From a virus: a stretch of DNA of 64,000 nt. The position numbers were made by a program, and so were the translations under genes. Of this stretch, positions 1 to 64,000 are shown piece after piece. Each line of letters starts with the position of its first letter. Within the stretch, counting starts at the first letter, position 1. Under the pieces are notes generated by a model that made no database searches, had not been told where the DNA came from, and was given only the letters and a program-made list of their open reading frames with translations. The stretch lies in IMG/VR virus record IMGVR_UViG_3300043411_001118, positions 1 to 64,000 of that record. One strand, written 5' to 3'.

Positions 1-14
1 CCAGGGACGATTAT

Positions 15-151
15 TACCAACGGAGCTACCAACGGAGCTACCAACGGAGCTACCAACGGAGCTACCAACGGAGCTACCAACGGAGCTACCAACGGAGCTA
101 CCAACGGAGCTACCAACGGAGCTACCAACGGAGCTACCAACGGAGCTACCA
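15..151. repeat. 12-bp tandem repeat (TACCAACGGAGC) x11.4
   Basis: 11 perfect units from 15 plus a partial TACCA; overlaps the stop of the gp54-like gene. Confidence 0.98.
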
Positions 152-835
152 GTTCCCAGAAGCCCCGTTATTCCCTTCAGTCGGGTTTCCAAGCTCATCA
201 GCAATATCTGACCCAGACTTAGACAGATCATTTAAAACATCCTCATAAGCCCCTGGCTTGCCTCCAGGACCAATATCAATTGAACCAATATCAGACGGCA
301 ACCCAGATCCACCTGTTCCAGTATTGATAACCCTAACATGTCTATGGTATGCAAAAGTAATTGTTAGCTTGTGATAACTGTTGCTTGCCTCATATGACAA
401 CTCTTGGGCTACTATAACCTTTGGATAGGTTTCCTGGAACGTCATGCCATATGATGCAAGTCCATCAACACCCAATTGAAAAACTGTAATGTCTGTAACA
501 TAGTCATCGTAGTAACCAACGTAATTGGAATAAGGATCAATCACTTTCGATTGCCAAGCCTCAAAAAATCTTCTTTCGATCATCGACTCGGAACACATAA
601 AAGTTAAATCGAGATCGTCATACATTCCGGTGTATGGCATTTCTCGTTTTGGCCCAGATAGGATGTGTGGAGTAGTTGCGAGATTTCTTCCAGCAAGTGA
701 TGCGCGTTCGCAGCGCATGGCAATCTGCCTAACACTATCACCAAACGGGGATGTGATATACACAACATAATTGCATGGCCGCGCAAGCCCACCCGCTAAT
801 AAATCATTTTTCATTTCATCGACGTTAAATGCCAT
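146..835 (-). CDS. gp54: T4-like baseplate tail-tube initiator (gp54/gp19 fold)
   Basis: [34 protein letters not shown] motifs; synteny with gp2/gp4/gp48/gp53. Confidence 0.75.
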
Positions 836-1546
836 CTATTTCCTCTTTCTAATATTTCGACGCTGACCAGCTTTTGTTTGTGTTGCGCTCATCTTACGAC
901 CACCACCCTTGGCATTTTGTTTCTTGTCAAACTTCGCGCCTTGAGCCATTGCAATACGTCTTGAATCTTCCCAGACTTTTGATTTTGGTGCTTTCTTAAA
1001 TTGCTCGACAGGTAGGAATAGAGCAATCGGCCACTCAACAGATTCAATCCTTACGAACTTAGATTTCACATGACTAGTTAAGTACATTTTTAAACATGGC
1101 TTGAACCATTTAAATCTTGCAGCCGCAGCCAATGTCTTATAGGAGATATTTAATTTTGTTGAATCATTAAATCGTTTGTTATTCGCAATTGATAACAATG
1201 CATCAAGTAGGACAGCCCGATATTTTGGGGCAAGGTAGTGAAGATTGATTCCAAGGAATCGTCCCTTGCGAGGTGCTGGATCAATTGGGAATATTAATGG
1301 AAACCGATCATAATAGGGTAACGTTGCCTTATGTTTTGGATCATAGGCGAAAAAATACATTCGTCCTAATTGCCAATTTGATCTGAGACGTTCCGATTCT
1401 CCAACCAGATCAGATTCATCAGTACCCTTAGAAAATTTCTCAGTCCTAGCCTTATACCAATTAATTGCTTCTAATGATTTTGCTGGACCAATACCGGCCC
1501 TTAGCGCATCAGCCAAAATTTTATCAAATAGGGAGATATTTTCCAT
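836..1546 (-). CDS. gp2: DNA end protector protein
   Basis: GRMYFFAYDPKHKATLPYYDRFPL and GINLHYL motifs. Confidence 0.92.
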   Translation of the reverse strand: MENISLFDKILADALRAGIGPAKSLEAINWYKARTEKFSKGTDESDLVGESERLRSNWQLGRMYFFAYDPKHKATLPYYDRFPLIFPIDPAPRKGRFLGINLHYLAPKYRAVLLDALLSIANNKRFNDSTKLNISYKTLAAAARFKWFKPCLKMYLTSHVKSKFVRIESVEWPIALFLPVEQFKKAPKSKVWEDSRRIAMAQGAKFDKKQNAKGGGRKMSATQTKAGQRRNIRKRK

Positions 1547-1551
1547 GTCTG

Positions 1552-2109
1552 TTATTTAGGTGTAGATTTTGGTTTCTTCACAGTATTAGGCACTCTTCTA
1601 TACTTCGATTTTTTGACAGGGACGATTCCCTTAATACCAAATTTTTCTAATACATGCTCATCCCAGATTCTAAATTCCCATCCACGAGTTTCGCAGTATC
1701 TTTTCGCAGCTTCCCATTTTGACGTATTTTTGGCGTATCGTAAACATTCACGGATGAACACATGTTCTCGTTTCTCAGCAGATTTCACCGGGGGAGCAAC
1801 TTGGTATGCTGGCTTAATCTCGACAAGAATAGTTCGGCCTGAGTCCAGGACGATTTTTAGATCAACAAAGTAACGATGCAACCTGTTATCAGTCTTGCAC
1901 TTATATCCAATGATTGTTGTTTCTGAACTCCAACCACGGATTTTGTTATGACCATCAAGGAATGAAAATACCCTAAACTCCCAATTGGATCTTGCGATCA
2001 CGTTAGTCGGATCACCCATATACTTCGACGGATTTTTTACATGGTACTGACGATGTTTATCTTGATGTCTAAGTCTTGTTGATTTTCTCATGCAATCGTC
2101 CTGGATCAA
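1552..2109 (-). CDS. gp4: head completion nuclease (TnsA-like); start may be ATG 2091
   Basis: KYMGDPTNVIARSNWE, WSSE, HRYFVD, VEIKP, KWEAA motifs. Confidence 0.92.
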   Translation of the reverse strand: MIQDDCMRKSTRLRHQDKHRQYHVKNPSKYMGDPTNVIARSNWEFRVFSFLDGHNKIRGWSSETTIIGYKCKTDNRLHRYFVDLKIVLDSGRTILVEIKPAYQVAPPVKSAEKREHVFIRECLRYAKNTSKWEAAKRYCETRGWEFRIWDEHVLEKFGIKGIVPVKKSKYRRVPNTVKKPKSTPK

Positions 2110-2181
2110 TCTAAATTCACTTTTGTGAATTTGTTGGATGAACCAACTAAATATTACCGAACATACTTAGCAGCAAACCCA

Positions 2182-2931
2182 ATGCCCAGAACTCGACCAG
2201 CCTCAAAATTAGCCAACAATCCGTACAATAGTCCGAAACATTACTATCCGCAGGATTTGGGCAATGAAGGATCAGAGCCTTACATTCTATTTGATATTCG
2301 AGCCGGTGTTGTTGATAAGCCAACCCCACTAGCTGTAATTGGTCTCCCGATGCCTTTAAAACTTGGGGTTAGTTACGGCGCAGCCTATAAAGAAGTTTCG
2401 ATGACTCTTGATGTTTATAAATCTCTAGCGAATCATATGGAACCGATAACAGAGCTAGGTCGAATTATTGCAAAGGGACTCGACACCACTGGATCAAACC
2501 TATCAGCAGAATTTGAAAGAAGTCGCGGAGCAATTGTCAACCCGCACATGGCCACGCTATTTGAAGGAATTGGATTTCGAAGCTTCACATTTGATTTCAC
2601 ACTAGCAGCGCGAAACAGAGAAGAATCAGATTCAATTCAAAAATTGATTGCGCGTTTCAAGTATCACATGGTTCCTGGTGTTCCGGTCGGGGGCGCATAT
2701 CAAAGAGATCTTTTATATCCGGACAATTTTGTTATTTCATTACATTCACCCGTTCAATCGTACTTGTTCAAAATTGGCACATGCGCGTTAAAAAATATGG
2801 ATGTCGATTATTCCGGCGCAGGACAGACAGCATTTTTTAGAAATAGCGGTGCGCCTGTAATGATTCACTTAACTTTGACATTCCAGGAAATGACGATCAT
2901 GACTAAGGAATTAATTGAGCAAGGTTATTAA
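2182..2931 (+). CDS. gp48: baseplate tail-tube cap
   Basis: NPHMATLFEGIGFRSFTFDF and LTFQE motifs; TAAATA at 2148-2153 favours ATG 2182. Confidence 0.85.
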   Translation: MPRTRPASKLANNPYNSPKHYYPQDLGNEGSEPYILFDIRAGVVDKPTPLAVIGLPMPLKLGVSYGAAYKEVSMTLDVYKSLANHMEPITELGRIIAKGLDTTGSNLSAEFERSRGAIVNPHMATLFEGIGFRSFTFDFTLAARNREESDSIQKLIARFKYHMVPGVPVGGAYQRDLLYPDNFVISLHSPVQSYLFKIGTCALKNMDVDYSGAGQTAFFRNSGAPVMIHLTLTFQEMTIMTKELIEQGY

Positions 2932-2933
2932 CC

Positions 2934-3428
2934 ATGAGACACTTCCGATACTATCCAATTGAAAACTATGAATCGTCCTTGTGCATTGATATAACAGCAC
3001 GATCTAAGGTTAGAGATATCATCAAGGCTAACGTATTCATCTATTATCCGTACACGATAAAAGATGGCGAGAGACCTGATATCATTGCACATAAGTATTA
3101 TGGATCAGCAAATTATACTTGGATGGTTCTATATGCCAATGATATTTTCGATATGACCTTTGATTGGCCTCTCAGTTCTCAGGAATTTAATAGCTATATC
3201 ACTGAAAAATATGGATCTATTAGTGCAGCAAAATTAGAGATTCACCACTACGAAAATTCAGATGGTCTGATTATTGATGAGACCAGTTATCTTGCAGATT
3301 TGTCCGGTTCAATCATTTACTCGTTTGAACACGAAATGACCTTAAACGAAGCAAAGAGAGATATTAAGTTATTTGATGTCTCATACCGGGATCAGTTGGT
3401 TACAGAATTTAGAAGAATCTTCAAATGA
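2934..3428 (+). CDS. gp53: baseplate wedge subunit
   Basis: IKDGERPDIIAHKYYG...WMVLYAN...DWPLS. Confidence 0.92.
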   Translation: MRHFRYYPIENYESSLCIDITARSKVRDIIKANVFIYYPYTIKDGERPDIIAHKYYGSANYTWMVLYANDIFDMTFDWPLSSQEFNSYITEKYGSISAAKLEIHHYENSDGLIIDETSYLADLSGSIIYSFEHEMTLNEAKRDIKLFDVSYRDQLVTEFRRIFK

Positions 3429-4861
3429 TCGACGAAGTGAACGATCTCTCCTATAACCCTCCACTAGAGAAGATCAGGAAAGAACATGACTTTATCATTG
3501 AACAGATAAAGTTAGTCTCTCACACAGGGGCAGAGCATGAACTAAGTTTCATTAGAGATGAGCTAAGGATCTATGCAGACCTATACAGTTCTACAATGTC
3601 CGGATCAATCTCAGTCAATGATGCAGTCGATCTTCCCCAGTTGATTCCGTTACTAGGTGAGGAAAAAATTAAGATCACGTTCACTAGACCAAATGTCACA
3701 GTTGATCCAATTGCGGGGGAAATGGGGGTAACTGTTACTGAGGATATACTTGATTCCATCGATATGGAATTCATCATCTATAAATTGGGGAATAGGGAAC
3801 TTAGTAAAGATAAGCTTCAGAAATATACATTATACTTTACTACCCAAGAGCGATTAAATGATATCAGGACGATTGTTGGAAAGTCGTTTAAGGATAAGCC
3901 GTTTCACGAAGTTGTCGAAATTATCTATGATGAGAGTATCAAGGATGGTTCCAAGGGAGCGAAAGCTAAGGAACTAATTGTAGAGCCGACTAGGTATAGT
4001 CAGAATTTTATAGCTTGTAATAAGAGACCAATTGAATTGATTCAGCAAATATGCTCAAGGGCGATTTCCGATGAAGGGAATGGTTCAAGCTATGTGTTCT
4101 ATGAGGATCAGGAGAATTTTAATTTCATTACCCTGAGTAAGTTAGTTCAAGGTGAAGTCAAAGAACAGTATGTCTATAACCTTGCTAACGTACACCGGCC
4201 TGAAGGTGGATTGATCAAAGCACAGGATATCGCAGCCGATCTTAGGTCCGTTCAGGAATACGAATTCACAAAAGAGTTTGACATCATCGACAAAGCTAAT
4301 AAGGGTTTATACGGATCAAGGCTAATGACCTATGATCTATACAGACAAAAAATTGATGAAGTGGAATTCGATTATCAGGAAGCATTTAAAACCTATCCGC
4401 ATCTTGATGCGAATGATGTACATACACTAGAGGCTGAGATTTTTGGATATCCCGATGCACATTTTATGTGTATGGAAACGGATAAAGAACAGGACACGGT
4501 TCCTTACATTGCGGAAAATGATCCAGATTTGAAACCAAGGTACATTGAAGAGTCTGTCCAGGTTAGAAAGCATCAACAAAATTTACTGGACTATCGCAAG
4601 TGCCAAGTCGTTGTCTCAGGAGATCCACGAAGGAAGCCGGGGGATGTTGTCGAATTTAAACTTCCTTCCGCAATGGGAAATTTGAGTGAGGAATACCCCA
4701 AGGAAGATGACAAGTATCTTTCTGGTAAATACCTAGTCATGGCAGTTTGTCATGTCTTGTTAAAGAACAGATACTCAATGATCATGGAACTTGTTAAAGA
4801 CTCGTTCGTTGAAAAACCTGAGTATGTTGATCCGAATTCACTTTATGAAGACACCTATTAG
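3425..4861 (+). CDS. probable baseplate hub (gp27-like)
   Basis: 478 aa directly after gp53; YVFYE, GD...PGDVV and SGKYLV..V.H motifs typical of this position. Confidence 0.6.
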   Translation: MIDEVNDLSYNPPLEKIRKEHDFIIEQIKLVSHTGAEHELSFIRDELRIYADLYSSTMSGSISVNDAVDLPQLIPLLGEEKIKITFTRPNVTVDPIAGEMGVTVTEDILDSIDMEFIIYKLGNRELSKDKLQKYTLYFTTQERLNDIRTIVGKSFKDKPFHEVVEIIYDESIKDGSKGAKAKELIVEPTRYSQNFIACNKRPIELIQQICSRAISDEGNGSSYVFYEDQENFNFITLSKLVQGEVKEQYVYNLANVHRPEGGLIKAQDIAADLRSVQEYEFTKEFDIIDKANKGLYGSRLMTYDLYRQKIDEVEFDYQEAFKTYPHLDANDVHTLEAEIFGYPDAHFMCMETDKEQDTVPYIAENDPDLKPRYIEESVQVRKHQQNLLDYRKCQVVVSGDPRRKPGDVVEFKLPSAMGNLSEEYPKEDDKYLSGKYLVMAVCHVLLKNRYSMIMELVKDSFVEKPEYVDPNSLYEDTY

Positions 4862-4871
4862 GAAAGGATAA

Positions 4872-5225
4872 ATGAAAACTTACAAGCAAATTTTAAAAGA
4901 ATCAAAAACCTTACTTAGTGAAGATGGATTTCTCAACAGCTTAGAGAGTCTATTTGATCTCAAAAAGGCTAAGCAGAATGTGAAGGCTGGAGTTTCTTTA
5001 ACCAAGGAAATGATTCAAGCCGTCAAAAAACACGATCCAGAAGACAAGGCAACTATAAAAGATTATGAGAATGACATCTACGACTTAGAAGAAATTTTTC
5101 TTGCATTGGATAACGAAGAGGTAACAGAGGCAATTAAGATGTTTGATAAGTTAAGTGGTGATATCGCGGATAGGGTAATCGATCCGGTACAATATAAAAG
5201 ATCTTTTCGCAAAGATTTTTTCTAG
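4872..5225 (+). CDS. putative internal head protein
   Basis: N-terminus MKTYKQILKE resembles the T4 capsid-targeting sequence; in late operon. Confidence 0.55.
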   Translation: MKTYKQILKESKTLLSEDGFLNSLESLFDLKKAKQNVKAGVSLTKEMIQAVKKHDPEDKATIKDYENDIYDLEEIFLALDNEEVTEAIKMFDKLSGDIADRVIDPVQYKRSFRKDFF

Positions 5226-5271
5226 AATCGTCCCTGAGCTACCGAAGGAGCAAGAGCTAAACTTCCCCATC

Positions 5272-6291
5272 ATGAAAAAATACTCCACATTTCTTCTTGA
5301 AGCTCAACTCACACATTCCGATGCAGTTAAAATTCTTGGGCTAAAGCCCGGATACTCTCCAGACGATCTATCCTCGACCTATAAGCTAATGGCTAAACTT
5401 CACCATCCAGATAAAGGTGGGGATGTTGAGCAAATGAAACAGATCAATGCAGCTTATAATTTGCTGAAGGGATCGCCATCTGGAGATGATGAACAAAAAT
5501 CTTGGGACAAGTATCAGGCTAGAAAAAAACGGGATACCGAAAACTTAACTGATATCTTAGAAGTCTTTACTAAGAAATATCAACCAGGAATCTTTAAAGC
5601 CTATTTTGAAGACATCTACGGTATATCATTTAAGATGGAAACTTCATCACATATTGGAATGTATGGAGCTAATGTAAAATCGAAATACTTTAGTGAAGAT
5701 CGCGGAACTGTTATTGATATTGAATTCTATATGTCCGTGAATAGTACCAACGGAGATGCGAAATTAGGACCAGACGAACATTCTGGAGTTGGAATGACTA
5801 TATCCAGGACGATTTTTCATAACAGGAGACGGATCAAACTAGCTCAACAGAACTATTCGTTTGAATCGGACTATCGAGTGTTATCACAACCGGAGAAATT
5901 GTTTCCTAAAGACAAGATGGTTGATAAGTCTAAGAATGCAGGAAATTTGAAATTTAAGAAAGCTGATGCAATCTTAACAATCAAAAATGAGTTAGGTGCA
6001 AGGTGGGATGGAACCCAGTGGATGCGGATTCCCTTGAATGACAAATATACCTTGGTAATTTATCGATTGACTTCAATGGGTATTGGAACATGGGGAACTA
6101 GTGGGATCTACGAAGGGAACCGGCGCGTATCGAATGGACCGTTTCTATTACTAGTTGAGAATCAAAAAATTATCTACTGGTTTGTCGAACAGGTCAAGGG
6201 ACGATTACAGAAAGATATCGACTTAGCGCACATTCAAAAAGTTTTGATCGACATGGGCGCAGAATATAAAGAGTTGATCAAGAATCTTTAG
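5272..6291 (+). CDS. J-domain (DnaJ-like) protein with capsid-targeting-like N-terminus
   Basis: ILGL...YKLMAKLHHPDKGG...INAAYNLL with HPD motif; N-terminus MKKYSTFLLE. Confidence 0.85.
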   Translation: MKKYSTFLLEAQLTHSDAVKILGLKPGYSPDDLSSTYKLMAKLHHPDKGGDVEQMKQINAAYNLLKGSPSGDDEQKSWDKYQARKKRDTENLTDILEVFTKKYQPGIFKAYFEDIYGISFKMETSSHIGMYGANVKSKYFSEDRGTVIDIEFYMSVNSTNGDAKLGPDEHSGVGMTISRTIFHNRRRIKLAQQNYSFESDYRVLSQPEKLFPKDKMVDKSKNAGNLKFKKADAILTIKNELGARWDGTQWMRIPLNDKYTLVIYRLTSMGIGTWGTSGIYEGNRRVSNGPFLLLVENQKIIYWFVEQVKGRLQKDIDLAHIQKVLIDMGAEYKELIKNL

Positions 6292-6451
6292 CGATTTTAG
6301 CAGTAGAATTCGCAACTAATTTTTCGATATCCCATAAAGTCACTTTAGTAGCACCCCTCAGTTCTGGAGTCATTAACGAGTAATGTATTTTACTCCACAC
6401 ATGGCTTTTAATATTGATACGAACTAGTTGGTAATTTGCTTTTGGTTTCAT
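6278..6451 (-). CDS. 57-aa mini-protein missed by the ORF track, paralog of 7092..7292
   Basis: hand translation MKPKANYQLVRINIKSHVWSKIHYSL...KVTLWDIEK matches the paralog. Confidence 0.8.
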   Translation of the reverse strand: MKPKANYQLVRINIKSHVWSKIHYSLMTPELRGATKVTLWDIEKLVANSTAKIAKDS

Positions 6452-6465
6452 ATTCTGGTGTGTCC

Positions 6466-6690
6466 TTATAAAAATATTGGATCGTCACTCCAATAACCAA
6501 GAAAATACGCTGGCATTTCGCGTCTAACAGGGACCATCGAATTTTCTATTGATATGGTAAATAGTTTCTGTGCTGATTGAAATTTTTCATGAATCACAAG
6601 CTTATTATAATACAACAAATCGATCTTGTTCTTACGCTGTAAGGTTTCTGCAATTTTTGCAGATACGCCATTGAGATTAAAATCGTTCAT
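6466..6690 (-). CDS. hypothetical mini-protein
   Basis: array member, ATGA overlap. Confidence 0.65.
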   Translation of the reverse strand: MNDFNLNGVSAKIAETLQRKNKIDLLYYNKLVIHEKFQSAQKLFTISIENSMVPVRREMPAYFLGYWSDDPIFL

Positions 6691-6878
6691 GTTTTATGTG
6701 GGATGTCAGAATTTATCACTAGGGTTTGTAAAGGTTGATAATATTTTTTCACCTCGATTCCCCTTAACGCGCCAATTAATTTCGTGTTGAATATTTTATT
6801 CCAGAACATGTCATTTATTATCCTAGTGGGTCCATTTTCGTTAACAATGTGGTCCAGGTAATTTATCGGTTTATTCAT
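6687..6878 (-). CDS. hypothetical mini-protein
   Basis: array member. Confidence 0.65.
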   Translation of the reverse strand: MNKPINYLDHIVNENGPTRIINDMFWNKIFNTKLIGALRGIEVKKYYQPLQTLVINSDIPHKT

Positions 6879-6884
6879 AATTAT

Positions 6885-7085
6885 TTAAATTCCCAAAAAT
6901 TGATTCAGTAAAAATCTAACACTCGATTGCCCGATATTTGAACGAACCTCCGCGAATACATTGGCATCAGAAAGAATTTTTAAATCCCAACTAATCTCGC
7001 GGGAAATTGATTTGGATATCTTAGTCGAAATTTTTTGATACATTTTATTCTCGATGCGTTCTTCAGGCTCTAATTTTTTGGTCAT
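6885..7085 (-). CDS. hypothetical mini-protein with 4-residue periodicity (KISTKISKSISREIS)
   Basis: array member. Confidence 0.65.
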   Translation of the reverse strand: MTKKLEPEERIENKMYQKISTKISKSISREISWDLKILSDANVFAEVRSNIGQSSVRFLLNQFLGI

Positions 7086-7091
7086 AATTGT

Positions 7092-7292
7092 TTAGCGCAG
7101 AGCGCCCCCGATATCGACATTTCTTTCAGTAATTACGTCCACTAGTAAATTCGCAGTCATTTTTTCGATATCCCAGATAGTCACTTTCCTAGCACCCTTT
7201 ATGTTTGGAGTTATCAATTGGTAATGTATTTTACTCCACACATGGGTTTTAATCTTGATACGAACTTGCTGATGGTTTGAATTGGGTTTCAT
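7092..7292 (-). CDS. hypothetical mini-protein, paralog of 6278..6451
   Basis: start set at ATG 7292 by alignment with the paralog. Confidence 0.75.
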   Translation of the reverse strand: MKPNSNHQQVRIKIKTHVWSKIHYQLITPNIKGARKVTIWDIEKMTANLLVDVITERNVDIGGALR

Positions 7293-7296
7293 ATTC

Positions 7297-7479
7297 TCAT
7301 TCTTCCAACATGACATTTTGAATTTGAGATTGTCTAAGTACGTTGTCTACTTCCGATACTAAAATAATAAAGAGCAATCTTTGAACCTCACCCAAAGGTT
7401 TTGGACCTTTATTAAATAAATTAGTTTCCATGGTTCGTATGCATGTATCAATTTTGAATTTCACATCTTGATTATCCAT
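7297..7479 (-). CDS. hypothetical mini-protein
   Basis: array member. Confidence 0.6.
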   Translation of the reverse strand: MDNQDVKFKIDTCIRTMETNLFNKGPKPLGEVQRLLFIILVSEVDNVLRQSQIQNVMLEE

Positions 7480-7696
7480 GACTGACCATCTTATATACTT
7501 CGGGACTATCCATTCTTGTGATCATCCTTCCGATTCCCCTCATCTTATATTGAATTTCGAATACCGCATCCATAGTTAATTCGTAAGAACCATCACCAAA
7601 ATTAAAAACTTTGTCCTGACCGAGATCGTATTGCATCCGACCTAATACATGGTGGATACGAGAGGATATTTCGGCAATGTCTCTTTCAGTGTCCAT
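7472..7696 (-). CDS. hypothetical mini-protein
   Basis: array member. Confidence 0.6.
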   Translation of the reverse strand: MDTERDIAEISSRIHHVLGRMQYDLGQDKVFNFGDGSYELTMDAVFEIQYKMRGIGRMITRMDSPEVYKMVSHG

Positions 7697-7856
7697 TTTC
7701 GATCCTTTGATGAAGACAAGTTACTTCCCTTATACTCGATTCCATTAGTTGAATCATTAACAAAGTGTAGACAGAAAATTGGAAAGGAAACTCTAGCTCC
7801 GACTTAAAAAATTCATCAAGAGCATTGTAGATGTGCGCCGATTTTTGCTCATTCAT
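7686..7856 (-). CDS. hypothetical mini-protein
   Basis: array member; ATGA-coupled start at 7856. Confidence 0.55.
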   Translation of the reverse strand: MNEQKSAHIYNALDEFFKSELEFPFQFSVYTLLMIQLMESSIREVTCLHQRIENGH

Positions 7857-8083
7857 AATTTCGTTCTCAATCGTCCTTGATGTATCCAAGCTACTACCTG
7901 TGAGGAATTTCTTATTATCTGATTGAACGGACCTCTAACCTCTACTTGAAATAACCAAGAATCATTCACGGAAACATGATTGATAACTTCTGGCATAGAT
8001 TTAATAACAGCCTCGTCAATCGTTTGGGAACATTGTTGGGATATCAACATTCCAGAAATTTTTATGTTGGTTTGATTATTCAT
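7853..8083 (-). CDS. hypothetical mini-protein ending QGRLRTKL
   Basis: array member. Confidence 0.65.
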   Translation of the reverse strand: MNNQTNIKISGMLISQQCSQTIDEAVIKSMPEVINHVSVNDSWLFQVEVRGPFNQIIRNSSQVVAWIHQGRLRTKL

Positions 8084-8089
8084 ACTATC

Positions 8090-8302
8090 CTAAAATCGTC
8101 CCTTGTATAACGCTCGACGAATGTTAAATTCTTGAGAACTTTCCATTCGAGTTTGAATTGCGGCTATTAAATCCGTTACATAGTAATTTGGCATTGGAAT
8201 AATTGTGGATGGCAAACTTTGATTCAAGGAACATTCCAAGGATTCTAATGTCCTTAAAATACAATCCACATCTCCATATTGCATTTTAATTTGTTTGTTC
8301 AT
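8090..8302 (-). CDS. hypothetical mini-protein ending KGRF
   Basis: array member. Confidence 0.65.
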   Translation of the reverse strand: MNKQIKMQYGDVDCILRTLESLECSLNQSLPSTIIPMPNYYVTDLIAAIQTRMESSQEFNIRRALYKGRF

Positions 8303-8303
8303 A

Positions 8304-8504
8304 CTATTCTAACCTCAATCGTCCCGAAACTAATTTTTGAAACCCCAACAAAATCGTCTCATACGCTACACATGTTATATGTGATGACCACGAAATTTTT
8401 GATAGTCCTGGAATATTTGAATCTAGTCTCCACCCGATCTTTTGTAATGTATAATCGATTTCTCCCATCTTATTAAATGCTATGTTTGCTTGATGCTCAT
8501 TCAT
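8304..8504 (-). CDS. hypothetical mini-protein ending SGRLRLE
   Basis: array member; ATG 8504 follows the stop of the upstream ORF. Confidence 0.6.
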   Translation of the reverse strand: MNEHQANIAFNKMGEIDYTLQKIGWRLDSNIPGLSKISWSSHITCVAYETILLGFQKLVSGRLRLE

Positions 8505-8505
8505 A

Positions 8506-8718
8506 TTAAAACTCCGGAAAAATACGAGAGTCTGAACCATGTGCGCCCACATTCCAGATTGTGGCGAGTAATTCCCAATAATAATGTTGTATCGCGTAGT
8601 TAGTAAAGTGTTGAAGGTTTTGGTCCAAGGACGATTCGATAGCTTTAGCTCTTTCAGTAGCTTCAATGGCTATAATAATTCTAGAGTTTCCATCCTCTGT
8701 CCAAAGTTTATTTTCCAT
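8506..8718 (-). CDS. hypothetical mini-protein
   Basis: array member. Confidence 0.6.
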   Translation of the reverse strand: MENKLWTEDGNSRIIIAIEATERAKAIESSLDQNLQHFTNYAIQHYYWELLATIWNVGAHGSDSRIFPEF

Positions 8719-8952
8719 TTATTTTAACCTCAATCGTCCCTTGTCTAAATTCCTCAATCTCATCAAAATTTCCTGGTCCAACCAAACTACCATACTATAC
8801 TCAAGTTCTGGAGTCTGTTCAAATAATGTCCAATCGATTCTTTCGACCCCGTTATCAATGTGTACAACCCGACTCAGACCAAAATTTGGACCAACGACAT
8901 CCACACTTACTTGTTTTGAATCAAGAGTTTTGTCTCGTGGCATTATTTTCAT
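8719..8952 (-). CDS. hypothetical mini-protein ending KGRLRLK
   Basis: array member. Confidence 0.65.
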   Translation of the reverse strand: MKIMPRDKTLDSKQVSVDVVGPNFGLSRVVHIDNGVERIDWTLFEQTPELEYSMVVWLDQEILMRLRNLDKGRLRLK

Positions 8953-9149
8953 AGTATCCTTCTTTGATTGGCCAATTTCTCTGGAGATGATTGATTCAAC
9001 ATTAAATTTAACTCCTGGATACGATTTTCGAATCGAAGCTGTTGGTATGCCGATACTTCAACCAAATCAAAAAATCCAACAAATATCTTGTGCTTTAAAG
9101 ATTCTCGAATCGCCCACGAATATCGAACACTGGAGTTTGGCTTATTCAT
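8949..9149 (-). CDS. hypothetical mini-protein
   Basis: array member; ATG 9149 overlaps the end of the upstream ORF. Confidence 0.55.
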   Translation of the reverse strand: MNKPNSSVRYSWAIRESLKHKIFVGFFDLVEVSAYQQLRFENRIQELNLMLNQSSPEKLANQRRIL

Positions 9150-9345
9150 TTGGTGTAAATCCAAAATTCGATCTATTGACTTCTCGCATATTCTGAAACC
9201 AAGTGAATAAATTCGTATGAACCACGCCAATAAAATCATAAGGAATTTGTCGAAATGATCCATGACGAAACTCATTTTCGATATGTTCTCTAATCCCCGC
9301 CGCAACTTCCTCGGAAATTATATGTGATTGAAGTTGATGATCCAT
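9142..9345 (-). CDS. hypothetical mini-protein
   Basis: array member. Confidence 0.6.
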   Translation of the reverse strand: MDHQLQSHIISEEVAAGIREHIENEFRHGSFRQIPYDFIGVVHTNLFTWFQNMREVNRSNFGFTPNE

Positions 9346-9346
9346 A

Positions 9347-9589
9347 TCAATACCCCATCGATTTTCGAAGATCTTGTTCCACCAAAAAATCGTGATCCGA
9401 CACTACATTCTGAATATCAAACTCGAAGTTAATTAATTTTATAACTCCATCGATTGAAAGTCTGTTAGTTATTCCATACCTCAAATCATTTTCCACGTTA
9501 CGCTGAATTCGAACCTTTATCAGCTTGCCGAAATTTGCATCGAGATGGCTTAGCATAGCCTTACCATCATGTTCGATATTACTTGTCAC
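9347..9589 (-). CDS. hypothetical mini-protein
   Basis: array member. Confidence 0.6.
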   Translation of the reverse strand: MTSNIEHDGKAMLSHLDANFGKLIKVRIQRNVENDLRYGITNRLSIDGVIKLINFEFDIQNVVSDHDFLVEQDLRKSMGY

Positions 9590-9770
9590 GTCTGACCTCT
9601 TGATGCAAAAATCGAATCATATAATTTAGATCCCAGAGAATTTCAAAATTTGCCTCTTCTATCAGAGCCGACAAATCTATTTTATTCTTACAAATTGATA
9701 TGTTATTATCCACCTTAATAACATTAGTGGCATCTCGAATATCCTCTCGTATCGATTGACGGTCCATCAA
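9579..9770 (-). CDS. hypothetical mini-protein
   Basis: array member. Confidence 0.6.
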   Translation of the reverse strand: MMDRQSIREDIRDATNVIKVDNNISICKNKIDLSALIEEANFEILWDLNYMIRFLHQEVRRDK

Positions 9771-9964
9771 TCCTCCCGATTAATTTCTATCGATTCGACT
9801 TCAGAAATGTCATAAGCCGAATTTACTGTTAGCCGATATTTTCCACTCTTCATTTTCTCTAACATAAAAATCGGTCCACCAGACATAGTGATCGTTATGA
9901 ATTTTTCGATCTCGAAGTCTGTGGATGTTCCGTCTTTATTTTTGAAATGTAATGATCTTTTCAC
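9767..9964 (-). CDS. hypothetical protein
   Basis: coupled ORF in early operon. Confidence 0.6.
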   Translation of the reverse strand: MKRSLHFKNKDGTSTDFEIEKFITITMSGGPIFMLEKMKSGKYRLTVNSAYDISEVESIEINRED

Positions 9965-10185
9965 AATACCCTTGCCTTCATAGTCTCCGTATCGAATTGA
10001 ACTGTAACATACTCGCCATGTTCAATCCACTTTTGGAGTTTGTCGTATTGCTCAGACTCTCTTTTTTCGATCAATGCCTCACGTTCATACTCATCTGTTA
10101 TCTCTTTTGGGATTGAAGCAATTACCGCATCCCGCACCGCATCCGAGACTGTATCAGGATCTTTAAATGTAATTTCAATAATCAT
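9961..10185 (-). CDS. hypothetical phage protein
   Basis: ITFKDPD...WIEHGEYVTVQFDT; coupled ORF. Confidence 0.7.
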   Translation of the reverse strand: MIIEITFKDPDTVSDAVRDAVIASIPKEITDEYEREALIEKRESEQYDKLQKWIEHGEYVTVQFDTETMKARVL

Positions 10186-10487
10186 ATTTTCTCCGACAAA
10201 ATTCCTTGAATTTTGAGTGTTGAAATGATTGCCCTCATTCCTGCTTGTAGTCCAGCACGATAATCATCGAGCCTTTCTTCAGTTAAGTCTTTGGTCACGG
10301 TCTTAGCCCACTTAATTTGTTCAGTTTCGATCTGATTCTGCCAATTGTAAAGTAGGGAAAAATCAACTATTCCGCTTCCTTTAGTCATCGATTTATTTTC
10401 CTTTGCCAACCTGGCTTGTTCTTGTGGATTACAACACCACGGCATCCCGCGCTCATAACCACATTTATCACAATACATTCCTGTCAT
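10182..10487 (-). CDS. hypothetical protein with N-terminal Cys cluster
   Basis: coupled ORF. Confidence 0.6.
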   Translation of the reverse strand: MTGMYCDKCGYERGMPWCCNPQEQARLAKENKSMTKGSGIVDFSLLYNWQNQIETEQIKWAKTVTKDLTEERLDDYRAGLQAGMRAIISTLKIQGILSEKI

Positions 10488-10996
10488 ACATGAACCTCCA
10501 CATTGATTTCAGAAACATTCTTTCCTTGCAGTTCTCGAATCATCCAAGCTTCAACAATTGAAGGGATGTTCGAAAAGTGAGTCCAGATATTTTCCTCTCC
10601 CTCGATTGTCGCCTGATATCCTCCGTAATTGTTCGATCTAAAAACAACGAACCCCGGCGCAATTTCGACACCAGAAGAATTTGTTAACGCCTCAATCAAT
10701 GGTGTGATTTCAGTTTCTTTCTTTTTGAATTGTTCGAGATTTCTTAACGCTCGAATCGCTTCCCAGTCGTACTCCACAAAAACGAACGTGTTCCCACCAG
10801 ACAAAATTTCTTGACTGTATTCGCAATATCGAACCGACTCATATTTCTTAGCAATCGTTTTGATTGGTTCGATGTTGATCGATAAATCCTTGATTCTTAC
10901 ATTGACCGATGAATAGTCACTTGTGACGCTAACCTGTGACGGTTTGATTCCAAGTGCCTTAAGTTCTTTTCTGATTTCCTTAGCTTCCTGTGTCAT
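10484..10996 (-). CDS. early hypothetical protein (LPD29-like N-terminus)
   Basis: AKEIRKELKA..VSV.SDYSSVNV; AGGAG RBS; first gene after an early promoter. Confidence 0.6.
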   Translation of the reverse strand: MTQEAKEIRKELKALGIKPSQVSVTSDYSSVNVRIKDLSINIEPIKTIAKKYESVRYCEYSQEILSGGNTFVFVEYDWEAIRALRNLEQFKKKETEITPLIEALTNSSGVEIAPGFVVFRSNNYGGYQATIEGEENIWTHFSNIPSIVEAWMIRELQGKNVSEINVEVHV

Positions 10997-11023
10997 AATG
11001 TATCTCCTATCAATTTCAATTAT

Positions 11024-11052
11024 AAAGTACCAAAATCATCCAAACTTGTCAA
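11024..11052 (-). promoter_or_regulatory. sigma70-type early promoter
   Basis: TTGACA-17-TACTTT, spacer contains TTTGGATGATTT. Confidence 0.85.
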
Positions 11053-11063
11053 GAATTAAAACC

Positions 11064-11390
11064 TTATCGTCCTAATTCATTTAACGCTTGTCTCAGATTT
11101 TCTCTCGTACTGGATAGAATCCCGTTTGCACGATTGAACGCCTGAGTGATTGTATTCTCTGCCTTTCGGTTTGCTTCGGTGACGATTCGATTTGCTTCGG
11201 TTGTGGCCTCTGCGATCAACGTCTCACAACCTTTGCGGGTTTCTGTGATACTTGCCGATGGGTAAATGTCCGAGCGAACATCACGCTCGACCTCAATTAA
11301 TACCGACTCCAACCACGGTCCTAGATAACTCTCAAGTCCGAGTTTTTCGATTGATTCTTTTAAGATTTTAATTTCTTGTTCTTTAGTCAT
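11064..11390 (-). CDS. early hypothetical protein with coiled-coil C-terminus
   Basis: ATG 11390 with GGAGG RBS. Confidence 0.7.
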   Translation of the reverse strand: MTKEQEIKILKESIEKLGLESYLGPWLESVLIEVERDVRSDIYPSASITETRKGCETLIAEATTEANRIVTEANRKAENTITQAFNRANGILSSTRENLRQALNELGR

Positions 11391-11462
11391 TTTGTCCTCC
11401 ATCAAATGATTGATTCTTTCAACCACATGTATATGATGCCATAAATTATCCAAACTTGTCAA
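11391..11462 (-). promoter_or_regulatory. early promoter + stem-loop + RBS cassette
   Basis: TTGACA-18-CATCAT, then TGGTTGA-aagaa-TCAATCA, then GGAGG. Confidence 0.8.
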
Positions 11463-11594
11463 CTATTAAATCGTCCCTGCACCGCCCCACAACTACCTGT
11501 CATTATATGCACCACTTCCGTTCGTATATGGTGCCTATTTCGACAAGTGCTTGCTATTTTAAACACCATTTGATTTCACCTGATCGAGCTAATT

Positions 11595-11602
11595 AATAAA
11601 TA
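11595..11602 (+). promoter_or_regulatory. T4-type late promoter
   Basis: AATAAATA 5 nt before ATG 11608. Confidence 0.7.
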
Positions 11603-11607
11603 CCTGG

Positions 11608-12642
11608 ATGAAATTCTCCCAATTCTTAACTGAACTGCAAATAGCTAAGCTTCCAGGATTGGGCCTAGCAAGGCATAAAATGCCTCAGATTGCCGGGGAT
11701 AAGATTCAAGCATTCCTAGCCAAGCTTAGGCAAGACGGCATCTCAAGCCGAACTACGACCATTGAGGCATCAAGGCTGAAGCCGACTCAGAATGAATACA
11801 ATGTCGAGAAAGTCAAGGCATTGAAGCAACAGATCTTGAATCTGGACCTGAAGCCAAAACCATTAATCTGTTCTATTGATAACTACATTCTAGATGGTCA
11901 TCACACTTGGTTAGCTCGTAAAGAAATTAATCCACACTACCCAGTTCATGTTATCCAAGTGAACCTTCCTATTAAAGCATTGATTGATGTCGCATCTGAA
12001 TTCGAACACGCAAGACATAAGAATATTCATGAAACGTTTTTAAGTTTTTTGCGCGAAAAGAAAGAACCCGTTACTGATCCGAGACAGCCTTGGGAGAATC
12101 CAAAGGATGTTGAGAACACAGAGGCATTGAAGAAATATTATGATGAAATCATTTCAAAAATTCAAGAAGCTAAAAATGCATTCAATAGAATTTTGAAATT
12201 AGAAGGTCAAGGCGGGAAAGTTCTTTTGGGTTTGAAGCCGTTTGATAGTTTTATTGATAAGGTTGTCAAACGAGGAAAACCGGCAGATCAAATTCATGAT
12301 GTGCTTCGCGGAGCAATCTTGATGTCAACAAGTGAAGATGTTGATCGTGTTGTAAAGAGCATTGCTAAAAGATATCGAATTTACGAACACGAAGTAAAAG
12401 ATAAAGAACATACGAATGAGTTTGGTTATTATGGTTCACACCATTTTAAAATATTAGTTCCAACTAAAACTTCTGGTGGAGTTATTGCGGAAATTCAGAT
12501 CATGACAAAAAAACTTTGGTCATATAAATCTGTCGCACATGACATCTATACCAAGTGGAGAAGTTCAGAGGAAATTGATTCTGATATCCGAGCGCAGGAT
12601 GTTGCTTGGTCAAAAGAATTATTTCGGCTTGGTAATCGCTAG
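11608..12642 (+). CDS. ParB/Srx-domain + RelA/SpoT small alarmone synthetase-like fusion with capsid-targeting-like N-terminus
   Basis: LKPTQ...ILDGHHTW (ParB/Srx); KPFDSFIDK, HDVLRG, GYYGSHH, EIQIMT, AHDIY (SYNTH motifs); N-terminus MKFSQFLTE. Confidence 0.82.
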   Translation: MKFSQFLTELQIAKLPGLGLARHKMPQIAGDKIQAFLAKLRQDGISSRTTTIEASRLKPTQNEYNVEKVKALKQQILNLDLKPKPLICSIDNYILDGHHTWLARKEINPHYPVHVIQVNLPIKALIDVASEFEHARHKNIHETFLSFLREKKEPVTDPRQPWENPKDVENTEALKKYYDEIISKIQEAKNAFNRILKLEGQGGKVLLGLKPFDSFIDKVVKRGKPADQIHDVLRGAILMSTSEDVDRVVKSIAKRYRIYEHEVKDKEHTNEFGYYGSHHFKILVPTKTSGGVIAEIQIMTKKLWSYKSVAHDIYTKWRSSEEIDSDIRAQDVAWSKELFRLGNR

Positions 12643-12978
12643 GTATTTATTGCCATCTTTAATGACTTGATAATTTAGCTCAGATTCAATAATTTTAATG
12701 AATCGGTTGTAGACTCGAACCCGACTTTTCTCCATTGCAGAAAACCAAAAATATGGTGGGTAGTTTTCGAAAATATATTCACTTAGAATCTCGAATACAT
12801 TTTTTAGAACTCGAAATGGGTTTTTTGATTCGTTTGTTATTCGGGTTTGTGATAGTGAGTAACCCATGTCATCTGTCTTTCTTTCGTTGATCAGAGCAAA
12901 GGATATTTCCGAAGTTTTAGATACAATGAATTTATAAATGGAGCCATCAATCACAAATTGTTTCTCAAAATTATTCAT
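12619..12978 (-). CDS. hypothetical protein coupled to the hydrolase gene
   Basis: ATGA overlap with upstream gene; FSA...SRVRVYNR motif. Confidence 0.7.
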   Translation of the reverse strand: MNNFEKQFVIDGSIYKFIVSKTSEISFALINERKTDDMGYSLSQTRITNESKNPFRVLKNVFEILSEYIFENYPPYFWFSAMEKSRVRVYNRFIKIIESELNYQVIKDGNKYLAITKPK

Positions 12979-13406
12979 GTCATTTTCTGTCCAGAAAGAA
13001 ACTCATAATATTTTTTATATTCCTCAACCCTTACAAAATCTTTCGCGGTTAGATTCTTCAACCTAGAAATTTGCGCGTTATGCTTCAAGTCTGACATCTT
13101 AACAACTCTTGCCAGTGGATTTCTTTTTATCTTTTTGAAATACTCATCGGACGATCCAATACCCTTGGTTAATAGTTGTACAGCATTTATTAAGTTTTGG
13201 GGGATTCCCTTAACTAATAGGTCATTAGGAAATAGGGGAGTATCTTCTAAGATGTCGTGAAGATAGGCGACGATCTTTTCTTCTGTGGTATTGACACCAG
13301 CAACAACAGCTTCAATGTGTTTGATGTACGATTCGCCACCCAAATCTTTTTGATTGGCGTGGTATTTCAAAGCCAATTCTTTCGCAATTTCGAGTACCTT
13401 ATTCAC
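12975..13406 (-). CDS. HD-domain small alarmone hydrolase (Mesh1/SAH-like)
   Basis: HANQKDLGGESYIKH, LHDILEDT, VKMSDLKHN; GTG 13406 with GGAGG RBS. Confidence 0.88.
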   Translation of the reverse strand: MNKVLEIAKELALKYHANQKDLGGESYIKHIEAVVAGVNTTEEKIVAYLHDILEDTPLFPNDLLVKGIPQNLINAVQLLTKGIGSSDEYFKKIKRNPLARVVKMSDLKHNAQISRLKNLTAKDFVRVEEYKKYYEFLSGQKMT

Positions 13407-13425
13407 GTCTCTAACCTCCATAATC

Positions 13426-13454
13426 AATATACCAAACTTATCCAAATATGTCAA
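13426..13454 (-). promoter_or_regulatory. sigma70-type early promoter
   Basis: TTGACA-17-TATATT with TTTGGATAAGTTT spacer. Confidence 0.85.
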
Positions 13455-13465
13455 ATAAAATCTTA

Positions 13466-13657
13466 TTAGTCCCTTAGTTGCGCTAGCGCCATTTTGATGG
13501 TCTCTGTAGACGCACCAGATAGCTTTCCTGCTAGTTTTATTTTAGCCCTGTTAGCCGGGGTATTCATCTCGGAGATTTCTCCAGACGTGTCAGTTGCCCT
13601 GCTTGGTGGATGCGACCGCATCTTCCTAATCTTGGCTTTACTACTTTTACTAGTCAT
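13466..13657 (-). CDS. small basic early protein
   Basis: own promoter and GGAAGGTG RBS. Confidence 0.65.
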   Translation of the reverse strand: MTSKSSKAKIRKMRSHPPSRATDTSGEISEMNTPANRAKIKLAGKLSGASTETIKMALAQLRD

Positions 13658-13680
13658 TAATTATCACCTTCCTTTCAATT

Positions 13681-13736
13681 GTGGAGTAAATCCACCCCAC
13701 ATATATAAGATACCACAAATCATCCAAAGGTGTCAA
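13681..13736 (-). promoter_or_regulatory. early promoter + stem-loop
   Basis: TTGACA-18-TATCTT; GTGGA-tttac-TCCAC. Confidence 0.8.
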
Positions 13737-13756
13737 CAATTATTTTGGTAATGATT

Positions 13757-14170
13757 TTAGTGGTTTATGTTGTCTAAGAATGATTTGTCAAATATTGTTA
13801 CTGTTTTAATAGCAAGATCTCGACCCCAAATAACTTGGTTTTCTACCTTTTCAGATTTTTCTGCGTCCGATAGTCTGGCTGTGTTGTCAGTCACATCAAT
13901 ATAAACCAGCCCACCATGACCGGTTGTATCGTGATGTCCTGGTGGATTGTCGTTGTGATACCACCGGAAAACATTTTTTAAATTGGCCTGACCATAGTAA
14001 GCAATATCATCTTTATCACATGGAAAAAGTGATCTGTCTCGCACCCCAGAATTTTTAAATGATATCCATCCAGTCGATCCATTAAGTCCTCGACGACCAA
14101 TTTTAACAGTAAAGTTTGGTGGTAGTTTGTCCGGGGATGCTTCATTGAGAATTTCTTTGAACGATTTCAT
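13757..14170 (-). CDS. putative internal head protein
   Basis: N-terminus MKSFKEILNE; TAAATA (14177-14182) 6 nt before ATG. Confidence 0.65.
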   Translation of the reverse strand: MKSFKEILNEASPDKLPPNFTVKIGRRGLNGSTGWISFKNSGVRDRSLFPCDKDDIAYYGQANLKNVFRWYHNDNPPGHHDTTGHGGLVYIDVTDNTARLSDAEKSEKVENQVIWGRDLAIKTVTIFDKSFLDNINH

Positions 14171-14175
14171 AAAGC

Positions 14176-15511
14176 TTATTTAGATCCAACTAATAGTTTA
14201 GCATACTTTACAGCAGCATCTTCGTTATTGAAGATTTTAATGGTTTGTACTAGACCTCCAGATTCATCGTCCCTGAGAATAACAGAGTATTTTTCTGTAA
14301 CGGGATTAACTACAAATGTCGTTATCTCAAATTCTGCATTCGTAAATTTGTGAATCGTCCCTGGCAAATCTTTCATAATAATCCCCTACTTTTTGCTAAA
14401 CCAAACATTCTCGATCCCATTCTCATCCTACAGAATTCCTCAATTGTCTCACACCCGCTGTCCTGATATGCGCCCATAGTGAGACCGTATTCTTCAGCAA
14501 TGAATAATAACGCCGCCGTCTTCTCATCTCCACCGGCGCGTCCAAACAGATATTTTTGTCTGAGTATTCGGATCTCTCCCCGACCTCGTTTCCTCATTCC
14601 GAATGTATGGATGATCTGTTCAACTTGTTGTGTGTTCATTTTATTAATCCCCGATATCCAAGGTGCTGAAAGTTTCTTTTATCGGTACATGCTTGGGGCT
14701 ATTAAGTCCACCTTTTAGTATGAATGAGTTGGAGATCATTCCCCAATCAAAAAGTCCAGTATTAAATATCGCCCTAGTGATCGCTATTGTATCCTGATAG
14801 GATGTTGACTTCTCCCTAACCAACTTCGACTCGAAATCTCTTATGGAATATTTTGCAGATTCACCCTTGGATATTAATTCCTGCAAAATATTTTGAATTT
14901 CCTCCGCAAGCAAATCAATATCGACGGACTCATTTTTCGGTGAATCCGGAATCATATAATGTGGATATGGTGCGTAAAAATATAACATTTCGTCTCCTAT
15001 TAAATGTGTCTACCTTGTAATCTCAATAACATTTCGATCTGAGTGTTTGTGAATCCATATTTGGAAGCACGAAGTTTAAAAACCTCTGTCTTACTGTATT
15101 CCCTCACATGAAATTTTTTCACATCGTAAGCATGGCCCGGATAACTATCCTGGAAAATTTTAAAAAGTTGATCGGCCTTACTTCTCCCGCCACAAGCCTT
15201 CTCAAAATTTTCTGTTTCTTTCTGTTCGTTGTACATGATGTTTCCTACTTTTTTAAAAATTCAGCGTCAAATTCTCTAACTGCTTTCGCTCTTTCCTCAG
15301 CAAAACTCTTGGCCCCATTCAGAACCGATTTTGCCAACTCAGAATATTCCCCGTAGGCAACAGCAAGTTCAAGAACAAATTTTTTGTTTGTCTTAACTTC
15401 ATTTTGAACGGATTCGAAAATCCGACCAACCTTTTCGCCGTTTCCATTAACAGCAGCTTCCCACATTCTGTGAATCGCCAACTGAACCAATCTTTTATTT
15501 CCTTTCATCAT
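14176..15511 (-). other. early operon of five hypothetical ORFs (14176..14376, 14373..14639, 14644..14988, 15000..15236, 15245..15511)
   Basis: packed minus-strand ORFs downstream of the promoter at 15580. Confidence 0.65.
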
Positions 15512-15580
15512 ATCTCCTATCAAACTGGTTGAACTCTCAACCACAGATATATGATGCCACACATTATCCAAATGTGTCAA
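15512..15580 (-). promoter_or_regulatory. early promoter + stem-loop + RBS cassette
   Basis: TTGACA-18-CATCAT, TGGTTGA-gagt-TCAACCA, AGGAG. Confidence 0.82.
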
Positions 15581-17894
15581 CTAATTCTTTTCCACTGGTC
15601 ATTAATAATTTGTGGAGTTAATTCAAGGGTTTGGGTCATTTCTATAACCACCCTTTCGTGCATATTATTGGCCAGAACGTCATCCAATTCTTTCAATCGT
15701 CCCTGAGTCTTAAAATCGATTTGGTATTCAGTACGAGTTATTGCATCCTGAAACTTACTATTATCAGCGAAAAATACCATCGTTTCGTAGTAATGTGTTG
15801 ATCCTAGCTTGTGGACCTCTTCACCAATAAACCAATTGCCGACAGTCGAAACCACTATTTTTAATGGTCCAAATATTAACAACGTGTTTCTATGAAACAG
15901 ACAATTTCTTGCATCACAAAAATGTCCCGCCCACCCGCGCTCAGTTTTTTCTACTCTCATTTATTTCCTTTATATAAAATTGTTAGCCGCCGCCATGACG
16001 ACCAAAACCAATCGATTTGTTAAGACTATAGACCTCCACATCTCCCCATTCGTATGGAACGTGTCCCAGTTTTTTAATGATGATTTTCTTAGCCTTCTCT
16101 TCACTTGAGGCAATTGCGAATGCCAAACCAGAACTCCAATCTGGAGAGAAACTATCCCACACAAACAATTTTAATTTTTGTTTTCGTTTAGTCTTCATCT
16201 AGATCCTTCTTTTTAAATTCGCCACACCGCATATCCTCGCTCACATCCGGAAACTCTGATGATGTGTAACTCTTGATATACGAATCACCATAGTCCGGTT
16301 GTTTCGTTTCAGTATACGAAACAACAGTTGGTGGATATCTCCGACACCGACCAGTTTTATCCTGGCTATTGTATCTGGCAAAAAATTTACAGTTGCCACA
16401 ATTATTTTCCATTTGTATTCCCACGAACCCAAGATTCGACTACAGTTCTTTCTTTCATAGGAAATGGAGTTGATAAAATATGATCAATCCAGACGCGCCC
16501 ACGTTCAGTTAATTCAAATACATTTGGAATAGTTTCGTGTTCCAATAATATCCCACTACGAACAAGCTCTCTCTGAAAGGAATCAAGTATTTGATGGTCT
16601 GCTTCAATAAATGGATCTTGAGAAATATAACAGTGAATCAAGAATTCTAATTCAAATATTGACATCATTTTTGTTTCCTTTTTTGTTGCTCTCATTAATT
16701 CCATAAGTCTCCATCACTAATAAGCCAAACTATAAACGTAGCCACTACTCCAGCCGTAAACGCCATCCACAGATGTGCAAGATCAATTAAAATCGTTACC
16801 GATTCACAATACGTCATATTAGTCCTCACCAATCAAAGGAAAGGTTTCGATACTATATTCATTACCACCACCAAACTCTGTCCAGTCGGAATCTAATTCG
16901 TGAACCAACATTTCTAATTCTGCTTTGCGGTTCGGCGACCAATCAACGGAAAAAATTTTTCGATATCTTTCCATGAGTTGTTCATTTATTTTCTGACACT
17001 CTGCCCGAAAAGATTCGGCCATGGACATATCCACAAAAACTTTTACGATCCGTTTCTCGGAGTCATAATCACCATCTTTCGCTACAACAATATAACAAGC
17101 CTTACTTTCCATTGTCTCTGACTCCCAATCTCCAAATTAATCCAGTCCTAACACAATATCCAAAAATTGTATCTTCCGGAGTAGCCCTGGTCCTAGAAGT
17201 TTCGATCATGTATCGAATTGATTCAAGATCAAATTTGTATCCAGACCGTTCTTCGAGATAGTCTTTAATGTCCAATTCATGCTCAAACATGGTTGACTTC
17301 ATATCTCCACAGGACATCGGAAAAATTCCGGGGATCATTTTATCTTCAATTAATATTGCGCTCATTCCACTTCCTCTGGTGTTAGTGGCAGTCCGTAATG
17401 CTCAGCATCGTGTCTCACAATAGATCCCAGAGGAAAAATATCCACCGGAAATTCATCCAATACGTAATGGTTTCCGGTTGGATACTTTAATAGCAGAACA
17501 CGAAGTCCAGCCGGAATGTTTGTTGTGTATGTTGAGTGGCCTCGCTTCCAGACTTTATTTTCGATGTTTTTAGTTTTCATAATTGTCCCTCAAATGCAGT
17601 TAATAAATCGGTTCTCATTTCTGTGAACAACTTCAGCGCCTCGGCCTCAATTTTCGATCCGCCTCTTCTATGGGCTGCTACCAGAAAAATTTTTCGACCT
17701 GAAAATGCGACATGCGTTTCTGATGTGTGATCTGGAAATACTTCTCTTTCCACTGGGATAACAGTAGCATAATATCCCCTTGGATATACTTTACCATTCC
17801 TTCTGCCTCCGAGTGTAAAAATGACCTCCAATTTGAGGAATTTATTCTCAGCGCCATTCGGGACATATTCAGTTTTTATTGTTGTTATTGCCAT
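15577..17894 (-). other. early operon of small hypothetical ORFs (15577..15960, 15983..16198, 16188..16424, 16402..16704, 16695..16817, 16819..17112, 17102..17365, 17362..17580, 17577..17894)
   Basis: coupled minus-strand ORFs; 16188..16424 has CxxC..CRRYPP..CGEF; 16695..16817 is a hand-found 40-aa TM peptide. Confidence 0.65.
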
Positions 17895-17921
17895 AATGTA
17901 TCTCCTATCAATTTCAATTAT

Positions 17922-17951
17922 AAAATACTACAAATTAACAAAACTTGTCAA
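17922..17951 (-). promoter_or_regulatory. sigma70-type early promoter
   Basis: TTGACA-18-TATTTT; leader 17892-17924 identical to 10994-11026. Confidence 0.8.
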
Positions 17952-18107
17952 CCTCTTTTCTTGAGATCTTCCTCGAATGCAAACTTGTTATCCAATTTAA
18001 CTTGCTTCACTAGAAATCTCCATCGTTTACCTTGACCCTCAGCAAAGAACGGAAGTGATCTAAGTCCGTTATATTCAGAACGTCTTTTATCTCTCTCAGA
18101 TTTTTCT

Positions 18108-18398
18108 CTACTTATTTTCATATTCCTCCTGGAACAAGCTAATTAAAACTTCGTTCAAATTCTCAGCGTAAACTCCCTCAGAATTTCTCGCTAACTTCGT
18201 TTCGAACTTCCTACTCTTGAATAGCTCAACCGTGTATGTGTCCATTTCGTTAAGTGTGACCTTGAACTTGTAAGAGTATCCAGTCTTAATTTTCGTATTG
18301 AACGACAGAAAGTTTGATCCGGCTAGCGCCTTGTGATATCCCAATTCCATCTTAGTTCCGATGAAAATTTGAGAACTTATTGTTTTTGCAATTTCCAT
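18108..18398 (-). CDS. early hypothetical phage protein
   Basis: VTLNEMDTYTV...GVYAENL; GGAGG RBS. Confidence 0.7.
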   Translation of the reverse strand: MEIAKTISSQIFIGTKMELGYHKALAGSNFLSFNTKIKTGYSYKFKVTLNEMDTYTVELFKSRKFETKLARNSEGVYAENLNEVLISLFQEEYENK

Positions 18399-18467
18399 GA
18401 TTTCCTCCATCAAAGTGATCACCTCGACCACATACATATGATGACATAAATCATCCAAATGTGTCAA
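18399..18467 (-). promoter_or_regulatory. early promoter + stem-loop + RBS cassette
   Basis: TTGACA-18-CATCAT, GTGGTC-gaggt-GATCAC, GGAGG. Confidence 0.8.
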
Positions 18468-18531
18468 ACAAAATAGTGATTTATTTTAGGAAATGATGTT
18501 TTATTGAGGAATCGTCCCTGGAACACCTCAA

Positions 18532-19648
18532 TCAGTTTTCGTGCTGTCCTGGACTATCCTGGACCGATTTTTGACCTTCCCAGACCCTCTTAGCTATCCC
18601 CTCTAGCCCATGTTCGGATACATAAGCTACTCCCCGTACAATCGTTATGAACCCAAAAATTAATAAAGCAAGTTGTAGAACAGCCATAGTCCAGATAAAA
18701 GTATTTTCTAATTTTGCCATATTCTTAACCCTTAAAAAAATTCCACCAAGATTTCTTTCTCTCTGGTCCACCAAGAACAGGTTTTGGTTTTATGCCCTCA
18801 ATGATCTTTTGTCCGGATGGTGGGATCGGTGGAGTCGGTTTGTATCCACCTGGCTTATGTGGATTTCCTAGTCCAGTTTCTCGTTCTGGTCCACACGCAT
18901 GAAAGAGATCGAAAAATTTTTCGTCCTTTGGATATGCTGCGCCTTGTGGCCTCATCTTCCTAGACCGCGCACAGAAAAGTTCAGAAAACAAAAGTATAGT
19001 ATGATATCCCATTCCTGGATCGATCTTTTTAAGATCCCAGAACGATTCTTCTAGTAGATGAAAATTTTCTTCTGTAATTTCTTCCGCATCTGAACATCCC
19101 CAGAAAAATAAATCGTTACATCCAATATAGAATTGTACCGTTCTAAATTCTTCGATACAAGAAAAACCAAGATTGACATTATCTAGTTCTAATTGATATG
19201 TTTCTAAAAAATCGAATATTCTGTATGTCAAATCCATTATTTTTTCTTCTTAGGAATTGGTTTCTTCTTTCCGATAAAATCAATATTCAAGCCAAACATC
19301 ACTGGAGATTTTTGAACTATTTCTGTTGGACCAGACAGAAGCACGAGTGACCAGCCCTCATTCTTTAAAAATTTTGCAGCGGCATCTAATACAGCTTGAC
19401 TCAATTTATCGCGTTTACTTTGCTTCATCTTTTACCCAATGACATTGAACACGTTTAAAATTTGTGTAAACACCATTTTTACAATAATATATTTGTTTAG
19501 AATGATGACAATGTGTGTCTTTATATACAGTTCCATCAACAGAATCAATTGAACATTTTTGATGAGTCACTTCGCAACCAGCAAGTATTAAGAGAATTAG
19601 TGGAAGTGATTTCATCGTGGATTGTGTGGGATGCCCATTTCTGGACAT
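18532..19648 (-). other. four hypothetical ORFs downstream of gp32 (TM protein 18532..18774; 18725..19237; 19237..19428; lipoprotein 19415..19648)
   Basis: CNDLFFWGCSDAE..RKMRPQGA motif in 18725..19237; LILAGC lipobox in 19415..19648. Confidence 0.65.
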
Positions 19649-19681
19649 CCCACATTTAATTAGTCCTGTAGGACCATTTCA

Positions 19682-20620
19682 TTATTGTTTAATAGAAGCG
19701 AGTAGATCCTCTTTTGATGTAAGAGTCTTACTAGCAGCAATTGCATTCTCGAAATTTGTTTCGAGATCAACTTCTGTTTCGGTTCCACCTGTCTGTGCAA
19801 CTCCTGTTGTTCCATTTGTCGCAACAGTTTTTGCAGTAGTACCAGTCAGAGGATTCCCTTCCAGATCTTCCCCAGTCACAGTCTCATAACGCTCTTTCAA
19901 TTCCTCATAGGACTTGAAATTTTCTGGGTTGGTGAACTCATTGAGATCATACATCTGATCACAAACAGCCTTAATTTTTTCATCCTGTTTTGGATCTCCA
20001 GCAAACATTGCTACCGGAGTCGTAAACGAAGAATCTTCATATGTTGTTTGAGCATCCTTATCCGCACCCTTTCTCTTGACACGAATGTTAAAATTCGCGC
20101 CGTCCCATGGGCAGAATGGATCAACCGATGGAACACCTTCATATGGTGGAACAACAGCTTCCTCAAGTTTAGTATGAATTGAATTTCCAAAGGCAAACAA
20201 GAAAACCTTACCATTATTTTTTGGTTCGGCTTTATCGTCAAGAACCAAAATATTTGTGTAATATTTCTTGTTAGCAAAACGAGTCTTGGCTTTTGCTTTC
20301 AAATCCTTATCGTCACTATTCCACATTCTTCCTGTGGCTTCACGAACTGGACATTTTTTTCCGATGGTAGATGGGGAAGTTTCTGCGTACACTCCACCAG
20401 GACCACGAAAAAAGTTGAAATAAATTGTTGGACTAATTGGCGCATCATTTTCTGTCCTTGGTGGAAGAAAGCGAATAAGAGCCGCCGCAACGCCTGTTCC
20501 TGGATCTGGCTTAATTGTCCAGATCCTTTCATCGGCTTGAAAAGCAGTCTTGTTCTTTAGAGCCTTTTTTGTTGCTTCTAGGGATTTCCCCCGTCTGTTT
20601 TTGATATGCTCGAACGACAT
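19682..20620 (-). CDS. gp32: single-stranded DNA-binding protein
   Basis: DERIW, IRFLP, CPV, NILVLDD, NNGKVFLF, PWDGANF, FKSYEEL. Confidence 0.95.
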   Translation of the reverse strand: MSFEHIKNRRGKSLEATKKALKNKTAFQADERIWTIKPDPGTGVAAALIRFLPPRTENDAPISPTIYFNFFRGPGGVYAETSPSTIGKKCPVREATGRMWNSDDKDLKAKAKTRFANKKYYTNILVLDDKAEPKNNGKVFLFAFGNSIHTKLEEAVVPPYEGVPSVDPFCPWDGANFNIRVKRKGADKDAQTTYEDSSFTTPVAMFAGDPKQDEKIKAVCDQMYDLNEFTNPENFKSYEELKERYETVTGEDLEGNPLTGTTAKTVATNGTTGVAQTGGTETEVDLETNFENAIAASKTLTSKEDLLASIKQ

Positions 20621-20650
20621 GTTTTTATTTAAATATTAAAAAATCAAGGA

Positions 20651-21250
20651 TTACATAACTAATGATTGTATAATGTCTCCGTAGATGGAAAGGTCTTTTA
20701 CTTCAAGGAAAGGAAAAAATTTTTGAATTTTTCTCATTTCATTTGGTAACACAATTGGATCAGAAACAGTTTTTTTCCATACATCAAACAGCGGAAAAAT
20801 TCCATTTATAATACCAAGTGTTTCTTCTTTAATTGTCCCTTGGCGAAATAGAGTAAACAACCTCGGATGTTCACCACTTGATTTAATTAAAGAAACAAAC
20901 TTCTCTCCACCTAACAGAGATTTAATTTTGATCATATCCTCTTTGAAGTGATGCGTCAAGGATTCTTTAATCCCGCGCTTAACCAGATATGATTTTAGTA
21001 GATCTTCGTTTTGGATATTCCCAATCCACATTGAAGGGTTTTCTTTGAGGATGACCGCGAATAAAAACGGAATTTGACTTGATGGATATTTGGAATGGAT
21101 TTTTCTAAAGTACAGCTTCTCTTTACCATTTTCGAACTTGGCTGGATCGAGCCTTGTTAGTTTCCCATTATACTTAAAATAATCATACGAGTCAGTTTTA
21201 AAATGGAGTTTGACTGACTCAAAACATTCATAGCATTCAAATAAATTCAT
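20651..21250 (-). CDS. gp59: helicase loader
   Basis: KLHFKTDSYDYFKYNGK; position between gp33 and gp32. Confidence 0.92.
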   Translation of the reverse strand: MNLFECYECFESVKLHFKTDSYDYFKYNGKLTRLDPAKFENGKEKLYFRKIHSKYPSSQIPFLFAVILKENPSMWIGNIQNEDLLKSYLVKRGIKESLTHHFKEDMIKIKSLLGGEKFVSLIKSSGEHPRLFTLFRQGTIKEETLGIINGIFPLFDVWKKTVSDPIVLPNEMRKIQKFFPFLEVKDLSIYGDIIQSLVM

Positions 21251-21252
21251 AA

Positions 21253-21492
21253 TTATTTTTTCTTTTTGTTTTTCTTCCTTGGTTTTCTTCTTAGGAGATG
21301 GTGAAGTTTTGCCTCTTTGGTTAATCGCTTTTTGATACTGTCATTTAGTAAAGCAGGGACTCTTTCAATCTCGATCTGTTTTTCTTTGGCGCATATCATG
21401 ATCGCATCCATGACTGTTAAATCTGGATTCGATAGCAGGGACGAAACCGATGTTGAAAATTTCTCTTTGTTGGAAACGAATTTTTCAGACAT
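21253..21492 (-). CDS. gp33: late transcription co-activator
   Basis: MDAI..C....IEIE....L...IK..L..EA..L pattern; synteny. Confidence 0.85.
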   Translation of the reverse strand: MSEKFVSNKEKFSTSVSSLLSNPDLTVMDAIMICAKEKQIEIERVPALLNDSIKKRLTKEAKLHHLLRRKPRKKNKKKK

Positions 21493-21910
21493 TGGTTCCC
21501 CGCATACTCATCTTCGTAAATTGGTCTCTTATAAAATTTCTTTTCTTTCTCTGGTTTATATTTTTTAAACATGTCGGATGTCCCCCGGGGGGAAGTTTAA
21601 CATAGTTTTCGAGTAATAATTTTGCTCTCATTTTCTTTTTTTTGTGATGAAGAAAATTATAGATTTTATCTAAGAATGGTATTACTTCAGTGTCCTGCAA
21701 TATCCAATTATAATATGATCTCCAATTTGGATTCTTTCCGCTATTATTGATAAACTCTAACGAACCACCAAAATTATCTTTAAAAAAAACTACCAACTCT
21801 TTATCGCAAGATGTAATTTTGACTCTGGGACGCAACCTTTTGGAAAATGTAATGCACCCCTCACCATCGAACATTCCAGCCGCATACGCAATAATTTCTT
21901 GTCTTGTCAT
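21485..21910 (-). CDS. free-standing LAGLIDADG homing endonuclease
   Basis: IAYAAGMFDGEGCI, single motif. Confidence 0.85.
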   Translation of the reverse strand: MTRQEIIAYAAGMFDGEGCITFSKRLRPRVKITSCDKELVVFFKDNFGGSLEFINNSGKNPNWRSYYNWILQDTEVIPFLDKIYNFLHHKKKKMRAKLLLENYVKLPPGGHPTCLKNINQRKKRNFIRDQFTKMSMRGTNV

Positions 21911-21956
21911 GAAATTTTAACACAAAATCTCCAGTCAAAAATTCATGAAATAAACA

Positions 21957-21995
21957 TAAGAAAGCCAACACTATTATATGCTAATAGTGTTGGCT
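21957..21995 (-). terminator. 14-bp hairpin, probable terminator, overlapping a promoter-like sequence
   Basis: AGCCAACACTATTA-gcata-TAATAGTGTTGGCT then TTCTT. Confidence 0.6.
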
Positions 21996-22018
21996 GTAAA
22001 GGATCTAACAGTGTGGAT

Positions 22019-22909
22019 TTAGGAGTGCGATCCGATCTGATACCACTGTTCTTTGTTCAAATTCCACTTCGATGCAATCGCTTCAATTGCATCACCCTTC
22101 TCACCAACCTCTGGTCTAACAAACGACAGATATTCCTTGTTTGTTGAAGGACAGAAGTATTGAAGAACGTAATTCGTCTTCGATGTCATTCCAGTAATTT
22201 CGTAAAGAGTGTATCCCTCTTTCTTATCCATTACTTTGTTTGGGAAGTTATCAAGAATAGCCTTGGTTCCGAGCATCTTGAGAGCAACCATTCGTTGTTC
22301 AATATTCTCTAATGCCAAGACACGTTTCGGATCAACGTTGCCTGATGTTAGGTACTCGAACAATTCTTTATCAAACAAAACATTCCATAAAGCGTAGACA
22401 GAGTATCCGTCTGCGAACTCCATAGCTGGACCAGTCAAATTATGCAATTTGAAATCTGGACCATCTGTTTTGATGTAGAGAGGCATTCTTGAAACAGCGC
22501 AAAATCCATCCAATTGAATGGATGAATAGATCCCACGCTTAACCATTGCCTTCCATCGTTCCCAATGTGGACAATCGTACTTGACTCCGATCTCTTCGAA
22601 GAATTCATAATAAGCAGTCCAAGCACAATCCCAACCGGACATTCTCCATCCAGAATACAGATAAACTGGTTCTGTATTTTTGAGGAATTTGTTTCCAGCT
22701 TCTTGTGCTGCCTTTGGCGAATCGACGATTACAACCTCTGGCTTAGTAAGTTCTGCTAATTCATAAACCCACTGAACATCAGCAATCACCGCCGCCTCTT
22801 CGTCTTTGGTGATTTGTTTGCACGAGTTATAGAATTTAATCCATCGATCTCGAACCTCAACCATCTTGGCTTCATGTTCGGGAGTCACGCATAATTTTTC
22901 TGTAGTCAT
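22019..22909 (-). CDS. DUF6745-like protein
   Basis: VDSP..A, W.AYY.FF, LHN..GPA..F.DG, EN.EQR motifs. Confidence 0.7.
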   Translation of the reverse strand: MTTEKLCVTPEHEAKMVEVRDRWIKFYNSCKQITKDEEAAVIADVQWVYELAELTKPEVVIVDSPKAAQEAGNKFLKNTEPVYLYSGWRMSGWDCAWTAYYEFFEEIGVKYDCPHWERWKAMVKRGIYSSIQLDGFCAVSRMPLYIKTDGPDFKLHNLTGPAMEFADGYSVYALWNVLFDKELFEYLTSGNVDPKRVLALENIEQRMVALKMLGTKAILDNFPNKVMDKKEGYTLYEITGMTSKTNYVLQYFCPSTNKEYLSFVRPEVGEKGDAIEAIASKWNLNKEQWYQIGSHS

Positions 22910-22938
22910 TTTTATTCCATTAATTGATGTTAATTTTC

Positions 22939-23265
22939 TTAGTCTCGAACGACTCGCATTTCTTCTTCGAACGGATCAAATTCAGTTTCGTTCAGAATCT
23001 TGTAGCAAGTGTCAGGAAGAATCCGATGTTCCTTATGTTCCTGGTGCTTCAAGATCATTTCTGATCCGTAGGCCAAGTATTTTCCTTTGCTCGAATCCCA
23101 CAACTTCGCTGGAGCTTCGCCATACGCCGTGTGATGATGTCCAGTTTGCTCACCATGAGCAAGTGTGTACTGTTCAATAACTTGGGGAGTTTCTGTTGGT
23201 GCTGTTTCACCCAGAAGTTCTACCGGCATTAAAAGAACGTCACCTTGTCTTATTCCTTTTTTCAT
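22939..23265 (-). CDS. conserved phage protein (RQGD/GE.TGH/H.EH family), usual neighbour of DUF6745-like genes
   Basis: RQGDVLL, LAHGEQTGHHH, LKHQEH. Confidence 0.75.
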   Translation of the reverse strand: MKKGIRQGDVLLMPVELLGETAPTETPQVIEQYTLAHGEQTGHHHTAYGEAPAKLWDSSKGKYLAYGSEMILKHQEHKEHRILPDTCYKILNETEFDPFEEEMRVVRD

Positions 23266-23288
23266 TTACATTTTCCTTCTTTATTGTT

Positions 23289-23693
23289 TTAAAACAAATT
23301 AATTCTAAAAGTTCCCTGTTCACCAAAAAGAGTTTTGTGTTCCATGTCATCCCAAACTAAGTGTTTCATTTCATGACTCACATAACTTGGTTCGGCCCAC
23401 GCAACCTTTCCATTTGATACTCCACCAATTCCAAATGGCCAAATTAAATTTGTCCACATTGGTTTTTTCGGTAGGCATATCAAAGTCTTTTCGGCACTGG
23501 AATTTACCTTTAATCGATACCCGTGAGAGTACCAGTAATTCACCGCTTCCGTAAAGGATGAATCGCAATCTGGACCAGCGGAAATGAAATTAATTTCCCC
23601 CGTTGCAACCACCTCATTCCATTTTGTTCCCATTTTTGGAGAACATCCAGCGAATATTCCAACCAGCAAAATTGACAATAATTTCGATTTCAT
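23289..23693 (-). CDS. lipoprotein with zincin-like HExxH
   Basis: MKSKLLSILLVGIFAGC lipobox; SHEMKH. Confidence 0.6.
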   Translation of the reverse strand: MKSKLLSILLVGIFAGCSPKMGTKWNEVVATGEINFISAGPDCDSSFTEAVNYWYSHGYRLKVNSSAEKTLICLPKKPMWTNLIWPFGIGGVSNGKVAWAEPSYVSHEMKHLVWDDMEHKTLFGEQGTFRINLF

Positions 23694-23908
23694 ATGATTG
23701 TCCATGCCACAAATCCGAATGTAATTACCAACAAAAATAACATAATATTCCTTACAAAATAGCCCAATTTGCGATAGCAAATAGAACATAAAAAATTAAG
23801 AGAGTGTACAAAATATACTTAAACATCTTTTTAAGACCGACCAAATATCCAATTACGAGTATGGCCGCAACAATGTTAAAAAGATGAATGTATATAAAGT
23901 TGTCCACC

Positions 23909-24457
23909 CTAGAATCCTATTACCGATGTGAACCAATACCACGATTTACTGGTCATTGGATGACCAACATATCGCTTTGCTTGGTACGCCGCTTTCTTAC
24001 AGACAGCATCTAAGCCACAAGTATGAAACACGCGCCGAATAGCGATATGTCTTTCTTCCTTGAACTCGTCATCCATTCTTCCGCTAAGAAGTTTTTCGAC
24101 CATTTTAAGATCTGGTTCATAACCGAAGACTCCAACCAATGCTACTGGAATATTGCCTAGAGAACCACCCGCAATCGATTGCTCATAAAAATAACTGGAA
24201 TCCGACCAGAAGGTTTTTTCTCCAACAAAATAGACTAGCCACTTCGTAGAATTTTTGGCGCGAATAGCTTCTCTGCGATAACACGCAAGCGTTTCACAAG
24301 TTGAATTATTCACTACACAGACAGGCATTGGATATGACAAATCAACGCTATCGCACCTATTTGACGCAGACGCGCTAACCGCAGTAACCAAAATAGAAAG
24401 AATCAATTTTTTAATCATAATATATCCACCTTTATTAAGTTTTAACAATAGTATCAA
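23909..24457 (-). CDS. secreted hypothetical protein
   Basis: signal-peptide-like MIKKLILSILVTAVSASA, several Cys. Confidence 0.6.
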   Translation of the reverse strand: MILLLKLNKGGYIMIKKLILSILVTAVSASASNRCDSVDLSYPMPVCVVNNSTCETLACYRREAIRAKNSTKWLVYFVGEKTFWSDSSYFYEQSIAGGSLGNIPVALVGVFGYEPDLKMVEKLLSGRMDDEFKEERHIAIRRVFHTCGLDAVCKKAAYQAKRYVGHPMTSKSWYWFTSVIGF

Positions 24458-24479
24458 AAGGTTTCAAACAACGCAACAA

Positions 24480-26303
24480 CTATTTTATTTTAATTTTCAA
24501 ATCGTCTAAAAAATTGTCTAATGATTCCGGATGGTTATTAAATATGAAGTCAAAGGTTCTATCTTTCTCTTTGGTTATTTTAGCGGCCTTAATAAACAAA
24601 TCGTCCTGGAGCTTAGATAATCGATTACTCTCATCTTGAAGTTTTTTCAATTGAGCCGCTATTTTCTTTGATATTTTCATGTTACGCCTAAACAAATTAC
24701 AGTGATCAAAATGCCAATCAGGATTCCAAGATATATAGGAGTCATTTGAGATTTTGATAAATCGTTAACTGATTGCGCCAAATAATTCAACACCTCTTTG
24801 TCTGTCATTTCTCCGCGCACTGACATTTTAAAATTTCTCAATTGTGAATCGTAATGATCAATAATGTTTACATGTCTCATGATTTTTAATTGCGCCTCAT
24901 AAGTTTTTTGTAAATTATGATAAGCTTGCTTTGCTCGACTTCGATATTGATACAAAGAAATGAGCCTTCGACAATATTCCTCTGGATTGTTTTTAATTCT
25001 CTCAGTCAGTTTTTTCTGACTTTCAACATCTACATCATCCGACTCAACTAAATTTGCTTCAATCACCACGTCATTCATATCATTCCTTGAATATCGAAAT
25101 TGTATTTTCTAGATCACTAGCAATCAAAAGTGGACTAATACTATCTCCCACCGTCAATGGAATAACTCCATCCCCAACTGTCAATGGAGTAACCCCAGAC
25201 TCACAAATTATAATTGGAGTTAGATCGGGATACTCGACAGGTTTAAATATTGTTGGATTGAGATAAACCGGATAAGGAAGATATGTAATTTTATCATCGG
25301 ACCCAAACATCTCAGTCAGAATTGAATGTAGTTTTCTCAAATCCTCGAACGTGATTTTAATTTCCGTGTCGTTTATTTTTAGTGTTAAATCTTTTATTTC
25401 GATCACTTAATTTACCTCTAGTTCAGAACCTAAAACAATGTGTATCTTTGGATCAATCGTCAATTCGCAGTATAAACAATTGCAATATTCAACATATAAT
25501 GATGTTATCCAATGTCTTCCACATGCTGGACACTTCACTTCACACGATTCAAAATCGACCATGATCATTTGGTCCATTTTAACACTAGGATTCATTAGTG
25601 TATAGCAACCTCTGGCATCACTAATGCAGCAACCACACCATCTTCTTGTAGGTCAAATTTGATATCAATGTCCTGGTTGTTTGACGGGTTATAATAACAA
25701 GATTTACACATCTCAATAAACGTAAGGTACAGACCATAATTTATATCTTGGAGTCCTTGAACGGAGACAGTTTTCTCATCCTCAAATCCCATTTCTACGG
25801 GATCTTCTTTTTCATTAATTCTTAGAATTATGTTAGTCATTGGGTTTGTATGATCTTGGATTTTTTGTTTTCTTCGAGCATATGCTTCATAGCAACCAAC
25901 AGATCTAAATCGACCTCAGCTAAACTAACAATCAAATCCCCATGCTCTTTCGTTGTCGTAGAAATCATTTTAATAAATTTTCTGTTAATTACATAAAAAT
26001 GAAGGTTGGCAATCGACGTAACGATCACACAAACTAGGGTAAACATATCAATAATTTCTGATGGACTCATGATTTACTACTCCTAACATCAACCGTTAAT
26101 GAATGAACAATTTCCTCAACATCTGCTGTCACGTTAGCATCTAACCAAGTCTTACAACCAGGGCAGCTTGTATAAAAATTTTCAACTCTCCACGGATCGA
26201 GTGTAGACATCACACATGGTCCGTCCTTTGATTGCCACTCTCTAACAATGGCACCACATTCAGGACAAGCACAAGAGTATTTTATATAGTCGAACATTCC
26301 CAT
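24480..26303 (-). other. run of small hypothetical ORFs (24480, 24677, 25080, 25407, 25595, 25837, 26067), two with zinc-ribbon CxxC pairs
   Basis: coupled minus-strand ORFs; MGMFDY..CPECG..QSKDG in 26067..26303. Confidence 0.65.
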
Positions 26304-26304
26304 C

Positions 26305-26898
26305 TCATTTATCCAATTCGTAGTCTAAGCAGACAAACTCTTTAAACAAATCTTCCTTGGTAGAATTGTTATTAATTTCTCCAGCCCACCCATCAAATGT
26401 ATCTAGCTCAATTTCTGATGGATGGACATCCTCCGACCGTTCGATATCCCTACTTATTTTAATTGGACGGATTAACCAATTTTTCGAATTCTTATTCTCT
26501 AAACCAACAGTATATTCATTGAGAAATCTGAAGTCAGAAACAACATACTTATGTCTCGACATATCAGCATATAGATAATAATCTGCAATTTCGTTATACA
26601 ATTTCCTAGCCCAAATATTCGGATCTAATTTCCTACCGAATTCAGTTCCGACATATTGCATGATAATTCTCGGAGTCAGATAACCAACCCCAGACAAATA
26701 ATTCGGATATCTTTTGTCTTCGACCTCTTTTAAATCCCCATATAATTGGGCATCGGATAGCTTAAACAAATCCCGCGCCAAGTCTTTGACTGGCTGAGCA
26801 AAAGACAATTTTGTATATCCTAACTTCTCTACCATCATATCGGCGAGAGTATCCTTTCCGGAAAATTTTTTATGGCCTAGTAAGTAAATTTTAATCAT
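26305..26898 (-). CDS. deoxynucleoside monophosphate kinase (gp1-like)
   Basis: G..FSGKDT, SFA.PVK, TPR..MQ.VGTE.GR, SDFRF.NE, HPSE. Confidence 0.92.
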   Translation of the reverse strand: MIKIYLLGHKKFSGKDTLADMMVEKLGYTKLSFAQPVKDLARDLFKLSDAQLYGDLKEVEDKRYPNYLSGVGYLTPRIIMQYVGTEFGRKLDPNIWARKLYNEIADYYLYADMSRHKYVVSDFRFLNEYTVGLENKNSKNWLIRPIKISRDIERSEDVHPSEIELDTFDGWAGEINNNSTKEDLFKEFVCLDYELDK

Positions 26899-27079
26899 CT
26901 AATTCTTCTTTAGTTTCTAAAGTTTTTAATGGACATTCTTTTGGAATTTTAGGATAATCAATTAACTCAATTTTCAATTTGTCACAATAATTTTTCCCCC
27001 ACATAAATGGGATATCTTGTGGATCTGCCATTTGGTATGGGCATTCACTACATTCGGATATAACTAATAATTTTTTCAT
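26891..27079 (-). CDS. small Cys-rich hypothetical protein
   Basis: CSECPY...IPKECPL. Confidence 0.65.
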   Translation of the reverse strand: MKKLLVISECSECPYQMADPQDIPFMWGKNYCDKLKIELIDYPKIPKECPLKTLETKEELDD

Positions 27080-27080
27080 A

Positions 27081-27356
27081 AACTTCTCTGAGGATCGTTA
27101 GTCACTACGTTCGGACTTTCAAGAAAGTTACGCTTTCCATCTCGAACAGTGCGAGAAATAACGTGATGGTGTTTTGGAGAACTATCGCCACACCAAAGGT
27201 TATCTCTGACAAAATCACTTCCCACTTCGGCTCAGTCTTTGTTCGATAATTTCACGGAACAAACAAGTTGTTCATCCGAGAAATTTCGGATGAACAATTA
27301 AGCCCACCGAACAGTTCAGTTTCGGCTGAGTGGTTGTTTCGGAAAGTAGCTGCAAC
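27081..27356. ncRNA. candidate structured non-coding RNA or DNA element
   Basis: no ORF of 60 aa or more over about 275 bp; several stems incl. perfect 12-bp 27268-27279/27286-27297. Confidence 0.4.
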
Positions 27357-28034
27357 CTAACGATCCTCAGAAAAGTGTCTTTCCTTTTCTATCAGATATT
27401 CTTTAACTATATCCGATCTTACAATATCGTCAAGTGTGAATTTTACTGTGCTGAAACTGCTTAGTTTTGAAATGATATTCATGAATGCATTGAATCCGTT
27501 TCTGTCTTTGTAATGTAGATCGCTTTGATCATAATCTCCAGAAAAGAAGATTCTACTGTTCTTTCCAATTCTGGTAATGATCGAATCAAGTTCGTGGAAT
27601 GTTAGGTTCGAAGATTCATCAACGACCACCAAGCAATTTTCTAATGTAATCCCTCGAACAAATGAAGTAGAAATAACTTCCACAACACCACTAGACTCTA
27701 GAATTTTTAAAGCTGAATCTTTGGAAAATATTTCTGCAAGAATTGCTTTATATGGGAGTGAGTAGATCTCAAGCTTCTCTGCTAATGTGCCTGGAAGGTG
27801 TCCGATTTCTCTTGATGGAACCGCGCTCCGGACAATCACTAACTTCTTATAACCCAATTCCTTTTGTTCGAGTATGCACTTAATACAGAGATATAAGAGG
27901 ATAAAGGTTTTTCCTGTTCCCGCCGAACCGTGTAGAAATAAATTTTTGTGTTCTCGAAAAAATCTGAACACCTCTTTCTGATTGAGTGTTAACGCTCGAA
28001 AAGTCCCTGGTTTAAGAGAACCTAATTTATTCAT
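27357..28034 (-). CDS. phoH: PhoH-family ATPase
   Basis: GSAGTGKT, RSAV..REIGHLPG, RGITL, VVDESSN, GDYDQSD, DIVRS. Confidence 0.95.
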   Translation of the reverse strand: MNKLGSLKPGTFRALTLNQKEVFRFFREHKNLFLHGSAGTGKTFILLYLCIKCILEQKELGYKKLVIVRSAVPSREIGHLPGTLAEKLEIYSLPYKAILAEIFSKDSALKILESSGVVEVISTSFVRGITLENCLVVVDESSNLTFHELDSIITRIGKNSRIFFSGDYDQSDLHYKDRNGFNAFMNIISKLSSFSTVKFTLDDIVRSDIVKEYLIEKERHFSEDR

Positions 28035-29457
28035 CAACCTTTGGACAGTTATTTTCTGTTCGACAATTTTCTCGACAAACGCGCTTTGCAAAACGATCTT
28101 TGGTTTTCTTATCGGCGTTTGGAAATCTCTTGGAACACCGAACAAAACACTTATCTAGTTTCTTCTCTTTACAGGTAATGGGGTTTGCAGATAAAAACAT
28201 GTTATACGCATTGAGTGTTCCCCCAGTTTCGACCTTAGTATTGAGACCAGCGAGTGTAGTAACTCTCTCCAACATCCTATCCAGAATAACGTTTGGTGGT
28301 AGTTTGTTGGCACCATAGTATAGGGCCAACGCACCAGTAACGTGTGGTGTTGCCATAGAAGTTCCGGATATCGTGTTGTATGTGTTTCCTGGCCAAGTCG
28401 ATAGGATGTCTCTCCCCGGTGCAGCCAAATTAACCGATGAACCATAGTTTGAAAATGAAGATAGTTTTCCGGATGGATCAATCGACGCAACTGATATTAC
28501 ATTCCATGAATCGTAATTGGATGGATAAGATGGATCTGTATCGTTGTTTTTTCCATCATTACCAGCCGCAACGACAAACAGGATATCGTTCTGTGCAGCC
28601 TCTTTAATGACCTCAAACATAGGTCCAAAATAATCGCCGCCCCCATAAGAATTGTTAATAACAACGAACGGAATGTTATAAATTTTCTTCATTTTTATAA
28701 CATACTTCACCGCCAAAACAGCGTTATAAATTGCTCCACCGCCGTTGGCTCCTAGAAATTTGAGTGAAAGAATTTTACAATTCCAGTTAACTCCGATAAC
28801 TCCAACCCCATTATTTCCAACCGCCCCAATCGTCCCTGCGACATGCGTTCCGTGTCCATTATCATCCATTGGATTGTTATTATAGCTCCAATAATTCCAT
28901 CCCCGCACATCGTCCTTAAATCCATTTCCATCATCATCAATAAAGTTTCCTGCAATCTCATTTGGTGGAGTCCACACATTCGAAGCAAGATCTGGATGGT
29001 TGTAGTCAATGCCCGTATCGATAACAGCTACTAAACCATTTCCGCAACCATGTGAATAATTCCACGCTGCATTTGCGCCAATTCCTTTATCAGCAACCAT
29101 TCCCCACAAATTGGAAAGACTTGGATCATTTGGTCCTGCTGACACCTGGACATAGTAATTTGGCCAACAATCAAATTGTGATTGATCGACATCCTTACAT
29201 CTACTTTTTTCTGGATCATATGTAACAACCTCTGGTTCATCGTTCACCGAAATGTGCATCCCCAGTGGCTTTGCTTTGACTAATATCATTCCTTCATTTT
29301 GAGATTTGACTTTGAATGTTCCTGGAAGTTTTTTTGATGACATAGCTCCAACACCTTTCTTTGGTGTCAAAACGTACTCATTGTTGTACACTTTAACTTC
29401 AGCCAGAACTAATTGAGGAATTAAAATTGTTAGAAAAAATATGGTTATGAATTTCAT
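28027..29457 (-). CDS. secreted S8 subtilisin-like serine protease
   Basis: VIDTGID, HGTHVAG, AAGN, GTSMATPHV catalytic motifs; signal peptide; Cys/Lys-rich tail. Confidence 0.95.
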   Translation of the reverse strand: MKFITIFFLTILIPQLVLAEVKVYNNEYVLTPKKGVGAMSSKKLPGTFKVKSQNEGMILVKAKPLGMHISVNDEPEVVTYDPEKSRCKDVDQSQFDCWPNYYVQVSAGPNDPSLSNLWGMVADKGIGANAAWNYSHGCGNGLVAVIDTGIDYNHPDLASNVWTPPNEIAGNFIDDDGNGFKDDVRGWNYWSYNNNPMDDNGHGTHVAGTIGAVGNNGVGVIGVNWNCKILSLKFLGANGGGAIYNAVLAVKYVIKMKKIYNIPFVVINNSYGGGDYFGPMFEVIKEAAQNDILFVVAAGNDGKNNDTDPSYPSNYDSWNVISVASIDPSGKLSSFSNYGSSVNLAAPGRDILSTWPGNTYNTISGTSMATPHVTGALALYYGANKLPPNVILDRMLERVTTLAGLNTKVETGGTLNAYNMFLSANPITCKEKKLDKCFVRCSKRFPNADKKTKDRFAKRVCRENCRTENNCPKVDE

Positions 29458-29828
29458 TCTTTGCTCCACGCAATGATTAAACAAGATTCTTCAAGAACAG
29501 TACCATTATTAAGAGTAACTGAAAAGTCTACTTGATATCTCATATCAGAAACGAAGTTGGATACCACAACCGAACAAACAGAATTTGTGACCAACTTTGT
29601 GTACTGATCGAGAATCTCTGGTGTTGGAGTAGCCTCCCCAAATTCATTCGCGGAGACGGTAAATGAAAGGATTGTGTTGTTCCCAATTCTTTCCTCAAAA
29701 TCCATTTCAAGTGTATCGGTTTCTCCCTCAACAACATCGATCTGTAGATATTCGGGAATTTGAATTGCTCCACCAGACAACCTTCTAAAAGATATATTCC
29801 CTGGTATTGATTCGCGGTAGATTGTCAT
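29454..29828 (-). CDS. putative fibre/tail adaptor protein
   Basis: small beta-rich protein resembling the next ORF. Confidence 0.45.
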   Translation of the reverse strand: MTIYRESIPGNISFRRLSGGAIQIPEYLQIDVVEGETDTLEMDFEERIGNNTILSFTVSANEFGEATPTPEILDQYTKLVTNSVCSVVVSNFVSDMRYQVDFSVTLNNGTVLEESCLIIAWSKE

Positions 29829-30127
29829 TAGTAATCTTGGATGATAAGAACAACAGTATCTATTAGCACAGAAGCGTCCGATAGGGTAATCTCATAATTT
29901 AGTTTTGCTCTCATTCCACTCGTTCCACCTTCCAAAACCACACCAACCCTCTCTCCATCAATGTCTTCGCTATTGTCTTGGATTAGCGTAGCAGTCAAAT
30001 CGTTTCCATCAAAATCAGCCGCCGTAACGGACAGGCTTTCAATGGTTGTTCCTGGTGGAAGTTGATTTTTGAAGTTGACATAAAGTGGTCGAACTTCTCC
30101 AGATTGCTTGGTGATTGGGATTGCCAT
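29828..30127 (-). CDS. putative fibre/tail adaptor protein
   Basis: KQ.GE.R...V.F...L..GG..G pattern; TAAATA 6 nt before ATG. Confidence 0.5.
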   Translation of the reverse strand: MAIPITKQSGEVRPLYVNFKNQLPPGTTIESLSVTAADFDGNDLTATLIQDNSEDIDGERVGVVLEGGTSGMRAKLNYEITLSDASVLIDTVVLIIQDY

Positions 30128-30132
30128 ATCAA

Positions 30133-31812
30133 CTATTTAGAGGCTTCAACATCATAAATTCTATGACGTGATACTGGTTCAATATCAACCGTTTTTGCTA
30201 AAACCTCGTAAATTTTCTCTCTTGAAAACACCTCATATGTTCTTGGTTTGGCCATAACATCCATCTTATAATCTCGATTCAAAGTATATTCGTAGATATC
30301 GATTGAAGAATTGACGGCCACGATTTTGGCGGTTGATTCGACTTCATATACCCTTTTGACTGAAGGAATTTCGTGTACTTGGTTACGAGCATCCACCTCG
30401 AATATTCTTTCTCTTGCCAAAATTTCTTCGCTTCTACTACCATCGAATACTCCAGAAATTGGATGCATCGAAAAGACCACGGGTGAAGGACAAACGAAAA
30501 TTAAATTTACTGGATCAACATTGACTGTTACATAACGAACTGTTGTAACCGTGACCTCTGGAACACTGAATTGAAGATCAATCGTCCCTGCACTAATTCC
30601 GATACCAATGGCTACAGTTGGTTCATTGACCAATAAATTTAAGTCAATTGAACTAACACTAAACACATTATCAAAATGGATTTCTGGAGAAACGATATCC
30701 ATTCCCAATGACAACACATCCGGAACAACCGAAACATTTGTGATCGAAATGATTGTTGGTTCTTGAACATTCAATCCAATTGATAGACTTGGAATTTCGA
30801 ATGTCGTTCCGAATCGAATTTCTGGAGATAACAATTCGATACTCAAATTCTGTACAGAAGCAAGAATTGTCTGATATCCTCCGACCGTTGGATCTACGAC
30901 AGATAAATTTAATTCGAGTGGAGTAGCAGAAAATTCCGCTGCTGTTCCAATATTAATTGTTGGAGACTGAACACTAGAAATTAATGACAATAGATCCGCA
31001 TTGACCGTCTCATAACGAACCGTTGTAACGTCTGGAGTATATGGTGTTATATGAATTACAAATAATGGCGCGTAGATCTCTTTTGAAATACTTACAATCG
31101 GCGCATTGAGTGTACTGACTAAATTTAATGTATCGATTGGAAGTATAGACGCTGTTTGGATGACCGGATCTGGAATCGCCGACTGGAGAATTAAAGTAGA
31201 AACGTACTCATTTACTGATGTGTTAATTGTCGGCGCATTTACAACAAATTGAGCATCGAGTGTTGTTGCATTGATTTCAATATTGATTGCTGCCAAGACA
31301 ACAGGCGCAACAACCTCTGTCTGAATAACAAAAACATCAGCTTCAAATGTAACTGTAAATGTAGTATTGACGGTTGGATTGATTAAATCCAAACCAATGG
31401 TGAATACAGAAACGGTTGATATTGTCGATATCTCGATTGTTGGATTATTCAATACCGATGGAATATCGATTGGTAGAATATCAATTGAGACATTCCTAAT
31501 CGCTACAATAACAGGATCGATTATCTCAATTTGAGAACTTAGATTTAATATGTCAACAGAAATAATCGCAGATCCGTGAACGACAGGATCGATGATTTCT
31601 GATACAAGATCTAAAGTAGAAACTGCTATGTTCGGGGAAAGAATAATATCAGGAGAAACTATTTCAGACTGGAGAATTAGCTCAGGGACGGATATTGTTA
31701 CCCCAGTAGAAATTGATGGAGCTAGTAATACAACGTCAAGCAGGAATGTTGTCGCAGAAAATGACGCATCTACACTCGATGAATGAGATCGTAAAGATGT
31801 AATGATGGTCAT
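30133..31812 (-). CDS. repetitive V/I/S/T/P-rich virion fibre-like protein
   Basis: many degenerate beta repeats ending in P-T-I/V; TAAATA at 31838-31843. Confidence 0.55.
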   Translation of the reverse strand: MTIITSLRSHSSSVDASFSATTFLLDVVLLAPSISTGVTISVPELILQSEIVSPDIILSPNIAVSTLDLVSEIIDPVVHGSAIISVDILNLSSQIEIIDPVIVAIRNVSIDILPIDIPSVLNNPTIEISTISTVSVFTIGLDLINPTVNTTFTVTFEADVFVIQTEVVAPVVLAAINIEINATTLDAQFVVNAPTINTSVNEYVSTLILQSAIPDPVIQTASILPIDTLNLVSTLNAPIVSISKEIYAPLFVIHITPYTPDVTTVRYETVNADLLSLISSVQSPTINIGTAAEFSATPLELNLSVVDPTVGGYQTILASVQNLSIELLSPEIRFGTTFEIPSLSIGLNVQEPTIISITNVSVVPDVLSLGMDIVSPEIHFDNVFSVSSIDLNLLVNEPTVAIGIGISAGTIDLQFSVPEVTVTTVRYVTVNVDPVNLIFVCPSPVVFSMHPISGVFDGSRSEEILARERIFEVDARNQVHEIPSVKRVYEVESTAKIVAVNSSIDIYEYTLNRDYKMDVMAKPRTYEVFSREKIYEVLAKTVDIEPVSRHRIYDVEASK

Positions 31813-31847
31813 TAGATTACCCCAGAATTATCCTTAGTATTTAAGGA

Positions 31848-32612
31848 TTACTTAAGGGCCAGAAATTTTGCTAGAGTTAATAACTTTTGAATCCTTTCAC
31901 CAAAAGTTCCCGCATCATTGTTGTCATCTAATATTGCTGCCCATGGATTTCCAGCCGAACCAGCATCATTTAATTTTTCGCCCAATGTTCCTGGTGTATT
32001 ATAGTCACTGGCAACGGCTGACCAAACCGCCCTGGCCAATGCTGCCTCAGAAAACTCTGTTTCGTTTGTTGATAATCCAGACAAATATCCAACCGCTTTT
32101 AATATAGATGCCGGTGTTAAAACTATTGAAGTTGATCCGTGTAATCCAGCTAATGCACCGATCAATGCTGTTCCGGAAAGAGTAATTGATGCACTACCAG
32201 TTCCCGCCGCAACAGAAATTAAAACTCCTGTCTGACTAATTGTAATTGATGCACTACCAGTTCCAGAAACAATCAATCCTCCGGTAGCTGTTTCTGTAAA
32301 TGTAATTGATGAACTGCCTGATCCTGGTAATCCACCAACCAAATTAACTGTATGAGAGTAAGTAATTGTTGTATTTCTGTGCGACGATAACCCACCAGAT
32401 TTTGGTGCTAATGTCCATGTATATGGTGGTAAGTATCCACCAGAGAAAGAGGATTTGTCTGTTTCACCAGAAACAACATGATCACCAGTGTAAAAATTAT
32501 ATTTATTTGCATTTTTTAGATATATTGTTGGATCGGTTGGACCCCCAATTGCTCTGCCTGGATTTGCATTGAACACGTTGTAATTATTCAGGAGCATCTT
32601 AGCCCCATACAA
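31848..32612 (-). CDS. virion structural / fibre-cassette protein
   Basis: G/S/T-rich, AVW...GT.G motif; start may be ATG 32597. Confidence 0.55.
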   Translation of the reverse strand: MYGAKMLLNNYNVFNANPGRAIGGPTDPTIYLKNANKYNFYTGDHVVSGETDKSSFSGGYLPPYTWTLAPKSGGLSSHRNTTITYSHTVNLVGGLPGSGSSSITFTETATGGLIVSGTGSASITISQTGVLISVAAGTGSASITLSGTALIGALAGLHGSTSIVLTPASILKAVGYLSGLSTNETEFSEAALARAVWSAVASDYNTPGTLGEKLNDAGSAGNPWAAILDDNNDAGTFGERIQKLLTLAKFLALK

Positions 32613-33771
32613 AGTCTAAATGTCCGGAAAATGCTGAAGATGCTGGAGTTGCAACACCAGAACCGACTAAGAAATATAATGCCGCACCATCATAAATTCT
32701 TGGTAGACTAGGCATTTCATATAGAAAATTTCTTTCTGCTGCAAGACCCAATGTAGATAAAGGAAACCTTGCGATTTCTTTTATCAATGCAACCGTGTAT
32801 TCGTTTGATACGTAAGAAACTGAATTCTGAATTGTATTAATTTCTGCAATCCCCGCATCCCCGGCCTGAAGAGGCATTTGGTAATTATATTTTCCTGTTC
32901 CGGTTGCGCCTGTATACAAAATATGACTATTTGGTGCCGCAGTTTTTCCGATTGGTAAAACTGTGGGAGTAGCGCGTGAAGCAACTTGCGCGGAATTAGT
33001 ATACCCTAAACTCAAGTTCGGAGTAGCCGCACCCATTGCCGTTGAGTTATTATTAAAATATATCGCTTGTACTCCCGCGCCATTTGTATATCTAGGAAGC
33101 AATCGACTCATTGTATGAGTCCCTGTTCCTGTGCTTGTGATATTAATTGCAGTTCCCGCAATTGCGTTTGCGTATGATGTTGCCAACTTAAATGTTGTAT
33201 CAGATAATTTGATAAAATAATAATCTGTCGCAAGAGCAAGTCCGGCTGGTAGTGTTGTCGTTGTTGTTAAACGAACTCTCGTTCCTGTTAAAATATTGCT
33301 AGGAAAGTTTGCTGTGCTGGTATGAGTACAAATATCTGTTGTATCATCTGCTGTAAATGTATCAGATTCTCCGAGTGTATTTGTTGTTGCATCTGCTGCT
33401 GTTGATGTAACAGGGGTTTTTCTATAAAAACCGATCACGTCAACCAATGCAACGGTACAAGGAACAACCGTTGCCGCCGCACTTACACAAGATCCGTTCA
33501 GTAGATATTTGTAGTAAGTTGGTTGAACTGCTCCACCGGTTTGTAACGTTCCCGCATTTGCTGTTGTATCTTTAACTGATTGATAAACTAAAGTTGAACC
33601 AGTATTAAATAATGCATCGGCTGGTGGGTTTCCTGCACCACGAAATAGTGTGTGCCACTCGTTTGCTACAGCCGCCGCCGTTGGATTGAAGTTTTTACTC
33701 CAATTGGTTTTGAATGTTTGTCCTGCTGTTAGGGCAGAAATAATTGCATCGTTACTAGTAAATCCTGGCAT
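32599..33771 (-). CDS. virion structural / fibre-cassette protein
   Basis: LPRYTNGAGV, LQAGDAGI, TTLPAGL..TDYY; paralogous to the next ORF. Confidence 0.55.
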   Translation of the reverse strand: MPGFTSNDAIISALTAGQTFKTNWSKNFNPTAAAVANEWHTLFRGAGNPPADALFNTGSTLVYQSVKDTTANAGTLQTGGAVQPTYYKYLLNGSCVSAAATVVPCTVALVDVIGFYRKTPVTSTAADATTNTLGESDTFTADDTTDICTHTSTANFPSNILTGTRVRLTTTTTLPAGLALATDYYFIKLSDTTFKLATSYANAIAGTAINITSTGTGTHTMSRLLPRYTNGAGVQAIYFNNNSTAMGAATPNLSLGYTNSAQVASRATPTVLPIGKTAAPNSHILYTGATGTGKYNYQMPLQAGDAGIAEINTIQNSVSYVSNEYTVALIKEIARFPLSTLGLAAERNFLYEMPSLPRIYDGAALYFLVGSGVATPASSAFSGHLDFVWG

Positions 33772-33780
33772 AAATCCTCT

Positions 33781-34641
33781 CTAATTCCAAATTATTTTTA
33801 AATCACCAATTAAGGCTGTTGCTGCTAAACTTCCATTAGGAATGCATATCATATTTAAATAAGCATCATCTTTTATTTCTGGAACCGCGCCTGTTCCAAG
33901 AAAAAAATCTTTTTCATATGGCGCGGTAATTTCTTTTATCTGAGTTTGTGCTAGTGGTTTTACTAATATCAATGTAAACAATCCAACGTCCGGACCAACC
34001 ATTGTGACAGACTCGATACTTCTAACTCCGCTATCCCCATGTTGTAATCCAATAAATGGTGTTGATGTTGCCGCAGTTGATAACGATCCACATTGAATCG
34101 TCCCGATTGCAGATGCAGCATTTTGTGTAACTGTTTGTGAAGTTCTTCCAGCCACACCATCTGAATTTGTATATGTCACAAAAAACCGTTGTCCACCCGT
34201 TCGACCCGCAACAGACACCGCCAAAATCTGAACACCCTTTCCATCTGTATATCTTGGAAGTGTTACCGAATTATCCATAGTTTGAGGATCTGTTGTTGAA
34301 TCATCACAGCTTGGATAATAAAGCAAATAATCTAACAAATAAATTGGAAGTGGTAATGCCGTTACTGTGGTAGTTAATGCAGTCATCAATCTTAAATATT
34401 GAGTCATTGGAGTCGTATTTGCTCCATGAAAAATTCCACCATCTGCTGACTGACTAATTTGTTTAGCAATCAGTGGTGGAGCATCGAACCAATATTTTGG
34501 TGGTGGATTTCCTGGAGACATCGACAGATCAAACCAATGTCCAGCCGTAGTTACTTGAGATGGAGTTTTTCTCCAGGTATTTCTCCTGACTCGACCCTCA
34601 AGTTCAGCATCAACCATTTGTTTGATATTCGCCAATGTCAT
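33781..34641 (-). CDS. virion structural / fibre-cassette protein
   Basis: LPRYTDGKGV, YTNS.G..GR, LQ.GD.GVRSI. Confidence 0.55.
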   Translation of the reverse strand: MTLANIKQMVDAELEGRVRRNTWRKTPSQVTTAGHWFDLSMSPGNPPPKYWFDAPPLIAKQISQSADGGIFHGANTTPMTQYLRLMTALTTTVTALPLPIYLLDYLLYYPSCDDSTTDPQTMDNSVTLPRYTDGKGVQILAVSVAGRTGGQRFFVTYTNSDGVAGRTSQTVTQNAASAIGTIQCGSLSTAATSTPFIGLQHGDSGVRSIESVTMVGPDVGLFTLILVKPLAQTQIKEITAPYEKDFFLGTGAVPEIKDDAYLNMICIPNGSLAATALIGDLKIIWN

Positions 34642-34642
34642 A

Positions 34643-35050
34643 TTAATCTACAACAACATCCAATTCTCCAGCATTGAATTGTGGTTGAATTCCCGCAGAA
34701 ATTGAAAGTGATGCCGACAATGCTCCGGACACAATAATTTGTCCCGCGCCGTTTTGTGTTGTGCAAATTGAAAAGTGTGTGGCTGTTGCAGAACCCGCAG
34801 TACACAAAGGAAATTGTGCTAGCGCAGTATTACTTGCCTCGTTTCCGGAAATTGTAAATCCGGTCGTTCGGCTGATTGACACTCCATCATATCCGGTGTA
34901 CGCAATTTCATTTGTCACCGCTGTTCCTGCTTCTCCTGGATCACTCGAATGCAAACGAATAAAAAAGTTTGCGTTTCCTGCCCAAGCTGGTGTGCCACTA
35001 TCAAAAATGTATGTTACTAAATCTGTTTCTGTTGCGTTACTTGCTGACAT
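34643..35050 (-). CDS. small tail-fibre-associated protein
   Basis: LHSSDPGEAG..NE..Y.GY, ATHF, PQF.AG.L. Confidence 0.6.
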   Translation of the reverse strand: MSASNATETDLVTYIFDSGTPAWAGNANFFIRLHSSDPGEAGTAVTNEIAYTGYDGVSISRTTGFTISGNEASNTALAQFPLCTAGSATATHFSICTTQNGAGQIIVSGALSASLSISAGIQPQFNAGELDVVVD

Positions 35051-35061
35051 TTAATTTCCCT

Positions 35062-35364
35062 TTAAGAATATGATAGTGAAGCACGATCATCCCAGACATT
35101 ATTAAAATTTCCATCTCCATCTGCCCACAATACTGTTGCGTCAGAATTTGTTAATCTTTTGATTCTCCAAACTCCCCCCGATGTTACTGATCCAGGAACC
35201 GCATGACCTATGTATGTATAAGTAGCACCCTCATCAATCTTCACATTATATGGAGCATCTAAATCAATTCGAAGATGTTGAACGTGTTTTCCACCCCCAA
35301 CATCAGTGCTTCTGACCTCATAATCGGTCAAACCACCATTATCAATTGTTATATTATCGGCCAT
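35062..35364 (-). CDS. virion structural protein
   Basis: MADN.., YIG.A.PG...WRIKR...W.DR..L.Y; TAAATA at 35374-35379. Confidence 0.55.
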   Translation of the reverse strand: MADNITIDNGGLTDYEVRSTDVGGGKHVQHLRIDLDAPYNVKIDEGATYTYIGHAVPGSVTSGGVWRIKRLTNSDATVLWADGDGNFNNVWDDRASLSYS

Positions 35365-35414
35365 TTCTTTTGGTATTTATCGAAATAATTCCTAGATTTC
35401 GCATATATAATGTT

Positions 35415-35666
35415 ATGCCAACCTACGACTATATCTGTAGTTCTTGTCAGCACAAATTCGAAGAAATTCTAAAAATAGCTGAGAAAGAAATTCCAAATCA
35501 ATCTCCATGTCCAAACTGCAAGAAAGTCAATTGTATTGAGACTGTGATGGGCGCACCTCCAATCGGAGATCCGATCCGACTCGGAAGGAAAAAACCAAGT
35601 TCTACCTACCTAGAAAAGATGAAGATAATCAAAAAGAATCATCCTGGTGGAAGTTATCGATACTAG
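35415..35666 (+). CDS. FmdB-family zinc-ribbon protein
   Basis: MPTYDYICSSCQHKFE...CPNC. Confidence 0.85.
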   Translation: MPTYDYICSSCQHKFEEILKIAEKEIPNQSPCPNCKKVNCIETVMGAPPIGDPIRLGRKKPSSTYLEKMKIIKKNHPGGSYRY

Positions 35667-35705
35667 TTCAAAACGATAAATAACAAAGATTAATTAGGAG
35701 ACCTC

Positions 35706-36125
35706 ATGGCATCGGGAATTTATAACTCATTCAAGAAAAAAATATTAGACACCATCGATATTGATGCTCAAGCTATCAAGATCATGCTCGTTACATCGAG
35801 CTATACTCCAGATTTTGATGCTCATGATTTTAGGGATGACATCACAAACGAAGTGTCGGGAACTGGTTATAGTGCTGGTGGAGCGACCCTCGCATCTGTC
35901 ACCGTGACGCAAGATAACACCGATAATGAAGGTGTTCTGGATGCCGCTGATGTTACATGGGCATCTTCGACAATTACTGCTCGTGGTGCTGTTCTTTATT
36001 GCAACATGGGATCAGCCGCAACAGATCATTTGATTGCATACATTGATTTCGGAACCGACAAGACTTCTAGCGCCGGGGATTTCACAATTGCGTGGAATGC
36101 GGAAGGTTTGATCAATCTAACGTAA
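35706..36125 (+). CDS. small tail-fibre-associated structural protein
   Basis: IKIMLVTSSYTPD, NEVSGTGYSAGG, YIDFGTDK; TAAATA 35677-35682 and AGGAG RBS. Confidence 0.6.
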   Translation: MASGIYNSFKKKILDTIDIDAQAIKIMLVTSSYTPDFDAHDFRDDITNEVSGTGYSAGGATLASVTVTQDNTDNEGVLDAADVTWASSTITARGAVLYCNMGSAATDHLIAYIDFGTDKTSSAGDFTIAWNAEGLINLT

Positions 36126-36199
36126 CAAAATCCAATACTTAGCCCTGATTGCCGCGCAGGGGGAATTTTAAAATATTTAAGAACGAGTCAGTTAGACGT

Positions 36200-36795
36200 T
36201 CAATCGTCCATGAACAAAGTTTTTCTTCCCGATAAATCTGACAACACCAGAACTTCTTGATTCCCAAATATTTGATTTAACCGATGATAGATTTTCTGAT
36301 TTACAACGAATGTTAACAATTGATGTTCTCCCGAACGAAACCGTTCAGCTATTTCGCTCATCATCAAATCATGTATTTTTCTTTGAGTATCAACCCTAAA
36401 ATATTTCACTTCTTATCGTCCTGGATCAATCTCTCCAATCTTTTCTTAGCTGCCACTGGCAATCTTTTCATCTGTAAGACTTCATAAATCTCATCAGTCA
36501 TCTCTAAATTTTTGGATTTGAGATCGTCACGTTCATCTTCTAACTCACCAATTTCTTGTTTGGATGAATCGTCGGCTTCTCTTAACTCTTCAACTTCAGA
36601 TTGAATGATTTCGTATTGCTCGAACTGTTCAACAACCTCCACCCAATTTTTGAGGATGCGCGAAATCAAATCTAAGTCGGATGGACTTAAATTTTCTGGA
36701 TTATTTAATTTACGAATGGTATCCCCTAGCCAATTTGTATGAACTAAAGAACCACATCTGTTAAGAATCTCATCTGCAATTGCTGAATCAAACAT
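36200..36795 (-). other. two early hypothetical ORFs (36200..36409, 36406..36795)
   Basis: downstream of the promoter at 36853. Confidence 0.65.
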
Positions 36796-36823
36796 TTATA
36801 TCTCCATCATTTGTTATAATATT

Positions 36824-36853
36824 ATGATGTCACAAATCATCCAAACTTGTCAA
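36824..36853 (-). promoter_or_regulatory. sigma70-type early promoter
   Basis: TTGACA-18-CATCAT, TTTGGATGATTT spacer. Confidence 0.82.
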
Positions 36854-36861
36854 CAATAAAT

Positions 36862-37438
36862 TTATTCAACAATCAATTGCTCAACCCGGATTGCCGCCAT
36901 ATCGAGATTAGAAGCAAAATACATCGTTTTACAACCAGGACGATGGATTAAATACCTGTCCTGTTGATGTGTTGTTCTCTCTACGAGAATCCCAAACCCC
37001 TTGGCGTATTTGTTTAGAGTAGCCAGTCTGGTAGGGAACCCATAACGAATGGGAGCCGTCTTGACTGGTGTTGTTTTAATCTGAACACCAGACACATGTT
37101 TATGTTCTAACTTACGCTTCACCGATTTCCAAATCGTCAAAAGAAAATACGAAACCCTCTTTAGTTTCTTTGCAAAATCTTTTACCAACCTTTAAGTCGA
37201 GCATTTTTACAATTGAACTTGCTGCTATATTTGCAGTAGTGCAAGAATAATCCCCATTTTCATTGGGTTTAATTAATATTTCTCTAGCCTCTTTATTGAC
37301 AAGCAAATCTATCCGGGACGATTTTAACTTTCCCATAATTGCTCTATTGATCACGATTCTCCCTCCTGCCCGTGGATGAAGTCCAATCATCACAGCCGGA
37401 AGTGAATTCCGTGTCTTCTTAAATTTTTTCCAACTCAT
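36862..37438 (-). other. two early hypothetical ORFs (36862..37188 probably starting internally; 37112..37438)
   Basis: downstream of the promoter at 37501. Confidence 0.6.
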
Positions 37439-37471
37439 ATACCTATAAACCTCGCTCCAAATGTTTAATAC

Positions 37472-37501
37472 AGAATATCACAATTTCTCAATAAGTGTCA
37501 A
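37472..37501 (-). promoter_or_regulatory. sigma70-type promoter
   Basis: TTGACA-18-TATTCT with extended TG. Confidence 0.7.
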
Positions 37502-37522
37502 CATTTTTATATTAGGTGCGCG

Positions 37523-37557
37523 AAAAAGCCTTGGTCAGTTATTACGCCGACCAAGGC
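37523..37557 (-). terminator. intrinsic terminator
   Basis: GCCTTGGTC/GACCAAGGC 9-bp stem followed by T5 on the minus strand. Confidence 0.75.
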
Positions 37558-37584
37558 AACCGGAACCATAATATACTACTCAAA

Positions 37585-38079
37585 TTAAGACAAGGAAGTG
37601 TAATTATCGGATTCGCGGATCATCGTTTGCGCGGCCTTCAACCGAAACTCGATTTCGAGACCGATATATTCCTTATCGAATACTGCTTTATCCGGCGCTC
37701 CATCGAATGAAAATTCATTCAGAATTGCTTCATAAACGAACTTTCCGCGAAGGTTTCCGACATCGGAATTCTTTTGAATGTGTCTAGCCGCCCTAGTTAA
37801 CATACTTTCCAATGTTTTGAGTTTTACCACCATATCGGCATCCAGTACCGAATGAACGATATTGACCAAGGAATAGCCCAATATCGATGTATTAATGGTG
37901 AATAGGATGGTACTGTCGTCAGAGAATTTAGCTTCTCCACACATCTTATACCAAGGGACAGTCGATCCATCTCTCTTCTCAGAAGATGCATCTAGCAGCT
38001 TCGTTTTTGTGGTTTCCAAAGTAATTTTTGGAACTGATCTCTTCTTTCTTTTAGTTGTCGATTTCATATTATCCTTCAT
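37585..38079 (-). CDS. hypothetical protein
   Basis: long ORF followed by a terminator. Confidence 0.65.
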   Translation of the reverse strand: MKDNMKSTTKRKKRSVPKITLETTKTKLLDASSEKRDGSTVPWYKMCGEAKFSDDSTILFTINTSILGYSLVNIVHSVLDADMVVKLKTLESMLTRAARHIQKNSDVGNLRGKFVYEAILNEFSFDGAPDKAVFDKEYIGLEIEFRLKAAQTMIRESDNYTSLS

Positions 38080-38248
38080 TATAAATTCTTTCCTTCATAG
38101 AAGGAAAGGTCAATTAAGACAAACTAAGCTTATCAAATTTTGTGCCAGGACCGCAATGTTTTACCCCGGTTATTTTTAATAATAATAATAGAACATGATG
38201 CTCATCATAGAAAAAATTATACCATCAAAAATTAACAAAGATTAGCAA

Positions 38249-38698
38249 CTAGTAAAAAGACCTCTTACATAGCTTGACTCCACCCATATCATTTCTACGA
38301 ACCATGATTTCGGTGTTGCTTCCGAGGCAATATATGAACACCTCTGGAGTAAATAATTTAGATAGCTGTTCCGCAACTTGGTAGATATCGTGTTCGATTT
38401 CCTCTTCGATAAACCCATCACCGTCTTCCTCAGAATTCAGTTCAATCTTTACTGAGTCACTGTCAAAATTTTCAAACAATGTTATATTGTATGGACTATC
38501 AGACGAAGACGTTCTTTGTGTCTTCGTTTCTTGAGTCCACGAAACCAGCTTTAGTTGATGAAATTTATTAAAGATTGGACTGAAATATTCTTCGATGACC
38601 CATTTAAACTCATTGACGAAATTGAAATTTCTTTGTTCGCTTAGAATATTTTTTTGTTTTTGATTTAGATCAACAACCTCTTGCATTTCTTTAATCAT
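38249..38698 (-). CDS. hypothetical protein, distant paralog of 38691..39182
   Basis: F..F..L....W.Q shared pattern. Confidence 0.6.
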   Translation of the reverse strand: MIKEMQEVVDLNQKQKNILSEQRNFNFVNEFKWVIEEYFSPIFNKFHQLKLVSWTQETKTQRTSSSDSPYNITLFENFDSDSVKIELNSEEDGDGFIEEEIEHDIYQVAEQLSKLFTPEVFIYCLGSNTEIMVRRNDMGGVKLCKRSFY

Positions 38699-39182
38699 GT
38701 GAACTCACCTCGTCAATTTCTACATACACGGCCCAGGGATTCTCGTATGTATCAGAAGTTCCTTCTCCATCTAAATTTACCCCGCCGCGCCGAATGATAA
38801 TATCTTTCTCTCCGATCACATCTTCAAAAAACTTCTCTCCGACCAACCTTAAAATATCTTCTCCACAATCTGTTACGGCTGTATATTCCGTCCCTTCCAC
38901 AACCTCTCCTGTCTGAAGGAAAACATCTGGATAACTTATGTTCGTTTGAAATGTGCATGGTTCTCCGTCACAAAAATATGGGGTATATTGTGACCAACGA
39001 ATCAAATTTAGATTTTTAAATTGATTAAACAAAACCGAATATCGCTCGATCAGATAAGCAACAAATTGATCTTTGATGGTGGTTCCATCATTAAGTAAAG
39101 ATTTATATTTCTCTTGAATTTCGACCCACTCTTTAATGTGTGGATACTTATTAACTATGCTTTTTTCGGTTGTCATGAACAA
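38691..39182 (-). CDS. conserved phage hypothetical protein
   Basis: WSQYTPYFCDGEPC.F motif. Confidence 0.7.
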   Translation of the reverse strand: MFMTTEKSIVNKYPHIKEWVEIQEKYKSLLNDGTTIKDQFVAYLIERYSVLFNQFKNLNLIRWSQYTPYFCDGEPCTFQTNISYPDVFLQTGEVVEGTEYTAVTDCGEDILRLVGEKFFEDVIGEKDIIIRRGGVNLDGEGTSDTYENPWAVYVEIDEVSSHD

Positions 39183-39552
39183 TTTCCTTTTTAATTACAT
39201 TTTTCATCGAGTCGGGGATTCCGGATTTTGCATTATCCATCCAATCGACAATTTTCATTTCTGATAAAAAATCTTGTGCAGTCGGGATGAACTTCATTCT
39301 ATAATCTTCCATGACATGCTGTTCTCCGATATCACGAACGGATACTTCTTTGCCAGCAGAATTTTTAATTGTCACCCCAAATATTTTTTCTAGGATGACC
39401 GACAAAAACCAAGTGTTGTGGGTTAGCGCCCGATGTCGAACATCCCCCAATGCACCCTTCGAAGAATCCATTAATTGGTGAATCGCAATATAATCTTCCT
39501 CGACCCCACCAAAATTTTTAGCTGATGACTTTGCATGTATCCAGGGCTTCAC
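39151..39552 (-). CDS. DUF6915-like protein
   Basis: P..HAKSSAK.FGG, MDSSK, D.RHRALTH, EQHV.ED. Confidence 0.75.
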   Translation of the reverse strand: MKPWIHAKSSAKNFGGVEEDYIAIHQLMDSSKGALGDVRHRALTHNTWFLSVILEKIFGVTIKNSAGKEVSVRDIGEQHVMEDYRMKFIPTAQDFLSEMKIVDWMDNAKSGIPDSMKNVIKKEIVHDNRKKHS

Positions 39553-40025
39553 GCTACATCTCCCCCGCTATTTGCAGACTCCAATAAATCGGGGAATGCT
39601 GTCATGACTGTCTCTAAAGAAATATCAGTAAACTCTTTGTTTCGTAGCTTCTGTAGAATCTCAAATTCCCCATCATCAACCGACTCAAGCAGTTGAAGAA
39701 ATAAAGATCCCTTTCTTTCGATCTTCAAATCTCTCATTGGTTGATCTTGAAATTTAAGAAACATCGGAAACGTCCTCATTTCCTTTGCTAACTTCACACC
39801 AGTTCCGGCTGGAACTGGATGCCTTCGTTTCGGAACACCCATAATTTTTGGAAGATCAAATTGATAGTCTGGATTATATTGTACGCCCAAAATTGCTTTC
39901 AATTCGGGAACCAAATTACAATAATATTTTAATGCATCGACTCGATCTTCCTCTGGATGAGCAAGAATTTTTTCGACCATTTCGGCCATTGTATATTTGA
40001 AATCGTGAACTGGTTTTACGAACAC
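39549..40025 (-). CDS. conserved T4-like hypothetical protein downstream of RNase H
   Basis: FDLP, FLQLLE, V..AFP.L; synteny. Confidence 0.6.
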   Translation of the reverse strand: MFVKPVHDFKYTMAEMVEKILAHPEEDRVDALKYYCNLVPELKAILGVQYNPDYQFDLPKIMGVPKRRHPVPAGTGVKLAKEMRTFPMFLKFQDQPMRDLKIERKGSLFLQLLESVDDGEFEILQKLRNKEFTDISLETVMTAFPDLLESANSGGDVA

Positions 40026-40880
40026 TTAAAAATCTCCTACAGAACCAGAAAGTTGTCTCAGACCATTCGACAAAAGGAAATTATATATTTTTGAACGTCC
40101 AACCGGCTTATGGTTATCGTATGTTTGAATGATCTTATCCTTCAATGCTTCTGGTGTAAAGGATAGGTCAATTAGCCACTGATTCCTTTCATAGTTTTTC
40201 TTCTTAACCTCAGTATCACAAACAGCATCAAGAGGCATTTTGATCCATTCATCAAGTTTGACTTGGTAAATGTTTTTCTGCCTCTTATCTGGATTCATGA
40301 TAGCATCATCATCCGATAGAAAATTCGGAACCCCGTCTCCCTTATCACCCTCAAAAATCTTTCTCTTGAGAGCAATGATTGGGCAATCTGGTTTTAAAAA
40401 CCTCTTTTTTCCTGGAGAAAATTGAGACACCAAGGGATATTTTTGAAGTTGAATAAAATCTTCATCTGACGAAACGATCACAATCGGTTCAACAGTTCCA
40501 AATCTTGTTGCTAATACTCCGATAATATCGTCTGCCTCTGCGCCATCAACCTCCACAAGTTTATAAGGCATGTTATCTCGTAGTTCGGATTTGATGATAT
40601 CAAAGCACTTAAAAATTTCTTCCCAATCGAACCCAGATTTTTCTCTAGCAGATTTCCTCTTTCCCTTATAATGAGTGAATCGCGCCTTCCTCCAAGTATT
40701 TTTTGCATCACAGCAAATAACTAGTTCGCCGTACTCATGAAAAAATTTTCTTCGATAAAATAACAGGGTTTTGTATGCCATGTGTCTTACGAGATCCACT
40801 GATATCTCAGCATTTGGATCGGACCCAATTTGGATCATAAGACTTGAAATCATTATTTGACTGAAATCTATTAACTGCAT
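40026..40880 (-). CDS. rnh: T4-type RNase H / 5'-3' exonuclease
   Basis: LIDFSQI, WRK..F..YK..R, EADDII, SSDEDF.QL, GDKGDGVPN. Confidence 0.95.
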   Translation of the reverse strand: MQLIDFSQIMISSLMIQIGSDPNAEISVDLVRHMAYKTLLFYRRKFFHEYGELVICCDAKNTWRKARFTHYKGKRKSAREKSGFDWEEIFKCFDIIKSELRDNMPYKLVEVDGAEADDIIGVLATRFGTVEPIVIVSSDEDFIQLQKYPLVSQFSPGKKRFLKPDCPIIALKRKIFEGDKGDGVPNFLSDDDAIMNPDKRQKNIYQVKLDEWIKMPLDAVCDTEVKKKNYERNQWLIDLSFTPEALKDKIIQTYDNHKPVGRSKIYNFLLSNGLRQLSGSVGDF

Positions 40881-40996
40881 GATTAACCCACCCAAAAATC
40901 GTACATAAATTTTACCAATGTCATTGTCGAAAATGTTATAATAAGAATAAGGGACACATAAAAAAAGAAGTTTGCAATCTTATACATATTTGATCC

Positions 40997-42379
40997 TTAC
41001 AAAGTAACTAGTTCCCAGTCTGGTTTACGAACATTGATTTCTGATGTGTGGAAATATAATTCCAATGCAGCCATCAATTCATAATCCTTCTCTGTTCCAC
41101 CAACGCGCTCCAATTCAATATCTCCAAGAAGTGTTTCGAATGTTGGATGAAAATCGTCCTTGGTCAATTCCGACACAGATTCAACATCCCTGTTAGAAAT
41201 TTTCATCTTCCCGCCATAGCGATACTTGCAATATCGATCAAAGTATTGAAGATTTTTTCCAGATAATACCGGAACATTATTAACAGCGAATCGAGAATAC
41301 AAATGATTGGCCTCAATGTTTTTTAGAGAAACTAAGTGCTGTATGTTGTTTCGATGTATCGCCTCATGTAATGCATCGATTCCCTCAAACGGAAGTTTGT
41401 AAATGTGAGCCTCTACATCACAATCAATTGGTGGCCAAAAATTTCTAGTGTTCATTTCAGAAAATTCTTCACATGCCACAGCCGCAAGCATTCCTATTTC
41501 TTCTGTTGGTGTGTATGTATCATCAACATAAAATTGAGACATGGCACGATTGAAATAGAATACTGAATTCTTCCCTTCTCCAGCTTGGTACTTGTTTAAA
41601 TTAATCCAAAGTGCGTAATTTTTATCTCCACACAAATATGCAAATTGAGACACGTTAACAACATCATCTAATCTATTTGTCGATGAATCTTTCCAGACCG
41701 GAAAGACCCTCTTAACAATTGATCCTGGTTCTTCTAAGAGTCTTGGTTCGTAAGCAACATAATTTCGAATATCTGCGCCGTAAGTTTCGGCCAAATATTT
41801 TGCAAGTTTGATTGTTAAATTAACATCGTCCCTGGACTCATGCGTTTGATCTCCGGTCATTAGACCGAATTTCGAACAAAGATTTTCCAGTTTCAATGTC
41901 GTTTTCTGATCGATGATATCAATCTTATCGAGGAATTTTTGTTCACATGTTGCGAGACGTTGCGCCATATGTAACAAGTCTTTACATTGAACCGCCTTCC
42001 CCCAATATGGAGAAATGCCATTACGAATCATACATGTTCTTAAATATTTGATATCGAATTTATTTGAGTTATACCCAATCAATCGAACTGGTTCTCCTGA
42101 GCTATCGGCCCTCTCAGAAATTCCTCTAACAAACCTTTCAATCTTAACCATGGCTTCAACCTCTGTCATTGCATATGGATCGCTTTGATGATCCATAACA
42201 TTAATGCGGTTGATTTTGATTGCCTTTGGTTTCGGAAGAACCAATCGATTTAATTTGATTGAAGATGAAAGAGTTTCGAGAACTTCCCAAGTTTCATCAA
42301 CTAAAGTGAAACAAAAATTTAGAATTTGGCCAGTAGTTGCAAGATCTGTGGTTTCCAGATCGTAAAAAATTGATTTCAT
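40997..42379 (-). CDS. DEDDh 3'-5' exonuclease (ExoI/SbcB-like)
   Basis: FYDLETT, GYNS.KFD, HE...DV. Confidence 0.8.
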   Translation of the reverse strand: MKSIFYDLETTDLATTGQILNFCFTLVDETWEVLETLSSSIKLNRLVLPKPKAIKINRINVMDHQSDPYAMTEVEAMVKIERFVRGISERADSSGEPVRLIGYNSNKFDIKYLRTCMIRNGISPYWGKAVQCKDLLHMAQRLATCEQKFLDKIDIIDQKTTLKLENLCSKFGLMTGDQTHESRDDVNLTIKLAKYLAETYGADIRNYVAYEPRLLEEPGSIVKRVFPVWKDSSTNRLDDVVNVSQFAYLCGDKNYALWINLNKYQAGEGKNSVFYFNRAMSQFYVDDTYTPTEEIGMLAAVACEEFSEMNTRNFWPPIDCDVEAHIYKLPFEGIDALHEAIHRNNIQHLVSLKNIEANHLYSRFAVNNVPVLSGKNLQYFDRYCKYRYGGKMKISNRDVESVSELTKDDFHPTFETLLGDIELERVGGTEKDYELMAALELYFHTSEINVRKPDWELVTL

Positions 42380-42396
42380 TTCTACTCCGAGAAAAT

Positions 42397-43124
42397 TTAA
42401 TCAATTCTGACACAATAGTATTTGTCTGTATAGATATTGCCCCATGGCTTTAAAATTACACTAGAATCGTCCGGGGTAATCTTTTCAAACCGGACAGACG
42501 AATTTATAAAATCGTGACCCACATAAGTCACCTTGTCTTTACAATAATCATCATGACTCATCTGGTGATATAAATGGTACTTCTCCCCGACAATCATCTT
42601 CGATTCGGTTTCTTTGTGGGCTTCAAACTCTTGTTTGGTTATTGGTTCGCTCATGATTTATTTGGACCTCTTCTTAGGTTTGGGACGGTCTGCCAGATTC
42701 ATTTCTTTCTCAAAGAATTTTAAAAAATCTACGTCGAGTGGTTTTTGTGGCCATCTCGAAATGTTAGAAATATAATTTGTTCCCATGCATGGAGAGATCA
42801 CATCAATTATCAAAGAGATTGGCGTATGTCTAAAATTAAGACTGAGTGTTCTAGTAATTCCGTGATTAACCGAAATTTCCACACTGTCCAGTAGATACAC
42901 GTCAAACGTTTTCTTCTTCCATTTTAATGTTCTGATTTTCCACATTATGATGTCACCAAAATTAAATCCTTTTCTTCGGTGGTGTGAATCTCTTTTAATG
43001 GTAGTTTTTCGAAGTTGTCTGGAACGGAAAGCCAAACTAGCCTTTCCTTACCAGTCAGTGGATCAAAATCGTTCAACTGAAACAGCAACGTTCTTAGCTC
43101 TTGAATGGTTATTTGTTTGTCCAT
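42397..43124 (-). other. three small hypothetical ORFs (42397..42654, 42658..42945, hand-found 59-aa 42945..43124)
   Basis: TAATG coupling at 42943-42947; promoter-like TTGACA-16-TAAGAT at 43171-43198. Confidence 0.6.
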
Positions 43125-43216
43125 TATGACCCTTGATGGTTATTACTTTACCCATTTAGAATTCTCGCTTATCTTACCAAGTATATAATGACTGTCAAGA
43201 ATCGATTTTATTAAAA

Positions 43217-44038
43217 ATGAAAAAATACTTAATTCCTCCATGCGCTTATCAAGGCGGCAAACAACGATTATCTAAAATCATTGTTGACGAAATTTTAAAA
43301 AATACAGATTCAACAACCAACTTTGTCGATCTCTGTTGTGGGAGTGGTGCAATTTCTTTGGAGTTAATCAATCGAGGAACTTCTCCAAAACAAATAACAA
43401 TGGTCGATCTTTCTCCGTGGGGTTTGTTCTGGGAATCGATTGGAAACGAAACCTTCAATCTGATGACATGGAAGTTTTGTATTGATTCAATCCCAACAGA
43501 TCCTAGACTGATCAAATCTTACGTTGAACACATTCGAAATTCTAAACCAGGAGAAAATAAATTATATGAATTTTTAATTTTACAGGCATGTTCGTTTGGT
43601 TCCACACCGGTCTATATTAAAAATGGTATTTGGAATCAATGTGGCTTCAGAAACTACTGGACCCCAACAGCTACGAGCAATAGAAAATCTCATGTGAATC
43701 CGATGATGCCTATGCCACAAACCTTATATCAAAGAGTTGTTGATATAGTACAAACTGCTAATGGAGTTTGTGGATATTGTACAAACGTAGAAACGTTCGC
43801 CCCCGAAAAATCTTCTGTTGTTTATATTGATCCACCATATCAGAAAACTTCTGGGTATGGATATAATTTTGATTACATGACATTCATTAAAAATAATCCA
43901 ACCACAAAAATTTATCTATCAGAAGGAATTTCTTTATCCGAGAATTCGATTCTTCTTTCAAATATCAGAAAGAAGGGTGGAATCAGTGGATCAAGAAAAT
44001 CTTCCAACGAAGAATGGCTTAATATTTTTGGTTCCTAA
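43217..44038 (+). CDS. DNA adenine methyltransferase (D12 class), specificity unknown
   Basis: YQGGKQR, DLCCGSGA, YIDPPY; inverted relative to neighbours. Confidence 0.88.
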   Translation: MKKYLIPPCAYQGGKQRLSKIIVDEILKNTDSTTNFVDLCCGSGAISLELINRGTSPKQITMVDLSPWGLFWESIGNETFNLMTWKFCIDSIPTDPRLIKSYVEHIRNSKPGENKLYEFLILQACSFGSTPVYIKNGIWNQCGFRNYWTPTATSNRKSHVNPMMPMPQTLYQRVVDIVQTANGVCGYCTNVETFAPEKSSVVYIDPPYQKTSGYGYNFDYMTFIKNNPTTKIYLSEGISLSENSILLSNIRKKGGISGSRKSSNEEWLNIFGS

Positions 44039-44802
44039 AGATTCGTTTGTGGTAGTTTTATAGCAACCATTCCAACCGCCTCAACTAGCTTCGCATCGTC
44101 AATTAAGTGGTCAGCGAGCCGCGCCATAACCTGAGACGCATACTTTTCTGCCTGTGTTCCTGTCCCATTGTATTCACGGAAACACTCCCTCAGCCTTTTA
44201 CTCTTTGGGTTAACTTCGCGCCTGTCGTAAAGACACTGTGAGATTATTTTGAGTCCACAATCCAAATTGGTGCTGGTCGATAATAGGTCTGTGTAATTTT
44301 CGATCCCACAAAAATCCTTCCAGATGATATATGACACTTGCATTAAACCAAACGAAGAGAATTGAAGATCGTACTCGATATCATTCATCCACGCTTGCTT
44401 TGGATATTTTTTGCTATATTGGGTTTTCCAAGATTCCTCAAACCGAATTCTTGTTGGAGCAAGGTTCGATTCCTGGTCCACGATTGCCCAGGTGATGGCC
44501 GGACTGACCCCGTACTTCGATGAATACGTTCTAACGACTGTATCTAGGTCGGCAACGGATGGACCGTTCTCTGGTCTATACTCAATAACTTTAAAATGCT
44601 CTTTGATTCTGTATGAATAATAGTCAACTTTATCTTGTGACCAAGTGAGAGCCTGTTCTGTATATTTTGCAACTTGAACTGAAACCAAAATGAACGCGAT
44701 TAAAAAGAAAGAATACTTAAAGGTTCTTTTCCAGAATAATTTTTTTCTATTTGGAATTTCCTGCTCTTTAGTGAGCGTAATAATATTTTCAGAATTAGAC
44801 AT
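44035..44802 (-). CDS. membrane-anchored lytic transglycosylase (SLT)
   Basis: N-terminal TM; IVDQES, SFGLMQV, YNG. Confidence 0.88.
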   Translation of the reverse strand: MSNSENIITLTKEQEIPNRKKLFWKRTFKYSFFLIAFILVSVQVAKYTEQALTWSQDKVDYYSYRIKEHFKVIEYRPENGPSVADLDTVVRTYSSKYGVSPAITWAIVDQESNLAPTRIRFEESWKTQYSKKYPKQAWMNDIEYDLQFSSFGLMQVSYIIWKDFCGIENYTDLLSTSTNLDCGLKIISQCLYDRREVNPKSKRLRECFREYNGTGTQAEKYASQVMARLADHLIDDAKLVEAVGMVAIKLPQTNL

Positions 44803-44846
44803 ATAATCTCCTGTTTCTGATTAAAAAATTAAACTACAATAGAGCG

Positions 44847-44875
44847 AGAATATCAAACCGATCCAAAATTGTCAA
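44847..44875 (-). promoter_or_regulatory. sigma70-type early promoter
   Basis: TTGACA-17-TATTCT, TTTGGAT in spacer. Confidence 0.78.
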
Positions 44876-44909
44876 AACAAATTTACTTTGTTGGGAACGG
44901 TGTTTGAAA

Positions 44910-44984
44910 GGTTGCAGGGACGGGATTTGCACCCGTGTTCTACAGAGTATGAGTCTGTCGAGATACTAGCTTCTCCACCCTGCT
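44910..44984 (-). tRNA. tRNA-Met(CAT), atypical initiator-like
   Basis: cloverleaf AGCAGGG/CCCTGCA, GAGA/TCTC, ACAGA-CTCATAC-TCTGT, ACGGG-TGCAAAT-CCCGT, 3' ACC. Confidence 0.88.
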
Positions 44985-44990
44985 ATGAAT

Positions 44991-45317
44991 CTATTCGTTA
45001 TTTATGATTTTGAAGTCCAAGATAGTATCCAAGTTGAACGATCTCCATTCATTGGTCTTGGTTTCAAGGACCGGCAAATTTTTTGGATTCTTGGCCCTTG
45101 GCTTAGTTTCTTCCCCCAATTCTGCCTTTGTTGGTGGAAGCATTTCATTTATTAGTGTGCATTCCATCACGCGCTTCGTTCCATCAGCTTTTTGAAAAGT
45201 GACTTCGCAAATATTCTGCTTCATACATTGCTGCATGACGTGTCTGAGCGTATACAAGTATTTTTGCTCTAGAGTTAATTCGGTAACAGACGTTGGTTCC
45301 ATTGTATTTTCTGTCAT
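44991..45317 (-). CDS. WYL-like / SH3 beta-barrel protein conserved in T4-like phages
   Basis: VTFQKADGTKRVMECTL...WRSF. Confidence 0.8.
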   Translation of the reverse strand: MTENTMEPTSVTELTLEQKYLYTLRHVMQQCMKQNICEVTFQKADGTKRVMECTLINEMLPPTKAELGEETKPRAKNPKNLPVLETKTNEWRSFNLDTILDFKIINNE

Positions 45318-45772
45318 AACACTTTTCCTTGATATCGATCAGTCGTATGATGATCGGTTAGTCTATTCTGTCTTTCAACAAATTTCAAATATCCCTCCGG
45401 GATGTATTGCTTATTTGCTGCGCGATATTCATCAGAAAGTTTGTCGGTCCTTCCAGATAAAATTGTTTCATAATCGTACTTCCATTTCTCTGGAACGTCA
45501 AATACAAATGCCCTGTAGCCAGGTTCGGGAATATACTCGATTATATAATTTGGATATTTTGTAATACGATCTACTTGTTCATAATATTGTTTATCGCCAT
45601 AGCCAGTTTTAGATAGCCATAGATGCAATTTTAGAACATATTTTGGCTGATTATTATGTTGTATGGAGATGTCACAAAAATTCGGAAGATCGTTTAAAGG
45701 AATTTCGAAGAATGGAAAAAACCAGAACGCACAATTTTCTTTTCCGCTTGCAAAATCACGAACTTTTCTCAT
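45314..45772 (-). CDS. hypothetical protein
   Basis: coupled ORF. Confidence 0.65.
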   Translation of the reverse strand: MRKVRDFASGKENCAFWFFPFFEIPLNDLPNFCDISIQHNNQPKYVLKLHLWLSKTGYGDKQYYEQVDRITKYPNYIIEYIPEPGYRAFVFDVPEKWKYDYETILSGRTDKLSDEYRAANKQYIPEGYLKFVERQNRLTDHHTTDRYQGKVL

Positions 45773-46376
45773 TTGGTTTTATGATATTTTGGTGGAGATA
45801 CTTGCACAAATAGTATGCATCAATTAAATCGTCCGTTGGATTAGTTTTCTTCAATCCTTCAGTTCCGAGTAGTATACCTAATTTGATGCCAGTTTGCTCC
45901 AAAAAGGATTCATAAATTTGATCTTTTTTTGCATTCCCCTTTCCAGTAGCAAATTTTTTTAGTGTGCCAGGAGAGATTGCGGAATATTTTATTCTTGGAT
46001 GATTTTTGTAAAATTTGTGTTTAAGAACTCCACCATTTTCTCCGATATGAAATCCGGCACCCCTTGATCCATAGGAGTAATCCTCTAATAAGATTACAGA
46101 TTGTGGAAGGATTTTGGACATTGCCCAGGATGACAAATCATCAAATCTTTTCTCGCTGTCATTAAACAATGGAGCCAATGTTCCAATAATATTTTTTTCG
46201 TAAACTCCAGCCTTACTTTTCTGTGTGGTATAGAAATTGAATATGCAAGTCTCGTACTTGAAATCTAACCACAGAGGATGGGAACAGATCGCAGGACTTG
46301 TCATCGACAAGTCAATTCCAACAACGTTATAATAAATATCATCAATACCAAAGTCTAAACTTCGATTCGTCTTCAA
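45756..46376 (-). CDS. RuvC-like Holliday junction resolvase
   Basis: GIDLSMTSP, EDYSYG, KKFATGKGNAKK, DLIDAY. Confidence 0.85.
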   Translation of the reverse strand: MKTNRSLDFGIDDIYYNVVGIDLSMTSPAICSHPLWLDFKYETCIFNFYTTQKSKAGVYEKNIIGTLAPLFNDSEKRFDDLSSWAMSKILPQSVILLEDYSYGSRGAGFHIGENGGVLKHKFYKNHPRIKYSAISPGTLKKFATGKGNAKKDQIYESFLEQTGIKLGILLGTEGLKKTNPTDDLIDAYYLCKYLHQNIIKPNEKSS

Positions 46377-46528
46377 TCCGAATCGTCTACCTCTTTCTCA
46401 AAATCATCGTCATCTTCCTCAGTAACAATTTCTTCTCCGCAAAACGGACAGAAACAAATTGGTTCGCGCACCTCATACAAAACCGAATATACAATATCGC
46501 AATTCGGACACTCGATCTTAACTTTCAT
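46373..46528 (-). CDS. 51-aa zinc-ribbon protein with acidic tail (missed by the ORF track)
   Basis: hand translation MKVKIECPNC...FCPFCGEEIVTEEDDDD. Confidence 0.75.
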   Translation of the reverse strand: MKVKIECPNCDIVYSVLYEVREPICFCPFCGEEIVTEEDDDDFEKEVDDSD

Positions 46529-46724
46529 TCAGCAATTTCCTTTTATCTTGTGATTGATTTTCTACTTCCCCTAGTTCTTGAAAGTCAGTAAAACTCATTG
46601 AAGTCTTATGAACAAGGTTCATAAAATCTTTAAATTTGTTAAGTGCAGCCGCCGAATCTTTCGCGGTACAGCCCCACTGTCGGCTTGTGTTTTCGATGTT
46701 ATATGTGAATTGATATTTCTTCAT
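46518..46724 (-). CDS. hypothetical protein
   Basis: AAGGA RBS, coupled. Confidence 0.6.
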   Translation of the reverse strand: MKKYQFTYNIENTSRQWGCTAKDSAAALNKFKDFMNLVHKTSMSFTDFQELGEVENQSQDKRKLLNES

Positions 46725-46738
46725 GTTTCCTTATATAG

Positions 46739-49009
46739 CTAATTCAATGGTTGTTTATTAAAATCAACCGGACATGCCCCACCATCACACTTCACATGAG
46801 AAAAATCTAAGTCTTCCTTCTCTTCTCTAATTATTGCCCTAGAAATTTCTTCGTATTGAGCCTTAGTAATTGGTTCTTCTGGTTGATATTCATATGCGGT
46901 CATATCTGCTTGTGGCATGACCGAACAACACTTAATTTTTTTCTGATGTAAGTACAACATCCGTTTAAATTCTGCATAAGAAACTAATTCTGGACGATAC
47001 TTAAGAGTATAAGAAATCTGATTTCCGTATTGTTGTTCTTGTTGAACCCCATTTTCATCTATCCCATCTATCCAATATTTTTCTCCGAGAACCAACCATT
47101 GATATTGCTCTCCTGGTGTAGCATCTCCTGCCATAACCAACCTATCCTCCATCCCCAATGACGCAATTGTTGGACAAGTCGGAAACCCGATAATAACGGT
47201 TCCTTGATAAGTTTTTAATTCTCTTGTTGGATACCCAGATTTTTTATACGTCTCGACCAAAGAATCATCCGAACGAAACTGCACCCATCGTAAATAATAA
47301 CTCATTGCGGGAAGGTGCCAGCCTTCAGTAAGACCAAAAATTTTCGATGTAGTACCGGCTGGCTTGATGGTTGTCATCGTATGTGGAATATTTCGTCCAA
47401 GAATTTTTGAATATTTTTCGGACTCATCTTTTACTGCATGGTTAAATCTATTGAGCGTTAACCAAAAATCTTTTGATTTCTTTTCATCGATTAAATCTCT
47501 AAAACCATAACCAAAAAATTTCCATGCGAATTCGTGAATACCTGTAATACCAACTCCAATCCGATTTGTTCGATCTACTTCTTTCTTGTATAAAAAATCC
47601 ATTAGATTTGTTCTGATGAGCGCCCGTGTAGTTGCGCGAAACGCATCTTCTGCTTCATCTAACGTATCGGCATGAAATGGAACAACATCAGCTATTGTGC
47701 AATAGGCACCAAGCATGTTTAGAGCCACTTCACCACATGGGTTAGTGATCATTACATTTTTTTTCTTCTTTGCTCTCTTTGCCAGTTTACTCATCAGTAT
47801 TTGAGTATCATCATTAAGCTGATATTTTTTACTTCCAACGTAATCGCCCCGATTCAAATCTTCCCATCCAGACAAATTTTGAGCCAACTTATCTTGATTA
47901 ATAATCCCCGGTTCTCCTGTTCCATCTGCATAAGAACAGAGTGTTAATAATTCATGAACCTTTCTTGCATGAATTGCTAATTCGGATTTGTATTTCGAGT
48001 CTTTCTTTTTGAGTGATAGTAAATCCCAATATTCTTTATCGACCGTAACGCTATTATTTGAAGACCACAAAAAACTGAACAAGGACGATTGTTTTCTGAG
48101 ATTAATTATTTTTTCTAAATCCGCGCCGATAAATTCTATCGGACGCTTTATTTGAATAAAGTCTAAAATTGTTTTGTCTCTCCAATTTTTTGTGGACATC
48201 CGGGCTGCGCGTCTCGCACCACCAACCAATACACACTCCGCGAAATAATGATCAATGAACAGTGCTTGTTTCCATGCCGACAGGCCAGCGCCTTTTAATG
48301 ATGCTGCCTTTTGAAAAGCGTTCATCAATGGAACGGGACCACTCGCAGGACGATTTTGCATCCCACCAATCAAAGAACCTCTGCACCTAACTTTTGAAAA
48401 ATCCAAGATCAGCATTTTATCTCGGTGAATTTTTTCGAACGCCGAATTTTCCCAAATTTCTAATGCCTTAGCCCAACCTTCTCGACTATCTGGAACCTCG
48501 AACCAAAGAATGTCCTTTCCGTTTCCGTATTTGTGTTTAGCATCCCTAGCACTTTCATGTGCTGAAAAATCGAAATCTTTGTGCGTTTCGTCTAAAACAC
48601 ATCTAATCGTTGGAGCATTATCCCAATTCACAACAATAACATCATCATCATATGCACGACCCACACCCGACCCATTTAAAAGCAAATAAAATAATAAAAA
48701 TGATGTTGGGGCAGTAGCACAATTGGTAAAAACCTCTCCATTTCTTAGTGGCTGATTAATATCTCCATGTTGTAAGTGTCTGCCCGATAACAGAATAGTT
48801 CCCTTAGCAATGTGTTGCTCTAAAATATTCCCCTCTTGTTCCCCACGATTCTCATCAGGATCTAATAATGAATTTCCTAATGCAACACGCTTTGCAACAT
48901 CCCCCCAAGATTCCCTTTCCCCATTTTCTTTAATTCTTAATATTGTTCTTTCAGCAACAGCTTGACCCATACCAGAGTCTAATTCTCTAACAAATATTTT
49001 ATTGGACAT
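46739..49009 (-). CDS. nrdJ: class II (B12-dependent) ribonucleotide reductase
   Basis: FTNC, DSREGW, TNPCGE, RIGVG.TG, TIKPAGT, C-terminal CDGGACP; no beta subunit adjacent. Confidence 0.85.
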   Translation of the reverse strand: MSNKIFVRELDSGMGQAVAERTILRIKENGERESWGDVAKRVALGNSLLDPDENRGEQEGNILEQHIAKGTILLSGRHLQHGDINQPLRNGEVFTNCATAPTSFLLFYLLLNGSGVGRAYDDDVIVVNWDNAPTIRCVLDETHKDFDFSAHESARDAKHKYGNGKDILWFEVPDSREGWAKALEIWENSAFEKIHRDKMLILDFSKVRCRGSLIGGMQNRPASGPVPLMNAFQKAASLKGAGLSAWKQALFIDHYFAECVLVGGARRAARMSTKNWRDKTILDFIQIKRPIEFIGADLEKIINLRKQSSLFSFLWSSNNSVTVDKEYWDLLSLKKKDSKYKSELAIHARKVHELLTLCSYADGTGEPGIINQDKLAQNLSGWEDLNRGDYVGSKKYQLNDDTQILMSKLAKRAKKKKNVMITNPCGEVALNMLGAYCTIADVVPFHADTLDEAEDAFRATTRALIRTNLMDFLYKKEVDRTNRIGVGITGIHEFAWKFFGYGFRDLIDEKKSKDFWLTLNRFNHAVKDESEKYSKILGRNIPHTMTTIKPAGTTSKIFGLTEGWHLPAMSYYLRWVQFRSDDSLVETYKKSGYPTRELKTYQGTVIIGFPTCPTIASLGMEDRLVMAGDATPGEQYQWLVLGEKYWIDGIDENGVQQEQQYGNQISYTLKYRPELVSYAEFKRMLYLHQKKIKCCSVMPQADMTAYEYQPEEPITKAQYEEISRAIIREEKEDLDFSHVKCDGGACPVDFNKQPLN

Positions 49010-49088
49010 ATGACCTTAATAATTTTTGGATGTGTGTTTATATATCCAGAACGATTTTTAGTAAAGAAGTTTGAACGAAAACAACTAA

Positions 49089-50012
49089 TTAAATTTGAGA
49101 TAATTTTCTTTGTAATTTTGCAAGACCGTGAATGCATCCCAATTTGATATCGGATTTTCTCTTTGATGGCTCTTTAGCCTCAACCGAATCCTCTTCTAGC
49201 ATATTCAATACCGAATGCCATAACAAAAAATAATCTCCACCACTGAATTTGTGGACCGCAGATTTTAATTGTTCATCTGTTAACATCTGATCTAAATTTC
49301 TTCCACAAAATTCTGTACAAACTTCATATCCATCTACAGTTACACCAAATTGATTATTTGGAATAGCATGTCGCATGTCGTGGAATTCTAAAAAATCTGC
49401 CCCCGCTGGTCCTTGAGACGGCGCACTTCCAGATGGATTTCTAATTGTTTTAATTGATGGATCGACAGAATTTATTACATCAACAACTTTTTGTGCAGCC
49501 GCCGATGTGAAATTATCTTCGAGTCCTAAAACGATTCTTAACTCTCCGACACCATGCGCCTTATGAAAATCTACAATATCCTCGATCCGATTTCTCAAAT
49601 GAAAAAATGTTTTTGGATGATCGTGAACCAATCGTTTATTATACGCACCGGGATCTAATTTATAGAGTAAATTCCTAGAATCGATCTGGTTTTTCCTGCG
49701 ATCAACTTCGTTTGACAGATAGATTATTGTTGTGGAATTTTCTCCAGCAATCGAGTACCACTTCTTAATATTCTTCTTTCTTCGACCAAACGAATTCCAT
49801 ACAAAGGATATAACCTTACGCCCTTCGATATGATGATAAAAAGACAAAACGACATCAGCATGTTTTGGTGAATAACCTTGAAGTCCGAGTGGAGCTAATC
49901 CTATATCCATTACATTTTTCCTAGCACTAAAATTAAAGATTGGTTCAGTAAACATCAACAATGATAGGCATATACTTGTGACCGTGTAAAATACAGATTC
50001 GTGGATGGACAT
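49089..50012 (-). CDS. hypothetical protein with N-terminal hydrophobic segment
   Basis: 307-aa ORF. Confidence 0.7.
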   Translation of the reverse strand: MSIHESVFYTVTSICLSLLMFTEPIFNFSARKNVMDIGLAPLGLQGYSPKHADVVLSFYHHIEGRKVISFVWNSFGRRKKNIKKWYSIAGENSTTIIYLSNEVDRRKNQIDSRNLLYKLDPGAYNKRLVHDHPKTFFHLRNRIEDIVDFHKAHGVGELRIVLGLEDNFTSAAAQKVVDVINSVDPSIKTIRNPSGSAPSQGPAGADFLEFHDMRHAIPNNQFGVTVDGYEVCTEFCGRNLDQMLTDEQLKSAVHKFSGGDYFLLWHSVLNMLEEDSVEAKEPSKRKSDIKLGCIHGLAKLQRKLSQI

Positions 50013-50014
50013 AT

Positions 50015-50059
50015 TTAAATTCGTTACTCTCCTAGTGATTTAGGGAATAACGAATTTAA
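50015..50059 (-). promoter_or_regulatory. hairpin occupying the primase-downstream spacer
   Basis: 12-bp TTAAATTCGTTA/TAACGAATTTAA plus inner CCTA/TAGG. Confidence 0.55.
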
Positions 50060-50060
50060 C

Positions 50061-51086
50061 CTAGCACCGCTTCCACATTTTAAACTTAGCTAACGCCAAT
50101 GCCCCAGAGAATGTGTTGTCATCAATTATTTTGTGAACCTCTTGAGAGGATTTCCCAGATAAAACCATGTCATTGATATCCTTATCAACAATCGTCCTTG
50201 GCCATACCACCACATATCCCCCAGACTTAATGACCTGTTCCTGATTTTTACAGACCTCAAAATTCCTTGGCTGATTGTCAAACACATACACCGGATCTTC
50301 TATTTTGATTCCTGTCTCATCCTCAAAAGTTTTGAGCTTCTGTTTTAGAGAAGCATTCATTGCAGCTAGAGCATTTGGGAGAAATAAAGAATCAATTGGA
50401 CCCTCAACCACGTATGTTTTTTTGTTTGGTGTCCAAGTATCAATCCCATACAACATAGCATCGTCATCGAGTTTTGTTGTGATATAACGTAGTACATTTG
50501 GATCTGTTGAAAGTGTGCGCCCCTGGATCGCAACAACCCCACCAGACTTATTAAAAACGGGAATAACTATTCTCGACTCTACATTTCGTTCTTTGTATCT
50601 TGTGGGAAATGTCGTATTAACCAATCCCCAGAAATCGTCCGTGTAATATAATCTGTCATATTTTTCAATTGGAATTTTTCTTCCATCCAAATACTTTCGC
50701 GCCGGATGCTCAACATCTAATTTTGAAATCAATGTTGAACCAACAAATTTTTTCTCAACATCTTTCTTAACTGGTCGAATTAATTTTTTCTGAGTCGGCC
50801 TCTGTGGATTGACCTTATTTTTATGAAGTTCGAGGATGTACTCTCGATGTAACGATGGATCGATATCCTTCAAGAAATTATAAAACGATTTTGCAATCCC
50901 ACAATTATGACAATAGAAATATATCTCCTGATTTTTTCCAAGGAAATATCCGCGAGTTTTTCTCTTACTCTTTTTTGAATCTCCACAAAATGGACAAGAA
51001 CAAACCCAGAGTCCAACATTTTTCTGTTTAAAATTTCTTAATTGATTCGAAACGAATCTTAGATATTGAACCTCAAGATAATACAT
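50061..51086 (-). CDS. gp61: DNA primase
   Basis: CPFCGDS..K.RG, CHNCG, EGPIDSLF, DNQPRN, KDINDM. Confidence 0.96.
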   Translation of the reverse strand: MYYLEVQYLRFVSNQLRNFKQKNVGLWVCSCPFCGDSKKSKRKTRGYFLGKNQEIYFYCHNCGIAKSFYNFLKDIDPSLHREYILELHKNKVNPQRPTQKKLIRPVKKDVEKKFVGSTLISKLDVEHPARKYLDGRKIPIEKYDRLYYTDDFWGLVNTTFPTRYKERNVESRIVIPVFNKSGGVVAIQGRTLSTDPNVLRYITTKLDDDAMLYGIDTWTPNKKTYVVEGPIDSLFLPNALAAMNASLKQKLKTFEDETGIKIEDPVYVFDNQPRNFEVCKNQEQVIKSGGYVVVWPRTIVDKDINDMVLSGKSSQEVHKIIDDNTFSGALALAKFKMWKRC

Positions 51087-51091
51087 TGGGG

Positions 51092-51370
51092 CTAGACCCC
51101 GCTATACAAGCCAAGAATTTTTTTCGAGATGGCCTCTAAATTTTTTCTTGAATCCCTATAAGCTGAAATTTCTTTCTTGATTTGATCTTTACTGAATTCA
51201 AATTTGATCCAGGTTCTTTGGCGAATTGTTGTATCGATTTGAAAAAATATTTCATCAACAGTGAATTTTTTCTCATAAACTCCATCATATAAAATTCCAC
51301 CAATCAACTGAATTAAATTATCATCATTCGGATCGATCATTTTAATTCCTCCGAACATATCATCCAACAT
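51092..51370 (-). CDS. hypothetical protein
   Basis: GGAG RBS. Confidence 0.6.
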   Translation of the reverse strand: MLDDMFGGIKMIDPNDDNLIQLIGGILYDGVYEKKFTVDEIFFQIDTTIRQRTWIKFEFSKDQIKKEISAYRDSRKNLEAISKKILGLYSGV

Positions 51371-51382
51371 CGTATTTCTCCG

Positions 51383-51688
51383 CTAAGGTCTATAACCTAT
51401 ATTATAATACGACTTACATGCCCTAACAATAGCTGATTGTTCCTCAGAAAATCTTTTAATATCGTCCATGTTTAAAGAGAAGTTTTTATAGGACTCTGGA
51501 CTCATTGATATCCAGACCGCATCTTTTGAATCGACGAAAACCTTATATTCGACAGACCTAGCTGTGATTGGTTTTGGATCTTCGAATACAAATGGGAGTC
51601 TCGCAACCCTAGAAACAACAATTTCAATCGGCTTAGAACACCCGACTAAGATCAGCAAAATCAGAAAAATACTTCTTGGTAGCGTCAT
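51383..51688 (-). CDS. outer-membrane spanin (lipoprotein)
   Basis: ILVGC lipobox, overlaps i-spanin, Y.N.S.N..DI.R...Q.....YY. Confidence 0.75.
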   Translation of the reverse strand: MTLPRSIFLILLILVGCSKPIEIVVSRVARLPFVFEDPKPITARSVEYKVFVDSKDAVWISMSPESYKNFSLNMDDIKRFSEEQSAIVRACKSYYNIGYRP

Positions 51689-52010
51689 TAATCCTCTTTT
51701 CGACTAGCCCTGGTTTCGCCTTTAAAAGTCTAGAAAACCCATCATTCTTTCTATTCAAACTTCGTTTTAACCTTTCGTGACGAACCTCCGAACTTCTAAC
51801 AATACTTAGCCTATCCGATAGGAACTTCTGCAACATCTCATGATCTAATTTTTGATTGGTTATAGCCTCAGATGTGAGCCTCATTAACTCAGTTTTGATG
51901 GTACTAGCTTCGGACAAGGCTAGGATTGCCGCCCGTTGTGTGGCCATATACGACCCCAGGAAGGTCATAACAAGTAGTAAGACAGGATAGATTATAAAAC
52001 TATACTTCAT
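51633..52010 (-). CDS. inner-membrane spanin
   Basis: N-terminal TM, coiled coil, AKPGLVEKRINDAT. Confidence 0.75.
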   Translation of the reverse strand: MKYSFIIYPVLLLVMTFLGSYMATQRAAILALSEASTIKTELMRLTSEAITNQKLDHEMLQKFLSDRLSIVRSSEVRHERLKRSLNRKNDGFSRLLKAKPGLVEKRINDATKKYFSDFADLSRVF

Positions 52011-52242
52011 CTTTGGATGGATCTATAAGTCCTTGAATATACTCAAGAAGTACAGAAGAATTGCTCATCTCTCCCCAGGACGATTTCTCGCCTCCGATCT
52101 TCACACACTCCCTATTACAAAAATCTTGAGCGTTTTTTAAAATGAAGTTGGCGCAGGATGTGTATGCCTCGATCAAATTTGGATCGAGCTTCTGAACAGA
52201 TTCATACGAAAATTTCCTAGCTTCTAGACCAACTGCACTCAT
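52000..52242 (-). CDS. hypothetical protein
   Basis: coupled ORF. Confidence 0.6.
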   Translation of the reverse strand: MSAVGLEARKFSYESVQKLDPNLIEAYTSCANFILKNAQDFCNRECVKIGGEKSSWGEMSNSSVLLEYIQGLIDPSKDEV

Positions 52243-52937
52243 GGATTCACCAATTGATATCTAACATTTTTTACTTTTCTTGGAATGAGATATTGTGGAC
52301 CAGTCTTTTTAAACCATCTTCGAAAAATATCTTTCTTAAGATTGCTCAACCGATCAATGAATAACGTTCCAATCAAATGATCCATTTCGTGCTGAACACA
52401 ACACGCCGCCTTTCCGGTGAAGGTTTCTGTTTTTTCTTCACCTGTTCTAGTCTGATATTTTAACGTCACACTATCAAATCTGTTTACCTTTTCAGACCAC
52501 CCATGAAATGACAAACATCCCTCAATGGAAATGATCTCTCCGCTTGTATCAACAAATGATGGATTGATAAATTCTCTTGCGTCTGTGAAATTATCTGAAA
52601 CATCCATCACAAACATGCTCATGTTAAGTCCGACCTGAACCGCCGCAACGCCATAGCCGCCGTATGCATACATTGTGTTTTTCATTCGGTCTAGGCGAAT
52701 TGCAACATCTTCATCAAAGATTGTTACTTTATTTGCAATCGTCCTGAGTGGACCCACTCCCAATTGAGAATTTAACTCCTTACTTGTCAGAGTCAAAATC
52801 TTATATAACTCAACAACGTCTCTTTCATCTGTTGTTAATTTTGGAGTCTCTATTGGAGTCTCTATTGGAGTCTCTATTGGAGTCTCTATTGGAGTCTCTA
52901 TTGGAGTCTCTATTGGAGTCACGGCATTTTCTTGCAT
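52239..52937 (-). CDS. def: peptide deformylase with N-terminal (TPIE)n extension
   Basis: GYGVAAVQVG, EGCLS, QHEMDH. Confidence 0.95.
   Translation of the reverse strand: MQENAVTPIETPIETPIETPIETPIETPIETPKLTTDERDVVELYKILTLTSKELNSQLGVGPLRTIANKVTIFDEDVAIRLDRMKNTMYAYGGYGVAAVQVGLNMSMFVMDVSDNFTDAREFINPSFVDTSGEIISIEGCLSFHGWSEKVNRFDSVTLKYQTRTGEEKTETFTGKAACCVQHEMDHLIGTLFIDRLSNLKKDIFRRWFKKTGPQYLIPRKVKNVRYQLVNP
52841..52920. repeat. 12-bp tandem repeat (TTGGAGTCTCTA) x6.7 inside def
   Basis: perfect units, in frame. Confidence 0.97.
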
Positions 52938-53386
52938 TTAATTTTCCTGTAAATCTAAATCTCTAATTTCCTGAATACCATATCGTTTTGTTCCAAGATA
53001 GTACCCACTCGAATCTCTTTCTAATTTCGATACTTGTTTGGTATCAAAATAAATTACTGCTAAATCATTTTGGATATTCGTTTTGTATGTTACTCCGATA
53101 GTTCTTAAATATTTTTCGATATCTTCCAAATCGTCGATTTGTTCTTTTACAAGAATTCGTCCGAGTCCCACTATCATTTGATAACCGTTTTAATCATCCG
53201 AATAAAGGCATCCAGTTCTTCTGGATCGAATGCCCACCTTTCAGTTTTCAAAACTATATAGTCACCTTGACCCGCATTATATTTTTCGATTTCAATAAAT
53301 TGATCATCTTCGTTTGGACCGCAAGAATCGGATGGTTGAGAATATGTGGATTTTACCAGAATTGGATCGGGATTAATGTTTGCCAT
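52938..53386 (-). other. two hypothetical ORFs (52938..53177, 53174..53386)
   Basis: coupled ORFs; YSQ..DS...Y.V.KTERWAFD motif. Confidence 0.65.
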
Positions 53387-53439
53387 TCAAATAAAATAGC
53401 AGATTTATAAAATCTGTAAAGAACTACTGTTAGGTGTCC

Positions 53440-54375
53440 CTACCACTTAGTTCCAAAAGACAACACCCCATATGTGTGTGTGTTTGCCTTTTGTTCAACA
53501 TAATCCTTAGTTCTAATATTGTAGTCGAATCGAATGATGTAGTTGTGATACTCAACATGAATACCCATATTCATTGAATTAACAACGGGTTCTGAATCAA
53601 CAGTATGAATATTATCCTGAAACAAACTCCCATCATAATGGAGATTTCTAACAACCGCACGAGCCGACAAATCAAGAGAAGTATAACAAATAAAATCATC
53701 CAATTTCTGAGCATTGTCCATACCCGGAACATTGTATCCGAGTCTCCATCCATGAACGAATTCGAAATCTGTATGGACCGTTCCTGCCCTATAATTTGTT
53801 GCTCCGACAGAAACAAAATCCCAATCACGAAAATTAGAACGATGGTTTTCCCACATCCTAGAATAGTTAATGTTCAATGTTGGTTCATCTGCAATCTGAT
53901 TGTCCCATCCATTTGGTGGTGCGCCCTTTCCCAGATCGTTATGAATAAATTTTTGAAGTCCCTCCGCGCCCGAATACTTTCCGACAACACCCAATGCAAT
54001 TTCTGTACTGATTCTTCGTTCACTATTTGCATTGATTCTCTTGGCTCTAAATTCTAAGAGTCCAGAATATGGAACATCATCTTCAATGACATTCGGATTT
54101 CGAATGTCATCTGGTGTGTACATGTTCTGTTCCACCGTGAATAATATTCTGGAAAGTTTCTTTGGATCTTGATCATCTACAACCAAAGAAGGAATCGTTT
54201 CTGCAAAATTTTTAATCGTCTCCGAAGCCTTTTCAGCTTCAATGTTAGTCTGAAACCTAATCTGGGACGTAAAATTTTCATCTGTATTTCCGATGATGTC
54301 GTTTGAGAGATTGAACGAATGTCTTCCGGTGCAACTTGATAGGATTAGTATACAGAGAATTAAGATTTTTTTCAC
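53440..54375 (-). CDS. lpxR: LpxR-family lipid A 3'-O-deacylase (outer-membrane beta-barrel)
   Basis: SND..G..D..FT, Q.MYTP.DI, D.PYSG.L, GVVG..SGAE..Q..IH, GWDNQI, C-terminal W. Confidence 0.85.
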   Translation of the reverse strand: MKKILILCILILSSCTGRHSFNLSNDIIGNTDENFTSQIRFQTNIEAEKASETIKNFAETIPSLVVDDQDPKKLSRILFTVEQNMYTPDDIRNPNVIEDDVPYSGLLEFRAKRINANSERRISTEIALGVVGKYSGAEGLQKFIHNDLGKGAPPNGWDNQIADEPTLNINYSRMWENHRSNFRDWDFVSVGATNYRAGTVHTDFEFVHGWRLGYNVPGMDNAQKLDDFICYTSLDLSARAVVRNLHYDGSLFQDNIHTVDSEPVVNSMNMGIHVEYHNYIIRFDYNIRTKDYVEQKANTHTYGVLSFGTKW

Positions 54376-54386
54376 GAACCGATTCC

Positions 54387-54836
54387 TTAGTTATAAGCAA
54401 ACTCCATTCCGTATTCGTGTAATAGTGGTTCCAATACCGATTTCAGATGTGGATTGAAACAGTATATAGGTATGTTAAACTTCAGCGCCCAACGGATTTC
54501 TGTGGCCATTTGAAATGTAATTTCATCTCCGGCCAACCACAACTCATCAAAAAATCCTTTCTCAAAATATACATAATTCATTTCAACAGCTTTTTGAAGT
54601 TCTCCTGCATGTGCTTCATCAACTAAACGGTATGACATGTAGTATGGGGTTATTGGATTAACGAACGGATAATTTTTTATAATGTGGTGAACGAGATTTT
54701 CGATTTTGATCAAGTTGCCGTCTAGGTTATCTCCGATAGTTGGATGAGAAATGTAGGCAACGAACCGGGACGATTTGACTTGATCGTAGAGATAACTTTT
54801 ATTCTTAGCTTTACTCATGTTGTTAACCGTATGCAA
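54387..54836 (-). CDS. nucleoside deoxyribosyltransferase-like (DUF4406-type) protein
   Basis: YISHP..G....N, DELWL.GD....M..EI..A....IP. Confidence 0.65.
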   Translation of the reverse strand: MHTVNNMSKAKNKSYLYDQVKSSRFVAYISHPTIGDNLDGNLIKIENLVHHIIKNYPFVNPITPYYMSYRLVDEAHAGELQKAVEMNYVYFEKGFFDELWLAGDEITFQMATEIRWALKFNIPIYCFNPHLKSVLEPLLHEYGMEFAYN

Positions 54837-54904
54837 CCTTACTTATTCAGACAACACTAGTTTATCAGAGATCTACTATTTGTCTAGTTTGGCTACTTCC
54901 AAAT

Positions 54905-55474
54905 CTATTTATTTGGTTTTGGGCGGCGTGTGAGTTTTAAGAAATCGTCAAATGTCTTCTTTTTGTATTTTTCTTGTGCAGATTTTGAAACGGCTGGATC
55001 ATCTCCATCATGACCCGTTCCGGCAATGGCTCCGGTCCCGACTGCATTAGCCGCTGCATCCTCAGTGAATGACTTGATCCATTCCTCAAATTCTTTTCTT
55101 CTTTCCTGAACCATTTCAAACCAATCCGTAACAGACTCAACTAATAGATCTGGATCTCGATCATAGTCTTTATTATTCTGTTCTTTTAATAGGAACAATG
55201 CAGCCGCGAAGGACGCGATTCTGGTTTTTCCGAATGGAAGTTTTTCTAAGATTCTTTTTAAATTGAATACCAATCTATCAAATAGTGTGTATGCATTTTT
55301 TTCTTCTGGAGTTTTTAAATCTTTCCCTTTCTTTAAAACCTTCCCATCCTTATCGATAATTCCCAATTCGAATGCTTTAGTTTTTTCAAATGGTGTGGTC
55401 AGACGCTTCAGTGTTGAATACAACATCAACAAATCAATCGCAACATTTTCTGTTAGAAAACATTTTGTTTTCAT
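54905..55474 (-). CDS. conserved T4-like late protein
   Basis: LKRLTTPFEKTKAFELGIIDKDG, RLVFNLKR, AAALFLLKE. Confidence 0.75.
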   Translation of the reverse strand: MKTKCFLTENVAIDLLMLYSTLKRLTTPFEKTKAFELGIIDKDGKVLKKGKDLKTPEEKNAYTLFDRLVFNLKRILEKLPFGKTRIASFAAALFLLKEQNNKDYDRDPDLLVESVTDWFEMVQERRKEFEEWIKSFTEDAAANAVGTGAIAGTGHDGDDPAVSKSAQEKYKKKTFDDFLKLTRRPKPNK

Positions 55475-55884
55475 GTCTTTCCTAAAGTCTCTGCTACTTT
55501 TAAATCAACCGATATATCCTTTGATACAATATTTTCACCATTAATTAGTGGAATTGTATCTGGCATCAGAGAAAGATAAATCAAAAACGTCTTGAGTGTT
55601 GAATAGTGTTTCTTATCTATTCGAAAAAACAAAATCCTCGTTGCAGCCTCGACCCCAAAAATATTGTATAGCACAATAATATGATTTAAAATCAATCTAC
55701 AGTGTTTCTCTGTAATGATCTTTCTCTGACGGTATTTAGAAAATAACCGTTTGATATACTTGATCGTCTTTAGATCTTCTTGAAAATCTTCAATGGATAA
55801 GCACTGAGGATTTTGATAATGCCTCATGCAATATTGAGTAAAATTTTCTTCTAAGAGTGGTTCGCAAAATAGCATATTACCCAA
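55471..55884 (-). CDS. conserved T4-like hypothetical protein
   Basis: HY.NPQC...E.F.EDL..IKYIKRL, RLILNHII.LYN.FG. Confidence 0.75.
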   Translation of the reverse strand: MGNMLFCEPLLEENFTQYCMRHYQNPQCLSIEDFQEDLKTIKYIKRLFSKYRQRKIITEKHCRLILNHIIVLYNIFGVEAATRILFFRIDKKHYSTLKTFLIYLSLMPDTIPLINGENIVSKDISVDLKVAETLGKT

Positions 55885-55911
55885 GTATATAGGGCCATTA
55901 TGCTATTTCAT

Positions 55912-57150
55912 TTATGCGATTACTCTTGTTCCTGCTGCTGCTCCAACCGGGGCTGAAATGGTTTTTGTTGCTGCTGTTGCCGCTGTACCACCAGCAAATG
56001 TAGCTGCACCAAACGATCCATTCGTTAATGTCTCTGTTGATGCAAGAGAGTTTCCACCAGTTCCAGCCGTCTTCGCCGAGAAAACTGCATCCAGTGAATT
56101 TTGATCAGCATCAAGTGCTGACACCGCCGCATGAATCGTCATTGACGTTGCGTAATTTGTTCCAGCTACTCCAGTCAAGTTAACAGCCGCAATCAAATTC
56201 GCTAACGACTCAGCCGCACTCGATCCAATTTTTACGTTTCCATCAACATCAGTAAGTGTTGTTTGGAATGTATATGTTCTTGAACCAAGAACAACTGTCT
56301 CTGTATTGAGTGGTTGTCCAGTCAGTGTAAGAGTAGCAACCGCCGCAACTGCTCTGTTGCTTTCGACAATTGTTCCACCGAGAGTTTGTGCGCCAATAGA
56401 GAGTGTTCCACTATTAGTAACACCACCAGTGAATGTCGCTCCGGGAAACGATCCATTCGTTAATGTCTCTGTTGATGCAAGAGAGTTTCCACCAGTTCCA
56501 GCCGTGAGTGCTGTGAAAACTGCTGTGTCTCCAACGCCCATAGCCGCGCTTACTGTAGCATGTGCAGTAGTAGCCGCCGCATATCCTGTTCCAGAACCAG
56601 CGCCAAGCATAACAGCCGCAACTAAATTTACTAAAGATGCGTTTGCACTAGCTCCAATAAAAACGTTTCCGTCCACATTTGTTAATACAGTTTGGAACGT
56701 GTAAGTTCTTGCACCGATTGTGACGGTTTCTGTGTCTAGTGGTTGACCGACTAGTGTGAGTGTTCTCGATGCTGCAACCGACGATGGTACTAGTTGGTTT
56801 GTTGAATTGTCGCTTTGCTTATTATAAACAACTTCCGACACACCAGACTGAGCCGCCGCATAAAGTGTGATGTCTCCACCACCTTGAGTCGATGAAACAA
56901 CAATGGTCGAACCAGCCGTAACATCAACTGGTTGACTAAATCGAGTTTTAACCGATAATGCCGCGCCCTGAGTTAAAGATGCTGCAACGAAATATACCTC
57001 AGCCGCCGCACTTGCTCCAGCTTTGCTCGATCCTCTTGGAATGGCAACGTAAACTTCACCAGTCGTAACACCCTCCCATCCACGATGAGTTAATACGCAA
57101 TCTTCGCTTGTCACCCATGAAGGTGCAGATGTTAAGGACCAACGTGCCAT
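55912..57150 (-). CDS. A/G/T-rich virion protein with a duplicated internal domain
   Basis: two copies of TLTL.GQP..TETV..G.RTYTFQT; TAAATA 57189-57194, AGGAG RBS. Confidence 0.65.
   Translation of the reverse strand: MARWSLTSAPSWVTSEDCVLTHRGWEGVTTGEVYVAIPRGSSKAGASAAAEVYFVAASLTQGAALSVKTRFSQPVDVTAGSTIVVSSTQGGGDITLYAAAQSGVSEVVYNKQSDNSTNQLVPSSVAASRTLTLVGQPLDTETVTIGARTYTFQTVLTNVDGNVFIGASANASLVNLVAAVMLGAGSGTGYAAATTAHATVSAAMGVGDTAVFTALTAGTGGNSLASTETLTNGSFPGATFTGGVTNSGTLSIGAQTLGGTIVESNRAVAAVATLTLTGQPLNTETVVLGSRTYTFQTTLTDVDGNVKIGSSAAESLANLIAAVNLTGVAGTNYATSMTIHAAVSALDADQNSLDAVFSAKTAGTGGNSLASTETLTNGSFGAATFAGGTAATAATKTISAPVGAAAGTRVIA
56011..56505. repeat. perfect 60-bp direct repeat (56011-56070 and 56446-56505)
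   Basis: identical sequence AAACGATCCA...TTCCAGCCGT. Confidence 0.95.
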
Positions 57151-57207
57151 TCGATTTCTCCTAGAATTGAAATATCTTTCTAAGTGGTTATTTAGCAGAT
57201 TGAGGAA

Positions 57208-57966
57208 TTATTGAATGGAGCTAATTAGCTTTCTGGCACTAACAATTTCAAAAAAGGTTCTACCTATGATAGAATTCAACTTATCCAGTCTGAACAGGGT
57301 ATCTCCCCAGATTGGTCTATAATGTAGACAGTTCTCCGATGGAACAGCTAACAATTGACCTGTCGTTCTCATCGTCCCTCGACCATCTCCCATCCGTAAG
57401 GGAGAATCGTCCTGGTCCAATTGCATCAATACGTCCATCAATTCGATTGGAGTCTTACTCATCGACATCGATATTTCTGGAATTTTTATATCATCTCGAT
57501 TAGAAATGACTGTTGACGATGACCTTGATAACTCTTTAACAGCCGATGAATATACACCATCTATATTACTGCCATCTAACACAAATGCTTTCTCGGAATT
57601 CATCACCAAAACATTTCCTGTGATCTCTTGTTCCTTTAAAATCTCAATTGACTCTTCTGGAGTTGATGCATATAAAGCTTTTCTGACTCTCAGACCCTCC
57701 GGTGAATTGTATTTTCTTTCTTCTCGATTCGCCCGTCTAATATCGGATATCTCATTTTCGATATCGATTCTTGGACAAACCAAAACAACTAAACCGTGTT
57801 CGTTTAATCCTTCGGAGAATCGACTGACCTCATCCCAAAGGAACAAACGTTCGATATCATTTCGAAAACTCTTTCTGATTCTGATCCTTGGCTTATAATT
57901 ACAGTCTCGATTCTTCGCCGCGACAAATCCAACACCATTAAAATATTTGCAAACTATAGTTGACAT
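57208..57966 (-). CDS. Ntn-hydrolase-fold peptidase/amidase
   Basis: AKNRD, EGLNEHGL, TTGQ motifs. Confidence 0.7.
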   Translation of the reverse strand: MSTIVCKYFNGVGFVAAKNRDCNYKPRIRIRKSFRNDIERLFLWDEVSRFSEGLNEHGLVVLVCPRIDIENEISDIRRANREERKYNSPEGLRVRKALYASTPEESIEILKEQEITGNVLVMNSEKAFVLDGSNIDGVYSSAVKELSRSSSTVISNRDDIKIPEISMSMSKTPIELMDVLMQLDQDDSPLRMGDGRGTMRTTGQLLAVPSENCLHYRPIWGDTLFRLDKLNSIIGRTFFEIVSARKLISSIQ

Positions 57967-58742
57967 TATCCAAACCTTTTCTGATAAGCATTAAAAAGCG
58001 AGAACTGTTTTTTCACCATAGATGCCCAAGATTTTGCTCGATTTTGGAGTGAGTGATCTCCCTCGATGAAAGTTGCGTAATATGCATTAATCAAATATGA
58101 AACGACATCTGCTGAGTATGTGTCATCGGGAAGATTGTATTTTTTAATCGCCGCCTGTGATACATCCCAATATGCATTTATCCGCTTATCAATGTCATCA
58201 GGAAGAATGAGTCGCGGAACATCATCCACCAAATAATCGATAAACCCATAAAATTTAGTAACTGGAACACCACTAAATTTCAGAACTATCCCCTGTACCC
58301 ACGGCTGAAATTCTATGTCTTGAAAAATATATTTAGCACCATCCAACCCACGTCCACCTGTCTCATAATTAAGAGTTTTCCAAGGCGTTAGTTTTTGTCT
58401 GGAGTGTATGAATTCGTGGATAAATGTTGATAGTAGGGTTTGTGCAGTTCTGGGCTTATTCCATATCGAATCGTGAACCGTAGGAACTCCCAAATAAATT
58501 TCATCTGGTGTCCTGAATTCTCCGTTAATTGATCCCGATATACGAAACACAACCTCCATTTGCGGCCCAAATTGTTTCGTTTCGTTTGAAAGTTGATCGG
58601 CCATTGATACCAGATCAACATTACCCTTCGCCCCCATGTCACGAATATTTTTTGAAATAATTTCTTTGGACGATTGATAGAGTTTGTAAAACTTATCAAT
58701 GAACGATTCATTCAGAAACGATTTAAAGGAACGCCCTGACAT
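57966..58742 (-). CDS. zincin-like metalloprotease with capsid-targeting-like N-terminus
   Basis: HEFIHSRQ and downstream E in QDIEFQPW; N-terminus RSFKSFLNE. Confidence 0.7.
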   Translation of the reverse strand: MSGRSFKSFLNESFIDKFYKLYQSSKEIISKNIRDMGAKGNVDLVSMADQLSNETKQFGPQMEVVFRISGSINGEFRTPDEIYLGVPTVHDSIWNKPRTAQTLLSTFIHEFIHSRQKLTPWKTLNYETGGRGLDGAKYIFQDIEFQPWVQGIVLKFSGVPVTKFYGFIDYLVDDVPRLILPDDIDKRINAYWDVSQAAIKKYNLPDDTYSADVVSYLINAYYATFIEGDHSLQNRAKSWASMVKKQFSLFNAYQKRFG

Positions 58743-59536
58743 TATCCAAACCTTCTTCGATATATCTGAAACAATTTAAATTCTTTTTTAATAACCTTGA
58801 TCCAAGACGTTGCTCGACTTTTTAACTCATCATTACCAATTTGGAATGTCGTATTATATACATCTATTAAATTCGAAACTGCGTTTGTTGTTGATGGATC
58901 TTTAGGAATATTAAATTTTTGTAAGATTTTTGAAGTAGCGACAACAATTTCAAATTGTCGTTGACTATCTGGACCCAAAAAAGAAAATTTCATTTCTGGA
59001 ACTTCGGTTATTAGTGAATCGACAAACGCATTAAAATTTCCTTCGGGAACATCTATAAATCTTAAAATGGTTCCCTGTATCCACGGTTGAAATTCCAAAT
59101 CTTGGAACATATATTTGGCTTGTTTTAGTGAAGATCTGCCACGTTGAATATAGGATGATTTAAAATATTCCGCTGAAATTTCTTGCCGAGAATGAATGAA
59201 CTCATGAATTATGGTCGAAATCAATTTGGTTATTATATGTTCTTTTCTCCAAACAGGATCAACAAACATCGGAACATATAAATTTATTTTTTTATCGTCT
59301 GAAAAGTATACTCCGGAGATTGAGATGTTATTTTTTCTATTTTGTATAAACTCAATTTCAATCTTATCTCCAAACCTAGAAAATTCCAAAGAAATTTTCC
59401 TCTCAATTTTAGGAATGGCATCAGAAATTTTGTTGTTTGCTACTAGCTCATCATTCAAAATTTTTGTGATATTCTGGTAAACAGTATAGAACTTGTCCAC
59501 GAACGATTCATTTAGGAATGTCTTGAATGTTCGCAC
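58742..59536 (-). CDS. zincin-like metalloprotease with capsid-targeting-like N-terminus, paralog of 57966..58742
   Basis: HEFIHSRQ, QDLEFQPW; N-terminus MRTFKTFLNE; TAAATA 59546-59551. Confidence 0.7.
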   Translation of the reverse strand: MRTFKTFLNESFVDKFYTVYQNITKILNDELVANNKISDAIPKIERKISLEFSRFGDKIEIEFIQNRKNNISISGVYFSDDKKINLYVPMFVDPVWRKEHIITKLISTIIHEFIHSRQEISAEYFKSSYIQRGRSSLKQAKYMFQDLEFQPWIQGTILRFIDVPEGNFNAFVDSLITEVPEMKFSFLGPDSQRQFEIVVATSKILQKFNIPKDPSTTNAVSNLIDVYNTTFQIGNDELKSRATSWIKVIKKEFKLFQIYRRRFG

Positions 59537-59544
59537 TGGACCAC

Positions 59545-60762
59545 TTATTTAAAATCTAATTTTTCGAACGCCTCATCGATTGACTCTTTTTTTAAGTCAT
59601 CGGATTTTTTCTGAACATCTTTCTCTCGACGATCCGCTTCACGCTCTTGTTGTTTTTTCTTGAAGTCTTTCTCTCGCGCCTTTTCTAAATCGTAGGCTTG
59701 CTTATCCTTAATTCGATCAAGATCGTCTGTTTGTTTTTCTTTTGTTTTCTGAGCCTCTGTCTTATCGAGATCTGAACCTTCCTCTTGGATGTCTACAATA
59801 TACTGAGTTGCTAAAAACTTAGTAGCACCCACTCGATCTCCATTAAACAAAACTTTTGGTGCTAATAGTGGTTGGTGCATATTTCCGGATTTAGTAATGA
59901 TATACCGACCATTTTCTTTACGAACAAAAATAGTTCCATTGACCGTATCTGCAACAGCAATTTCTTCATCACGATCAAGTATTTTAATATCTTCTTTTGC
60001 CGTTCTCAATCGAAGACCATCTATTTCTGATGGTGACAGACTGCCAGACTCGTACATAGATTTTTTGTTTTTAGGATCGTCTGGATCTGATCCATAAATT
60101 TTATCTGGATCTAGTTTGTATTTCTTTATTTCTTTATCAATACCAGCTTTAATTTGTTTTGCTAATGTTACGTTTCCGTGTTTTCTGGTTATTTTATAGT
60201 CAGAAACCCAATGAGCTAAACCCTTTAATACACCATCAGGAACCGACTCATAAAGATTTCCTTCAATATAATTCTTTGCTAAGAAGCTTTTAGCCCCGCC
60301 CCTATCGCCATGAAACACCACTTGTTTTGGTTTATCTTTTGATTGAGTCGTAATGCGATACTGTCCATTAAAAATACTGATGCCCAGTGGTCCAATTTCC
60401 GTATCAAAAACCTGTGCATGTGGAGATTTGTTACGATTCTTTTGAAACTGGTTATCTGCAACTTGAAGATCTCGTTCGGCCTGATCTTGTCGGAGTTTTT
60501 CTGAAGACTCTGTTATGGTGTCTTTCCCCTTGATCATATCAGTCAATTCTTTTTTGATTTTCTTAGCAACTTCCCCGCGCCATGAGGATGCATTGGAAAG
60601 AAATCCCGCAAGAATAGATGATGCACTGTCCATAATATACTTGTCTGACATCGAGTGAAGATCATACATAGCCTCAAGATATGGCTTAGCTGCAAAATTT
60701 ACTGGCTTCCAGTTGGCTTTGATCTCATATGCGATTGTTGAAATTGGACGATTTTTTGCCAC
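59545..60762 (-). CDS. modular putative internal head polyprotein
   Basis: short modules separated by ITE/LYE/MYE/IQE; one module duplicated (F.GDR.GA..FLA..YI). Confidence 0.55.
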   Translation of the reverse strand: MAKNRPISTIAYEIKANWKPVNFAAKPYLEAMYDLHSMSDKYIMDSASSILAGFLSNASSWRGEVAKKIKKELTDMIKGKDTITESSEKLRQDQAERDLQVADNQFQKNRNKSPHAQVFDTEIGPLGISIFNGQYRITTQSKDKPKQVVFHGDRGGAKSFLAKNYIEGNLYESVPDGVLKGLAHWVSDYKITRKHGNVTLAKQIKAGIDKEIKKYKLDPDKIYGSDPDDPKNKKSMYESGSLSPSEIDGLRLRTAKEDIKILDRDEEIAVADTVNGTIFVRKENGRYIITKSGNMHQPLLAPKVLFNGDRVGATKFLATQYIVDIQEEGSDLDKTEAQKTKEKQTDDLDRIKDKQAYDLEKAREKDFKKKQQEREADRREKDVQKKSDDLKKESIDEAFEKLDFK

Positions 60763-60990
60763 TTAATTGATCTCCTGCTGTGCTTTGATAATTGAACTAA
60801 GGAGTGTTGCTAAGACACCCTTTTTAAGAACCGTTTCGATATCCTTAAACTCATCTTTGGAAGCCAATTTTTCTAGCTCTCTAAGAGTTTCTACAATCTC
60901 TTTTTTAGCTCGACTCATAGAGACTGTTCCATATCCACTAACATGAATTTGTGGATCGATATCTTCACAAAGATTTTTTAAAGTTTTCAC
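60763..60990 (-). CDS. putative internal head protein
   Basis: GTGA-coupled start gives MKTLKNLCE. Confidence 0.55.
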   Translation of the reverse strand: MKTLKNLCEDIDPQIHVSGYGTVSMSRAKKEIVETLRELEKLASKDEFKDIETVLKKGVLATLLSSIIKAQQEIN

Positions 60991-61229
60991 TGAATCTCTT
61001 CCCAGTCTTCCCATTTCAACAGATCAATTTCTGCTGTCATGGTAAACTCTATATTCTTAAACCCTATTTCCTCAAGATCCTTTCTCAAGTCCTTAAGTAT
61101 TTGGTTATACTTCCGTTCTCGAATACTGAGTTTTCGGTCTAACTTATTTATTTCTTTTGACTTTAGAAGCTTTCGGCGATGACTTTTAGCCTTCTCAGTG
61201 TTTAACCTACGATATGGCTTTGGTCTCAT
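60987..61229 (-). CDS. basic late protein
   Basis: TAAATA 61235-61240, 5 nt before ATG. Confidence 0.6.
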   Translation of the reverse strand: MRPKPYRRLNTEKAKSHRRKLLKSKEINKLDRKLSIRERKYNQILKDLRKDLEEIGFKNIEFTMTAEIDLLKWEDWEEIQ

Positions 61230-61292
61230 AACGGTATTTAATACAGAACAACCACATTTTACTGTATAGGAAACTATACACTTTCAGGAAAA

Positions 61293-62147
61293 TTAATAGT
61301 TCCTAATGAGTAATTCTGATACCTTGGAACTGTTTGTTGGAGCGCCCATGGCCTGAGTAGAAGAAATTTTTTCGATATTAAATTTCTTATATAACGTATG
61401 AACCTCTTCAACATCAGATTGAGATAGTAACCATTTGGAACCTACTCGATCCAATCTTGTTAATAGCGCGGCCAATATTTTGTGTTCATCTGGACCAAAC
61501 GAATCTTTGGTGTAAGATGTAAAGGATTCCTTGATGACTGGATAGTATGGTGGATCTATATAAACGAAATCTGATTTCCTCGTTACGCTTTCGCGCACTA
61601 CTTCTTTGTAGTCCCGCAAATTAACATCAGCATTTTGAAGTGCATCAGATGCAGCCAGCATTTTATCTTTGCAAACAAAATCAACATCGACTTTTTTATT
61701 CCAAGGTGTGTTATAAAATCCTGAAGAATTGACTCTCCATAGACCATTAAATCCAGTCCGGTTAAGTGCTGCAAATCTAGCAGCGCGTTTTTCTGAGGAT
61801 AATTTTTTATAACTATCTTCCCTGTCTAATTGTTGTAAAATTTTAAATGTCGCTTCTGGATTTTCATTATAAATTTTTTGATTATTTTCTAATTCTTCGA
61901 TCAACTCTTCCGGATTATTTTTTAAGACTCGAAAAAAATTAATCAACTCTGGATTAGTGTCACTGATAATAGACGATAACTTGGTTTGTGTATCAGATTG
62001 TTTACTTTGAATGGCAAAGAACACACTGGCCCCACCACAAAATGGCTCGAAGTACCTCTCAAATTTTTCTGGTAATCGAGACATTATCTGAGGAAGTAGT
62101 TTTCTCTTTCCACCAACCCATTTAATTGGAGAAATAATGTTTTTCAT
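61293..62147 (-). CDS. dam: Dam-family DNA adenine methyltransferase
   Basis: KWVGGK, EPFCGG.SV, FNGLWRVNS.G.YNTP, YIDPPY, F..Y....F. Confidence 0.9.
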   Translation of the reverse strand: MKNIISPIKWVGGKRKLLPQIMSRLPEKFERYFEPFCGGASVFFAIQSKQSDTQTKLSSIISDTNPELINFFRVLKNNPEELIEELENNQKIYNENPEATFKILQQLDREDSYKKLSSEKRAARFAALNRTGFNGLWRVNSSGFYNTPWNKKVDVDFVCKDKMLAASDALQNADVNLRDYKEVVRESVTRKSDFVYIDPPYYPVIKESFTSYTKDSFGPDEHKILAALLTRLDRVGSKWLLSQSDVEEVHTLYKKFNIEKISSTQAMGAPTNSSKVSELLIRNY

Positions 62148-62359
62148 TGATCACCCTCATCTACTGAATCATCCATTTCAGATAATTTTTCCATGATAAA
62201 TTCCATCGTATACTGCATTCCCAATTTAAAAATATCTCCAACTAAATTATTTTTAGACGGTTCATCACCAAGCGCATTTCCTATCAGCAAATCTTTTTTA
62301 TTGGATAATTCATCCATCAATGACCAGATGGCTAATGTGCTAATGTTTTTATATTTCAC
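62144..62359 (-). CDS. hypothetical protein
   Basis: GGAGG RBS, coupled. Confidence 0.6.
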   Translation of the reverse strand: MKYKNISTLAIWSLMDELSNKKDLLIGNALGDEPSKNNLVGDIFKLGMQYTMEFIMEKLSEMDDSVDEGDQ

Positions 62360-62368
62360 AATTCCTCC

Positions 62369-63781
62369 CTAAAAAAATGGATCATCCTCTACTGTTTCTC
62401 TAACCTCTGCTCTGAGCCTCGTACCAGATTTTGTTTTGTCAAATGATGGTGTGTCATCCTTTTCTTTCTCTTTATTTTCTGGTTGATCTACATCATACAA
62501 CGTCATTCGAGATCGGTCTACTCCAAGAGCAAATCTACGAACAGCCGAAACATCATTGTCCCGGAGCTTCATCACCTTAATGATATATTGGCCCATTGTT
62601 TCTAATTCTTCGGTTGTGATAATTCCGAACATTGTGTCTGTTACTTGAGGAAGTCCAAAGGACTCCGACACATCATCCAAATCCAAGTCTGGAGCATTCA
62701 ATCCTCCACGATTTGTTTGTGTTGCTGTAAAAACCGCTGTGTTTGTCTCGGAAGCCAGACCACGAATTTCACTTGCGATTGTTCGAACCGTCGAATACAG
62801 ATCAGAGTTTTTTCCTAATTGCTCAATACTTCTCATTTCATTTAAGTAATCGATGACTATGATATCTGGAACAAATTTCTTTTTTAAAGCTAGCTCTGAT
62901 ACCAAATGTTTAATGTGAAAAGCACTGATAGATTTTGCTGGATAGTCTTTAATAATCAAGCGTCCAGGAACGCGCCTTCTAACATCATTCATCTTTGAAA
63001 TATATTCGGTGTGGTGCATGTTCTTAATTGTGTTTACTGGAACCGCGAACAAGTTAGCATCGATTCTTGATCGAACTTTATGTTCTGACATTTCAACCGA
63101 AACGTAGAGAACATTTTTTCCGTATGACACATATGAACTAGCGAAGTGACACAAAAATAATGACTTCCCTTTGTTTGGTGGTGCCATAAAAACATTCAGT
63201 GTTTTCCTGGTGAATCCTCCATCGGTGATTCGATTAAACATTTCCAAATTACATGCAAGCACATCTTCTTTATTTTGATAATTCAAATATGCTTGTTCGG
63301 ATTCCTCGAAGTAATCGTGTCCAATTGATGGATCGAATGTTAGGGATAGTGCCTCCCGAAATAGTTCTGGAATCTTTCCCCTAGACAAATTCTTATTCTC
63401 TGATTCACTCGCAATCTCTGCTGCCTGTAGTGTTGCATGTAAAAATGATTGATCTCGACACCATTTTTCTGCTCTATCGAGCATCCATTTAGGATCAATT
63501 TTTTTAGGATGTTCTAGAAATGGTACGTACTGCTTAATTTTTGCATAGTCATCCTCAGTCAATTCGGAACTTTCTGAGAAATTAATTAACACCATTTCGA
63601 GTGTTGGTGTTCCCTTATATTTTTGAATGAGTTTTGAGATGCATGTAAAAATTAATTTGTCTTGTCGTTCTTGAAAAAAATCTTCTTTTATGAATGGATA
63701 CGCCGTGGAAATGAAACTGTCACTATGAAGTAACTGGTTTAAAATTAATATTTCAATTCGATCATCCGACATCGGAAACAT
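62369..63781 (-). CDS. gp41: replicative DNA helicase
   Basis: GHDYF, APPNKGKS, VIDYL, TATQTNR, SESFGLP, KLRDND. Confidence 0.96.
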   Translation of the reverse strand: MFPMSDDRIEILILNQLLHSDSFISTAYPFIKEDFFQERQDKLIFTCISKLIQKYKGTPTLEMVLINFSESSELTEDDYAKIKQYVPFLEHPKKIDPKWMLDRAEKWCRDQSFLHATLQAAEIASESENKNLSRGKIPELFREALSLTFDPSIGHDYFEESEQAYLNYQNKEDVLACNLEMFNRITDGGFTRKTLNVFMAPPNKGKSLFLCHFASSYVSYGKNVLYVSVEMSEHKVRSRIDANLFAVPVNTIKNMHHTEYISKMNDVRRRVPGRLIIKDYPAKSISAFHIKHLVSELALKKKFVPDIIVIDYLNEMRSIEQLGKNSDLYSTVRTIASEIRGLASETNTAVFTATQTNRGGLNAPDLDLDDVSESFGLPQVTDTMFGIITTEELETMGQYIIKVMKLRDNDVSAVRRFALGVDRSRMTLYDVDQPENKEKEKDDTPSFDKTKSGTRLRAEVRETVEDDPFF

Positions 63782-64000
63782 CTATCATATTTAAAGTTTG
63801 GTGTTTAAGAATATCCAACACAACAGAATAAACTTGTTTTCGAATACTCAAAAGATCTAACTGCTTTGGGTTTTCAACAACTGTCATAGTAAAAGAAATT
63901 TCGAGTTCGTTTGTTAGACTTGCTCCGACATGAACGCCGTCTACATTTACTATGGTCCCGCGAAATCGTAAAGACGTTAATTGAATATAACTTTTGAACG
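63762..64000 (-). CDS. partial hypothetical ORF upstream of helicase (gp40 position)
   Basis: open frame FKSYIQL...MIDVSDVG* from the window edge. Confidence 0.5.
   Translation of the reverse strand, partial: FKSYIQLTSLRFRGTIVNVDGVHVGASLTNELEISFTMTVVENPKQLDLLSIRKQVYSVVLDILKHQTLNMIDVSDVG

Follow-up and report, generated by a model that had tools for sequence, protein, structure and literature searches.

A strongly selected, exact 8-mer clustered and oriented around one locus in the genome of a T4-like phage: a possible Chi-like signal

The closest described cases of a short word written many times into phage DNA are the Chi-rich phages, represented by the lambdoid phage LLS of E. coli and phage MD8 of P. 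aeruginosa (Bobay et al. 2013, PMC3784561; Zheng et al. 2025, PMC12315714), which have no recombination genes of their own and whose hosts, with their Chi words, are known. In LLS Chi occurs once per 1.86 kb (PMC12315714), and the sites in such phages are clustered and oriented (PMC3784561; PMC12315714), nearly all of those in LLS and MD8 having one orientation relative to the cos end. Chi accumulates in phages that have neither their own recombinase nor a RecBCD inhibitor, while lambdoid phages equipped with both select against it (PMC3784561). The word AATCGTCC, which we analyse here in a T4-like phage, shares several of these features. Like Chi in LLS and MD8 it is an exact, non-palindromic 8-mer found once per 1.8-1.9 kb and written into genes, and its copies are non-randomly oriented and gathered in one part of the genome; its sequence matches no known Chi. 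No description of the word was found in the searchable literature, in agreement with the preliminary description of this DNA, which knew of none for T4-like phages.

The word was noticed in a 64-kb window (the whole stretch of DNA first described, positions 1 to 64,000) of virus record IMGVR_UViG_3300043411_001118, which is 103.8 kb long in full and holds 60 copies. A second public contig shares 127 nt with each end of the record and thereby closes a 154.5-kb circle. The G+C content of the DNA is 37.9%. The closed genome contains 84 copies (43 on the + strand and 41 on the - strand) against 5-6 expected under Markov models of orders 1-3, so that the word is about 15 times as frequent as chance would give. 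This amounts to one copy per 1.84 kb, or 544 per Mb, with a mean spacing of ∼3.6 kb on each strand and copy-free gaps of 7-11.5 kb. The genome is that of a distant relative of T4, as the preliminary description had held, and encodes the recombination genes UvsX, UvsW and gp46/47, a set whose presence indicates that the phage relies on recombination, together with a gp2-type DNA end protector, a DnaG-type primase and a gp41 helicase.

Every position listed in the preliminary description is exact, giving 38 copies in the window (24 of AATCGTCC and 14 of GGACGATT) compared with 2.6 expected under an order-3 Markov model, and AATCGTCC is the most deviant 8-mer there. The enrichment, first judged from a zero-order estimate, thus persists under Markov nulls in both the window and the closed genome, and it also withstands shuffling within genes: the 103.8-kb record has 55 in-gene copies, whereas exchanging synonymous codons leaves 6.3 ± 2.3 (maximum 13) and permuting codon order leaves 3.1 ± 1.8. 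Nor are words of the same composition comparably enriched, the 1,680 of them having a median of 2 occurrences and a runner-up with 20, CAATCGTC, which is an overlapping shift of AATCGTCC. Read backwards, the word occurs once.

Four copies in the window had been placed outside genes, and all four do read AATCGTCCCTG. They lie at 5..12 (-; written AATCGTCCCTGG), adjoining a 12-nt tandem repeat at the contig end, and in intergenic DNA at 5226..5233 (+), 46 nt before a gene start at 5272, at 11469..11476 (+), directly adjoining the -35 side of an early-promoter cassette, and at 18510..18517 (+), in the loop of an inverted repeat TTGAGG...CCTCAA and 35 nt from another such cassette. These last two are the only cases in which the word lies near one of the 11 early-promoter cassettes inspected, a pattern unlike that of a promoter element, which would keep a fixed distance from gene starts and accompany -35/-10 elements. 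The copy at 37316..37323 (-) is sense (KSS) under one gene call and non-coding under another.

Sense copies on the - strand stand at 1620..1627 (GIVP, head-closure gene), 1848..1855 (KIVL), 8629..8636 (NRP), 48083..48090 and 48348..48355 (QSS and NRP, ribonucleotide reductase gene), 52078..52085 and 54768..54775 (both KSS), 58668..58675 (QSS) and 60746..60753 (NRP), and on the + strand at 2971..2978 (ESS, baseplate wedge gene) and 8732..8739 (NRP). Those read antisense on the - strand are at 3867..3874 (RTI, tail protein gene), 5807..5814 (RTI) and 6199..6206 (GRL). The + strand antisense copies begin with 1257..1264 in the gp2-like gene (GRF), 2094..2101 (QDDC), 7869..7876 in an array of mini-ORFs (RTI) and, at mini-ORF ends, 8094..8101 (GRF) and 8317..8324 (GRL). 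They continue at 14353..14360 (GTI), 15695..15702 (GRL), 24599..24606 (QDDL), 28828..28835, 30580..30587 and 34096..34103 (all GTI), 36202..36209 (MDD*, overlapping a stop codon), 41152..41159 (KDDF), 42465..42472 (PDDS), 45827..45834 (TDDL), 50190..50197 and 50633..50640 in the primase gene (RTI and TDDF), 52737..52744 (RTI) and 57405..57412 (QDDS).

This variety of peptides reflects a signal that is strongly selected in the phage's own DNA. In the closed genome 76 of the 84 copies fall in genes, 32 sense and 44 antisense, and all six reading frames are used. Where the protein sequence permits the word, the opportunity is taken synonymously at 55 of 141 places in the 103.8-kb record and at 75 of 216 in the closed genome (35-39%), often by means of less-used codons (ACG 13%, TCC 11%, CGT 12%). 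Frames, orientations, opportunities and codons all bear out the earlier suggestion that selection acts on the DNA and not on the protein.

The core is read exactly, as the one-letter variants of AATCGTCC remain at background level both genome-wide and where the copies are densest, and enzyme recognition fits an exact, non-palindromic core better than a degenerate binding site does. The pyrimidine run noted after the word (1-3 pyrimidines then G, at 32 of the 38 window copies, as claimed) belongs to a longer motif, V-AATCGTCC-Y-K-G-g-n-C-n-A, which is asymmetric and ∼17 bp long. Its flank is fixed on the 3' side, where all the significant flanking positions lie (+8 to +11, +13, +15 and +18).

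The copies are also unevenly placed. A 16-kb hot zone, which spans 147.4 kb to 9.3 kb on the circle and is represented in the window by positions 1..9300, contains 28 copies (scan P < 1/3000). Here 25 of 34 opportunities (74%) are used, compared with 50 of 182 (27%) elsewhere (Fisher P = 7e-7). Within the zone the direction of the copies switches, with a centre at ∼2-7 kb, such that they point away from it on both sides. Over 30-40 kb to the right of the switch there are 13-16 + and 1-2 - copies, and over the same distance to the left 8-9 + and 18-19 - copies (P = 0.002-0.003 by permutation with the centre scanned). In the window this appears as an arc at 6500..46500 (+) in which 16 of 18 copies are +, directed away from the zone, and the cumulative strand curve has its minimum at the copy at 6199 and its maximum at that at 45827. 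The switch is local: direction is mixed beyond ∼45 kb, and a global range test of strand direction gives no significant result (P = 0.125). Pairs of convergent copies no more than 500 bp apart show at most a weak excess (9 vs 3, P = 0.02 before correction). The hot zone, the switch and the longer flank are features beyond those of the preliminary description.

Because the copies are densest in the hot zone and point away from it, the zone probably holds a replication origin or another starting point of forks or DNA ends; inspection of the zone showed no intergenic region resembling an origin. The switch falls together with gene blocks whose transcription runs towards the zone, and the effects of replication and transcription are therefore not separable here. 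That the copies are densest, and reverse direction, around a single place in the genome also suggests that some enzyme probably reads the DNA itself, and the zone, the switch and the one-sided flank together narrow the options towards a strand-specific signal around one locus.

Our tentative preference, which we hold as possible rather than likely, is that the word is a strand-specific, Chi-like signal, read by an enzyme of replication or recombination and arranged around the probable origin. We propose that it works in one orientation only. An enzyme travelling along the DNA would read the word exactly and on one strand, the likeliest candidate being a helicase-nuclease of double-strand-end processing, a putative recombination nuclease either of the host RecBCD/AddAB type or belonging to the phage's own gp46/gp47 system. 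As a functional counterpart of the Chi site, the word would protect replicating or broken phage DNA, which would then be channelled into recombination-dependent replication. We may put it in viral terms, equally tentatively: the word may be the virus's own signal, placed around an origin of the phage and read by the phage primosome or the gp46/gp47 nuclease. Several observations count against a Chi-like role. The phage has its own recombinase set and a gp2-type end protector, the direction switch is only local and matches the layout of gene blocks, the copy-free gaps are long, and no enrichment appears in any of ∼760 bacterial genomes sampled (401 Gammaproteobacteria, 201 Cyanobacteriota, 151 Alphaproteobacteria and 10 others), among which the highest density is 70 per Mb compared with the 544 per Mb of the phage. 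AATCGTCC also lacks the G-richness of known Chi words, and we know of no sequence-specific control of gp46/gp47.

The same lack of enrichment in the bacteria sampled, along with the finding of 0 copies of AATCGTCC in Melnitz, the nearest cultured relative, indicates a word specific to this phage lineage, which would suit a landing site for a sequence-specific DNA-binding protein encoded by the phage. The word would then be a self-mark for packaging choice, genome organisation or protection, perhaps through a protein packed in the capsid, and the hot zone, which looks like a cluster of loading sites, would concentrate loading. The length and asymmetry of the motif and the equal overall use of the strands agree with this, but no candidate reader was found among the genes scanned, binding sites usually tolerate mismatches whereas the one-letter variants here are not enriched, and a protein on double-stranded DNA has no obvious need for a local direction switch; we regard such a binder as a doubtful possibility. 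The word could instead be a preferred start site of the phage primosome (gp61-type primase and gp41 helicase) on the lagging-strand template. Copies near the zone lie on the would-be lagging-strand template for forks leaving it. The core contains 5'-GTC-3', a T7-type primase site, with six template bases 5' of the GTC; the primer would be pppACGAUU, beginning with AC like the primers of T4 gp61 and T7 gp4, with the 3' flank as the region of contact. Both proteins are present and the per-strand spacing is compatible with such a role, yet DnaG-type primases are known to read ∼3 bases, so that a fully specific 8-mer is unexpected; gaps of up to 11.5 kb would be long unprimed stretches, direction is mixed farther out, and Melnitz, with the same kind of primase, has no comparable two-strand word (its TTAGGGTC is distributed 16:0, all on one strand). 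A primosome start site seems unlikely to us.

DNA-modifying and nicking enzymes typically recognise an exact, asymmetric sequence, with no enrichment of near-matches, and the word might be the target of a phage or host methyltransferase or of a site-specific nickase of the kind found in T5-like phages or phage tf. The modified sites or nicks would then serve a further function, for example in packaging control or in loading clamps for late transcription. The phage does encode a 256-aa adenine-methyltransferase-like protein (PF02384 at 29 bits, cut-off 20.4; weak Eco57I-type match) and a second, small methyltransferase-like ORF of 156 aa that resembles a fragment. The larger protein, however, has no recognisable target-recognition domain and is closest in sequence to the KsgA/Erm rRNA methyltransferases, and no C5 methyltransferase was found in the phage. 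Since enzyme targets in phages are normally avoided or neutral rather than 15-fold enriched, and the direction switch would be left unexplained, we consider a modification or nicking target quite improbable. Most improbable of all, to our minds, is a word without function, left by restriction-site avoidance, by protein and codon composition, or by biased mutation or repair acting as a drive of the very-short-patch kind. HIP1-like words have been proposed to arise from biased repair, and short DNA words are under strong selection in this genome, where 34 hexamers are missing or nearly so. But composition accounts for only 3-6 copies, the one-letter neighbours that a repair drive would convert into the word are not depleted, and such a by-product would not yield a hot zone with so high a use of opportunities, a direction switch and a phased flank.

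The word can thus be set beside the described systems. The preliminary description had likened it to Chi and to uptake sequences, a comparison that stands for the statistics, though no host genome with the word turned up among those sampled, and to HIP1 and matS, where it fails: these, like parS-type sites, are palindromes, whereas neither AATCGTCC nor its flank is symmetric. The stoperators of Cluster A mycobacteriophages (the L5 gp71 sites) are asymmetric, ∼13 bp long, present 20-30 times per genome and read by a phage protein, but they are mainly intergenic and in one orientation to transcription, unlike the largely genic, two-way copies here. Primase sites (T7 gp4 5'-GTC-3', T4 gp61 5'-GTT-3') share the GTC, the predicted AC start and the presumed lagging-strand placement, but known DnaG-type sites comprise 3-5 bases, and no enrichment of such sites in the form of long exact words is known.

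Uptake sequences (DUS of the Neisseriaceae, USS of the Pasteurellaceae) resemble the word in occurring about once per 1-2 kb on both strands and in all frames, with an exact core, a weaker one-sided flank in fixed register and a high use of coding opportunities. They belong, however, to the genomes of competent bacteria, where they accumulate by uptake and recombination, whereas this is a lytic-type T4-like phage; they have neither hot zone nor direction switch, and the inverted terminator pairs of DUS have no equivalent here beyond one copy with a hairpin and T-run, at record position 91453. In LLS and MD8 the bias in orientation is general, compared with a local switch at 43:41 here, and unlike them this phage has UvsX, gp46/47, UvsW and gp2. 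The asymmetric 8-mers KOPS (FtsK), SRS (SpoIIIE) and Chi, in its skew, likewise flip at one locus and point away from it. They are read by enzymes travelling on DNA, as we only infer for AATCGTCC, and on bacterial chromosomes their skew spans whole replichores, compared with ∼40 kb on each side of the zone in the phage; we know of no FtsK-like reader in T4-like phages. Should the word prove to be read by the phage's own machinery, Chi or KOPS would have a viral counterpart, of a kind undescribed for T4-like phages.

Each copy of the 8-mer AATCGTCC (hereafter the word) that the preliminary description had counted in the window proved to be exact, with 24 copies on the plus strand and 14 on the minus strand. 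Under an order-3 Markov model, 2.6 copies are expected in the window (G+C content 37.9%), where the word is the most deviant of all 8-mers. The full IMG/VR record of 103,807 nt, which the window opens with its first 64 kb, contains 60 copies, 55 of them within genes, compared with 6.3 ± 2.3 when synonymous codons are shuffled within genes and 3.1 ± 1.8 when codon order is shuffled. Read backwards, the word occurs once in the record, and the runner-up among words of equal composition has 20 copies and is an overlapping shift of the word itself. The signal thus survives the Markov, codon-shuffle and same-composition nulls, under which the enrichment had been predicted to disappear if spurious.

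A search of IMG/VR for paired copies of the word returned a 50,974-nt contig (IMGVR_UViG_3300043411_001266), both ends of which overlap the ends of the record (1-127 and 103681-103807) by exactly 127 nt at 100% identity, such that the two close into a circle of 154,527 nt; as separate records, their completeness according to CheckV was 57% and 29%. At the contig junction lies a tandem repeat of at least 11 copies of the 12-nt unit GGAGCTACCAAC (13-150 of the window, continuing at the end of the second contig), whose copy number was probably collapsed by the assembler. This closed genome carries 84 copies of the word, 43 on the plus and 41 on the minus strand, where 5-6 are expected under Markov orders 1-3, giving a density of 544 per Mb, or about one copy per 1.8 kb.

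The phage had been taken to be T4-like, and the protein identities and gene families together make it a distant member of that group. Its gp41-type helicase is ∼43% identical to cyanomyovirus counterparts, and its gp23 capsid protein shares 54% identity with the one encoded by Melnitz (MZ577097.1), the Methylophilales phage that is its nearest cultured relative. Family searches identified replication and recombination genes (UvsX, a family-B DNA polymerase split into two ORFs at 65158-66288 and 66575-68083 of the record, clamp, clamp loader, gp46/47, ligase and UvsW) as well as structural genes (a gp20 portal at 96132-99260 of the record, interrupted by an intein with an HNH endonuclease domain, tail sheath, gp15, neck protein, gp5, gp6 and gp8). 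A gp2-type DNA end protector (836-1546 of the window; phrog_429, E = 5e-53) bears on any model that involves a host RecBCD. At 138117-139584 (plus strand) the closed genome also encodes, in this order, a DUF2786/DUF7168 protein, a 256-aa adenine-methyltransferase-like protein and a DUF6874 protein; the 256-aa protein matches N6_Mtase above the cut-off and Eco57I-type enzymes weakly, and its nearest solved structures are KsgA/Erm. As for overall composition, 34 hexamers with expectations of 8-48 each are absent from the closed genome or occur only once, where chance predicts 0.02 cases. Sixteen of these are palindromic (including GGATCC, CGATCG, CTCGAG, CAGCTG, CTGCAG, GTCGAC, AGTACT, TGCGCA, GAGCTC and GCATGC) and 18 are asymmetric (including GCGATG, CAGCTC, GAGGAG, GCAGTG, GGCGGA and CCGCTC), as if many restriction sites were being avoided. 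With 64 such missing or rare hexamers, Melnitz shows that the pattern is not unique to the phage studied here.

The suggestion that selection acts on DNA rather than on protein held up. The copies occupy all six frames (44 antisense, 32 sense and eight non-coding among the 84), and the word is present at 55 of 141 places in the record, and 75 of 216 in the closed genome, where the protein sequence permits it through synonymous codons (synonymous opportunities). Asn-Arg-Pro tripeptides in the record are written AAT CGT CC in seven of eight cases, and the codons within the word are often less-used ones (ACG, 13% of Thr; TCC, 11% of Ser; CGT, 12% of Arg). Taken together, six-frame use, the filling of synonymous opportunities and the less-used codons argue for selection on DNA; a protein motif or codon bias is ruled out by the six-frame usage and the shuffles.

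A hot zone and a local switch in the direction of the word are both features absent from the preliminary description. The hot zone, which runs from 147.4 kb through the junction to 9.3 kb of the closed genome, has 28 copies packed into 16 kb (scan statistic, P < 1/3000), while the remaining genome carries ∼4-5 per 10 kb and includes copy-free stretches as long as 11.5 kb. Within the zone 25 of 34 synonymous opportunities are used, versus 50 of 182 elsewhere (Fisher P = 7e-7). When all possible centres of a direction switch were scanned with permutation controls and five arm lengths, the best centre fell at 2-7 kb, the same place as the hot zone, with 13-16 plus versus 1-2 minus copies over the 30-40 kb to its right and 8-9 plus versus 18-19 minus copies to its left (P = 0.002-0.003 for each of the five arm lengths). 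Copies near the zone are directed away from it on both sides. Neither a global cumulative-range test of strand (P = 0.125) nor runs tests on the order of strands reached significance, indicating that the polarity is local. Strand composition or gene direction alone was rejected as the cause, as gene direction and G/C skew are the same along the 46-130 kb arc, yet word directions there are mixed. The hot zone is flanked on both sides by gene blocks whose transcription runs towards it, which confounds effects of replication and transcription there, and no origin-like intergenic region was found within it. Neighbouring copies less than 500 bp apart in the closed genome are convergent (plus then minus) in nine cases and divergent in three (P = 0.02, uncorrected), and three of these pairs are spaced 361-367 bp; this excess may be chance.

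The core 8-mer is read exactly, since its 24 one-letter variants stand at background level both genome-wide and in the hot zone; these neighbours are not depleted, and repair drive was rejected on this ground. Around the core, position -1 is significantly not T, and all other significant flank positions (+8 Y, +9 K, +10 G, +11 g, +13 C, +15 A and +18 Y) lie on the 3′ side in a fixed register. The word had been described as continuing with one to three pyrimidines and then G. Re-anchoring the flank on the first G weakened the position signals, and a fixed-register flank is thus the better description. The motif as a whole is asymmetric and spans ∼17-20 bp.

Several other readings of the word were rejected. 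Flanks of the copies are unrelated beyond ∼18 nt, which argues against a tandem or dispersed repeat element, and both the 12-nt tandem repeat and a set of promoter cassettes are distinct from the word. These cassettes (45-70 nt, 80-93% alike) are found at 10991-11059, 11397-11465, 15514-15584, 17889-17951 and 18427-18475 of the window and at 89189-89232 and 90835-90870 of the record, with four more in the second contig. On the gene strand each consists of TTGACA, ∼17 nt, a -10-like CATATAT, a strong GGAG ribosome-binding site and a start codon. The cassettes probably represent early promoter modules of the sigma-70 type, and they resemble the mobile promoter cassettes of T4-type phages. As the word lies near only two of 11 cassette regions inspected, it is not an early promoter element. 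Enrichment in both orientations means that a signal at the RNA level cannot be the whole explanation, and a stoperator-like array is at odds with the location of most copies within genes in either orientation. The likeness to HIP1 and matS that had been proposed does not hold, and with parS these models were set aside, because the word is not a palindrome. At one site, just downstream of the gp23 (major capsid) gene (91440-91475 of the record, gene strand), the word makes up the descending arm of a perfect hairpin, GGGACGA-gaaa-TCGTCCC, with a T-rich run behind it, which looks like an intrinsic terminator.

No close relative of the phage was found in IMG/VR by gp41 or gp23, and gp41 reaches at most 45% identity to any match in a search of 5.8 billion proteins. 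Relatives of its LpxR-like gene (44-54% identity) were found only on Logan/ENA contigs of up to 109 kb. Melnitz has no copy of the word; its own top word, TTAGGGTC, occurs 16 times versus ∼1 expected, with all 16 copies opposite to the gene strand and five within one 0.8-kb stretch, and this single-strand (16:0) distribution led us to reject it as an analogue. Apart from the second contig, the viral word-pair scan matched three large contigs through tandem repeats, and one phage family. In that family of smaller phages (∼20-48 kb contigs of 40-46% G+C in IMG/VR, mostly from sample 3300045988: L019/L087, L027, L035, L060, L067, L077 and L081), AATCGTCC occurs four to seven times at conserved positions, in most of the contigs almost entirely on one strand, and without the flank, a weak enrichment that may stem from coding constraints. 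An unrelated contig of 62% G+C (L053, 2997-3229) has five copies of TTTCAATCGTCCCGG in 230 nt, partly as inverted repeats, resembling an operator or iteron array, and in three contigs of 200-280 kb (L046, L056 and L061) the word sits inside 12-nt or 24-nt coding tandem repeats; the resemblances in these four contigs are coincidental.

Strong Shine-Dalgarno sequences and sigma-70-type promoters, together with the LpxR-like gene, point to a Gram-negative host outside the Bacteroidota; no psbA gene was found in the phage. A word-pair scan of the genomes of 185,579 species gave, among the matches listed, local tandem repeats within genes and no enriched clade. Nor was there enrichment of the 8-mer in 401 evenly drawn Gammaproteobacteria, including four unpublished genomes (G048, G150, G305 and G317) from which nothing but the absence of enrichment is taken, where the highest density was 70 per Mb versus 544 in the phage, of the 11-mer AATCGTCCYKG in 201 Cyanobacteriota, of the 12-mer AATCGTCCCTGG in 151 Alphaproteobacteria, or of the 8-mer or 11-mer in 10 other genomes. 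This sampling, which covered ∼0.4% of the species in the genome collection, makes a host-borne word less likely.

T4-type phages are the textbook model of recombination-dependent replication, and Chi, KOPS and SRS are words read by enzymes travelling along DNA. Because the word follows the pattern of such words, and Chi-rich phages provide a precedent, we rank first, though tentatively, the reading that it would be a Chi-like replication/recombination signal around a probable origin in the hot zone. The Chi sites of lambdoid phage LLS are clustered and oriented and occur once per 1.86 kb (PMC12315714), and in some lambdoid phages Chi is concentrated between the origin and the packaging site (Bobay et al.; PMC3784561). 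Against the Chi-like reading, the phage has UvsX, gp46/47, UvsW and gp2, no host with the word was found among the sampled genomes, and the word is not rich in G; Chi is reported to be selected against in phages that carry recombinases and RecBCD inhibitors of their own (PMC3784561).

A lesser possibility is that the word is the target of a phage-encoded DNA binder or a self-mark, which the lineage specificity of the word fits, but the exact core and the polarity fit this less well and no candidate reader was found. We consider a start site of the primosome (primase-helicase, 50061-51086 and 62369-63781 of the window) unlikely: in its favour are the T7-type GTC in the core, a primer that would begin with AC and a fitting polarity, but DnaG-type primases read ∼3 bases and 11-kb gaps would stay unprimed. 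More doubtful still is a methylase or nickase target, for although the gene for the 256-aa adenine-methyltransferase-like protein is present, its product resembles KsgA/Erm and is without a recognisable target-recognition domain. That the word is a by-product without function seems very improbable, being contradicted by the hot zone, by the flank and by neighbouring words that are not depleted.

Whatever its reader, the word is kept at a third of the places that the proteins permit, and at three quarters in the hot zone, at the cost of less-used codons. Should the reader be a host nuclease, the word would give the Chi-like sequence of an uncultured host, and thereby a way to find that host, and a phage with its own recombination genes could still collect Chi-like sites; a nuclease of the phage itself would make the system new, and a phage protein as reader would imply a new kind of viral self-signal. 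The word was not found in the searchable literature, and to our knowledge no genome-wide DNA signal of such kind has been described for T4-like phages. We file it with those DNA words that, like Chi or uptake sequences, are selected genome-wide. An exact asymmetric 8-mer core, a one-sided flank, a frequency of about one per 1.8 kb, clustering and local polarity together make up the pattern by which it is likened to Chi, KOPS and SRS.

Follow-up and report, generated by a model that had tools for sequence, protein, structure and literature searches.

Six dispersed proteins of a distant, uncultured T4-like myovirus probably share a T4-type capsid-targeting N-terminus

Results

A short N-terminal tag opens dispersed genes

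The window analysed here is a stretch of 64,000 nucleotides of viral DNA, the first 64 kb of a 103.8 kb contig (IMG/VR). A preliminary description had placed N-termini resembling the capsid-targeting sequence (CTS) of phage T4 at eight starts. All eight were present, on the plus strand at 4872, 5272 and 11608 and on the minus strand at 14170, 55474, 58742, 59536 and 60990, and as a family six of them carry the full pattern, while the start at 55474 has the processing half and that at 60990 is doubtful. "Tag" is used below for this N-terminal pattern. The genes are:

4872..5225, plus strand: tagged ORFan, 117 aa, acidic (pI 4.8); tag at residues 1-10 in exact T4 register
5272..6291, plus strand: tagged J-domain protein, Rki homolog, 339 aa; 10-aa tag ahead of the J-domain
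11608..12642, plus strand: tagged two-domain protein, 344 aa; 9-aa tag, N-terminal half and C-terminal RelA/SpoT domain
13757..14170, minus strand: tagged ORFan, 137 aa; tag in exact T4 register
57966..58742, minus strand: tagged HExxH protein, 258 aa; 12-aa tag; tandem paralog of 58742..59536
58742..59536, minus strand: tagged HExxH protein, 264 aa; GTG start; 10-aa tag in exact T4 register
54905..55474, minus strand: partial-tag protein; 9-aa N-terminal add-on with F-L-x-E, without an aromatic at P7
60763..60990, minus strand: doubtful member, 75 aa; GTG start; L-x-E at residues 7-9

Judged by its genes, the phage is a distant, uncultured T4-like myovirus. The contig encodes a gp23 capsid protein (family E 1e-125), a gp22-type scaffold (contig 92878-94413; phrog_237 E 9e-31) and a gp21-type prohead protease (contig 94470-95147; Peptidase_S77 PF03420 E 2.9e-42; phrog_207 maturation protease E 1.7e-66); the portal protein was also recognised by a PHROG match, and the gene order of T4 is matched (gp3-gp2-gp4 and gp48-gp53-tail protein). 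No phage record exceeds 57% identity to the capsid protein, the nearest relatives infect Methylophilales, Pelagibacter, Stenotrophomonas and Sinorhizobium, and a megablast search of 54000-62000 against phage records gave no match and no close cultured relative. Because the contig is only about 57% complete, the census of tags is partial. The propeptide of the capsid protein ends in M-L-G-E followed by Ala and thus has the [hydrophobic]-L-x-E form of the tags; we take this junction to be the position at which T4 gp23 is cut.

The pattern M-[K/R]-x-[F/Y]-x-x-[F/I]-L-x-E opens the proteins starting at 4872, 5272, 11608, 14170, 58742 and 59536. In the T4 CTS, residues 4 and 7 are reported to govern targeting and residues 8 and 10 processing (PMC9026906), and all of these positions are retained in the six tags, in exact T4 register in four proteins and with an offset of -1 in one and +2 in another. 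The tags are 9-12 residues long, position 8 is invariably Leu, and the L-x-E half is the best conserved part. The codons differ between the genes while the residues (aromatic, hydrophobic, Leu, Glu) hold a fixed spacing. Under a rule preset from what is published on T4 (an aromatic residue at 4, a hydrophobic one at 7, L/I at 8 and E at 10), four genes were found in the exact T4 register where chance predicts 0.089 (P = 2.4e-6), and six in registers of 9-12 aa where it predicts 0.35 (P = 2.0e-6); the search of N-termini that had been suggested earlier, extended across the contig, thus showed enrichment of the tag (P about 2e-6). Among the 32,511 residues of the 182 contig ORFs, [FY]..[FI]L.E occurs nine times, six of them N-terminal (0.45 expected).

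The tag is also frequent in related phages. Across 46 related IMG/VR loci it opens 28 ORFs of the coding strand (2.75 expected) and none of the opposite strand. Written as a DNA pattern, the canonical 10-codon tag recovers ipII and ipIII in T4 and has no match in T5, phiKZ, SPO1, P1 and Dickeya phage XF4 (781 kb in total). Tag-type starts are found in T4 on ipII, ipIII and gp61.1, and Paraglaciecola virus GD1 has six matches. T4 gp61.1 is not known to be a head protein, and its CTS-like start therefore means that the motif alone does not prove packaging. In an all-against-all BLASTP comparison of the cargoes only the tandem HExxH pair was related, other similarity being limited to residues 1-15, which bears out the earlier claim that the proteins behind the tag are mutually unrelated, that pair excepted.

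The cargo includes J-domain, RelA/SpoT and HExxH proteins

A candidate enzyme and a chaperone cofactor, kinds of protein which the preliminary description had named as cargo, were both recognised by Pfam domain matches. The J-domain of 5272..6291 scores 33.5 bits against Pfam DnaJ (cut-off 27.8, E 4.7e-8), with HPD at residues 45-47, and the protein aligns over residues 8-281 with Rki of phage RB43 (ORF057w; tblastn E 3e-14, 25% identity). The C-terminal half of 11608..12642, a solitary plus-strand gene amid minus-strand genes, matches Pfam RelA_SpoT (PF04607; 42.8 bits, cut-off 27, E 7.5e-11, residues 210-314); the protein has PHROG matches as well. Its EIQ and H..Y.K-like segments are present, and the former reads EIQIMT, with Met for the Arg of EIQxRT; members of the RelA/SpoT family usually have EIQIRT, and the catalytic activity of this domain is uncertain. 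The N-terminal half, putatively ParB-like, resembles a GD1 gene annotated as "nuclease" and has a homolog in Dickeya phage XF4 that by annotation only is an "unknown structural protein", the one hint of a place in the virion; the two halves are separate genes in GD1. An internal F-L-S-F-L-R-E near residue 150 was considered as a retained second tag and provisionally set aside, since its counterpart in the RelA/SpoT protein of GD1 is an internal stretch, not the N-terminal tag.

The two HExxH proteins form a near-orphan family, for which a word-based homolog search retrieved only the query itself. The GTG at 59536 is the sole start that takes in the segment conserved with the paralog 57966..58742. 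HEFIH, which sits in a predicted helix, is invariant in both paralogs and in a related fusion protein (P0003), which has I-N-E followed by Ser at its domain junction, resembling a processing site. The AF2 model (pLDDT 73) had no Foldseek match in the PDB at E <= 0.001, and a wide VIA-align search gave a best Z of 6.8, to unrelated helical proteins; with no significant fold match, the comparison speaks neither for nor against a zincin fold, and the candidate enzyme nature of these proteins, as zincin metallopeptidases, derives from the motif by itself.

Two of the tagged genes code for ORFans. The product of 4872..5225, the penultimate gene of a plus-strand baseplate operon, had no homolog in PHROG, Pfam and word-based searches, the last of which found only the protein itself, and that of 13757..14170 had none by tblastn against phages or by a word-based search, which again found only itself, and no usable lead in the ESM Atlas.

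The add-on of 54905..55474, which holds the processing half of the tag and position 7 only, precedes a domain conserved in distant T4-like phages, and residues 1-7 of its AF2 model (pLDDT 70) lie under pLDDT 50. Comparison of the model of this family with BFVD matched only uncharacterised phage proteins, and T4 gp61.2 was ruled out as a relative (hhalign probability 0.07). The GTG at 60990 lies within ORF 60763-61014 and could plausibly be a start that overlaps the stop codon of the upstream gene in a GTGA; as a full member of the family it was rejected, lacking the aromatic targeting positions.

Homologs of the cargo differ in their tags

Among homologs of the same cargoes in other T4-like phages, the tag was kept, absent or swapped. 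Rki homologs of T4-like phages of Variovorax, Desulfovibrio, Vibrio and Aeromonas have a 10-aa tag, whereas the RB43 protein is untagged and begins four residues ahead of its J-domain. RelA/SpoT homologs of SRB7757 and GD1 each have a tag of their own, and homologs of 54905..55474 without the add-on were found in HTVC008M, Melnitz, phiM12 and about 30 IMG/VR loci. These comparisons support a tag that is portable between cargoes and lineages, in keeping with what had been proposed from the window.

Tagged genes lie behind late motifs or in late operons

The hexamer TAAATA is enriched 5' of starts on the contig, with 24 of its 66 copies no more than 48 nt away (0.058 expected per distance bin), and the genes for capsid, scaffold, portal, tube, sheath and terminase are among those it precedes. 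In T4 the late motif spans -13 to -6 (PMC1524935). The copies that had been reported beside tagged genes were recovered exactly (the first three lines below), and a fourth heads the transcription unit that extends to 54905:

11597..11602, plus strand: late-promoter core TAAATA, 5 nt ahead of the 11608 ATG; no Shine-Dalgarno sequence
14177..14182, minus strand: late-promoter core, within CTAAATAA, 6 nt ahead of the 14170 ATG; overlaps the upstream stop codon
59546..59551, minus strand: late-promoter-like TAAATA, 9 nt ahead of the 59536 GTG; overlaps the upstream stop codon
57189..57194, minus strand: canonical late-promoter core CTAAATAA, 38 nt upstream of a 412-aa gene (55912-57150), Shine-Dalgarno sequence next

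Genes 11608, 13757 and 58742..59536 each have their own copy, 57966..58742 follows 58742..59536, 54905 is downstream of two copies, and 4872 and 5272 close the baseplate operon. All seven candidate genes thus have a late motif or a position in a late operon, and three of the motifs are unusually near the start codon (5-9 nt). The three tagged genes that adjoin a promoter lack a Shine-Dalgarno sequence, while 4872, 54905 and 57966 have ordinary ribosome sites.

Discussion

It seems likely that six proteins (4872-5225, 5272-6291, 11608-12642, 13757-14170, 57966-58742 and 58742-59536) carry a working equivalent of the T4 CTS, and 54905-55474 is a possible seventh bearer. By analogy with T4, the tagged proteins are probably packed in the virion, and we infer a sequence of docking, cleavage, packaging and injection. 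The tagged genes would be expressed late in infection, the N-terminal peptide of 9-12 residues would dock the proteins onto a gp22-type scaffolding core during prohead assembly, and a gp21-type protease would cut behind the Glu of [F/I]-L-x-E and free the mature protein inside the head. Upon infection the cargo (the Rki-like J-domain protein, the ParB-like/RelA-SpoT fusion, the two HExxH proteins and the two ORFans) would exit with the DNA into the host and provide ready-made activities at entry.

The principle is already known for T-even phages, in which a conserved CTS on diverse internal proteins has been described (PMC3012670, PMC9026906), that of IPII and IPIII (also IPI and Alt) being removed by gp21 (Mullaney and Black 1996, reviewed in PMC9026906 and PMC3012670). 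Because it is textbook knowledge for T4, what is new here is the cargo and the breadth, not the mechanism. The likeness extends to a leader of about ten N-terminal residues (aromatic at 4, hydrophobic at 7, L/I at 8, Glu at 10) common to otherwise unrelated proteins, to the gp21-family protease, gp22-type scaffold and gp23 encoded here, to late expression signals and to cargo that is ORFan-like and fast-changing. Unlike T4, this very distant phage is known from sequence alone, its tagged genes are dispersed, three of them with a promoter abutting the start codon, and in its cargo one can recognise domains typical of enzymes or cofactors (J-domain, RelA/SpoT, HExxH), where T-even phages are known for small inhibitor-like proteins. 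In giant phages such as SPN3US and phiKZ, N-terminal propeptides of ejection proteins have been proposed to direct these into proheads, and a gp21-related protease takes them off by cleavage behind a Glu (PMC5694885); a head-directing N-terminal segment, a gp21-related protease and a cut after Glu are likewise proposed here, but those propeptides have 80-130 residues and an A/S/G-x-E motif, in contrast to the short T4-type decapeptide.

The tag may instead load proteins that are in part or in whole components of assembly or of the core, degraded or inert and not injected as effectors, for instance a J-domain protein that brings host DnaK to the assembling head. We consider this unlikely, although likelier than the other alternatives. 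The product of 4872 is acidic, whereas T4 internal proteins are basic and DNA-bound. In T4, gp21 cleaves the core proteins gp67, gp68 and gp22 as well, and these contribute to assembly (PMC5694885); DnaK is reported to take part in the handling of the T4 portal (PMC9958956). Against this, Rki, the characterised homolog of the J-domain cargo, targets host DnaK and sigma-32 early in infection (PMC3486835), which fits delivery at entry, and the ORFan, fast-changing nature of the cargo resembles that of the host-directed internal proteins of T-even phages (PMC3012670).

That the tag is a cleavage signal only, with the prohead protease or another protease trimming the proteins (e.g. for activation) and no loading into the head, is improbable, even though the L-x-E half is the best conserved, the add-on of 54905 has that half only and the domain junction of P0003 looks like a processing site. 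T4 gp21 becomes active inside assembled proheads, so its substrates are already there, which counts against mere trimming. Moreover, the aromatic positions 4 and 7, which serve targeting and not cutting (PMC9026906), are kept in the six proteins and in many relatives.

Least probable is a sequence habit without a sorting role, be it a preference of initiation (for A-rich codons behind the ATG where the mRNA has no leader or a weak one) or an amphipathic helix of a generic kind at the N-terminus: three tagged genes do lie beside a promoter without a Shine-Dalgarno sequence, where early codons might affect initiation, and T4 gp61.1 has the motif with no known head role, but it is residues and not codons that are conserved at fixed spacing, the other genes of leaderless type, gp2 and gp32 among them, are untagged, tagged 4872, 54905 and 57966 own ordinary ribosome sites, and the motif, frequent in T4-like phages, is missing from the 781 kb of phages outside that group.

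Returning to the reading of the tag as a CTS equivalent, the Rki-type protein is an example of a possible shift. The J-domain protein Rki of RB43 binds DnaK, stabilises sigma-32 and is made early from a sigma-70-type promoter (PMC3486835). The protein of 5272-6291 aligns with it across the J-domain, HPD included, and most of the C-terminal domain, yet RB43 Rki has 237 aa and no tag, whereas the protein here has 339 aa, a 10-aa CTS-like leader and a gene at the end of a late baseplate operon. With one member tagged and the other not, the pair would allow a clean comparison, set up by nature, of synthesis early in infection with delivery by the virion.

A broader proposal, which we put forward tentatively, is that the T4 CTS may be an address code of ancient origin that can be read from sequence throughout the T4 superfamily, that the set of delivered proteins could be listed from the genome, that lineages may shift one and the same host-directed function between early-made and injected through the gain or loss of ten codons, and that the set here may include a DnaK-directed J-protein and a RelA/SpoT-type enzyme. 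To our knowledge, neither of these two classes is known as virion cargo. If the proposal holds, the capsid-loading code of T4 would be near-unchanged across the deepest splits of the superfamily, and proteins that accompany the DNA into the cell could in practice be picked out by reading genomes. As candidate first targets of infection, the cargo suggests proteolysis, the chemistry of nucleotide second messengers and the stress circuit of DnaK and sigma-32.

Apart from the tag, many late promoters of this phage lie 5-6 nt ahead of an ATG with no Shine-Dalgarno sequence, a spacing that implies leaderless late mRNAs. The start-adjoining TAAATA was also considered as merely an upstream stop codon plus an AT-rich spacer. 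At 14177, 59546 and 1553 this explains the motif in part, but it fails at 11597 and ahead of the gp32 gene, and it was set aside because the pile-up at exactly 5-6 nt far exceeds expectation.

N-terminal leaders resembling the T4 capsid targeting sequence

Proteins scattered through the window had been proposed in the preliminary description to share an N-terminus resembling the capsid targeting sequence (CTS) of T4. All eight N-termini were found at their starts; six fit the pattern M-[K/R]-x-[F/Y]-x-x-[F/I]-L-x-E, and those starting at 55474 and 60990 are weak members of the family. The genes are:

4872–5225 (+), leader in exact T4 register; product an ORFan
5272–6291 (+), exact T4 register; J-domain protein (Pfam; HPD at residues 45–47), homolog of the characterised Rki (RB43 ORF057w)
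11608–12642 (+), leader one residue shorter than the T4 register; two-part protein with a C-terminal RelA/SpoT domain
13757–14170 (−), exact T4 register; product an ORFan
54905–55474 (−), F-L-x-E without an upstream aromatic residue
57966–58742 (−), leader two residues longer than the T4 register; HExxH protein
58742–59536 (−), exact T4 register, GTG start; HExxH protein
60763–60990 (−), L-x-E only; GTG start, overlapping the stop of the upstream gene as GTGA

Mutants of the T4 IPIII leader assign residues 4 and 7 to targeting and residues 8 and 10 to processing (review PMC9026906), and the positions conserved in the leaders of this phage are exactly T4 residues 4, 7, 8 and 10. Under a statistical rule fixed in advance from these four IPIII residues, 4 of the 182 N-termini matched in register where 0.089 were expected (P = 2.4e-6), and 6 matched in registers of 9–12 residues against 0.35 expected (P = 2.0e-6). 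A tighter pattern occurred nine times in the whole proteome, six of these being N-terminal, and the tag was found on none of the dozens of small minus-strand ORFs in early-looking regions.

Head machinery and candidate protease sites

The source is a single IMG/VR virus contig of 103,807 bases, rated as about 57% complete and covered by the window from base 1 to base 64,000, which on its gene content is a T4-like myovirus with the following head genes (contig positions):

91498–92814, Gp23-family major capsid protein (PF07068, E 1e-125)
92878–94413, gp22-type scaffold
94470–95147, gp21-family prohead protease (PF03420, E 2.9e-42; phrog_207)
96132–99260, portal

The T4 arrangement is kept at the left end of the window, where a tail-tube-like gene (phrog_45), gp2 (DNA end protector) and gp4 (head closure) on the minus strand are opposed by gp48, gp53 and a gene for a 478-aa tail protein on the plus strand. 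The capsid protein shares at most 57% identity with any deposited phage, the nearest being phages of Methylophilales, Stenotrophomonas, Pelagibacter and Sinorhizobium, and no close relative was found by megablast. The last residues of the capsid-protein propeptide are M-L-G-E, with Ala-Ala next; this is the probable point of gp23 cleavage, as in T4. Sites of the form [hydrophobic]-[L/I/V]-x-E are also present in the scaffold, the protease itself and small core-region proteins, and the tag thus ends in a site type found on the phage's own head proteins.

The portal gene encodes 1042 aa, and its portal profile match is split in two by a segment matching HNH endonuclease families; gp20 thus appears to contain an intein that carries a homing endonuclease. 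The phrog_45 tail-tube family is matched by two minus-strand genes, window 146–835 and contig 87058–87555, the latter with a late motif of the leaderless type described below. The N-terminus of 146–835 is similar to that of contig 99311–99877 (−), which adjoins the sheath gene and whose product is taken for a putative gp19 tube protein.

Diversity of the tagged proteins

As had been claimed, the tagged proteins are unrelated: all-against-all BLASTP related only the tandem pair 57966–58742 and 58742–59536 (38% identity), similarity among the others ending at about residue 15. HEFIH is invariant in this pair, whose family is almost unique (only two other proteins were retrieved when 1.8 billion representatives were searched with a profile); fold searches with the HExxH protein gave no informative match. 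The ORFan status of the 4872–5225 and 13757–14170 products matches what the hypervariable internal proteins of T-even phages show (PMC3012670). The N-terminal domain of the 11608–12642 product, putatively ParB-like in our reading, resembles the product of a gene annotated 'nuclease' in Paraglaciecola virus GD1, where the two halves are separate genes. Between these halves, at residues ~145–155 (window 12040–12072, +), lies an internal F-L-S-F-L-R-E, one of only three internal strict-pattern matches in the proteome. Its aligned counterpart in the GD1 homolog is again internal and tag-like, and a second protease site could lie here.

Late transcription signals

In this phage the late promoter core reads (C/T)TAAATA(A/C); CTAAATA has also been reported as the late motif of Aeromonas phage Aeh1 (PMC1524935). 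TAAATA occurs 66 times on the two strands together, and 24 of these copies stand at most 48 nt upstream of a start (0.058 expected per distance bin); TAAATA at 23–48 nt, followed by a Shine-Dalgarno sequence, heads the capsid, scaffold, portal, tube, sheath and terminase genes. The motifs previously placed at 11597, 14177 and 59546 are all exact. Genes 4872–5225 and 5272–6291 close the baseplate operon, 57966–58742 directly follows 58742–59536, and 54905–55474 lies downstream of TAAATA motifs at 57189 and 55733, so that all seven tag candidates are tied to late signals by a TAAATA of their own, a place in a late operon or a position downstream of such motifs.

In ten genes, including gp2, gp32 and three tagged genes, TAAATA ends 5–9 nt before the start codon without a Shine-Dalgarno sequence. 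These close-set copies and regions are:

window 1553–1558, close-set copy
window 11597–11602, close-set copy
window 14177–14182, close-set copy
window 59546–59551, close-set copy
window 20626–20631, region
window 30134–30139, region
window 35374–35379, region
window 61235–61240, region
contig 75156, region
contig 87562, region

Three stand at 5 nt, four at 6 nt and three at 9 nt, again against 0.058 expected per bin, and the 5-nt peak recurs in 46 related IMG/VR loci. Since the T4 late motif extends from −13 to −6 (PMC1524935), a 5-nt gap places the A of ATG at +1, which would imply leaderless late mRNAs.

Distribution of the tag among phages

Across 46 IMG/VR loci around genes sharing the domain of the 54905–55474 product (609 kb), 28 coding-strand ORFs, of about eight cargo families, start with the tag, where 2.75 were expected; on the opposite strand there was no such ORF. 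When individual phage genomes were searched with a DNA pattern of the canonical 10-codon tag, T4 ipII and ipIII (published sequence) and also T4 gp61.1 were recovered; RB43 gave one match, GD1 six, SRB7757 and Melnitz two each, and T5, phiKZ, SPO1, P1 and Dickeya phage XF4 (781 kb in total) none. T4 gp61.1 (NC_000866 18966–19130, −; 54 aa), which lies between genes 41 and 61, has the near-perfect CTS start M-K-T-F-K-E-F-I-K-E. It is not known as head cargo, so the motif can occur on a protein without that known role. The tagged cassette 54905–61229 is flanked by a DnaB-like helicase gene (62369–63781; Pfam DnaB_C; taken as gp41) and by 50061–51086, taken for a putative primase gp61, and its position may correspond to that of T4 gp61.1.

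The leader is also present in some and absent from other homologs of the same protein. Rki homologs of Variovorax phage V45v66, Desulfovibrio phage SRB7757, Vibrio phage VmeM-32 and Aeromonas phage G2 carry a 10-residue leader ending in Glu directly before the J-domain, whereas RB43 Rki starts four residues before it. The RelA/SpoT homologs of SRB7757 and GD1 bear leaders of their own. The domain of the 54905–55474 product starts at residue 1–8 in HTVC008M, Melnitz, phiM12 and about 30 IMG/VR contigs, and its nine-residue add-on was found only here among the homologs compared. In a related 459-aa protein from a representative library this domain is joined to an HExxH domain, the linker having I-N-E and then Ser where the tag ends in stand-alone HExxH proteins; this protein connects both families and points to fusion and fission of genes at tag or cleavage boundaries. 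In BFVD, the same type of domain is also N-terminal in much longer phage proteins.

Several adjacent genes of Pelagibacter phage HTVC008M (L010:2206–5050) begin with the targeting half, M-[K/R]-[S/T]-[F/Y]-x-x-F, and end in Asp or lack L-x-E. Because Asp at CTS position 10 allows targeting and blocks processing (PMC9026906), these proteins may be loaded but uncut.

Interpretation of the leaders

The simplest account takes the leaders for genuine equivalents of the CTS. Each would attach to the scaffolding core and then be removed by the gp21-type protease, the mature proteins staying in the head and leaving it with the DNA; docking, cleavage and exit, the steps beyond the presence of tag and machinery, we infer from T4. 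A role in assembly only, in processing only, or a mere translation habit would each be less consistent with the conserved aromatic positions, with the restriction of the tag to T4-like phages and with the host-directed function that Rki is known to have early in infection, Rki having an early promoter and appearing 5–8 min post infection (PMC3486835). That a CTS can sit on diverse cargo is already known: T-even internal proteins are a diverse defence set with only the CTS in common (PMC3012670), and the CTS has been suggested as a general loading route for varied proteins in T4-like phages (PMC9026906). In the part of the open-access literature that was covered, no paper was found that carries this idea over to distant T4-like phages from the environment or to cargo of these classes, and it is the cargo that is of interest here.

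Other genes in the window

A full-length homolog of LpxR (lipid A 3'-O-deacylase family; 53440–54375, −; PF09982, E 3e-57) with a lipoprotein-like signal is unusual in a lytic T4-like phage. A subtilase (28027–29484, −; Peptidase_S8, E 3e-56) with an N-terminal hydrophobic signal adjoins a run of large minus-strand genes without assigned function. The ribonucleotide reductase (46739–49009, −) shares 60.7% identity with the enzyme of the Acidobacteria jumbo phage Tunturiibacter phage Tunturi_5, its next-best matches being in Rhizobium phages, annotated as class II or ribonucleoside-triphosphate reductase; these matches may offer a hint of habitat or host.

Follow-up and report, generated by a model that had tools for sequence, protein, structure and literature searches.

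T4-type phages have been described as carrying hyperplastic regions and ORFan cassettes flanked by PeSLs, in which a strong early promoter and a stem-loop flank an ORFan or a small group of them (Arbiol et al. 2010, PMC2839356; Comeau et al. 2014, PMC4122927). A second described locus is the "ORFanage" region of cyanophage S-PM2, which proved dispensable, and costly to fitness, under laboratory conditions (Puxty et al. 2015, PMC4503421).

The array of small genes examined here (6278 to 9767, minus strand) lies in a 64,000-nt window, the whole stretch of DNA analyzed, which forms part of a 104-kb contig that constitutes the virus record and has a CheckV completeness of about 57%. It resembles the T4-type hyperplastic regions in (i) belonging to a T4-like genome, where it forms a block of small, non-core, homolog-less genes between core modules, and (ii) occurring together with predicted strong sigma-70-like early promoters, of which 4 of 12 are followed by a leader hairpin. 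In contrast to the PeSL cassettes as outlined above, the array contains no internal promoter or stem-loop, and its repeated element is a 25-35-nt joint of stop, ribosome-binding site, and start inside a polycistronic unit; PeSL-like units exist elsewhere in the contig, outside the array. Like the S-PM2 region, it is a T4-like phage locus full of ORFs without a homolog in any sequenced organism; dispensability and a fitness cost, however, are features of S-PM2, whereas the array is known here from sequence alone. For a T4-like phage, an ORF-rich block of this hyperplastic or ORFanage kind is usual and not surprising.

In poxvirus gene accordions, exemplified by K3L amplification, recent near-identical copies vary in number within populations. 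The array is similar in that tandem duplication would expand a host-interaction gene (a role assigned here by analogy), but its copies are 29-69% identical, and the locus has a single form in the contigs, the only material in which it can be viewed. Our best explanation of the whole, to which we give a probability of roughly two in three (0.68), is an early-operon ORFan array of a T4-like phage that contains old duplicates, with the octamer GGACGATT as a separate, genome-wide signal.

A run of mini-genes in a probable early transcription unit

The contig comes from an uncultured freshwater myovirus, whose gene content marks it as T4-like. T4-like matches to PHROG families include structural proteins (tail tube, a gp2-type end protector, head closure, and baseplate gp48/53-type proteins) as well as replication proteins (gp32, a gp59-type loader, a gp61-type primase, and a gp41-type helicase), with the best match of the gp41 reaching only 43-44% identity. 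Relatives of the phage were found in none of the phage records, viral contigs, and metagenome contigs searched, and the sole sequencing run holding its DNA, which consists of contigs only, contains the locus in a single form, with no joints to any other. The array is located between baseplate, head, and tail genes (146-4861) and replication genes that include gp32 and the gp59-type loader (from 19.6 kb onwards), and this stretch would be a plastic, non-core part of the phage genome; hyperplastic regions are typified by a gene content that differs among close relatives.

A preliminary description of this DNA had proposed 17 co-oriented, abutting mini-ORFs of 56-80 aa, and all 17 were recovered on the minus strand. 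Numbered by coordinate, these are mini-genes 1 (6278-6451; 57 aa; family A), 2 (6466-6690; 74 aa), 3 (6687-6878; 63 aa), 4 (6885-7085; 66 aa), 5 (7092-7292; 66 aa; family A), 6 (7297-7479; 60 aa), 7 (7472-7696; 74 aa), 8 (7686-7856; 56 aa), 9 (7853-8083; 76 aa), 10 (8090-8302; 70 aa), 11 (8304-8504; 66 aa), 12 (8506-8718; 70 aa), 13 (8719-8952; 77 aa), 14 (8949-9149, as corrected; 66 aa), 15 (9142-9345; 67 aa), 16 (9347-9589; 80 aa), and 17 (9579-9767; 62 aa). According to these coordinates, the gap or overlap at every joint falls between -11 and +14 nt. The array had been taken to end at 9770, which is too early: the run continues with further abutting genes up to 10996, namely 9767-9964 (65 aa), 9961-10185 (74 aa), 10182-10487 (101 aa), and 10484-10996 (170 aa), all on the minus strand, each of which abuts or overlaps the run and has its annotated frame as the best one.

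The array thereby appears as the distal 3.5 kb of one probable early operon of 21 genes and roughly 4.8 kb, running on the minus strand from 10996 to 6278, with its early timing judged from the promoter consensus alone. This consensus, TTGACA-NN-TTTGGAT[GA]ATT, is present in 12 copies, all on the minus strand. In the early-type promoter nearest the unit (11019..11052, minus strand), TTGACA and the conserved spacer are followed by the leader and the ribosome-binding site of the gene starting at 10996, and a second early-type promoter (11433..11462, minus strand) has a leader hairpin of -8.0 kcal/mol and a GGACGATT copy 6 nt upstream of its -35 element. One promoter-leader cassette is present twice in the contig, at 10996 and at 17894.

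None of the 12 conserved promoters lies within 6278-10996, no terminator-like hairpin was found between 6278 and 10484, and the frequency of sigma-70-like and terminator-like sites in 4800-13600 did not exceed that in shuffled sequences. Because neither an internal promoter nor an internal terminator was found, all 21 genes are expected to be read through: the host RNA polymerase would start at 11052 and 11462, where the two conserved early promoters of the sigma-70 type lie, transcription would run through the entire unit, and ribosomes would move from gene to gene over the short gaps and overlaps by translational coupling.

Old duplicates and conserved stop-start joints

Traces of tandem duplication had been suspected in the array, and they are present in the form of two paralog pairs and of four homologous joints that recur about every 220 nt. 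The paralog pair already singled out, mini-genes 1 and 5 (6278-6451 and 7092-7292), is 69% identical over 48 aa (E 1e-25; z = 36.9) and 81% identical over 150 nt, with a dN/dS of 0.55, a dS of 0.36, and differences mostly at third codon positions (8, 6, and 14 at positions 1, 2, and 3, respectively); its members lie 841 nt apart, with three unrelated genes between them. The second pair is remote, with mini-genes 11 and 13 (8304-8504 and 8719-8952) aligning over 62 aa at 29% identity (E 5e-5 in a search of the array set and 0.003 against the whole contig; z = 8.6), and a comparison from which both termini had been removed gave z = 3.8 (P = 0.002). Kinship across the array was found in part only: in an all-against-all comparison of 19 small proteins encoded between 6278 and 10185 (the 17 and the next two upstream), 2 of the 171 pairs scored above the highest control, whereas most of the 17 showed no mutual kinship. 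Apart from the two paralog pairs, the array members thus appear to be unrelated orphans.

The copies are old, because dS is 0.36 in the first pair and amino acid identity is 29% in the second; Tandem Repeats Finder detected nothing at the array. The array grew partly by local duplication, with mini-genes 1 and 5 as a younger, dispersed pair and with an older tandem family in 7686-8952, in which a full-length alignment persists only for 8304/8719, and the neighbors at 8090 and 7853 retain only their ends, namely an N-terminal MN(E/K/N)(H/Q) and a C-terminal [LI]xxGR[LF].

Four successive stop-start joints on the minus strand have 25-35 nt in common, and their extended strings occur nowhere else in the contig. 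Joint 1 (8700..8748) consists of tail codons, GGACGATT (8732-8739), and GAGGTTAAAATAA, followed by the ATG of the next gene; joint 2 (8284..8333) consists of GGACGATT (8317-8324) and GAGGTTAGAATAGT, followed by ATGAACAAACAAA; joint 3 (8064..8110) consists of GGACGATT (8094-8101) and TTAGGATAGT, followed by ATGAATAATCAAA; and joint 4 (7845..7885) consists of GGACGATT (7869-7876) and GAGAACGAAATT, followed by ATGA, where the start overlaps the stop. Alignment confirmed the likeness of the three junctions quoted in the preliminary description, and the word was located at the positions given there (7869, 8094, 8317, and 8732, minus strand), with spacings of 225, 223, and 415 nt. Compared with joint 2, joint 3 has a 4-nt GAGG indel that shifts the stop. 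At all four joints, GGACGATT encodes G-R-L/F in frame 0 and precedes the stop of its own gene by 1-13 nt; for four independent copies, the chance of all being in this frame and no more than 14 nt from a stop is 3e-7. Of the four proteins said to end in GR(L/F), one does so with GRF, whereas the other three extend by 3-4 residues, as GRLRLE (...LVSGRLRLE in mini-gene 11), GRLRLK (...LDKGRLRLK in mini-gene 13), and GRLRTKL.

The joints are 80-90% identical beside gene bodies without detectable similarity, and their RNAs are not more structured than shuffled ones (z = 0.03 to 1.66). Within its 25-35 nt, each joint would hold tail codons, a ribosome-binding site, and the beginning of the following reading frame, and would have to stay unstructured. 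We infer, assuming selection, that the joints are old tandem copies held alike by translation-start constraints; as such, they would show that stop-start junctions are able to outlive the genes they join, which bears on how phage ORFan arrays are constructed. A doubtful alternative locates the constraint in the protein, with the C-terminal motif [LI]xxGR[LF](RL) acting, on otherwise different bodies, as a tag that a common partner would use for docking or turnover, and with the DNA word being no more than the way in which this genome prefers to encode G-R-L/F. Among the 184 predicted proteins, the motif does occur within the last 10 residues of these 4 alone, and 8 of the 13 G-R-[FL] sites genome-wide are spelled with GGACGATT, so that the spelling needs no special explanation; however, a peptide motif leaves unexplained the nucleotide identity that continues beyond the stop, across the spacer, and into the opening codons of the following gene, and the tails vary in length and in their end residues.

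Old tandem copies under translational constraint are not the only origin conceivable for the joints, as a conserved joint beside unrelated bodies is also the expected outcome of recombination at joints. Joint 3 appears to be a mosaic that resembles joint 1 upstream of the word (17 nt, 94%) and joint 2 downstream of it (30 nt, 80%), a pattern that hints at an exchange at or near the word.

The octamer as a genome-wide word

No other 8-mer of the 104-kb contig is as over-represented as GGACGATT, which has 60 copies versus about 3.5 expected and a density of about one copy per 1.7 kb. Within the 64-kb window, it has 38 copies versus 2.45 expected, a count reached by 0 of 100 shuffles, and its one-letter variants are all near their expected counts. 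It occurs on both strands and in all six frames, and it is used at 53 of the 143 sites where the peptide is compatible with it (4.0 expected), these sites being themselves numerous (110 +/- 11 in shuffled proteins). GGACGATT overrides codon choice, and even amino acid choice.

As an array-specific mark, the word was rejected, being genome-wide, present in all frames, and not a dedicated junction site. The five copies within 900 nt at the array are not unusual (P = 0.08), and the fifth (8629..8636, plus strand) lies inside gene 8506-8718, on the opposite strand. The ORF at 36200-36409, which had been likened to the array members, indeed has the word at its end, although in frame 2 (...MDD*) and without a GR(L/F) tail, and no similarity between this ORF and the array members was found. 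GGACGATT is a phenomenon separate from the array and spans the whole genome. A putative DNA-reading protein would select it everywhere in the genome, and the four GR[LF] tails would be places where this pressure fixed codon choice; finding the protein that reads GGACGATT would give access to a new area of phage DNA biology.

Chi and the DUS/USS uptake sequences are genome-wide signature words. Like these, GGACGATT is an exact 8-mer that occurs on both strands and inside genes and that overrides codon choice; unlike Chi, it has no orientation bias (25 plus, 35 minus; runs test P = 0.73, in a contig covering only about 57% of the genome). With regard to DUS/USS, the extended 11-mer CAGGGACGATT is not enriched in any of the 401 sampled Pseudomonadota genomes (0-10 copies per genome). 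In one 1.8-Mb genome, the 8-mer has 66 copies, compared with 35 for a reversed control.

These properties bear on an unlikely account, a sharpened form of the shuffling suggested in the preliminary description, in which GGACGATT drives a cassette accordion, as a recombination-stimulating signal at the four successive joints, where unequal or short-homology exchange would duplicate, remove, or swap small genes. Such a signal would accommodate the conserved joints between mostly unrelated gene bodies, the switch at the word in the mosaic joint 3, and the strong DNA-level selection on GGACGATT, and recombination at short conserved cassettes is documented in T4-type phages (PMC2839356, PMC4122927). 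However, most of the other 56 copies are located within ordinary genes without any sign of exchange, and outside the array, the word does not favor gene ends: by hand count, 3 of the 56 copies fall within about 20 nt of a stop codon, versus about 5 expected. Further, the orientation of the word is without polarity, the duplicates are old, and homologous exchange requires more sequence than the 8-nt core alone offers. Even less probable is a specific form of this idea, in which GGACGATT would be a signal private to the phage and recognized by one of its replication or recombination enzymes; the signal would break or prime DNA locally and so turn the in-frame joint copies into hot spots of unequal exchange. 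If true, a genome-wide word would drive the array as a cassette system, a new route of ORFan turnover distinct from PeSLs and integrons.

Coding status and likely role of the products

The early-operon ORFan array that we favor presupposes genes, and the 17 mini-ORFs look protein-coding. In a 3-periodic coding model, the annotated frame is the best in 15 of the 17 (67 of 69 in controls), with weakly positive scores (-5 to +5) and with a tie between the annotated frame and an antisense frame for the ORFs at 7686 and 8949 (2 of 17). Their starts are ATG or GTG, preceded by GGAG-like sites, and recoding in the array is excluded because the stop codons are mixed (8 TAA, 7 TGA, and 2 TAG).

None of the 17 proteins reaches the family cut-off in Pfam or has a PHROG match at E <= 0.001. 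A search of three array members in 5.8 billion proteins returned, for all three, matches only to themselves, and a HMMER profile of family A run against 1.84 billion proteins retrieved only its own member and three repeat artefacts. The array proteins are predicted to be soluble, without a membrane segment, and structure models of two of them are poor (pLDDT 57.5 and 46.9). That the mini-ORFs are no genes at all, but ORFs arisen by chance in non-coding spacer or in the remains of larger genes, would suit the low absolute coding scores with their two ties, the missing homologs, and the poor models, but is highly improbable in view of the frame preference, the 17 consecutive one-strand ORFs that fill 3.5 kb with such narrow joints, the starts behind GGAG-like sites, the coding score of -15 for the 176-aa ORF on the opposite strand, and a paralog pair that keeps its frame with third-position changes in excess.

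The array products are proteins of small size, soluble and cytoplasmic, that are private to this phage. The analogy with early genes of T4 suggests that each product most likely binds and modulates one host factor, and the array genes would act in host take-over or counter-defence, as dispensable and fast-evolving genes; an anti-defence role may be proposed on the same analogy. The setting, soluble proteins encoded in the early operon of a T4-like phage, fits small host-interaction proteins. Together with the upstream genes, the array provides 21 candidates for host take-over or counter-defence screens. An MN N-terminus is found in 7 of the 17 array proteins, compared with 10 of 167 elsewhere (P = 1.8e-4).

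The array and its transcription unit

Our analyses indicate that the array, a series of minus-strand mini-ORFs, is genuine but unremarkable as an early ORFan operon, and that the octamer GGACGATT is a separate, genome-wide signal distinct from it. Two duplications can be demonstrated in the array, along with a few conserved stop-start junctions (joints). The minus strand from 6278 to 9767 is filled by 17 ORFs of 56-80 aa (named here by their lower coordinates), which overlap by up to 11 nt or are separated by up to 14 nt at their joints, with GGAG/GAGG-like sites preceding most of the starts and with mixed stop codons. The preliminary description had closed this run of 17 at 9770, past which four more abutting genes (65, 74, 101, and 170 aa) extend upstream to 10996. 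Coding potential was evaluated with a 3-periodic Markov model, for which the contig's 52 longest ORFs served as the training set and ORFs of 100-199 aa as controls. The annotated frame scored best in 15 of the 17 array ORFs (controls, 67/69), the absolute scores being small, and the other two, 7686 and 8949, tied with an antisense frame. An opposite-strand ORF of 176 aa (8666-9196) had a coding score of -15 and is therefore a shadow ORF. The array proteins are soluble and lack membrane segments; 7 are acidic and 6 are basic. None of the 17 passed the cut-off of a Pfam family or matched a PHROG at E ≤ 0.001, and Rfam returned nothing over 5000-12000.

A conserved early-type promoter, TTGACA-NN-TTTGGAT(G/A)ATT plus an extended -10 region, recurs 12 times in the contig, always on the minus strand: nine in the window (11052, 11462, 13454, 13736, 15580, 17951, 18467, 36853, and 44875) and three beyond it (88905, 89226, and 90867). 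Because the promoters at 11052 and 11462 lie directly upstream of gene 10996 (10484-10996; named by its upper end), none lies within 6278-10996, and sites resembling promoters or terminators were not in excess in a generic scan of 4800-13600, the genes from 10996 down to 6278 would form one early polycistronic unit of 21 genes. Its 6278 end is convergent with the plus-strand DnaJ-domain gene at 5272-6291. A leader hairpin (-8 to -13 kcal/mol) follows four of the 12 promoters (11462, 13736, 15580, and 18467). Genes 10996 and 17894 have near-identical promoter-leader regions (50/75 aligned positions). The corresponding cassette of promoter, leader, and ribosome site (10997-11052 and 17895-17951) precedes two unrelated genes, and at 10997-11030 it coincides with a branch in the contigs of the metagenomic run that contains this stretch. 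Several of the promoters had been taken for TTG start codons by longest-ORF calling.

Duplications and conserved joints

All-against-all BLASTP identified two paralogous pairs, namely 6278/7092 (family A; 6278-6451 and 7092-7292; 69% identity over 48 aa, E 1e-25) and the more remote 8304/8719 (8304-8504 and 8719-8952; 29% over 62 aa, E 5e-5). Shuffling gave z scores of 36.9 and 8.6, respectively, against a control maximum of 5.4 among 171 pairs of array and other small proteins, while the other 169 array pairs stayed within the control range; the same two pairs alone survived a six-frame search of the whole contig (E 1e-21 and 0.003). The former pair, already singled out in the preliminary description, is thus upheld; its members flank three unrelated genes at a distance of 841 nt, and have a dS of 0.36 and a dN/dS of 0.55. 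With the first four residues and the tails removed, 8304/8719 alone stayed similar (z = 3.8, P = 0.002); every pair with 7853 or 7686 fell to background except 7686/7853, which was marginal (z 2.3, P 0.023). Two further candidates were set aside: 9347/9579, whose E of 0.003 in the small array set became 0.1-0.18 against the whole contig, and 8090/8506, which was only marginal (local z = 3.8, and 2.7 without termini; 10% of background pairs exceed z = 2).

The start MN(E/K/N)(H/Q) is common to four consecutive genes (8304, 8090, 7853, and 7686), and MN starts occur in 7/17 array genes versus 10/167 elsewhere (P = 1.8e-4). The proteins of 6687-6878 and 8949-9149 (-) both begin MNKP(I/N) and show no similarity beyond. 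Three array members searched against 5.8 billion proteins matched nothing but themselves, and a family A profile (HMMER, 1.84 billion representatives) recovered its own member and three long proteins, which we rejected as tandem-repeat artefacts. AlphaFold2 models of 7092 (+6278) and 8719 (+8304) had pLDDT values of 57.5 and 46.9, too poor for a fold search, and top feature scores in the ESM Atlas were at chance level (≤ 0.80).

The octamer occurs on the minus strand at 7869, 8094, 8317, and 8732, where it lies near the end of four array genes and is read in frame 0 as G-R-L/F; each copy precedes the gene's own stop by 1-13 nt and the next ATG by 10-14 nt, a placement with a chance of ∼3e-7 if the four sense-strand copies are assumed to be independent. 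The tail motif [LI]xxGR[LF] is found within the last 10 residues of exactly 4 of 184 predicted proteins, these being the four joint genes. The resemblance of three junctions noted in the preliminary description is borne out and extends beyond the octamer, as the joints carry strings exclusive to them within the contig: (i) GGACGATTGAGGTTA(A/G)AATA, common to joints 8718 and 8302, and (ii) TTAG(A/G)ATAGTATGAA, common to joints 8302 and 8083. The latter two joints are separated by a 4-nt GAGG indel, which converts ...GRLRLE* into ...GRF*. The joint RNAs showed no stable structure (z = 0.03 to 1.66).

These features would be explained by an old family of tandem copies spaced ∼220 nt apart, in which the gene bodies may have diverged past recognition while the stop, ribosome-site, and start segment of the joints was kept by selection on coupled translation. 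Alternatively, the joints may have been spread or exchanged by recombination, as suggested by joint 8083, which resembles joint 8718 upstream of the octamer (94% over 17 nt) and joint 8302 downstream of it (80% over 30 nt). A 16-nt joint string also found in two viral contigs represents chance matches, since both contigs have a GC content of 52-55% and no tblastx match to ours. Two octamer copies in opposite orientation, 95 nt apart (8629-8636, +; 8732-8739, -), contribute to an imperfect inverted repeat of 26 nt, 73% complementary, across the start of gene 8506-8718.

The octamer throughout the genome

What changes the earlier picture most is the distribution of the octamer across the genome. 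The window contains 38 copies versus 2.45 expected, with no shuffle exceeding 6, and the contig contains 60 versus 3.5 expected (z = 30), making it the highest-scoring 8-mer. The signal is exact, as 24/24 one-letter variants are near their expected counts, and the bases beside it show a weak preference (-3, C; -2, A or C; -1, A or G; following base, not A). Both orientations occur (25 plus, 35 minus) and do not sort into domains (runs test P = 0.73); the copies have near-random spacing (CV 0.88) and lie in all six frames relative to genes. The octamer is used at 53 of 143 peptide-compatible sites (37%) versus 4.0 expected from codon usage, including 8 of 13 G-R-[FL] sites, with the array tails making up four of these 8; the permissive peptides are themselves in excess (143 versus 110 ± 11 in shuffled proteins; maximum of 200 shuffles, 141). 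The octamer is under DNA-level selection throughout the genome, and its use in the array tails therefore needs no array-specific cause. The five copies within 900 nt are not a significant cluster (P = 0.08). The ORF at 36200-36409, previously likened to the array genes, does contain the octamer, but in frame 2 (...MDD*) and with no similarity to the array.

An 11-mer, CAGGGACGATT, has 14 copies in the contig and at most 10 per genome in 401 sampled Pseudomonadota. As a word, GGACGATT is absent from the searchable literature, as is its complement, and we found nothing relevant there on 8-mers over-represented in the genomes of phages. The contig has 0 copies of the cyanobacterial HIP1 palindrome. 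Two DNA methyltransferase genes, at 43217-44038 (+) and 61293-62147 (-), encode candidate readers of the octamer; the primase (50061-51086) and an HNH protein (21485-21910) are further candidates.

The phage and comparable loci

The stretch makes up the initial 64 kb of one virus record of 103,807 bp, ∼57% complete according to CheckV. PHROG matches mark it as a T4-like myovirus; among them are gp32, a gp59-type helicase loader, a gp41-type helicase, a gp61-type primase, gp48/gp53-type baseplate proteins, a gp2-type DNA end protector, the tail tube, and a head closure protein. The phage also encodes a peptide deformylase, PhoH, a class II ribonucleotide reductase, and the two methyltransferases. 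The best gp41 match has 43-44% identity, the matched genomes being cyanophages and marine single-cell viruses, and the phage is far from anything cultured. Tunturiibacter phage Tunturi_5 was rejected as a T4-like relative, being a different phage type that has only the ribonucleotide reductase in common (61% identity). The contig opens, right after an octamer copy at 5-12, with 11 head-to-tail copies of the 12-nt unit CCAACGGAGCTA (17-150), in which the assembly probably broke.

The region had no megablast or blastn match in 50,697 phage records, and protein-anchored scans found no relatives among viral contigs (DnaJ-domain neighbour, family A alignment, and gp41 helicase) or metagenome contigs (DnaJ-domain neighbour and family A). 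The only public run containing the stretch is one freshwater metagenome (DNA), probably its source, with no RNA run listed; there, the locus 5000-11500 has one form, with neither variants nor alternative joints in contig-level data, which cannot exclude them.

An accordion-like repertoire of host-interaction or anti-defence proteins, possibly shuffled at the octamer, had been proposed. The array fails the definition of a gene accordion, because TRF found no tandem repeat, the copies are old (69% and 29% identity; dS 0.36), and the sole run shows a single form at contig level. The closest description for the array is that of hyperplastic regions in T4-type phages, where small, non-essential ORFans cluster under the control of strong sigma-70-like early promoters and are shuffled at promoter/stem-loop cassettes (PeSLs) (PMC2839356, PMC4122927); the ORFan locus of cyanophage S-PM2 is a second close comparison (PMC4503421). 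PeSL-like units do exist elsewhere in this contig, namely the four promoters with a leader hairpin, but the array contains none and so falls outside the PeSL definition; what it repeats is a translational joint.

Next to the array, the product of the convergent gene 5272-6291 (+), a member of phrog_13942, has a DnaJ domain (Pfam E 4.7e-8); this product and that of 4872-5225 (+) start with MKKYSTFLLE and MKTYKQILKE, respectively, which resemble the T4 capsid-targeting leader. Divergent from the early promoter region, 11608-12642 (+) encodes a RelA/SpoT-type nucleotidyltransferase domain (Pfam E 7.5e-11), and its product may be a phage alarmone synthetase.

Follow-up and report, generated by a model that had tools for sequence, protein, structure and literature searches.

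A putative capsid-tagged RelA/SpoT-type pyrophosphokinase linked to an Aph1-like hydrolase and a DUF6934-like protein in a T4-superfamily phage

The synthetase fusion gene and its phage

The window analyzed here, i.e., the whole stretch of 64,000 nucleotides covering positions 1 to 64,000 of IMG/VR virus record IMGVR_UViG_3300043411_001118, derives from a T4-superfamily phage. Its genome encodes a gp21-type protease, a homologue of the late sigma factor gp55 (E 2e-21) and at least seven tag-bearing proteins. Its head module is of T4 type and includes terminase, sheath, tube, portal, protease, scaffold and capsid protein. The prohead protease is assigned to the gp21 type by Peptidase_S77 (140 bits) and also matches phrog_207, the scaffold protein contains 20 [LI]xE sites, and the capsid protein reads MLGE/A at residue 63. 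Within a block of minus-strand genes, a synthetase fusion gene is located on the plus strand (11608-12642) and encodes a protein of 344 aa consisting of an N-terminal tag, a ParB/Srx-like domain, a linker and a RelA/SpoT domain. The initial annotation had singled out this plus-strand gene as a lone one; it is indeed on the opposite strand, but as one of very few rather than alone. Facing it is a minus-strand early operon of two genes, a hydrolase gene followed by a gene for a 119-aa protein. The latter is convergent with the synthetase gene, their 3' ends overlapping by 24 nt, and no terminator was found between the two.

Upstream of the synthetase gene, the late-promoter-like motif TTAATAAATA (11593..11602, plus strand; TAAATA at 11597-11602) ends 5 nt before the ATG, as had been noticed earlier. 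A T4-type start from this motif would fall on the A of the ATG, so the mRNA would be leaderless. TAAATA-type motifs also precede head and tail genes of this phage, and 12 of their 66 copies lie 5-6 nt upstream of start codons, where about 0.1 would be expected. The exact sequence TATAAATA is rare (3 copies), and the motif of the synthetase gene is of the looser TAAATA type.

The protein starts with the capsid-targeting-like tag MKFSQFLTE (residues 1-9; 11608..11634, plus strand), which ends in a gp21-type L-x-E. In T4, the first 10 residues of an internal protein suffice for targeting, and processing takes place after L/I-x-E (PMC9026906). The likeness to T4 internal proteins that had been proposed for this segment is borne out by the T4 record, in which ipII and ipIII begin with MKTYQEFIAE, a capsid-targeting sequence to which the tag of the phage is a near letter-for-letter match. 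The same tag heads at least six further, unrelated proteins of this genome, as becomes evident when N-termini are set side by side (MKTYKQILKE, MKKYSTFLLE, MKSFKEILNE, MRTFKTFLNE and MKFSQFLTE). The tag of the synthetase protein comprises 9 residues instead of the 10 found in T4; an exact fit to the 10-residue frame is seen in three other proteins encoded by the phage. A chance origin is unlikely, given that a strict version of the tag pattern, present at 3 N-termini, is absent from all 32,474 internal positions. Tag-like N-termini are likewise enriched among synthetase relatives (15/24 compared to 39/370 control ORFs, p 9e-9), and stand-alone synthetase relatives bear the same tag.

Behind the tag follows a ParB/Srx-like domain (residues about 10-142; 11635..12033, plus strand) matching phrog_2859 at 6.5e-27. 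The naming of this domain as ParB/Srx holds only in part. Relatives do match the ParBc_2 profile (6 of 16, best 1.9e-5), whereas the window protein itself stays below the cut-off with an E of 0.041 and displays DGHHT (residues 96-100) where most relatives have DGHHR or DGSHR. A match of this module to the free serine kinase 5x0j reaches 0.013, and a word-index search with the domain returned nothing beyond itself. The assignment is weak and at superfamily level. The module is homologous to a 149-aa protein of Ackermannviridae, listed in the annotation of LIMEstone1 (ORF101) as a confirmed structural protein. As the N-terminus of the Ackermannviridae homologue lacks a Glu, this protein cannot show cleavage.

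The flexible inter-domain linker (12025..12057, plus strand) carries the gp21-type motifs IHE (residues 140-142) and LRE (148-150), so that the junction reads IHE/TFLSFLRE/ over residues 140-150 and a second tag-like segment is present there, as first suspected. LRE is positioned 9 residues upstream of a family-conserved QPW. In 14 of 16 close relatives, a hydrophobic-x-E motif is found 6-10 residues before QPW regardless of what is fused upstream, which makes the junction site a conserved feature of the family. The segment is devoid of secondary structure in the AF2 model.

The C-terminal part of the protein is a small alarmone synthetase (RelA/SpoT) domain (residues 151-344; 12058..12639, plus strand). 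Profile search and structure prediction, which the initial annotation had named as checks, both agree with this assignment: Pfam RelA_SpoT PF04607 covers residues 210-314 with 42.8 bits (cut-off 27; E 7.5e-11), and the AF2 model (pLDDT 93.9; structures were predicted for this domain and for the 119-aa protein) adopts the fold of small alarmone synthetases (SAS), with Foldseek matches to SAS1/RelQ, RelP, CapRel and Tas1. Matches to SAS1/RelQ and RelP have E values of 8e-9 to 1e-7 and TM scores of 0.58-0.64. TM scores of 0.64 for the (p)ppGpp synthetase SAS1, 0.63 for CapRel and 0.59 for Tas1 (6ox6_A) give no indication that the modeled domain is nearer to Tas1 than to other SAS. The fold search thus did not discriminate among (p)ppApp-, (p)ppGpp- and tRNA-specific synthetases, and a search of the family profile against the PDB at E values up to 1 yielded no Tas1 sequence.

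Conserved residues of the domain are K210, S214, K218, R222, D231, R234, Y274, H279, E295 and Q297. Across 23 diverged sequences, the Mg-binding D231, the G-loop Tyr Y274 and the catalytic E295-x-Q297 are invariant, and the donor-site K, S, K and R are invariant or nearly so. The ATP-donor motif R-x-K-x3-S-x3-K-x3-R is nevertheless incomplete: K210, S214, K218 and R222 are kept, but the leading Arg is replaced by G208. The absence of this Arg, pointed out early on for the first motif G208-L-K-P-F-D-S-F-I-D-K218, extends to the whole family, as does a Met for Arg exchange by which the usual EIQIRT reads EIQIMT. For FaRel2, a crucial role in ATP binding has been described for R64 (PMC11782079). 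Because the family lacks an equivalent of this residue, synthetase activity is not assured.

The early operon

The first gene of the operon encodes an Aph1-like HD phosphohydrolase (12975..13406, minus strand). Its longest ORF (12975-13454, minus strand; 159 aa) starts with TTG at 13454, but the real start is probably the GTG at 13406 behind a GGAGG, giving a protein of 143 aa. The initial annotation had regarded the enzyme as Mesh1-like, a designation that has to be abandoned: Aph1 scores 97 bits against the hydrolase, whereas all other HD hydrolases in the PDB reach at most 22 bits, and no Mesh1-named chain appears among the PDB matches at E values up to 1. The match to PDB 7SMG, '(p)ppApp hydrolase', has an E of 7.5e-27 over 135 residues (4-138 of 143 aligned to 7-142 of 149) and covers the minimal HD domain of about 150 aa as a whole, and phrog_990 is matched as well (7e-41). 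Signature residues of Aph1 are D24, R96, D116, R119, K133 and Y134, two of which, D24 and R119, were found by mutagenesis to set (p)ppApp specificity (PMC10083569). In the phage enzyme, D24, R119 and Y134 are kept, while R96 is changed to K, D116 to Q and K133 to E. Only four of the six positions are therefore kept or conservatively replaced, yet both specificity positions are among them. By sequence, the hydrolase falls into the Aph1 family of (p)ppApp hydrolases, its substrate being predicted by homology.

A sigma-70-type early promoter, TTGACA-17-TATATT with an extended -10 TG (13426..13454, minus strand), precedes the hydrolase gene as originally described; it matches the consensus at 11 of 12 positions and falls inside the TTG-started version of the ORF. 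It ranks among the two best in 18 kb and belongs to a promoter family, TTGACA-NN-TTTGGAT, with nine copies, all on the minus strand, where 0.1 would be expected. Between 6.2 and 24.5 kb, sigma-70-like sites as a whole are not more numerous than in shuffled sequence, and thus only this top-scoring conserved family is informative. The division into a late promoter for the synthetase and an early one for its neighbors recurs in relatives. According to simple consensus scans of small numbers of loci, the synthetase gene is preceded by a late motif in 6 of 12 loci compared to 51 of 346 other ORFs (p 0.005), and the 119-aa family or its operon by a strong sigma-70 promoter in 4 of 10 compared to 21 of 346 (p 0.003).

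The second gene (12619..12978, minus strand) is coupled to the first through overlapping stop and start codons (ATGA), in line with the coupling noted before, and encodes the 119-aa DUF6934-like protein. DUF6934 (PF22028) scores 15.7 bits against the protein at a cut-off of 27, but profile-linked relatives exceed this cut-off (e.g., P0016 with 32.9 and P0019 with 162.6 bits), and its atlas neighbors are DUF6934 clusters. The family of the 119-aa protein counts 1291 representatives, and over 1,000 representative sequences, most of them from viruses, make up DUF6934. A truncated GNAT-like fold is predicted by AF2 (pLDDT 83.9). Sequence and fold searches revealed no likeness to Tis1/IapK, a word-index search found nothing beyond the protein itself, and tblastn against phages gave no match. 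The gene is more than a passenger of the operon, its family being the most constant neighbor of the synthetase and adjoining it in 11 of 17 loci. The 119-aa protein may act as a direct partner of the synthetase or inhibit it, and as a direct antidote it is a better candidate than the hydrolase.

Proposed delivery of the synthetase and alternative readings

On the basis of the domains, tags, motifs, promoter-like sequences, gene linkage and homologies observed, we infer a course of events that leads from packaging, cleavage and injection of the synthetase to its activity and product and, finally, to its binding by the 119-aa protein. Late in infection, a 39.7-kDa precursor would be made from the TAAATA-type late promoter and likely loaded into the prohead core by its N-terminal tag. 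There, cleavage by the gp21-type protease would follow LTE9 as well as IHE142 and/or LRE150 of the linker and leave two basic products in the head, a ParB/Srx-like protein of ~15 kDa and a RelA/SpoT-type pyrophosphokinase of ~22.5 kDa, both of which would be injected together with the phage DNA. Once inside a new host, the kinase would move pyrophosphate from ATP onto the 3'-OH of an adenosine substrate. The favored substrate would be ATP/ADP, resulting in (p)ppApp, with the tRNA CCA end as second choice; either reaction would interfere with nucleotide pools or with translation at entry. Some minutes later, the conserved sigma-70-type early promoter would give rise to two antidotes, the Aph1-like hydrolase removing the 3'-pyrophosphate and the 119-aa DUF6934 protein probably binding and blocking the kinase. 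Late in infection, both would in addition neutralize freshly synthesized kinase, and mutual interference of the convergent, overlapping transcription units may add to this. For this model as a whole, i.e., a packaged, protease-cleaved and injected synthetase that is reversed by early antidotes, we see about an even chance.

Alternatively, hydrolase and 119-aa protein could form a counter-defense operon directed against host toxSAS, either (pp)pApp-forming or tRNA-pyrophosphorylating, or against a Tas1-like attack, with the synthetase being an unrelated neighboring effector. Early expression suits such a role, SAH enzymes neutralize toxSAS products promiscuously (PMC11782079), and Aph1 protects against non-cognate Tas1 (PMC10083569). 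Moreover, 10 of the 17 synthetase loci have no hydrolase nearby. In 6 of 17, however, the hydrolase is linked to the synthetase (within two genes in five loci and at about 2 kb in the sixth), the two are fused in P0007, and the 119-aa family is adjacent in the 11 loci mentioned above. The co-occurrence in related phages thereby substantiated is far tighter than expected by chance in genomes of 150-230 kb, and makes this explanation unlikely.

The relatives include cultured carriers, namely Sinorhizobium phages phiM12 and phiN3, Desulfovibrio phage 7757, Variovorax phage V45v66 and Paraglaciecola phage GD1; the paper on PhiM9 makes no mention of RelA/SpoT proteins. A megablast of the region against phages gave no match, and searches with single sequences found no related loci.

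Somewhat less probable again is an ordinary, unpackaged toxin-antitoxin or exclusion module, in which the synthetase acts in the producing cell, e.g., in late host shut-off or against co-infecting phages, and the shared N-terminus is no capsid address. Phages do carry toxSAS with antitoxins such as PhRel and PhRel2 (PMC7229694, PMC11782079), and in most relatives synthetase and 119-aa genes are co-directional neighbors as in an ordinary toxin-antitoxin pair. Against this stand the occurrence of the tag on unrelated proteins and its near-identity to the T4 tag, the presence of Peptidase_S77, and hence a gp21-type protease, in all 11 of the synthetase-bearing phage records tested, the conservation of a cleavage-type site ahead of the catalytic domain regardless of the upstream fusion partner, and the annotation of a homologue of the ParB-like module as virion protein. 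Least probable is a synthetase domain that is catalytically dead or has been repurposed, serving as a decoy or as an internal protein that binds nucleotides or tRNA. The exchange of the FaRel2 R64 equivalent for G208 and the Met in EIQIMT might suggest this, these two Arg positions being the only ones changed, in both cases family-wide. Against it, the remaining catalytic and donor-site residues are (nearly) invariant in the 23 sequences, and the tight linkage to a hydrolase as well as the fusions to HD or NIF phosphatase domains seen in some relatives fit an active enzyme.

Extending the preferred model of packaging and early reversal beyond this genome, lytic T4-superfamily phages may possess a family of virion-delivered pyrophosphokinases, loaded by a tag and freed by the prohead protease, which impose a (p)ppApp pulse or tRNA block before phage genes are expressed; early antidotes would end the pulse, and DUF6934 would constitute a new class of GNAT-like synthetase inhibitors, widespread in phages. 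This generalization is offered more tentatively than the model for the single locus.

Significance and comparison with known systems

Whether phage (p)ppApp synthetase toxins are carried in the capsid and act at injection is a question left open for MuF-Apk2 (PMC10083569). The family described here offers a cleaner test, with known T4-type rules for targeting and processing, explicitly predicted mature N-termini and cultured carriers. If the model is true, an alarmone-type enzyme would be added to the few injected effectors of T4-like phages (Alt, IPI), DUF6934 would obtain a first function, and a toxin/antidote pair would be separated in time by promoter class and not by protein stability.

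Among T4 internal proteins and Alt, likeness is found in the N-terminal tag of ~10 residues with an aromatic residue near position 4, a hydrophobic one at 7 and L/I-x-E at 8-10, in basic (here predicted) products, in genes scattered among early genes and in a gp21-type protease encoded in the genome. What differs is the cargo, in which an alarmone-synthetase-type enzyme is joined to a ParB-like domain; furthermore, the tag has 9 residues instead of 10, a second, internal processing site is predicted, and dedicated antidote genes are linked. With the tRNA-pyrophosphorylating toxSAS CapRel, FaRel2 and PhRel2, the phage synthetase shares its predicted fold (TM 0.63 for CapRel), and an adenosine 3'-pyrophosphohydrolase could in principle also reverse tRNA CCA-end pyrophosphorylation; neither a pseudo-Zn-finger antitoxin domain nor an N-terminal tRNA-binding extension was recognizable, however. 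FaRel together with ATfaRel (SAH) and AT2faRel (Tis1-like) follows the same three-gene logic of (pp)pApp-type synthetase, hydrolyzing antidote and binding antidote (PMC7229694, PMC11782079), but is a bacterial toxin-antitoxin operon without a delivery module, and its antitoxin domain types (Tis1-like, pseudo-Zn-finger) were not found at the phage locus.

Among known systems, MuF-Apk2/IapK/Aph1 of temperate phages comes closest. There, too, a pyrophosphokinase is located C-terminal to a head-associated carrier (PMC10083569, PMC12226406), packaging being predicted from sequence in the present case, and co-injection with phage DNA has been raised as a possibility by the authors (PMC10083569). The order of synthetase, small protein and Aph1-family HD hydrolase is that of apk2-iapK-aph1, with the hydrolase at times absent and the small protein nearly always present. 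Differences concern the phage, which is a lytic-type T4-superfamily myovirus and not a temperate one, and the carrier, a T4-type tag plus ParB/Srx-like domain in place of MuF (profile searches of the N-terminus detected neither a PAAR nor a MuF delivery domain). Furthermore, the small protein belongs to DUF6934, with a predicted GNAT-like fold and no detectable likeness to Tis1/IapK, and the antidote genes possess their own early promoter in inverted orientation. The arrangement therefore has precedents: it varies the three-gene systems already known as Apk2/IapK/Aph1 and FaRel, and departs from its closest counterpart in the delivery module and the putative binder.

Gene layout, putative capsid-targeting tags and promoters

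The ORF layout claimed in the initial annotation was recovered unchanged. The synthetase gene (11608-12642, plus strand, 344 aa) lies in a region where nearly all genes are on the minus strand, and it faces a coupled minus-strand pair, the hydrolase (12975-13454) and the 119-aa gene (12619-12978), joined by an ATGA stop/start overlap. The 3' ends of the 119-aa and synthetase genes overlap by 24 nt, and no terminator-like site was found between the two. The window takes up the first 64 kb of an IMG/VR virus record that spans 103.8 kb (estimated completeness 57%). The phage is a member of the T4 superfamily: outside the window, a module in T4 order encodes large terminase, sheath, tube, portal, Peptidase_S77 prohead protease, scaffold and major capsid protein, and the genome also encodes a homologue of gp55, the late sigma factor of T4 (tblastn E 2e-21). 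The scaffold protein carries 20 [LI]-x-E motifs, and the major capsid protein contains MLGE|A at residue 63, the position of processing in T4 gp23. The portal ORF (96132-99260, minus strand, in G000 coordinates, i.e. the same record outside the window) is 1042 aa long and matches portal proteins in two stretches separated by an HNH endonuclease match (residues 458-543), a pattern suggestive of an intein-like or otherwise inserted homing element.

In T4, head targeting needs no more than the first 10 residues of a protein, with targeting depending on residues 4 and 7 and processing on residues 8 and 10, and gp21 cleaves after L/I-x-E (PMC9026906). In the T4 record, MKTYQEFIAE starts ipII and ipIII, and MKTFKEF starts ipI. 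A similar tag heads at least seven unrelated proteins of this genome, namely those at 4872-5225 (plus, MKTYKQILKE), 5272-6291 (plus, MKKYSTFLLE; 339 aa, with a J-domain including the HPD motif directly behind the tag), 13757-14170 (minus, MKSFKEILNE; 137 aa, no family match), 54905-55474 (minus, MKTKCFLTE), 57966-58742 (minus, MSGRSFKSFLNE) and 58742-59536 (minus, MRTFKTFLNE) as well as the putative synthetase precursor starting at 11608 (plus, MKFSQFLTE), whose tag lacks one residue relative to the T4 frame. A strict pattern derived from the T4 tag was found at 3 N-termini and at none of 32,474 internal positions. One copy of the dispersed word AATCGTCCCTG, at 11469-11479, precedes the synthetase gene by about 130 nt, and another precedes the tagged J-domain gene at 5272 by 46 nt.

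TAAATA-type motifs stand 27-49 nt upstream of the sheath, tube, portal, scaffold and capsid genes. Overall, TAAATA is rarer than estimated from assumed base frequencies (66 copies vs roughly 180). Of the 66 copies, 12 lie 5-6 nt ahead of a start codon, where about 0.1 would be expected. These are located at 1558, 6887, 11597, 14182, 20631, 30139, 61240 and 63793 in the window and at 69197, 83624, 84790 and 87567 in G000, and include those of the synthetase gene and its tagged neighbour at 14170; at this spacing, a Shine-Dalgarno sequence would not fit in any of the 12 genes. In T4 late promoters, TATAAATA covers -13 to -6. This geometry would place the transcription start at the A of ATG 11608, ahead of which no Shine-Dalgarno sequence was found, and hence leaderless late mRNAs are suggested. 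The 12 genes may represent a class of such mRNAs or use another initiation signal. On the opposite strand, the hydrolase promoter TTGACA-17-TATATT (11/12 consensus matches, extended -10) belongs to a promoter family, TTGACA-NN-TTTGGAT-...-(C/T)AT(C/A)(A/T)T, with nine copies vs 0.1 expected, all on the minus strand (window 11052, 11462, 13454, 13736, 15580, 18467, 36853 and 44875; G000 89226). This promoter falls within the TTG-started hydrolase ORF. Several longest-ORF calls with a TTG start, among them 11064-11462, 15245-15580 and 12975-13454, have this codon at the -35 box and are probably too long. The hydrolase likely starts at GTG 13406 behind GGAGG, giving 143 aa.

Architecture of the putative synthetase precursor and its family

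Ackermannviridae conserve a 149-aa protein that shares homology with residues 1-143 (about 32% identity). One such homologue, LIMEstone1 ORF101, is annotated as a 'confirmed structural protein'; as the sole experimental hint of a virion location, it is a distant homologue with no Glu in its N-terminus. The ParB/Srx domain initially assigned to this region is retained as a ParB-like module on the basis of weak profile matches (ParBc_2 in 6 of 16 relatives, best 1.9e-5, and E 0.041 in the window protein; free serine kinase 5x0j at E 0.013), with DGHHT in place of the D-G-[HS]-H-R motif. Among 5.8 billion clustered proteins, a fusion of the full ParB-like module and synthetase turned up in this record alone; in L006 and Paraglaciecola phage GD1, the two are separate adjoining genes, and stand-alone relatives of the synthetase domain measure 207-264 aa. 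Elsewhere, in L020-L025 and L027 (2365-3618), a cytidylyltransferase/NMNAT-like domain (GRxNPPTxGH) starting with MKKLNEIL is joined to the N-terminal side of the ParB-like module, and in L051 (2425-4170) the module sits inside a 581-aa protein whose N-terminus resembles a ClpP/S49-type protease.

Judged by N-terminal sequences, the tag appears common to the synthetase family beyond the window protein: a crude pattern was passed by 15 of 24 relatives vs 39 of 370 control ORFs (p 9e-9), and several further relatives were tag-like by eye. Peptidase_S77 was present in all 11 synthetase-bearing phage records tested (10 others and this one). The segment at the domain junction, initially described as a second tag-like segment, is conserved but is a gp21-type site before the catalytic domain. 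In the subclade nearest to the window synthetase, 14 of 16 members carry hydrophobic-x-E 6-10 residues ahead of a conserved QPW (consensus L-x-E-x9-Q-x-W), which in the window protein corresponds to LRE148-150 with IHE140-142 just ahead. Since this linker shows no secondary structure in the predicted model, the site would be accessible as well as conserved. By eye, it is also kept behind other domains, in P0007 (361 aa; tag, HD_4 hydrolase domain, synthetase relative) and P0013 (326 aa, on a 345-kb contig; tag, NIF-type phosphatase domain, synthetase relative), both with cleavage-type motifs in the linker.

The synthetase domain matches Pfam RelA_SpoT (E 7.5e-11), and its predicted model (pLDDT 93.9) resembles SAS1/RelQ (TM 0.64), CapRel (0.63) and Tas1 (0.59), a comparison which does not separate product classes. 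FaRel2 R64 is described as crucial for ATP binding (PMC11782079), and the absence of the equivalent first-motif Arg, already pointed out for the window protein, extends to the whole family. The enzyme could thus be dead. At the same time, K210, S214, K218, R222, D231, R234, Y274, H279, E295 and Q297 show no or almost no variation across 23 diverged sequences, and we predict an active but atypical enzyme. In L019, a complete 166-kb phage, the synthetase homologue (7878-8566) is broken into two ORFs of 155 and 90 aa next to intact 119-aa-family and hydrolase genes, which could reflect a frameshift or a sequencing error.

The 119-aa protein and the Aph1-like hydrolase

Linkage was surveyed by local ORF clustering in 17 loci (14 from IMG/VR, GD1, the window and Sinorhizobium phage phiN3). 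In 11 of 17 loci, the gene directly adjoining the synthetase encodes a homologue of the 119-aa protein, which makes this protein the constant partner. A hydrolase gene is near in 6 loci: the window, GD1, L008, L013 and L019 have it at most two genes from the synthetase, and L014 at a distance of about 2 kb. The convergent overlapping layout of the window recurs in L010. Among the relatives, TAAATA precedes the synthetase gene by at most 90 nt in 6 of 12 loci vs 51 of 346 other ORFs (p 0.005), and a sigma-70 match of at least 10/12 precedes the 119-aa gene or its operon in 4 of 10 cases vs 21 of 346 (p 0.003), including where both genes are co-directional. These numbers are small and derive from simple consensus scans.

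Relatives of the 119-aa protein pass the DUF6934 cut-off, the family profile retrieves 1,291 representatives at E up to 1e-3, and the Atlas neighbours are viral for the most part. P0019, P0022, P0024, P0026 and P0028 contain 3-5 tandem DUF6934-like copies within 430-1950 aa. The model (pLDDT 83.9; three strands, helix, strand, helix, two strands) resembles the C-terminal two-thirds of GNAT acetyltransferases with middling scores (Foldseek E ~0.03; Z 6-7.9 in a VIA search, with GNATs in most top rows), and no acetyl-CoA motif was recognisable by eye. Sequence and fold searches revealed no likeness to Tis1/IapK. Based on linkage and analogy, the protein may bind the synthetase. Less probably, the operon could serve counter-defence, a reading against which its adjacency to the synthetase speaks.

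The Mesh1-like label of the hydrolase was not borne out. Its best solved relative by far is the '(p)ppApp hydrolase' 7SMG (E 7.5e-27, 135 aligned residues), all other HD hydrolases scoring at most 22 bits. Aph1 provides enzymatic immunity to the MuF-fused (p)ppApp synthetase Apk2 and hydrolyses (p)ppApp, not (p)ppGpp, a preference set by D24 and R119 (PMC10083569). In the alignment to 7SMG, D24, R119 and Y134 are retained, while R96 is replaced by K, D116 by Q and K133 by E; the 143-aa form aligns from Aph1 residue 7 onward.

Proposed route and comparison with known systems

We propose that a late, capsid-targeted precursor would be made and that the prohead protease would split it, yielding a ParB-like protein and a pyrophosphokinase (both predicted to be basic, pI 9-9.7), which would enter the cell together with the phage DNA. 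The kinase would be active for a short time, after which an early binder and an early hydrolase of its product would neutralise it. Less probably, the locus could be a toxin-antitoxin module without packaging. As for the product of the putatively packaged synthetase, the (pp)pApp makers FaRel and Apk2 belong to three-gene systems with binder plus hydrolase (PMC10083569, PMC11782079, PMC12226406). Given these systems and the Aph1-type hydrolase, (p)ppApp is favoured, with about an even chance in our estimation, whereas tRNA-CCA 3'-pyrophosphate seems rather unlikely and (p)ppGpp less likely still.

No description of a packaged RelA/SpoT enzyme in T4-like phages was found in the incomplete literature covered. 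The order synthetase, small protein, hydrolase in L019, L008 and the window is that of apk2-iapK-aph1 (PMC12226406). The T4 tag, toxSAS, Aph1 and three-gene immunity are already known as parts, while their combination in lytic-type T4-superfamily phages, the carrier made of tag plus ParB-like module, the DUF6934 partner of the synthetase and the split of synthetase and putative antidote genes by promoter class are new.
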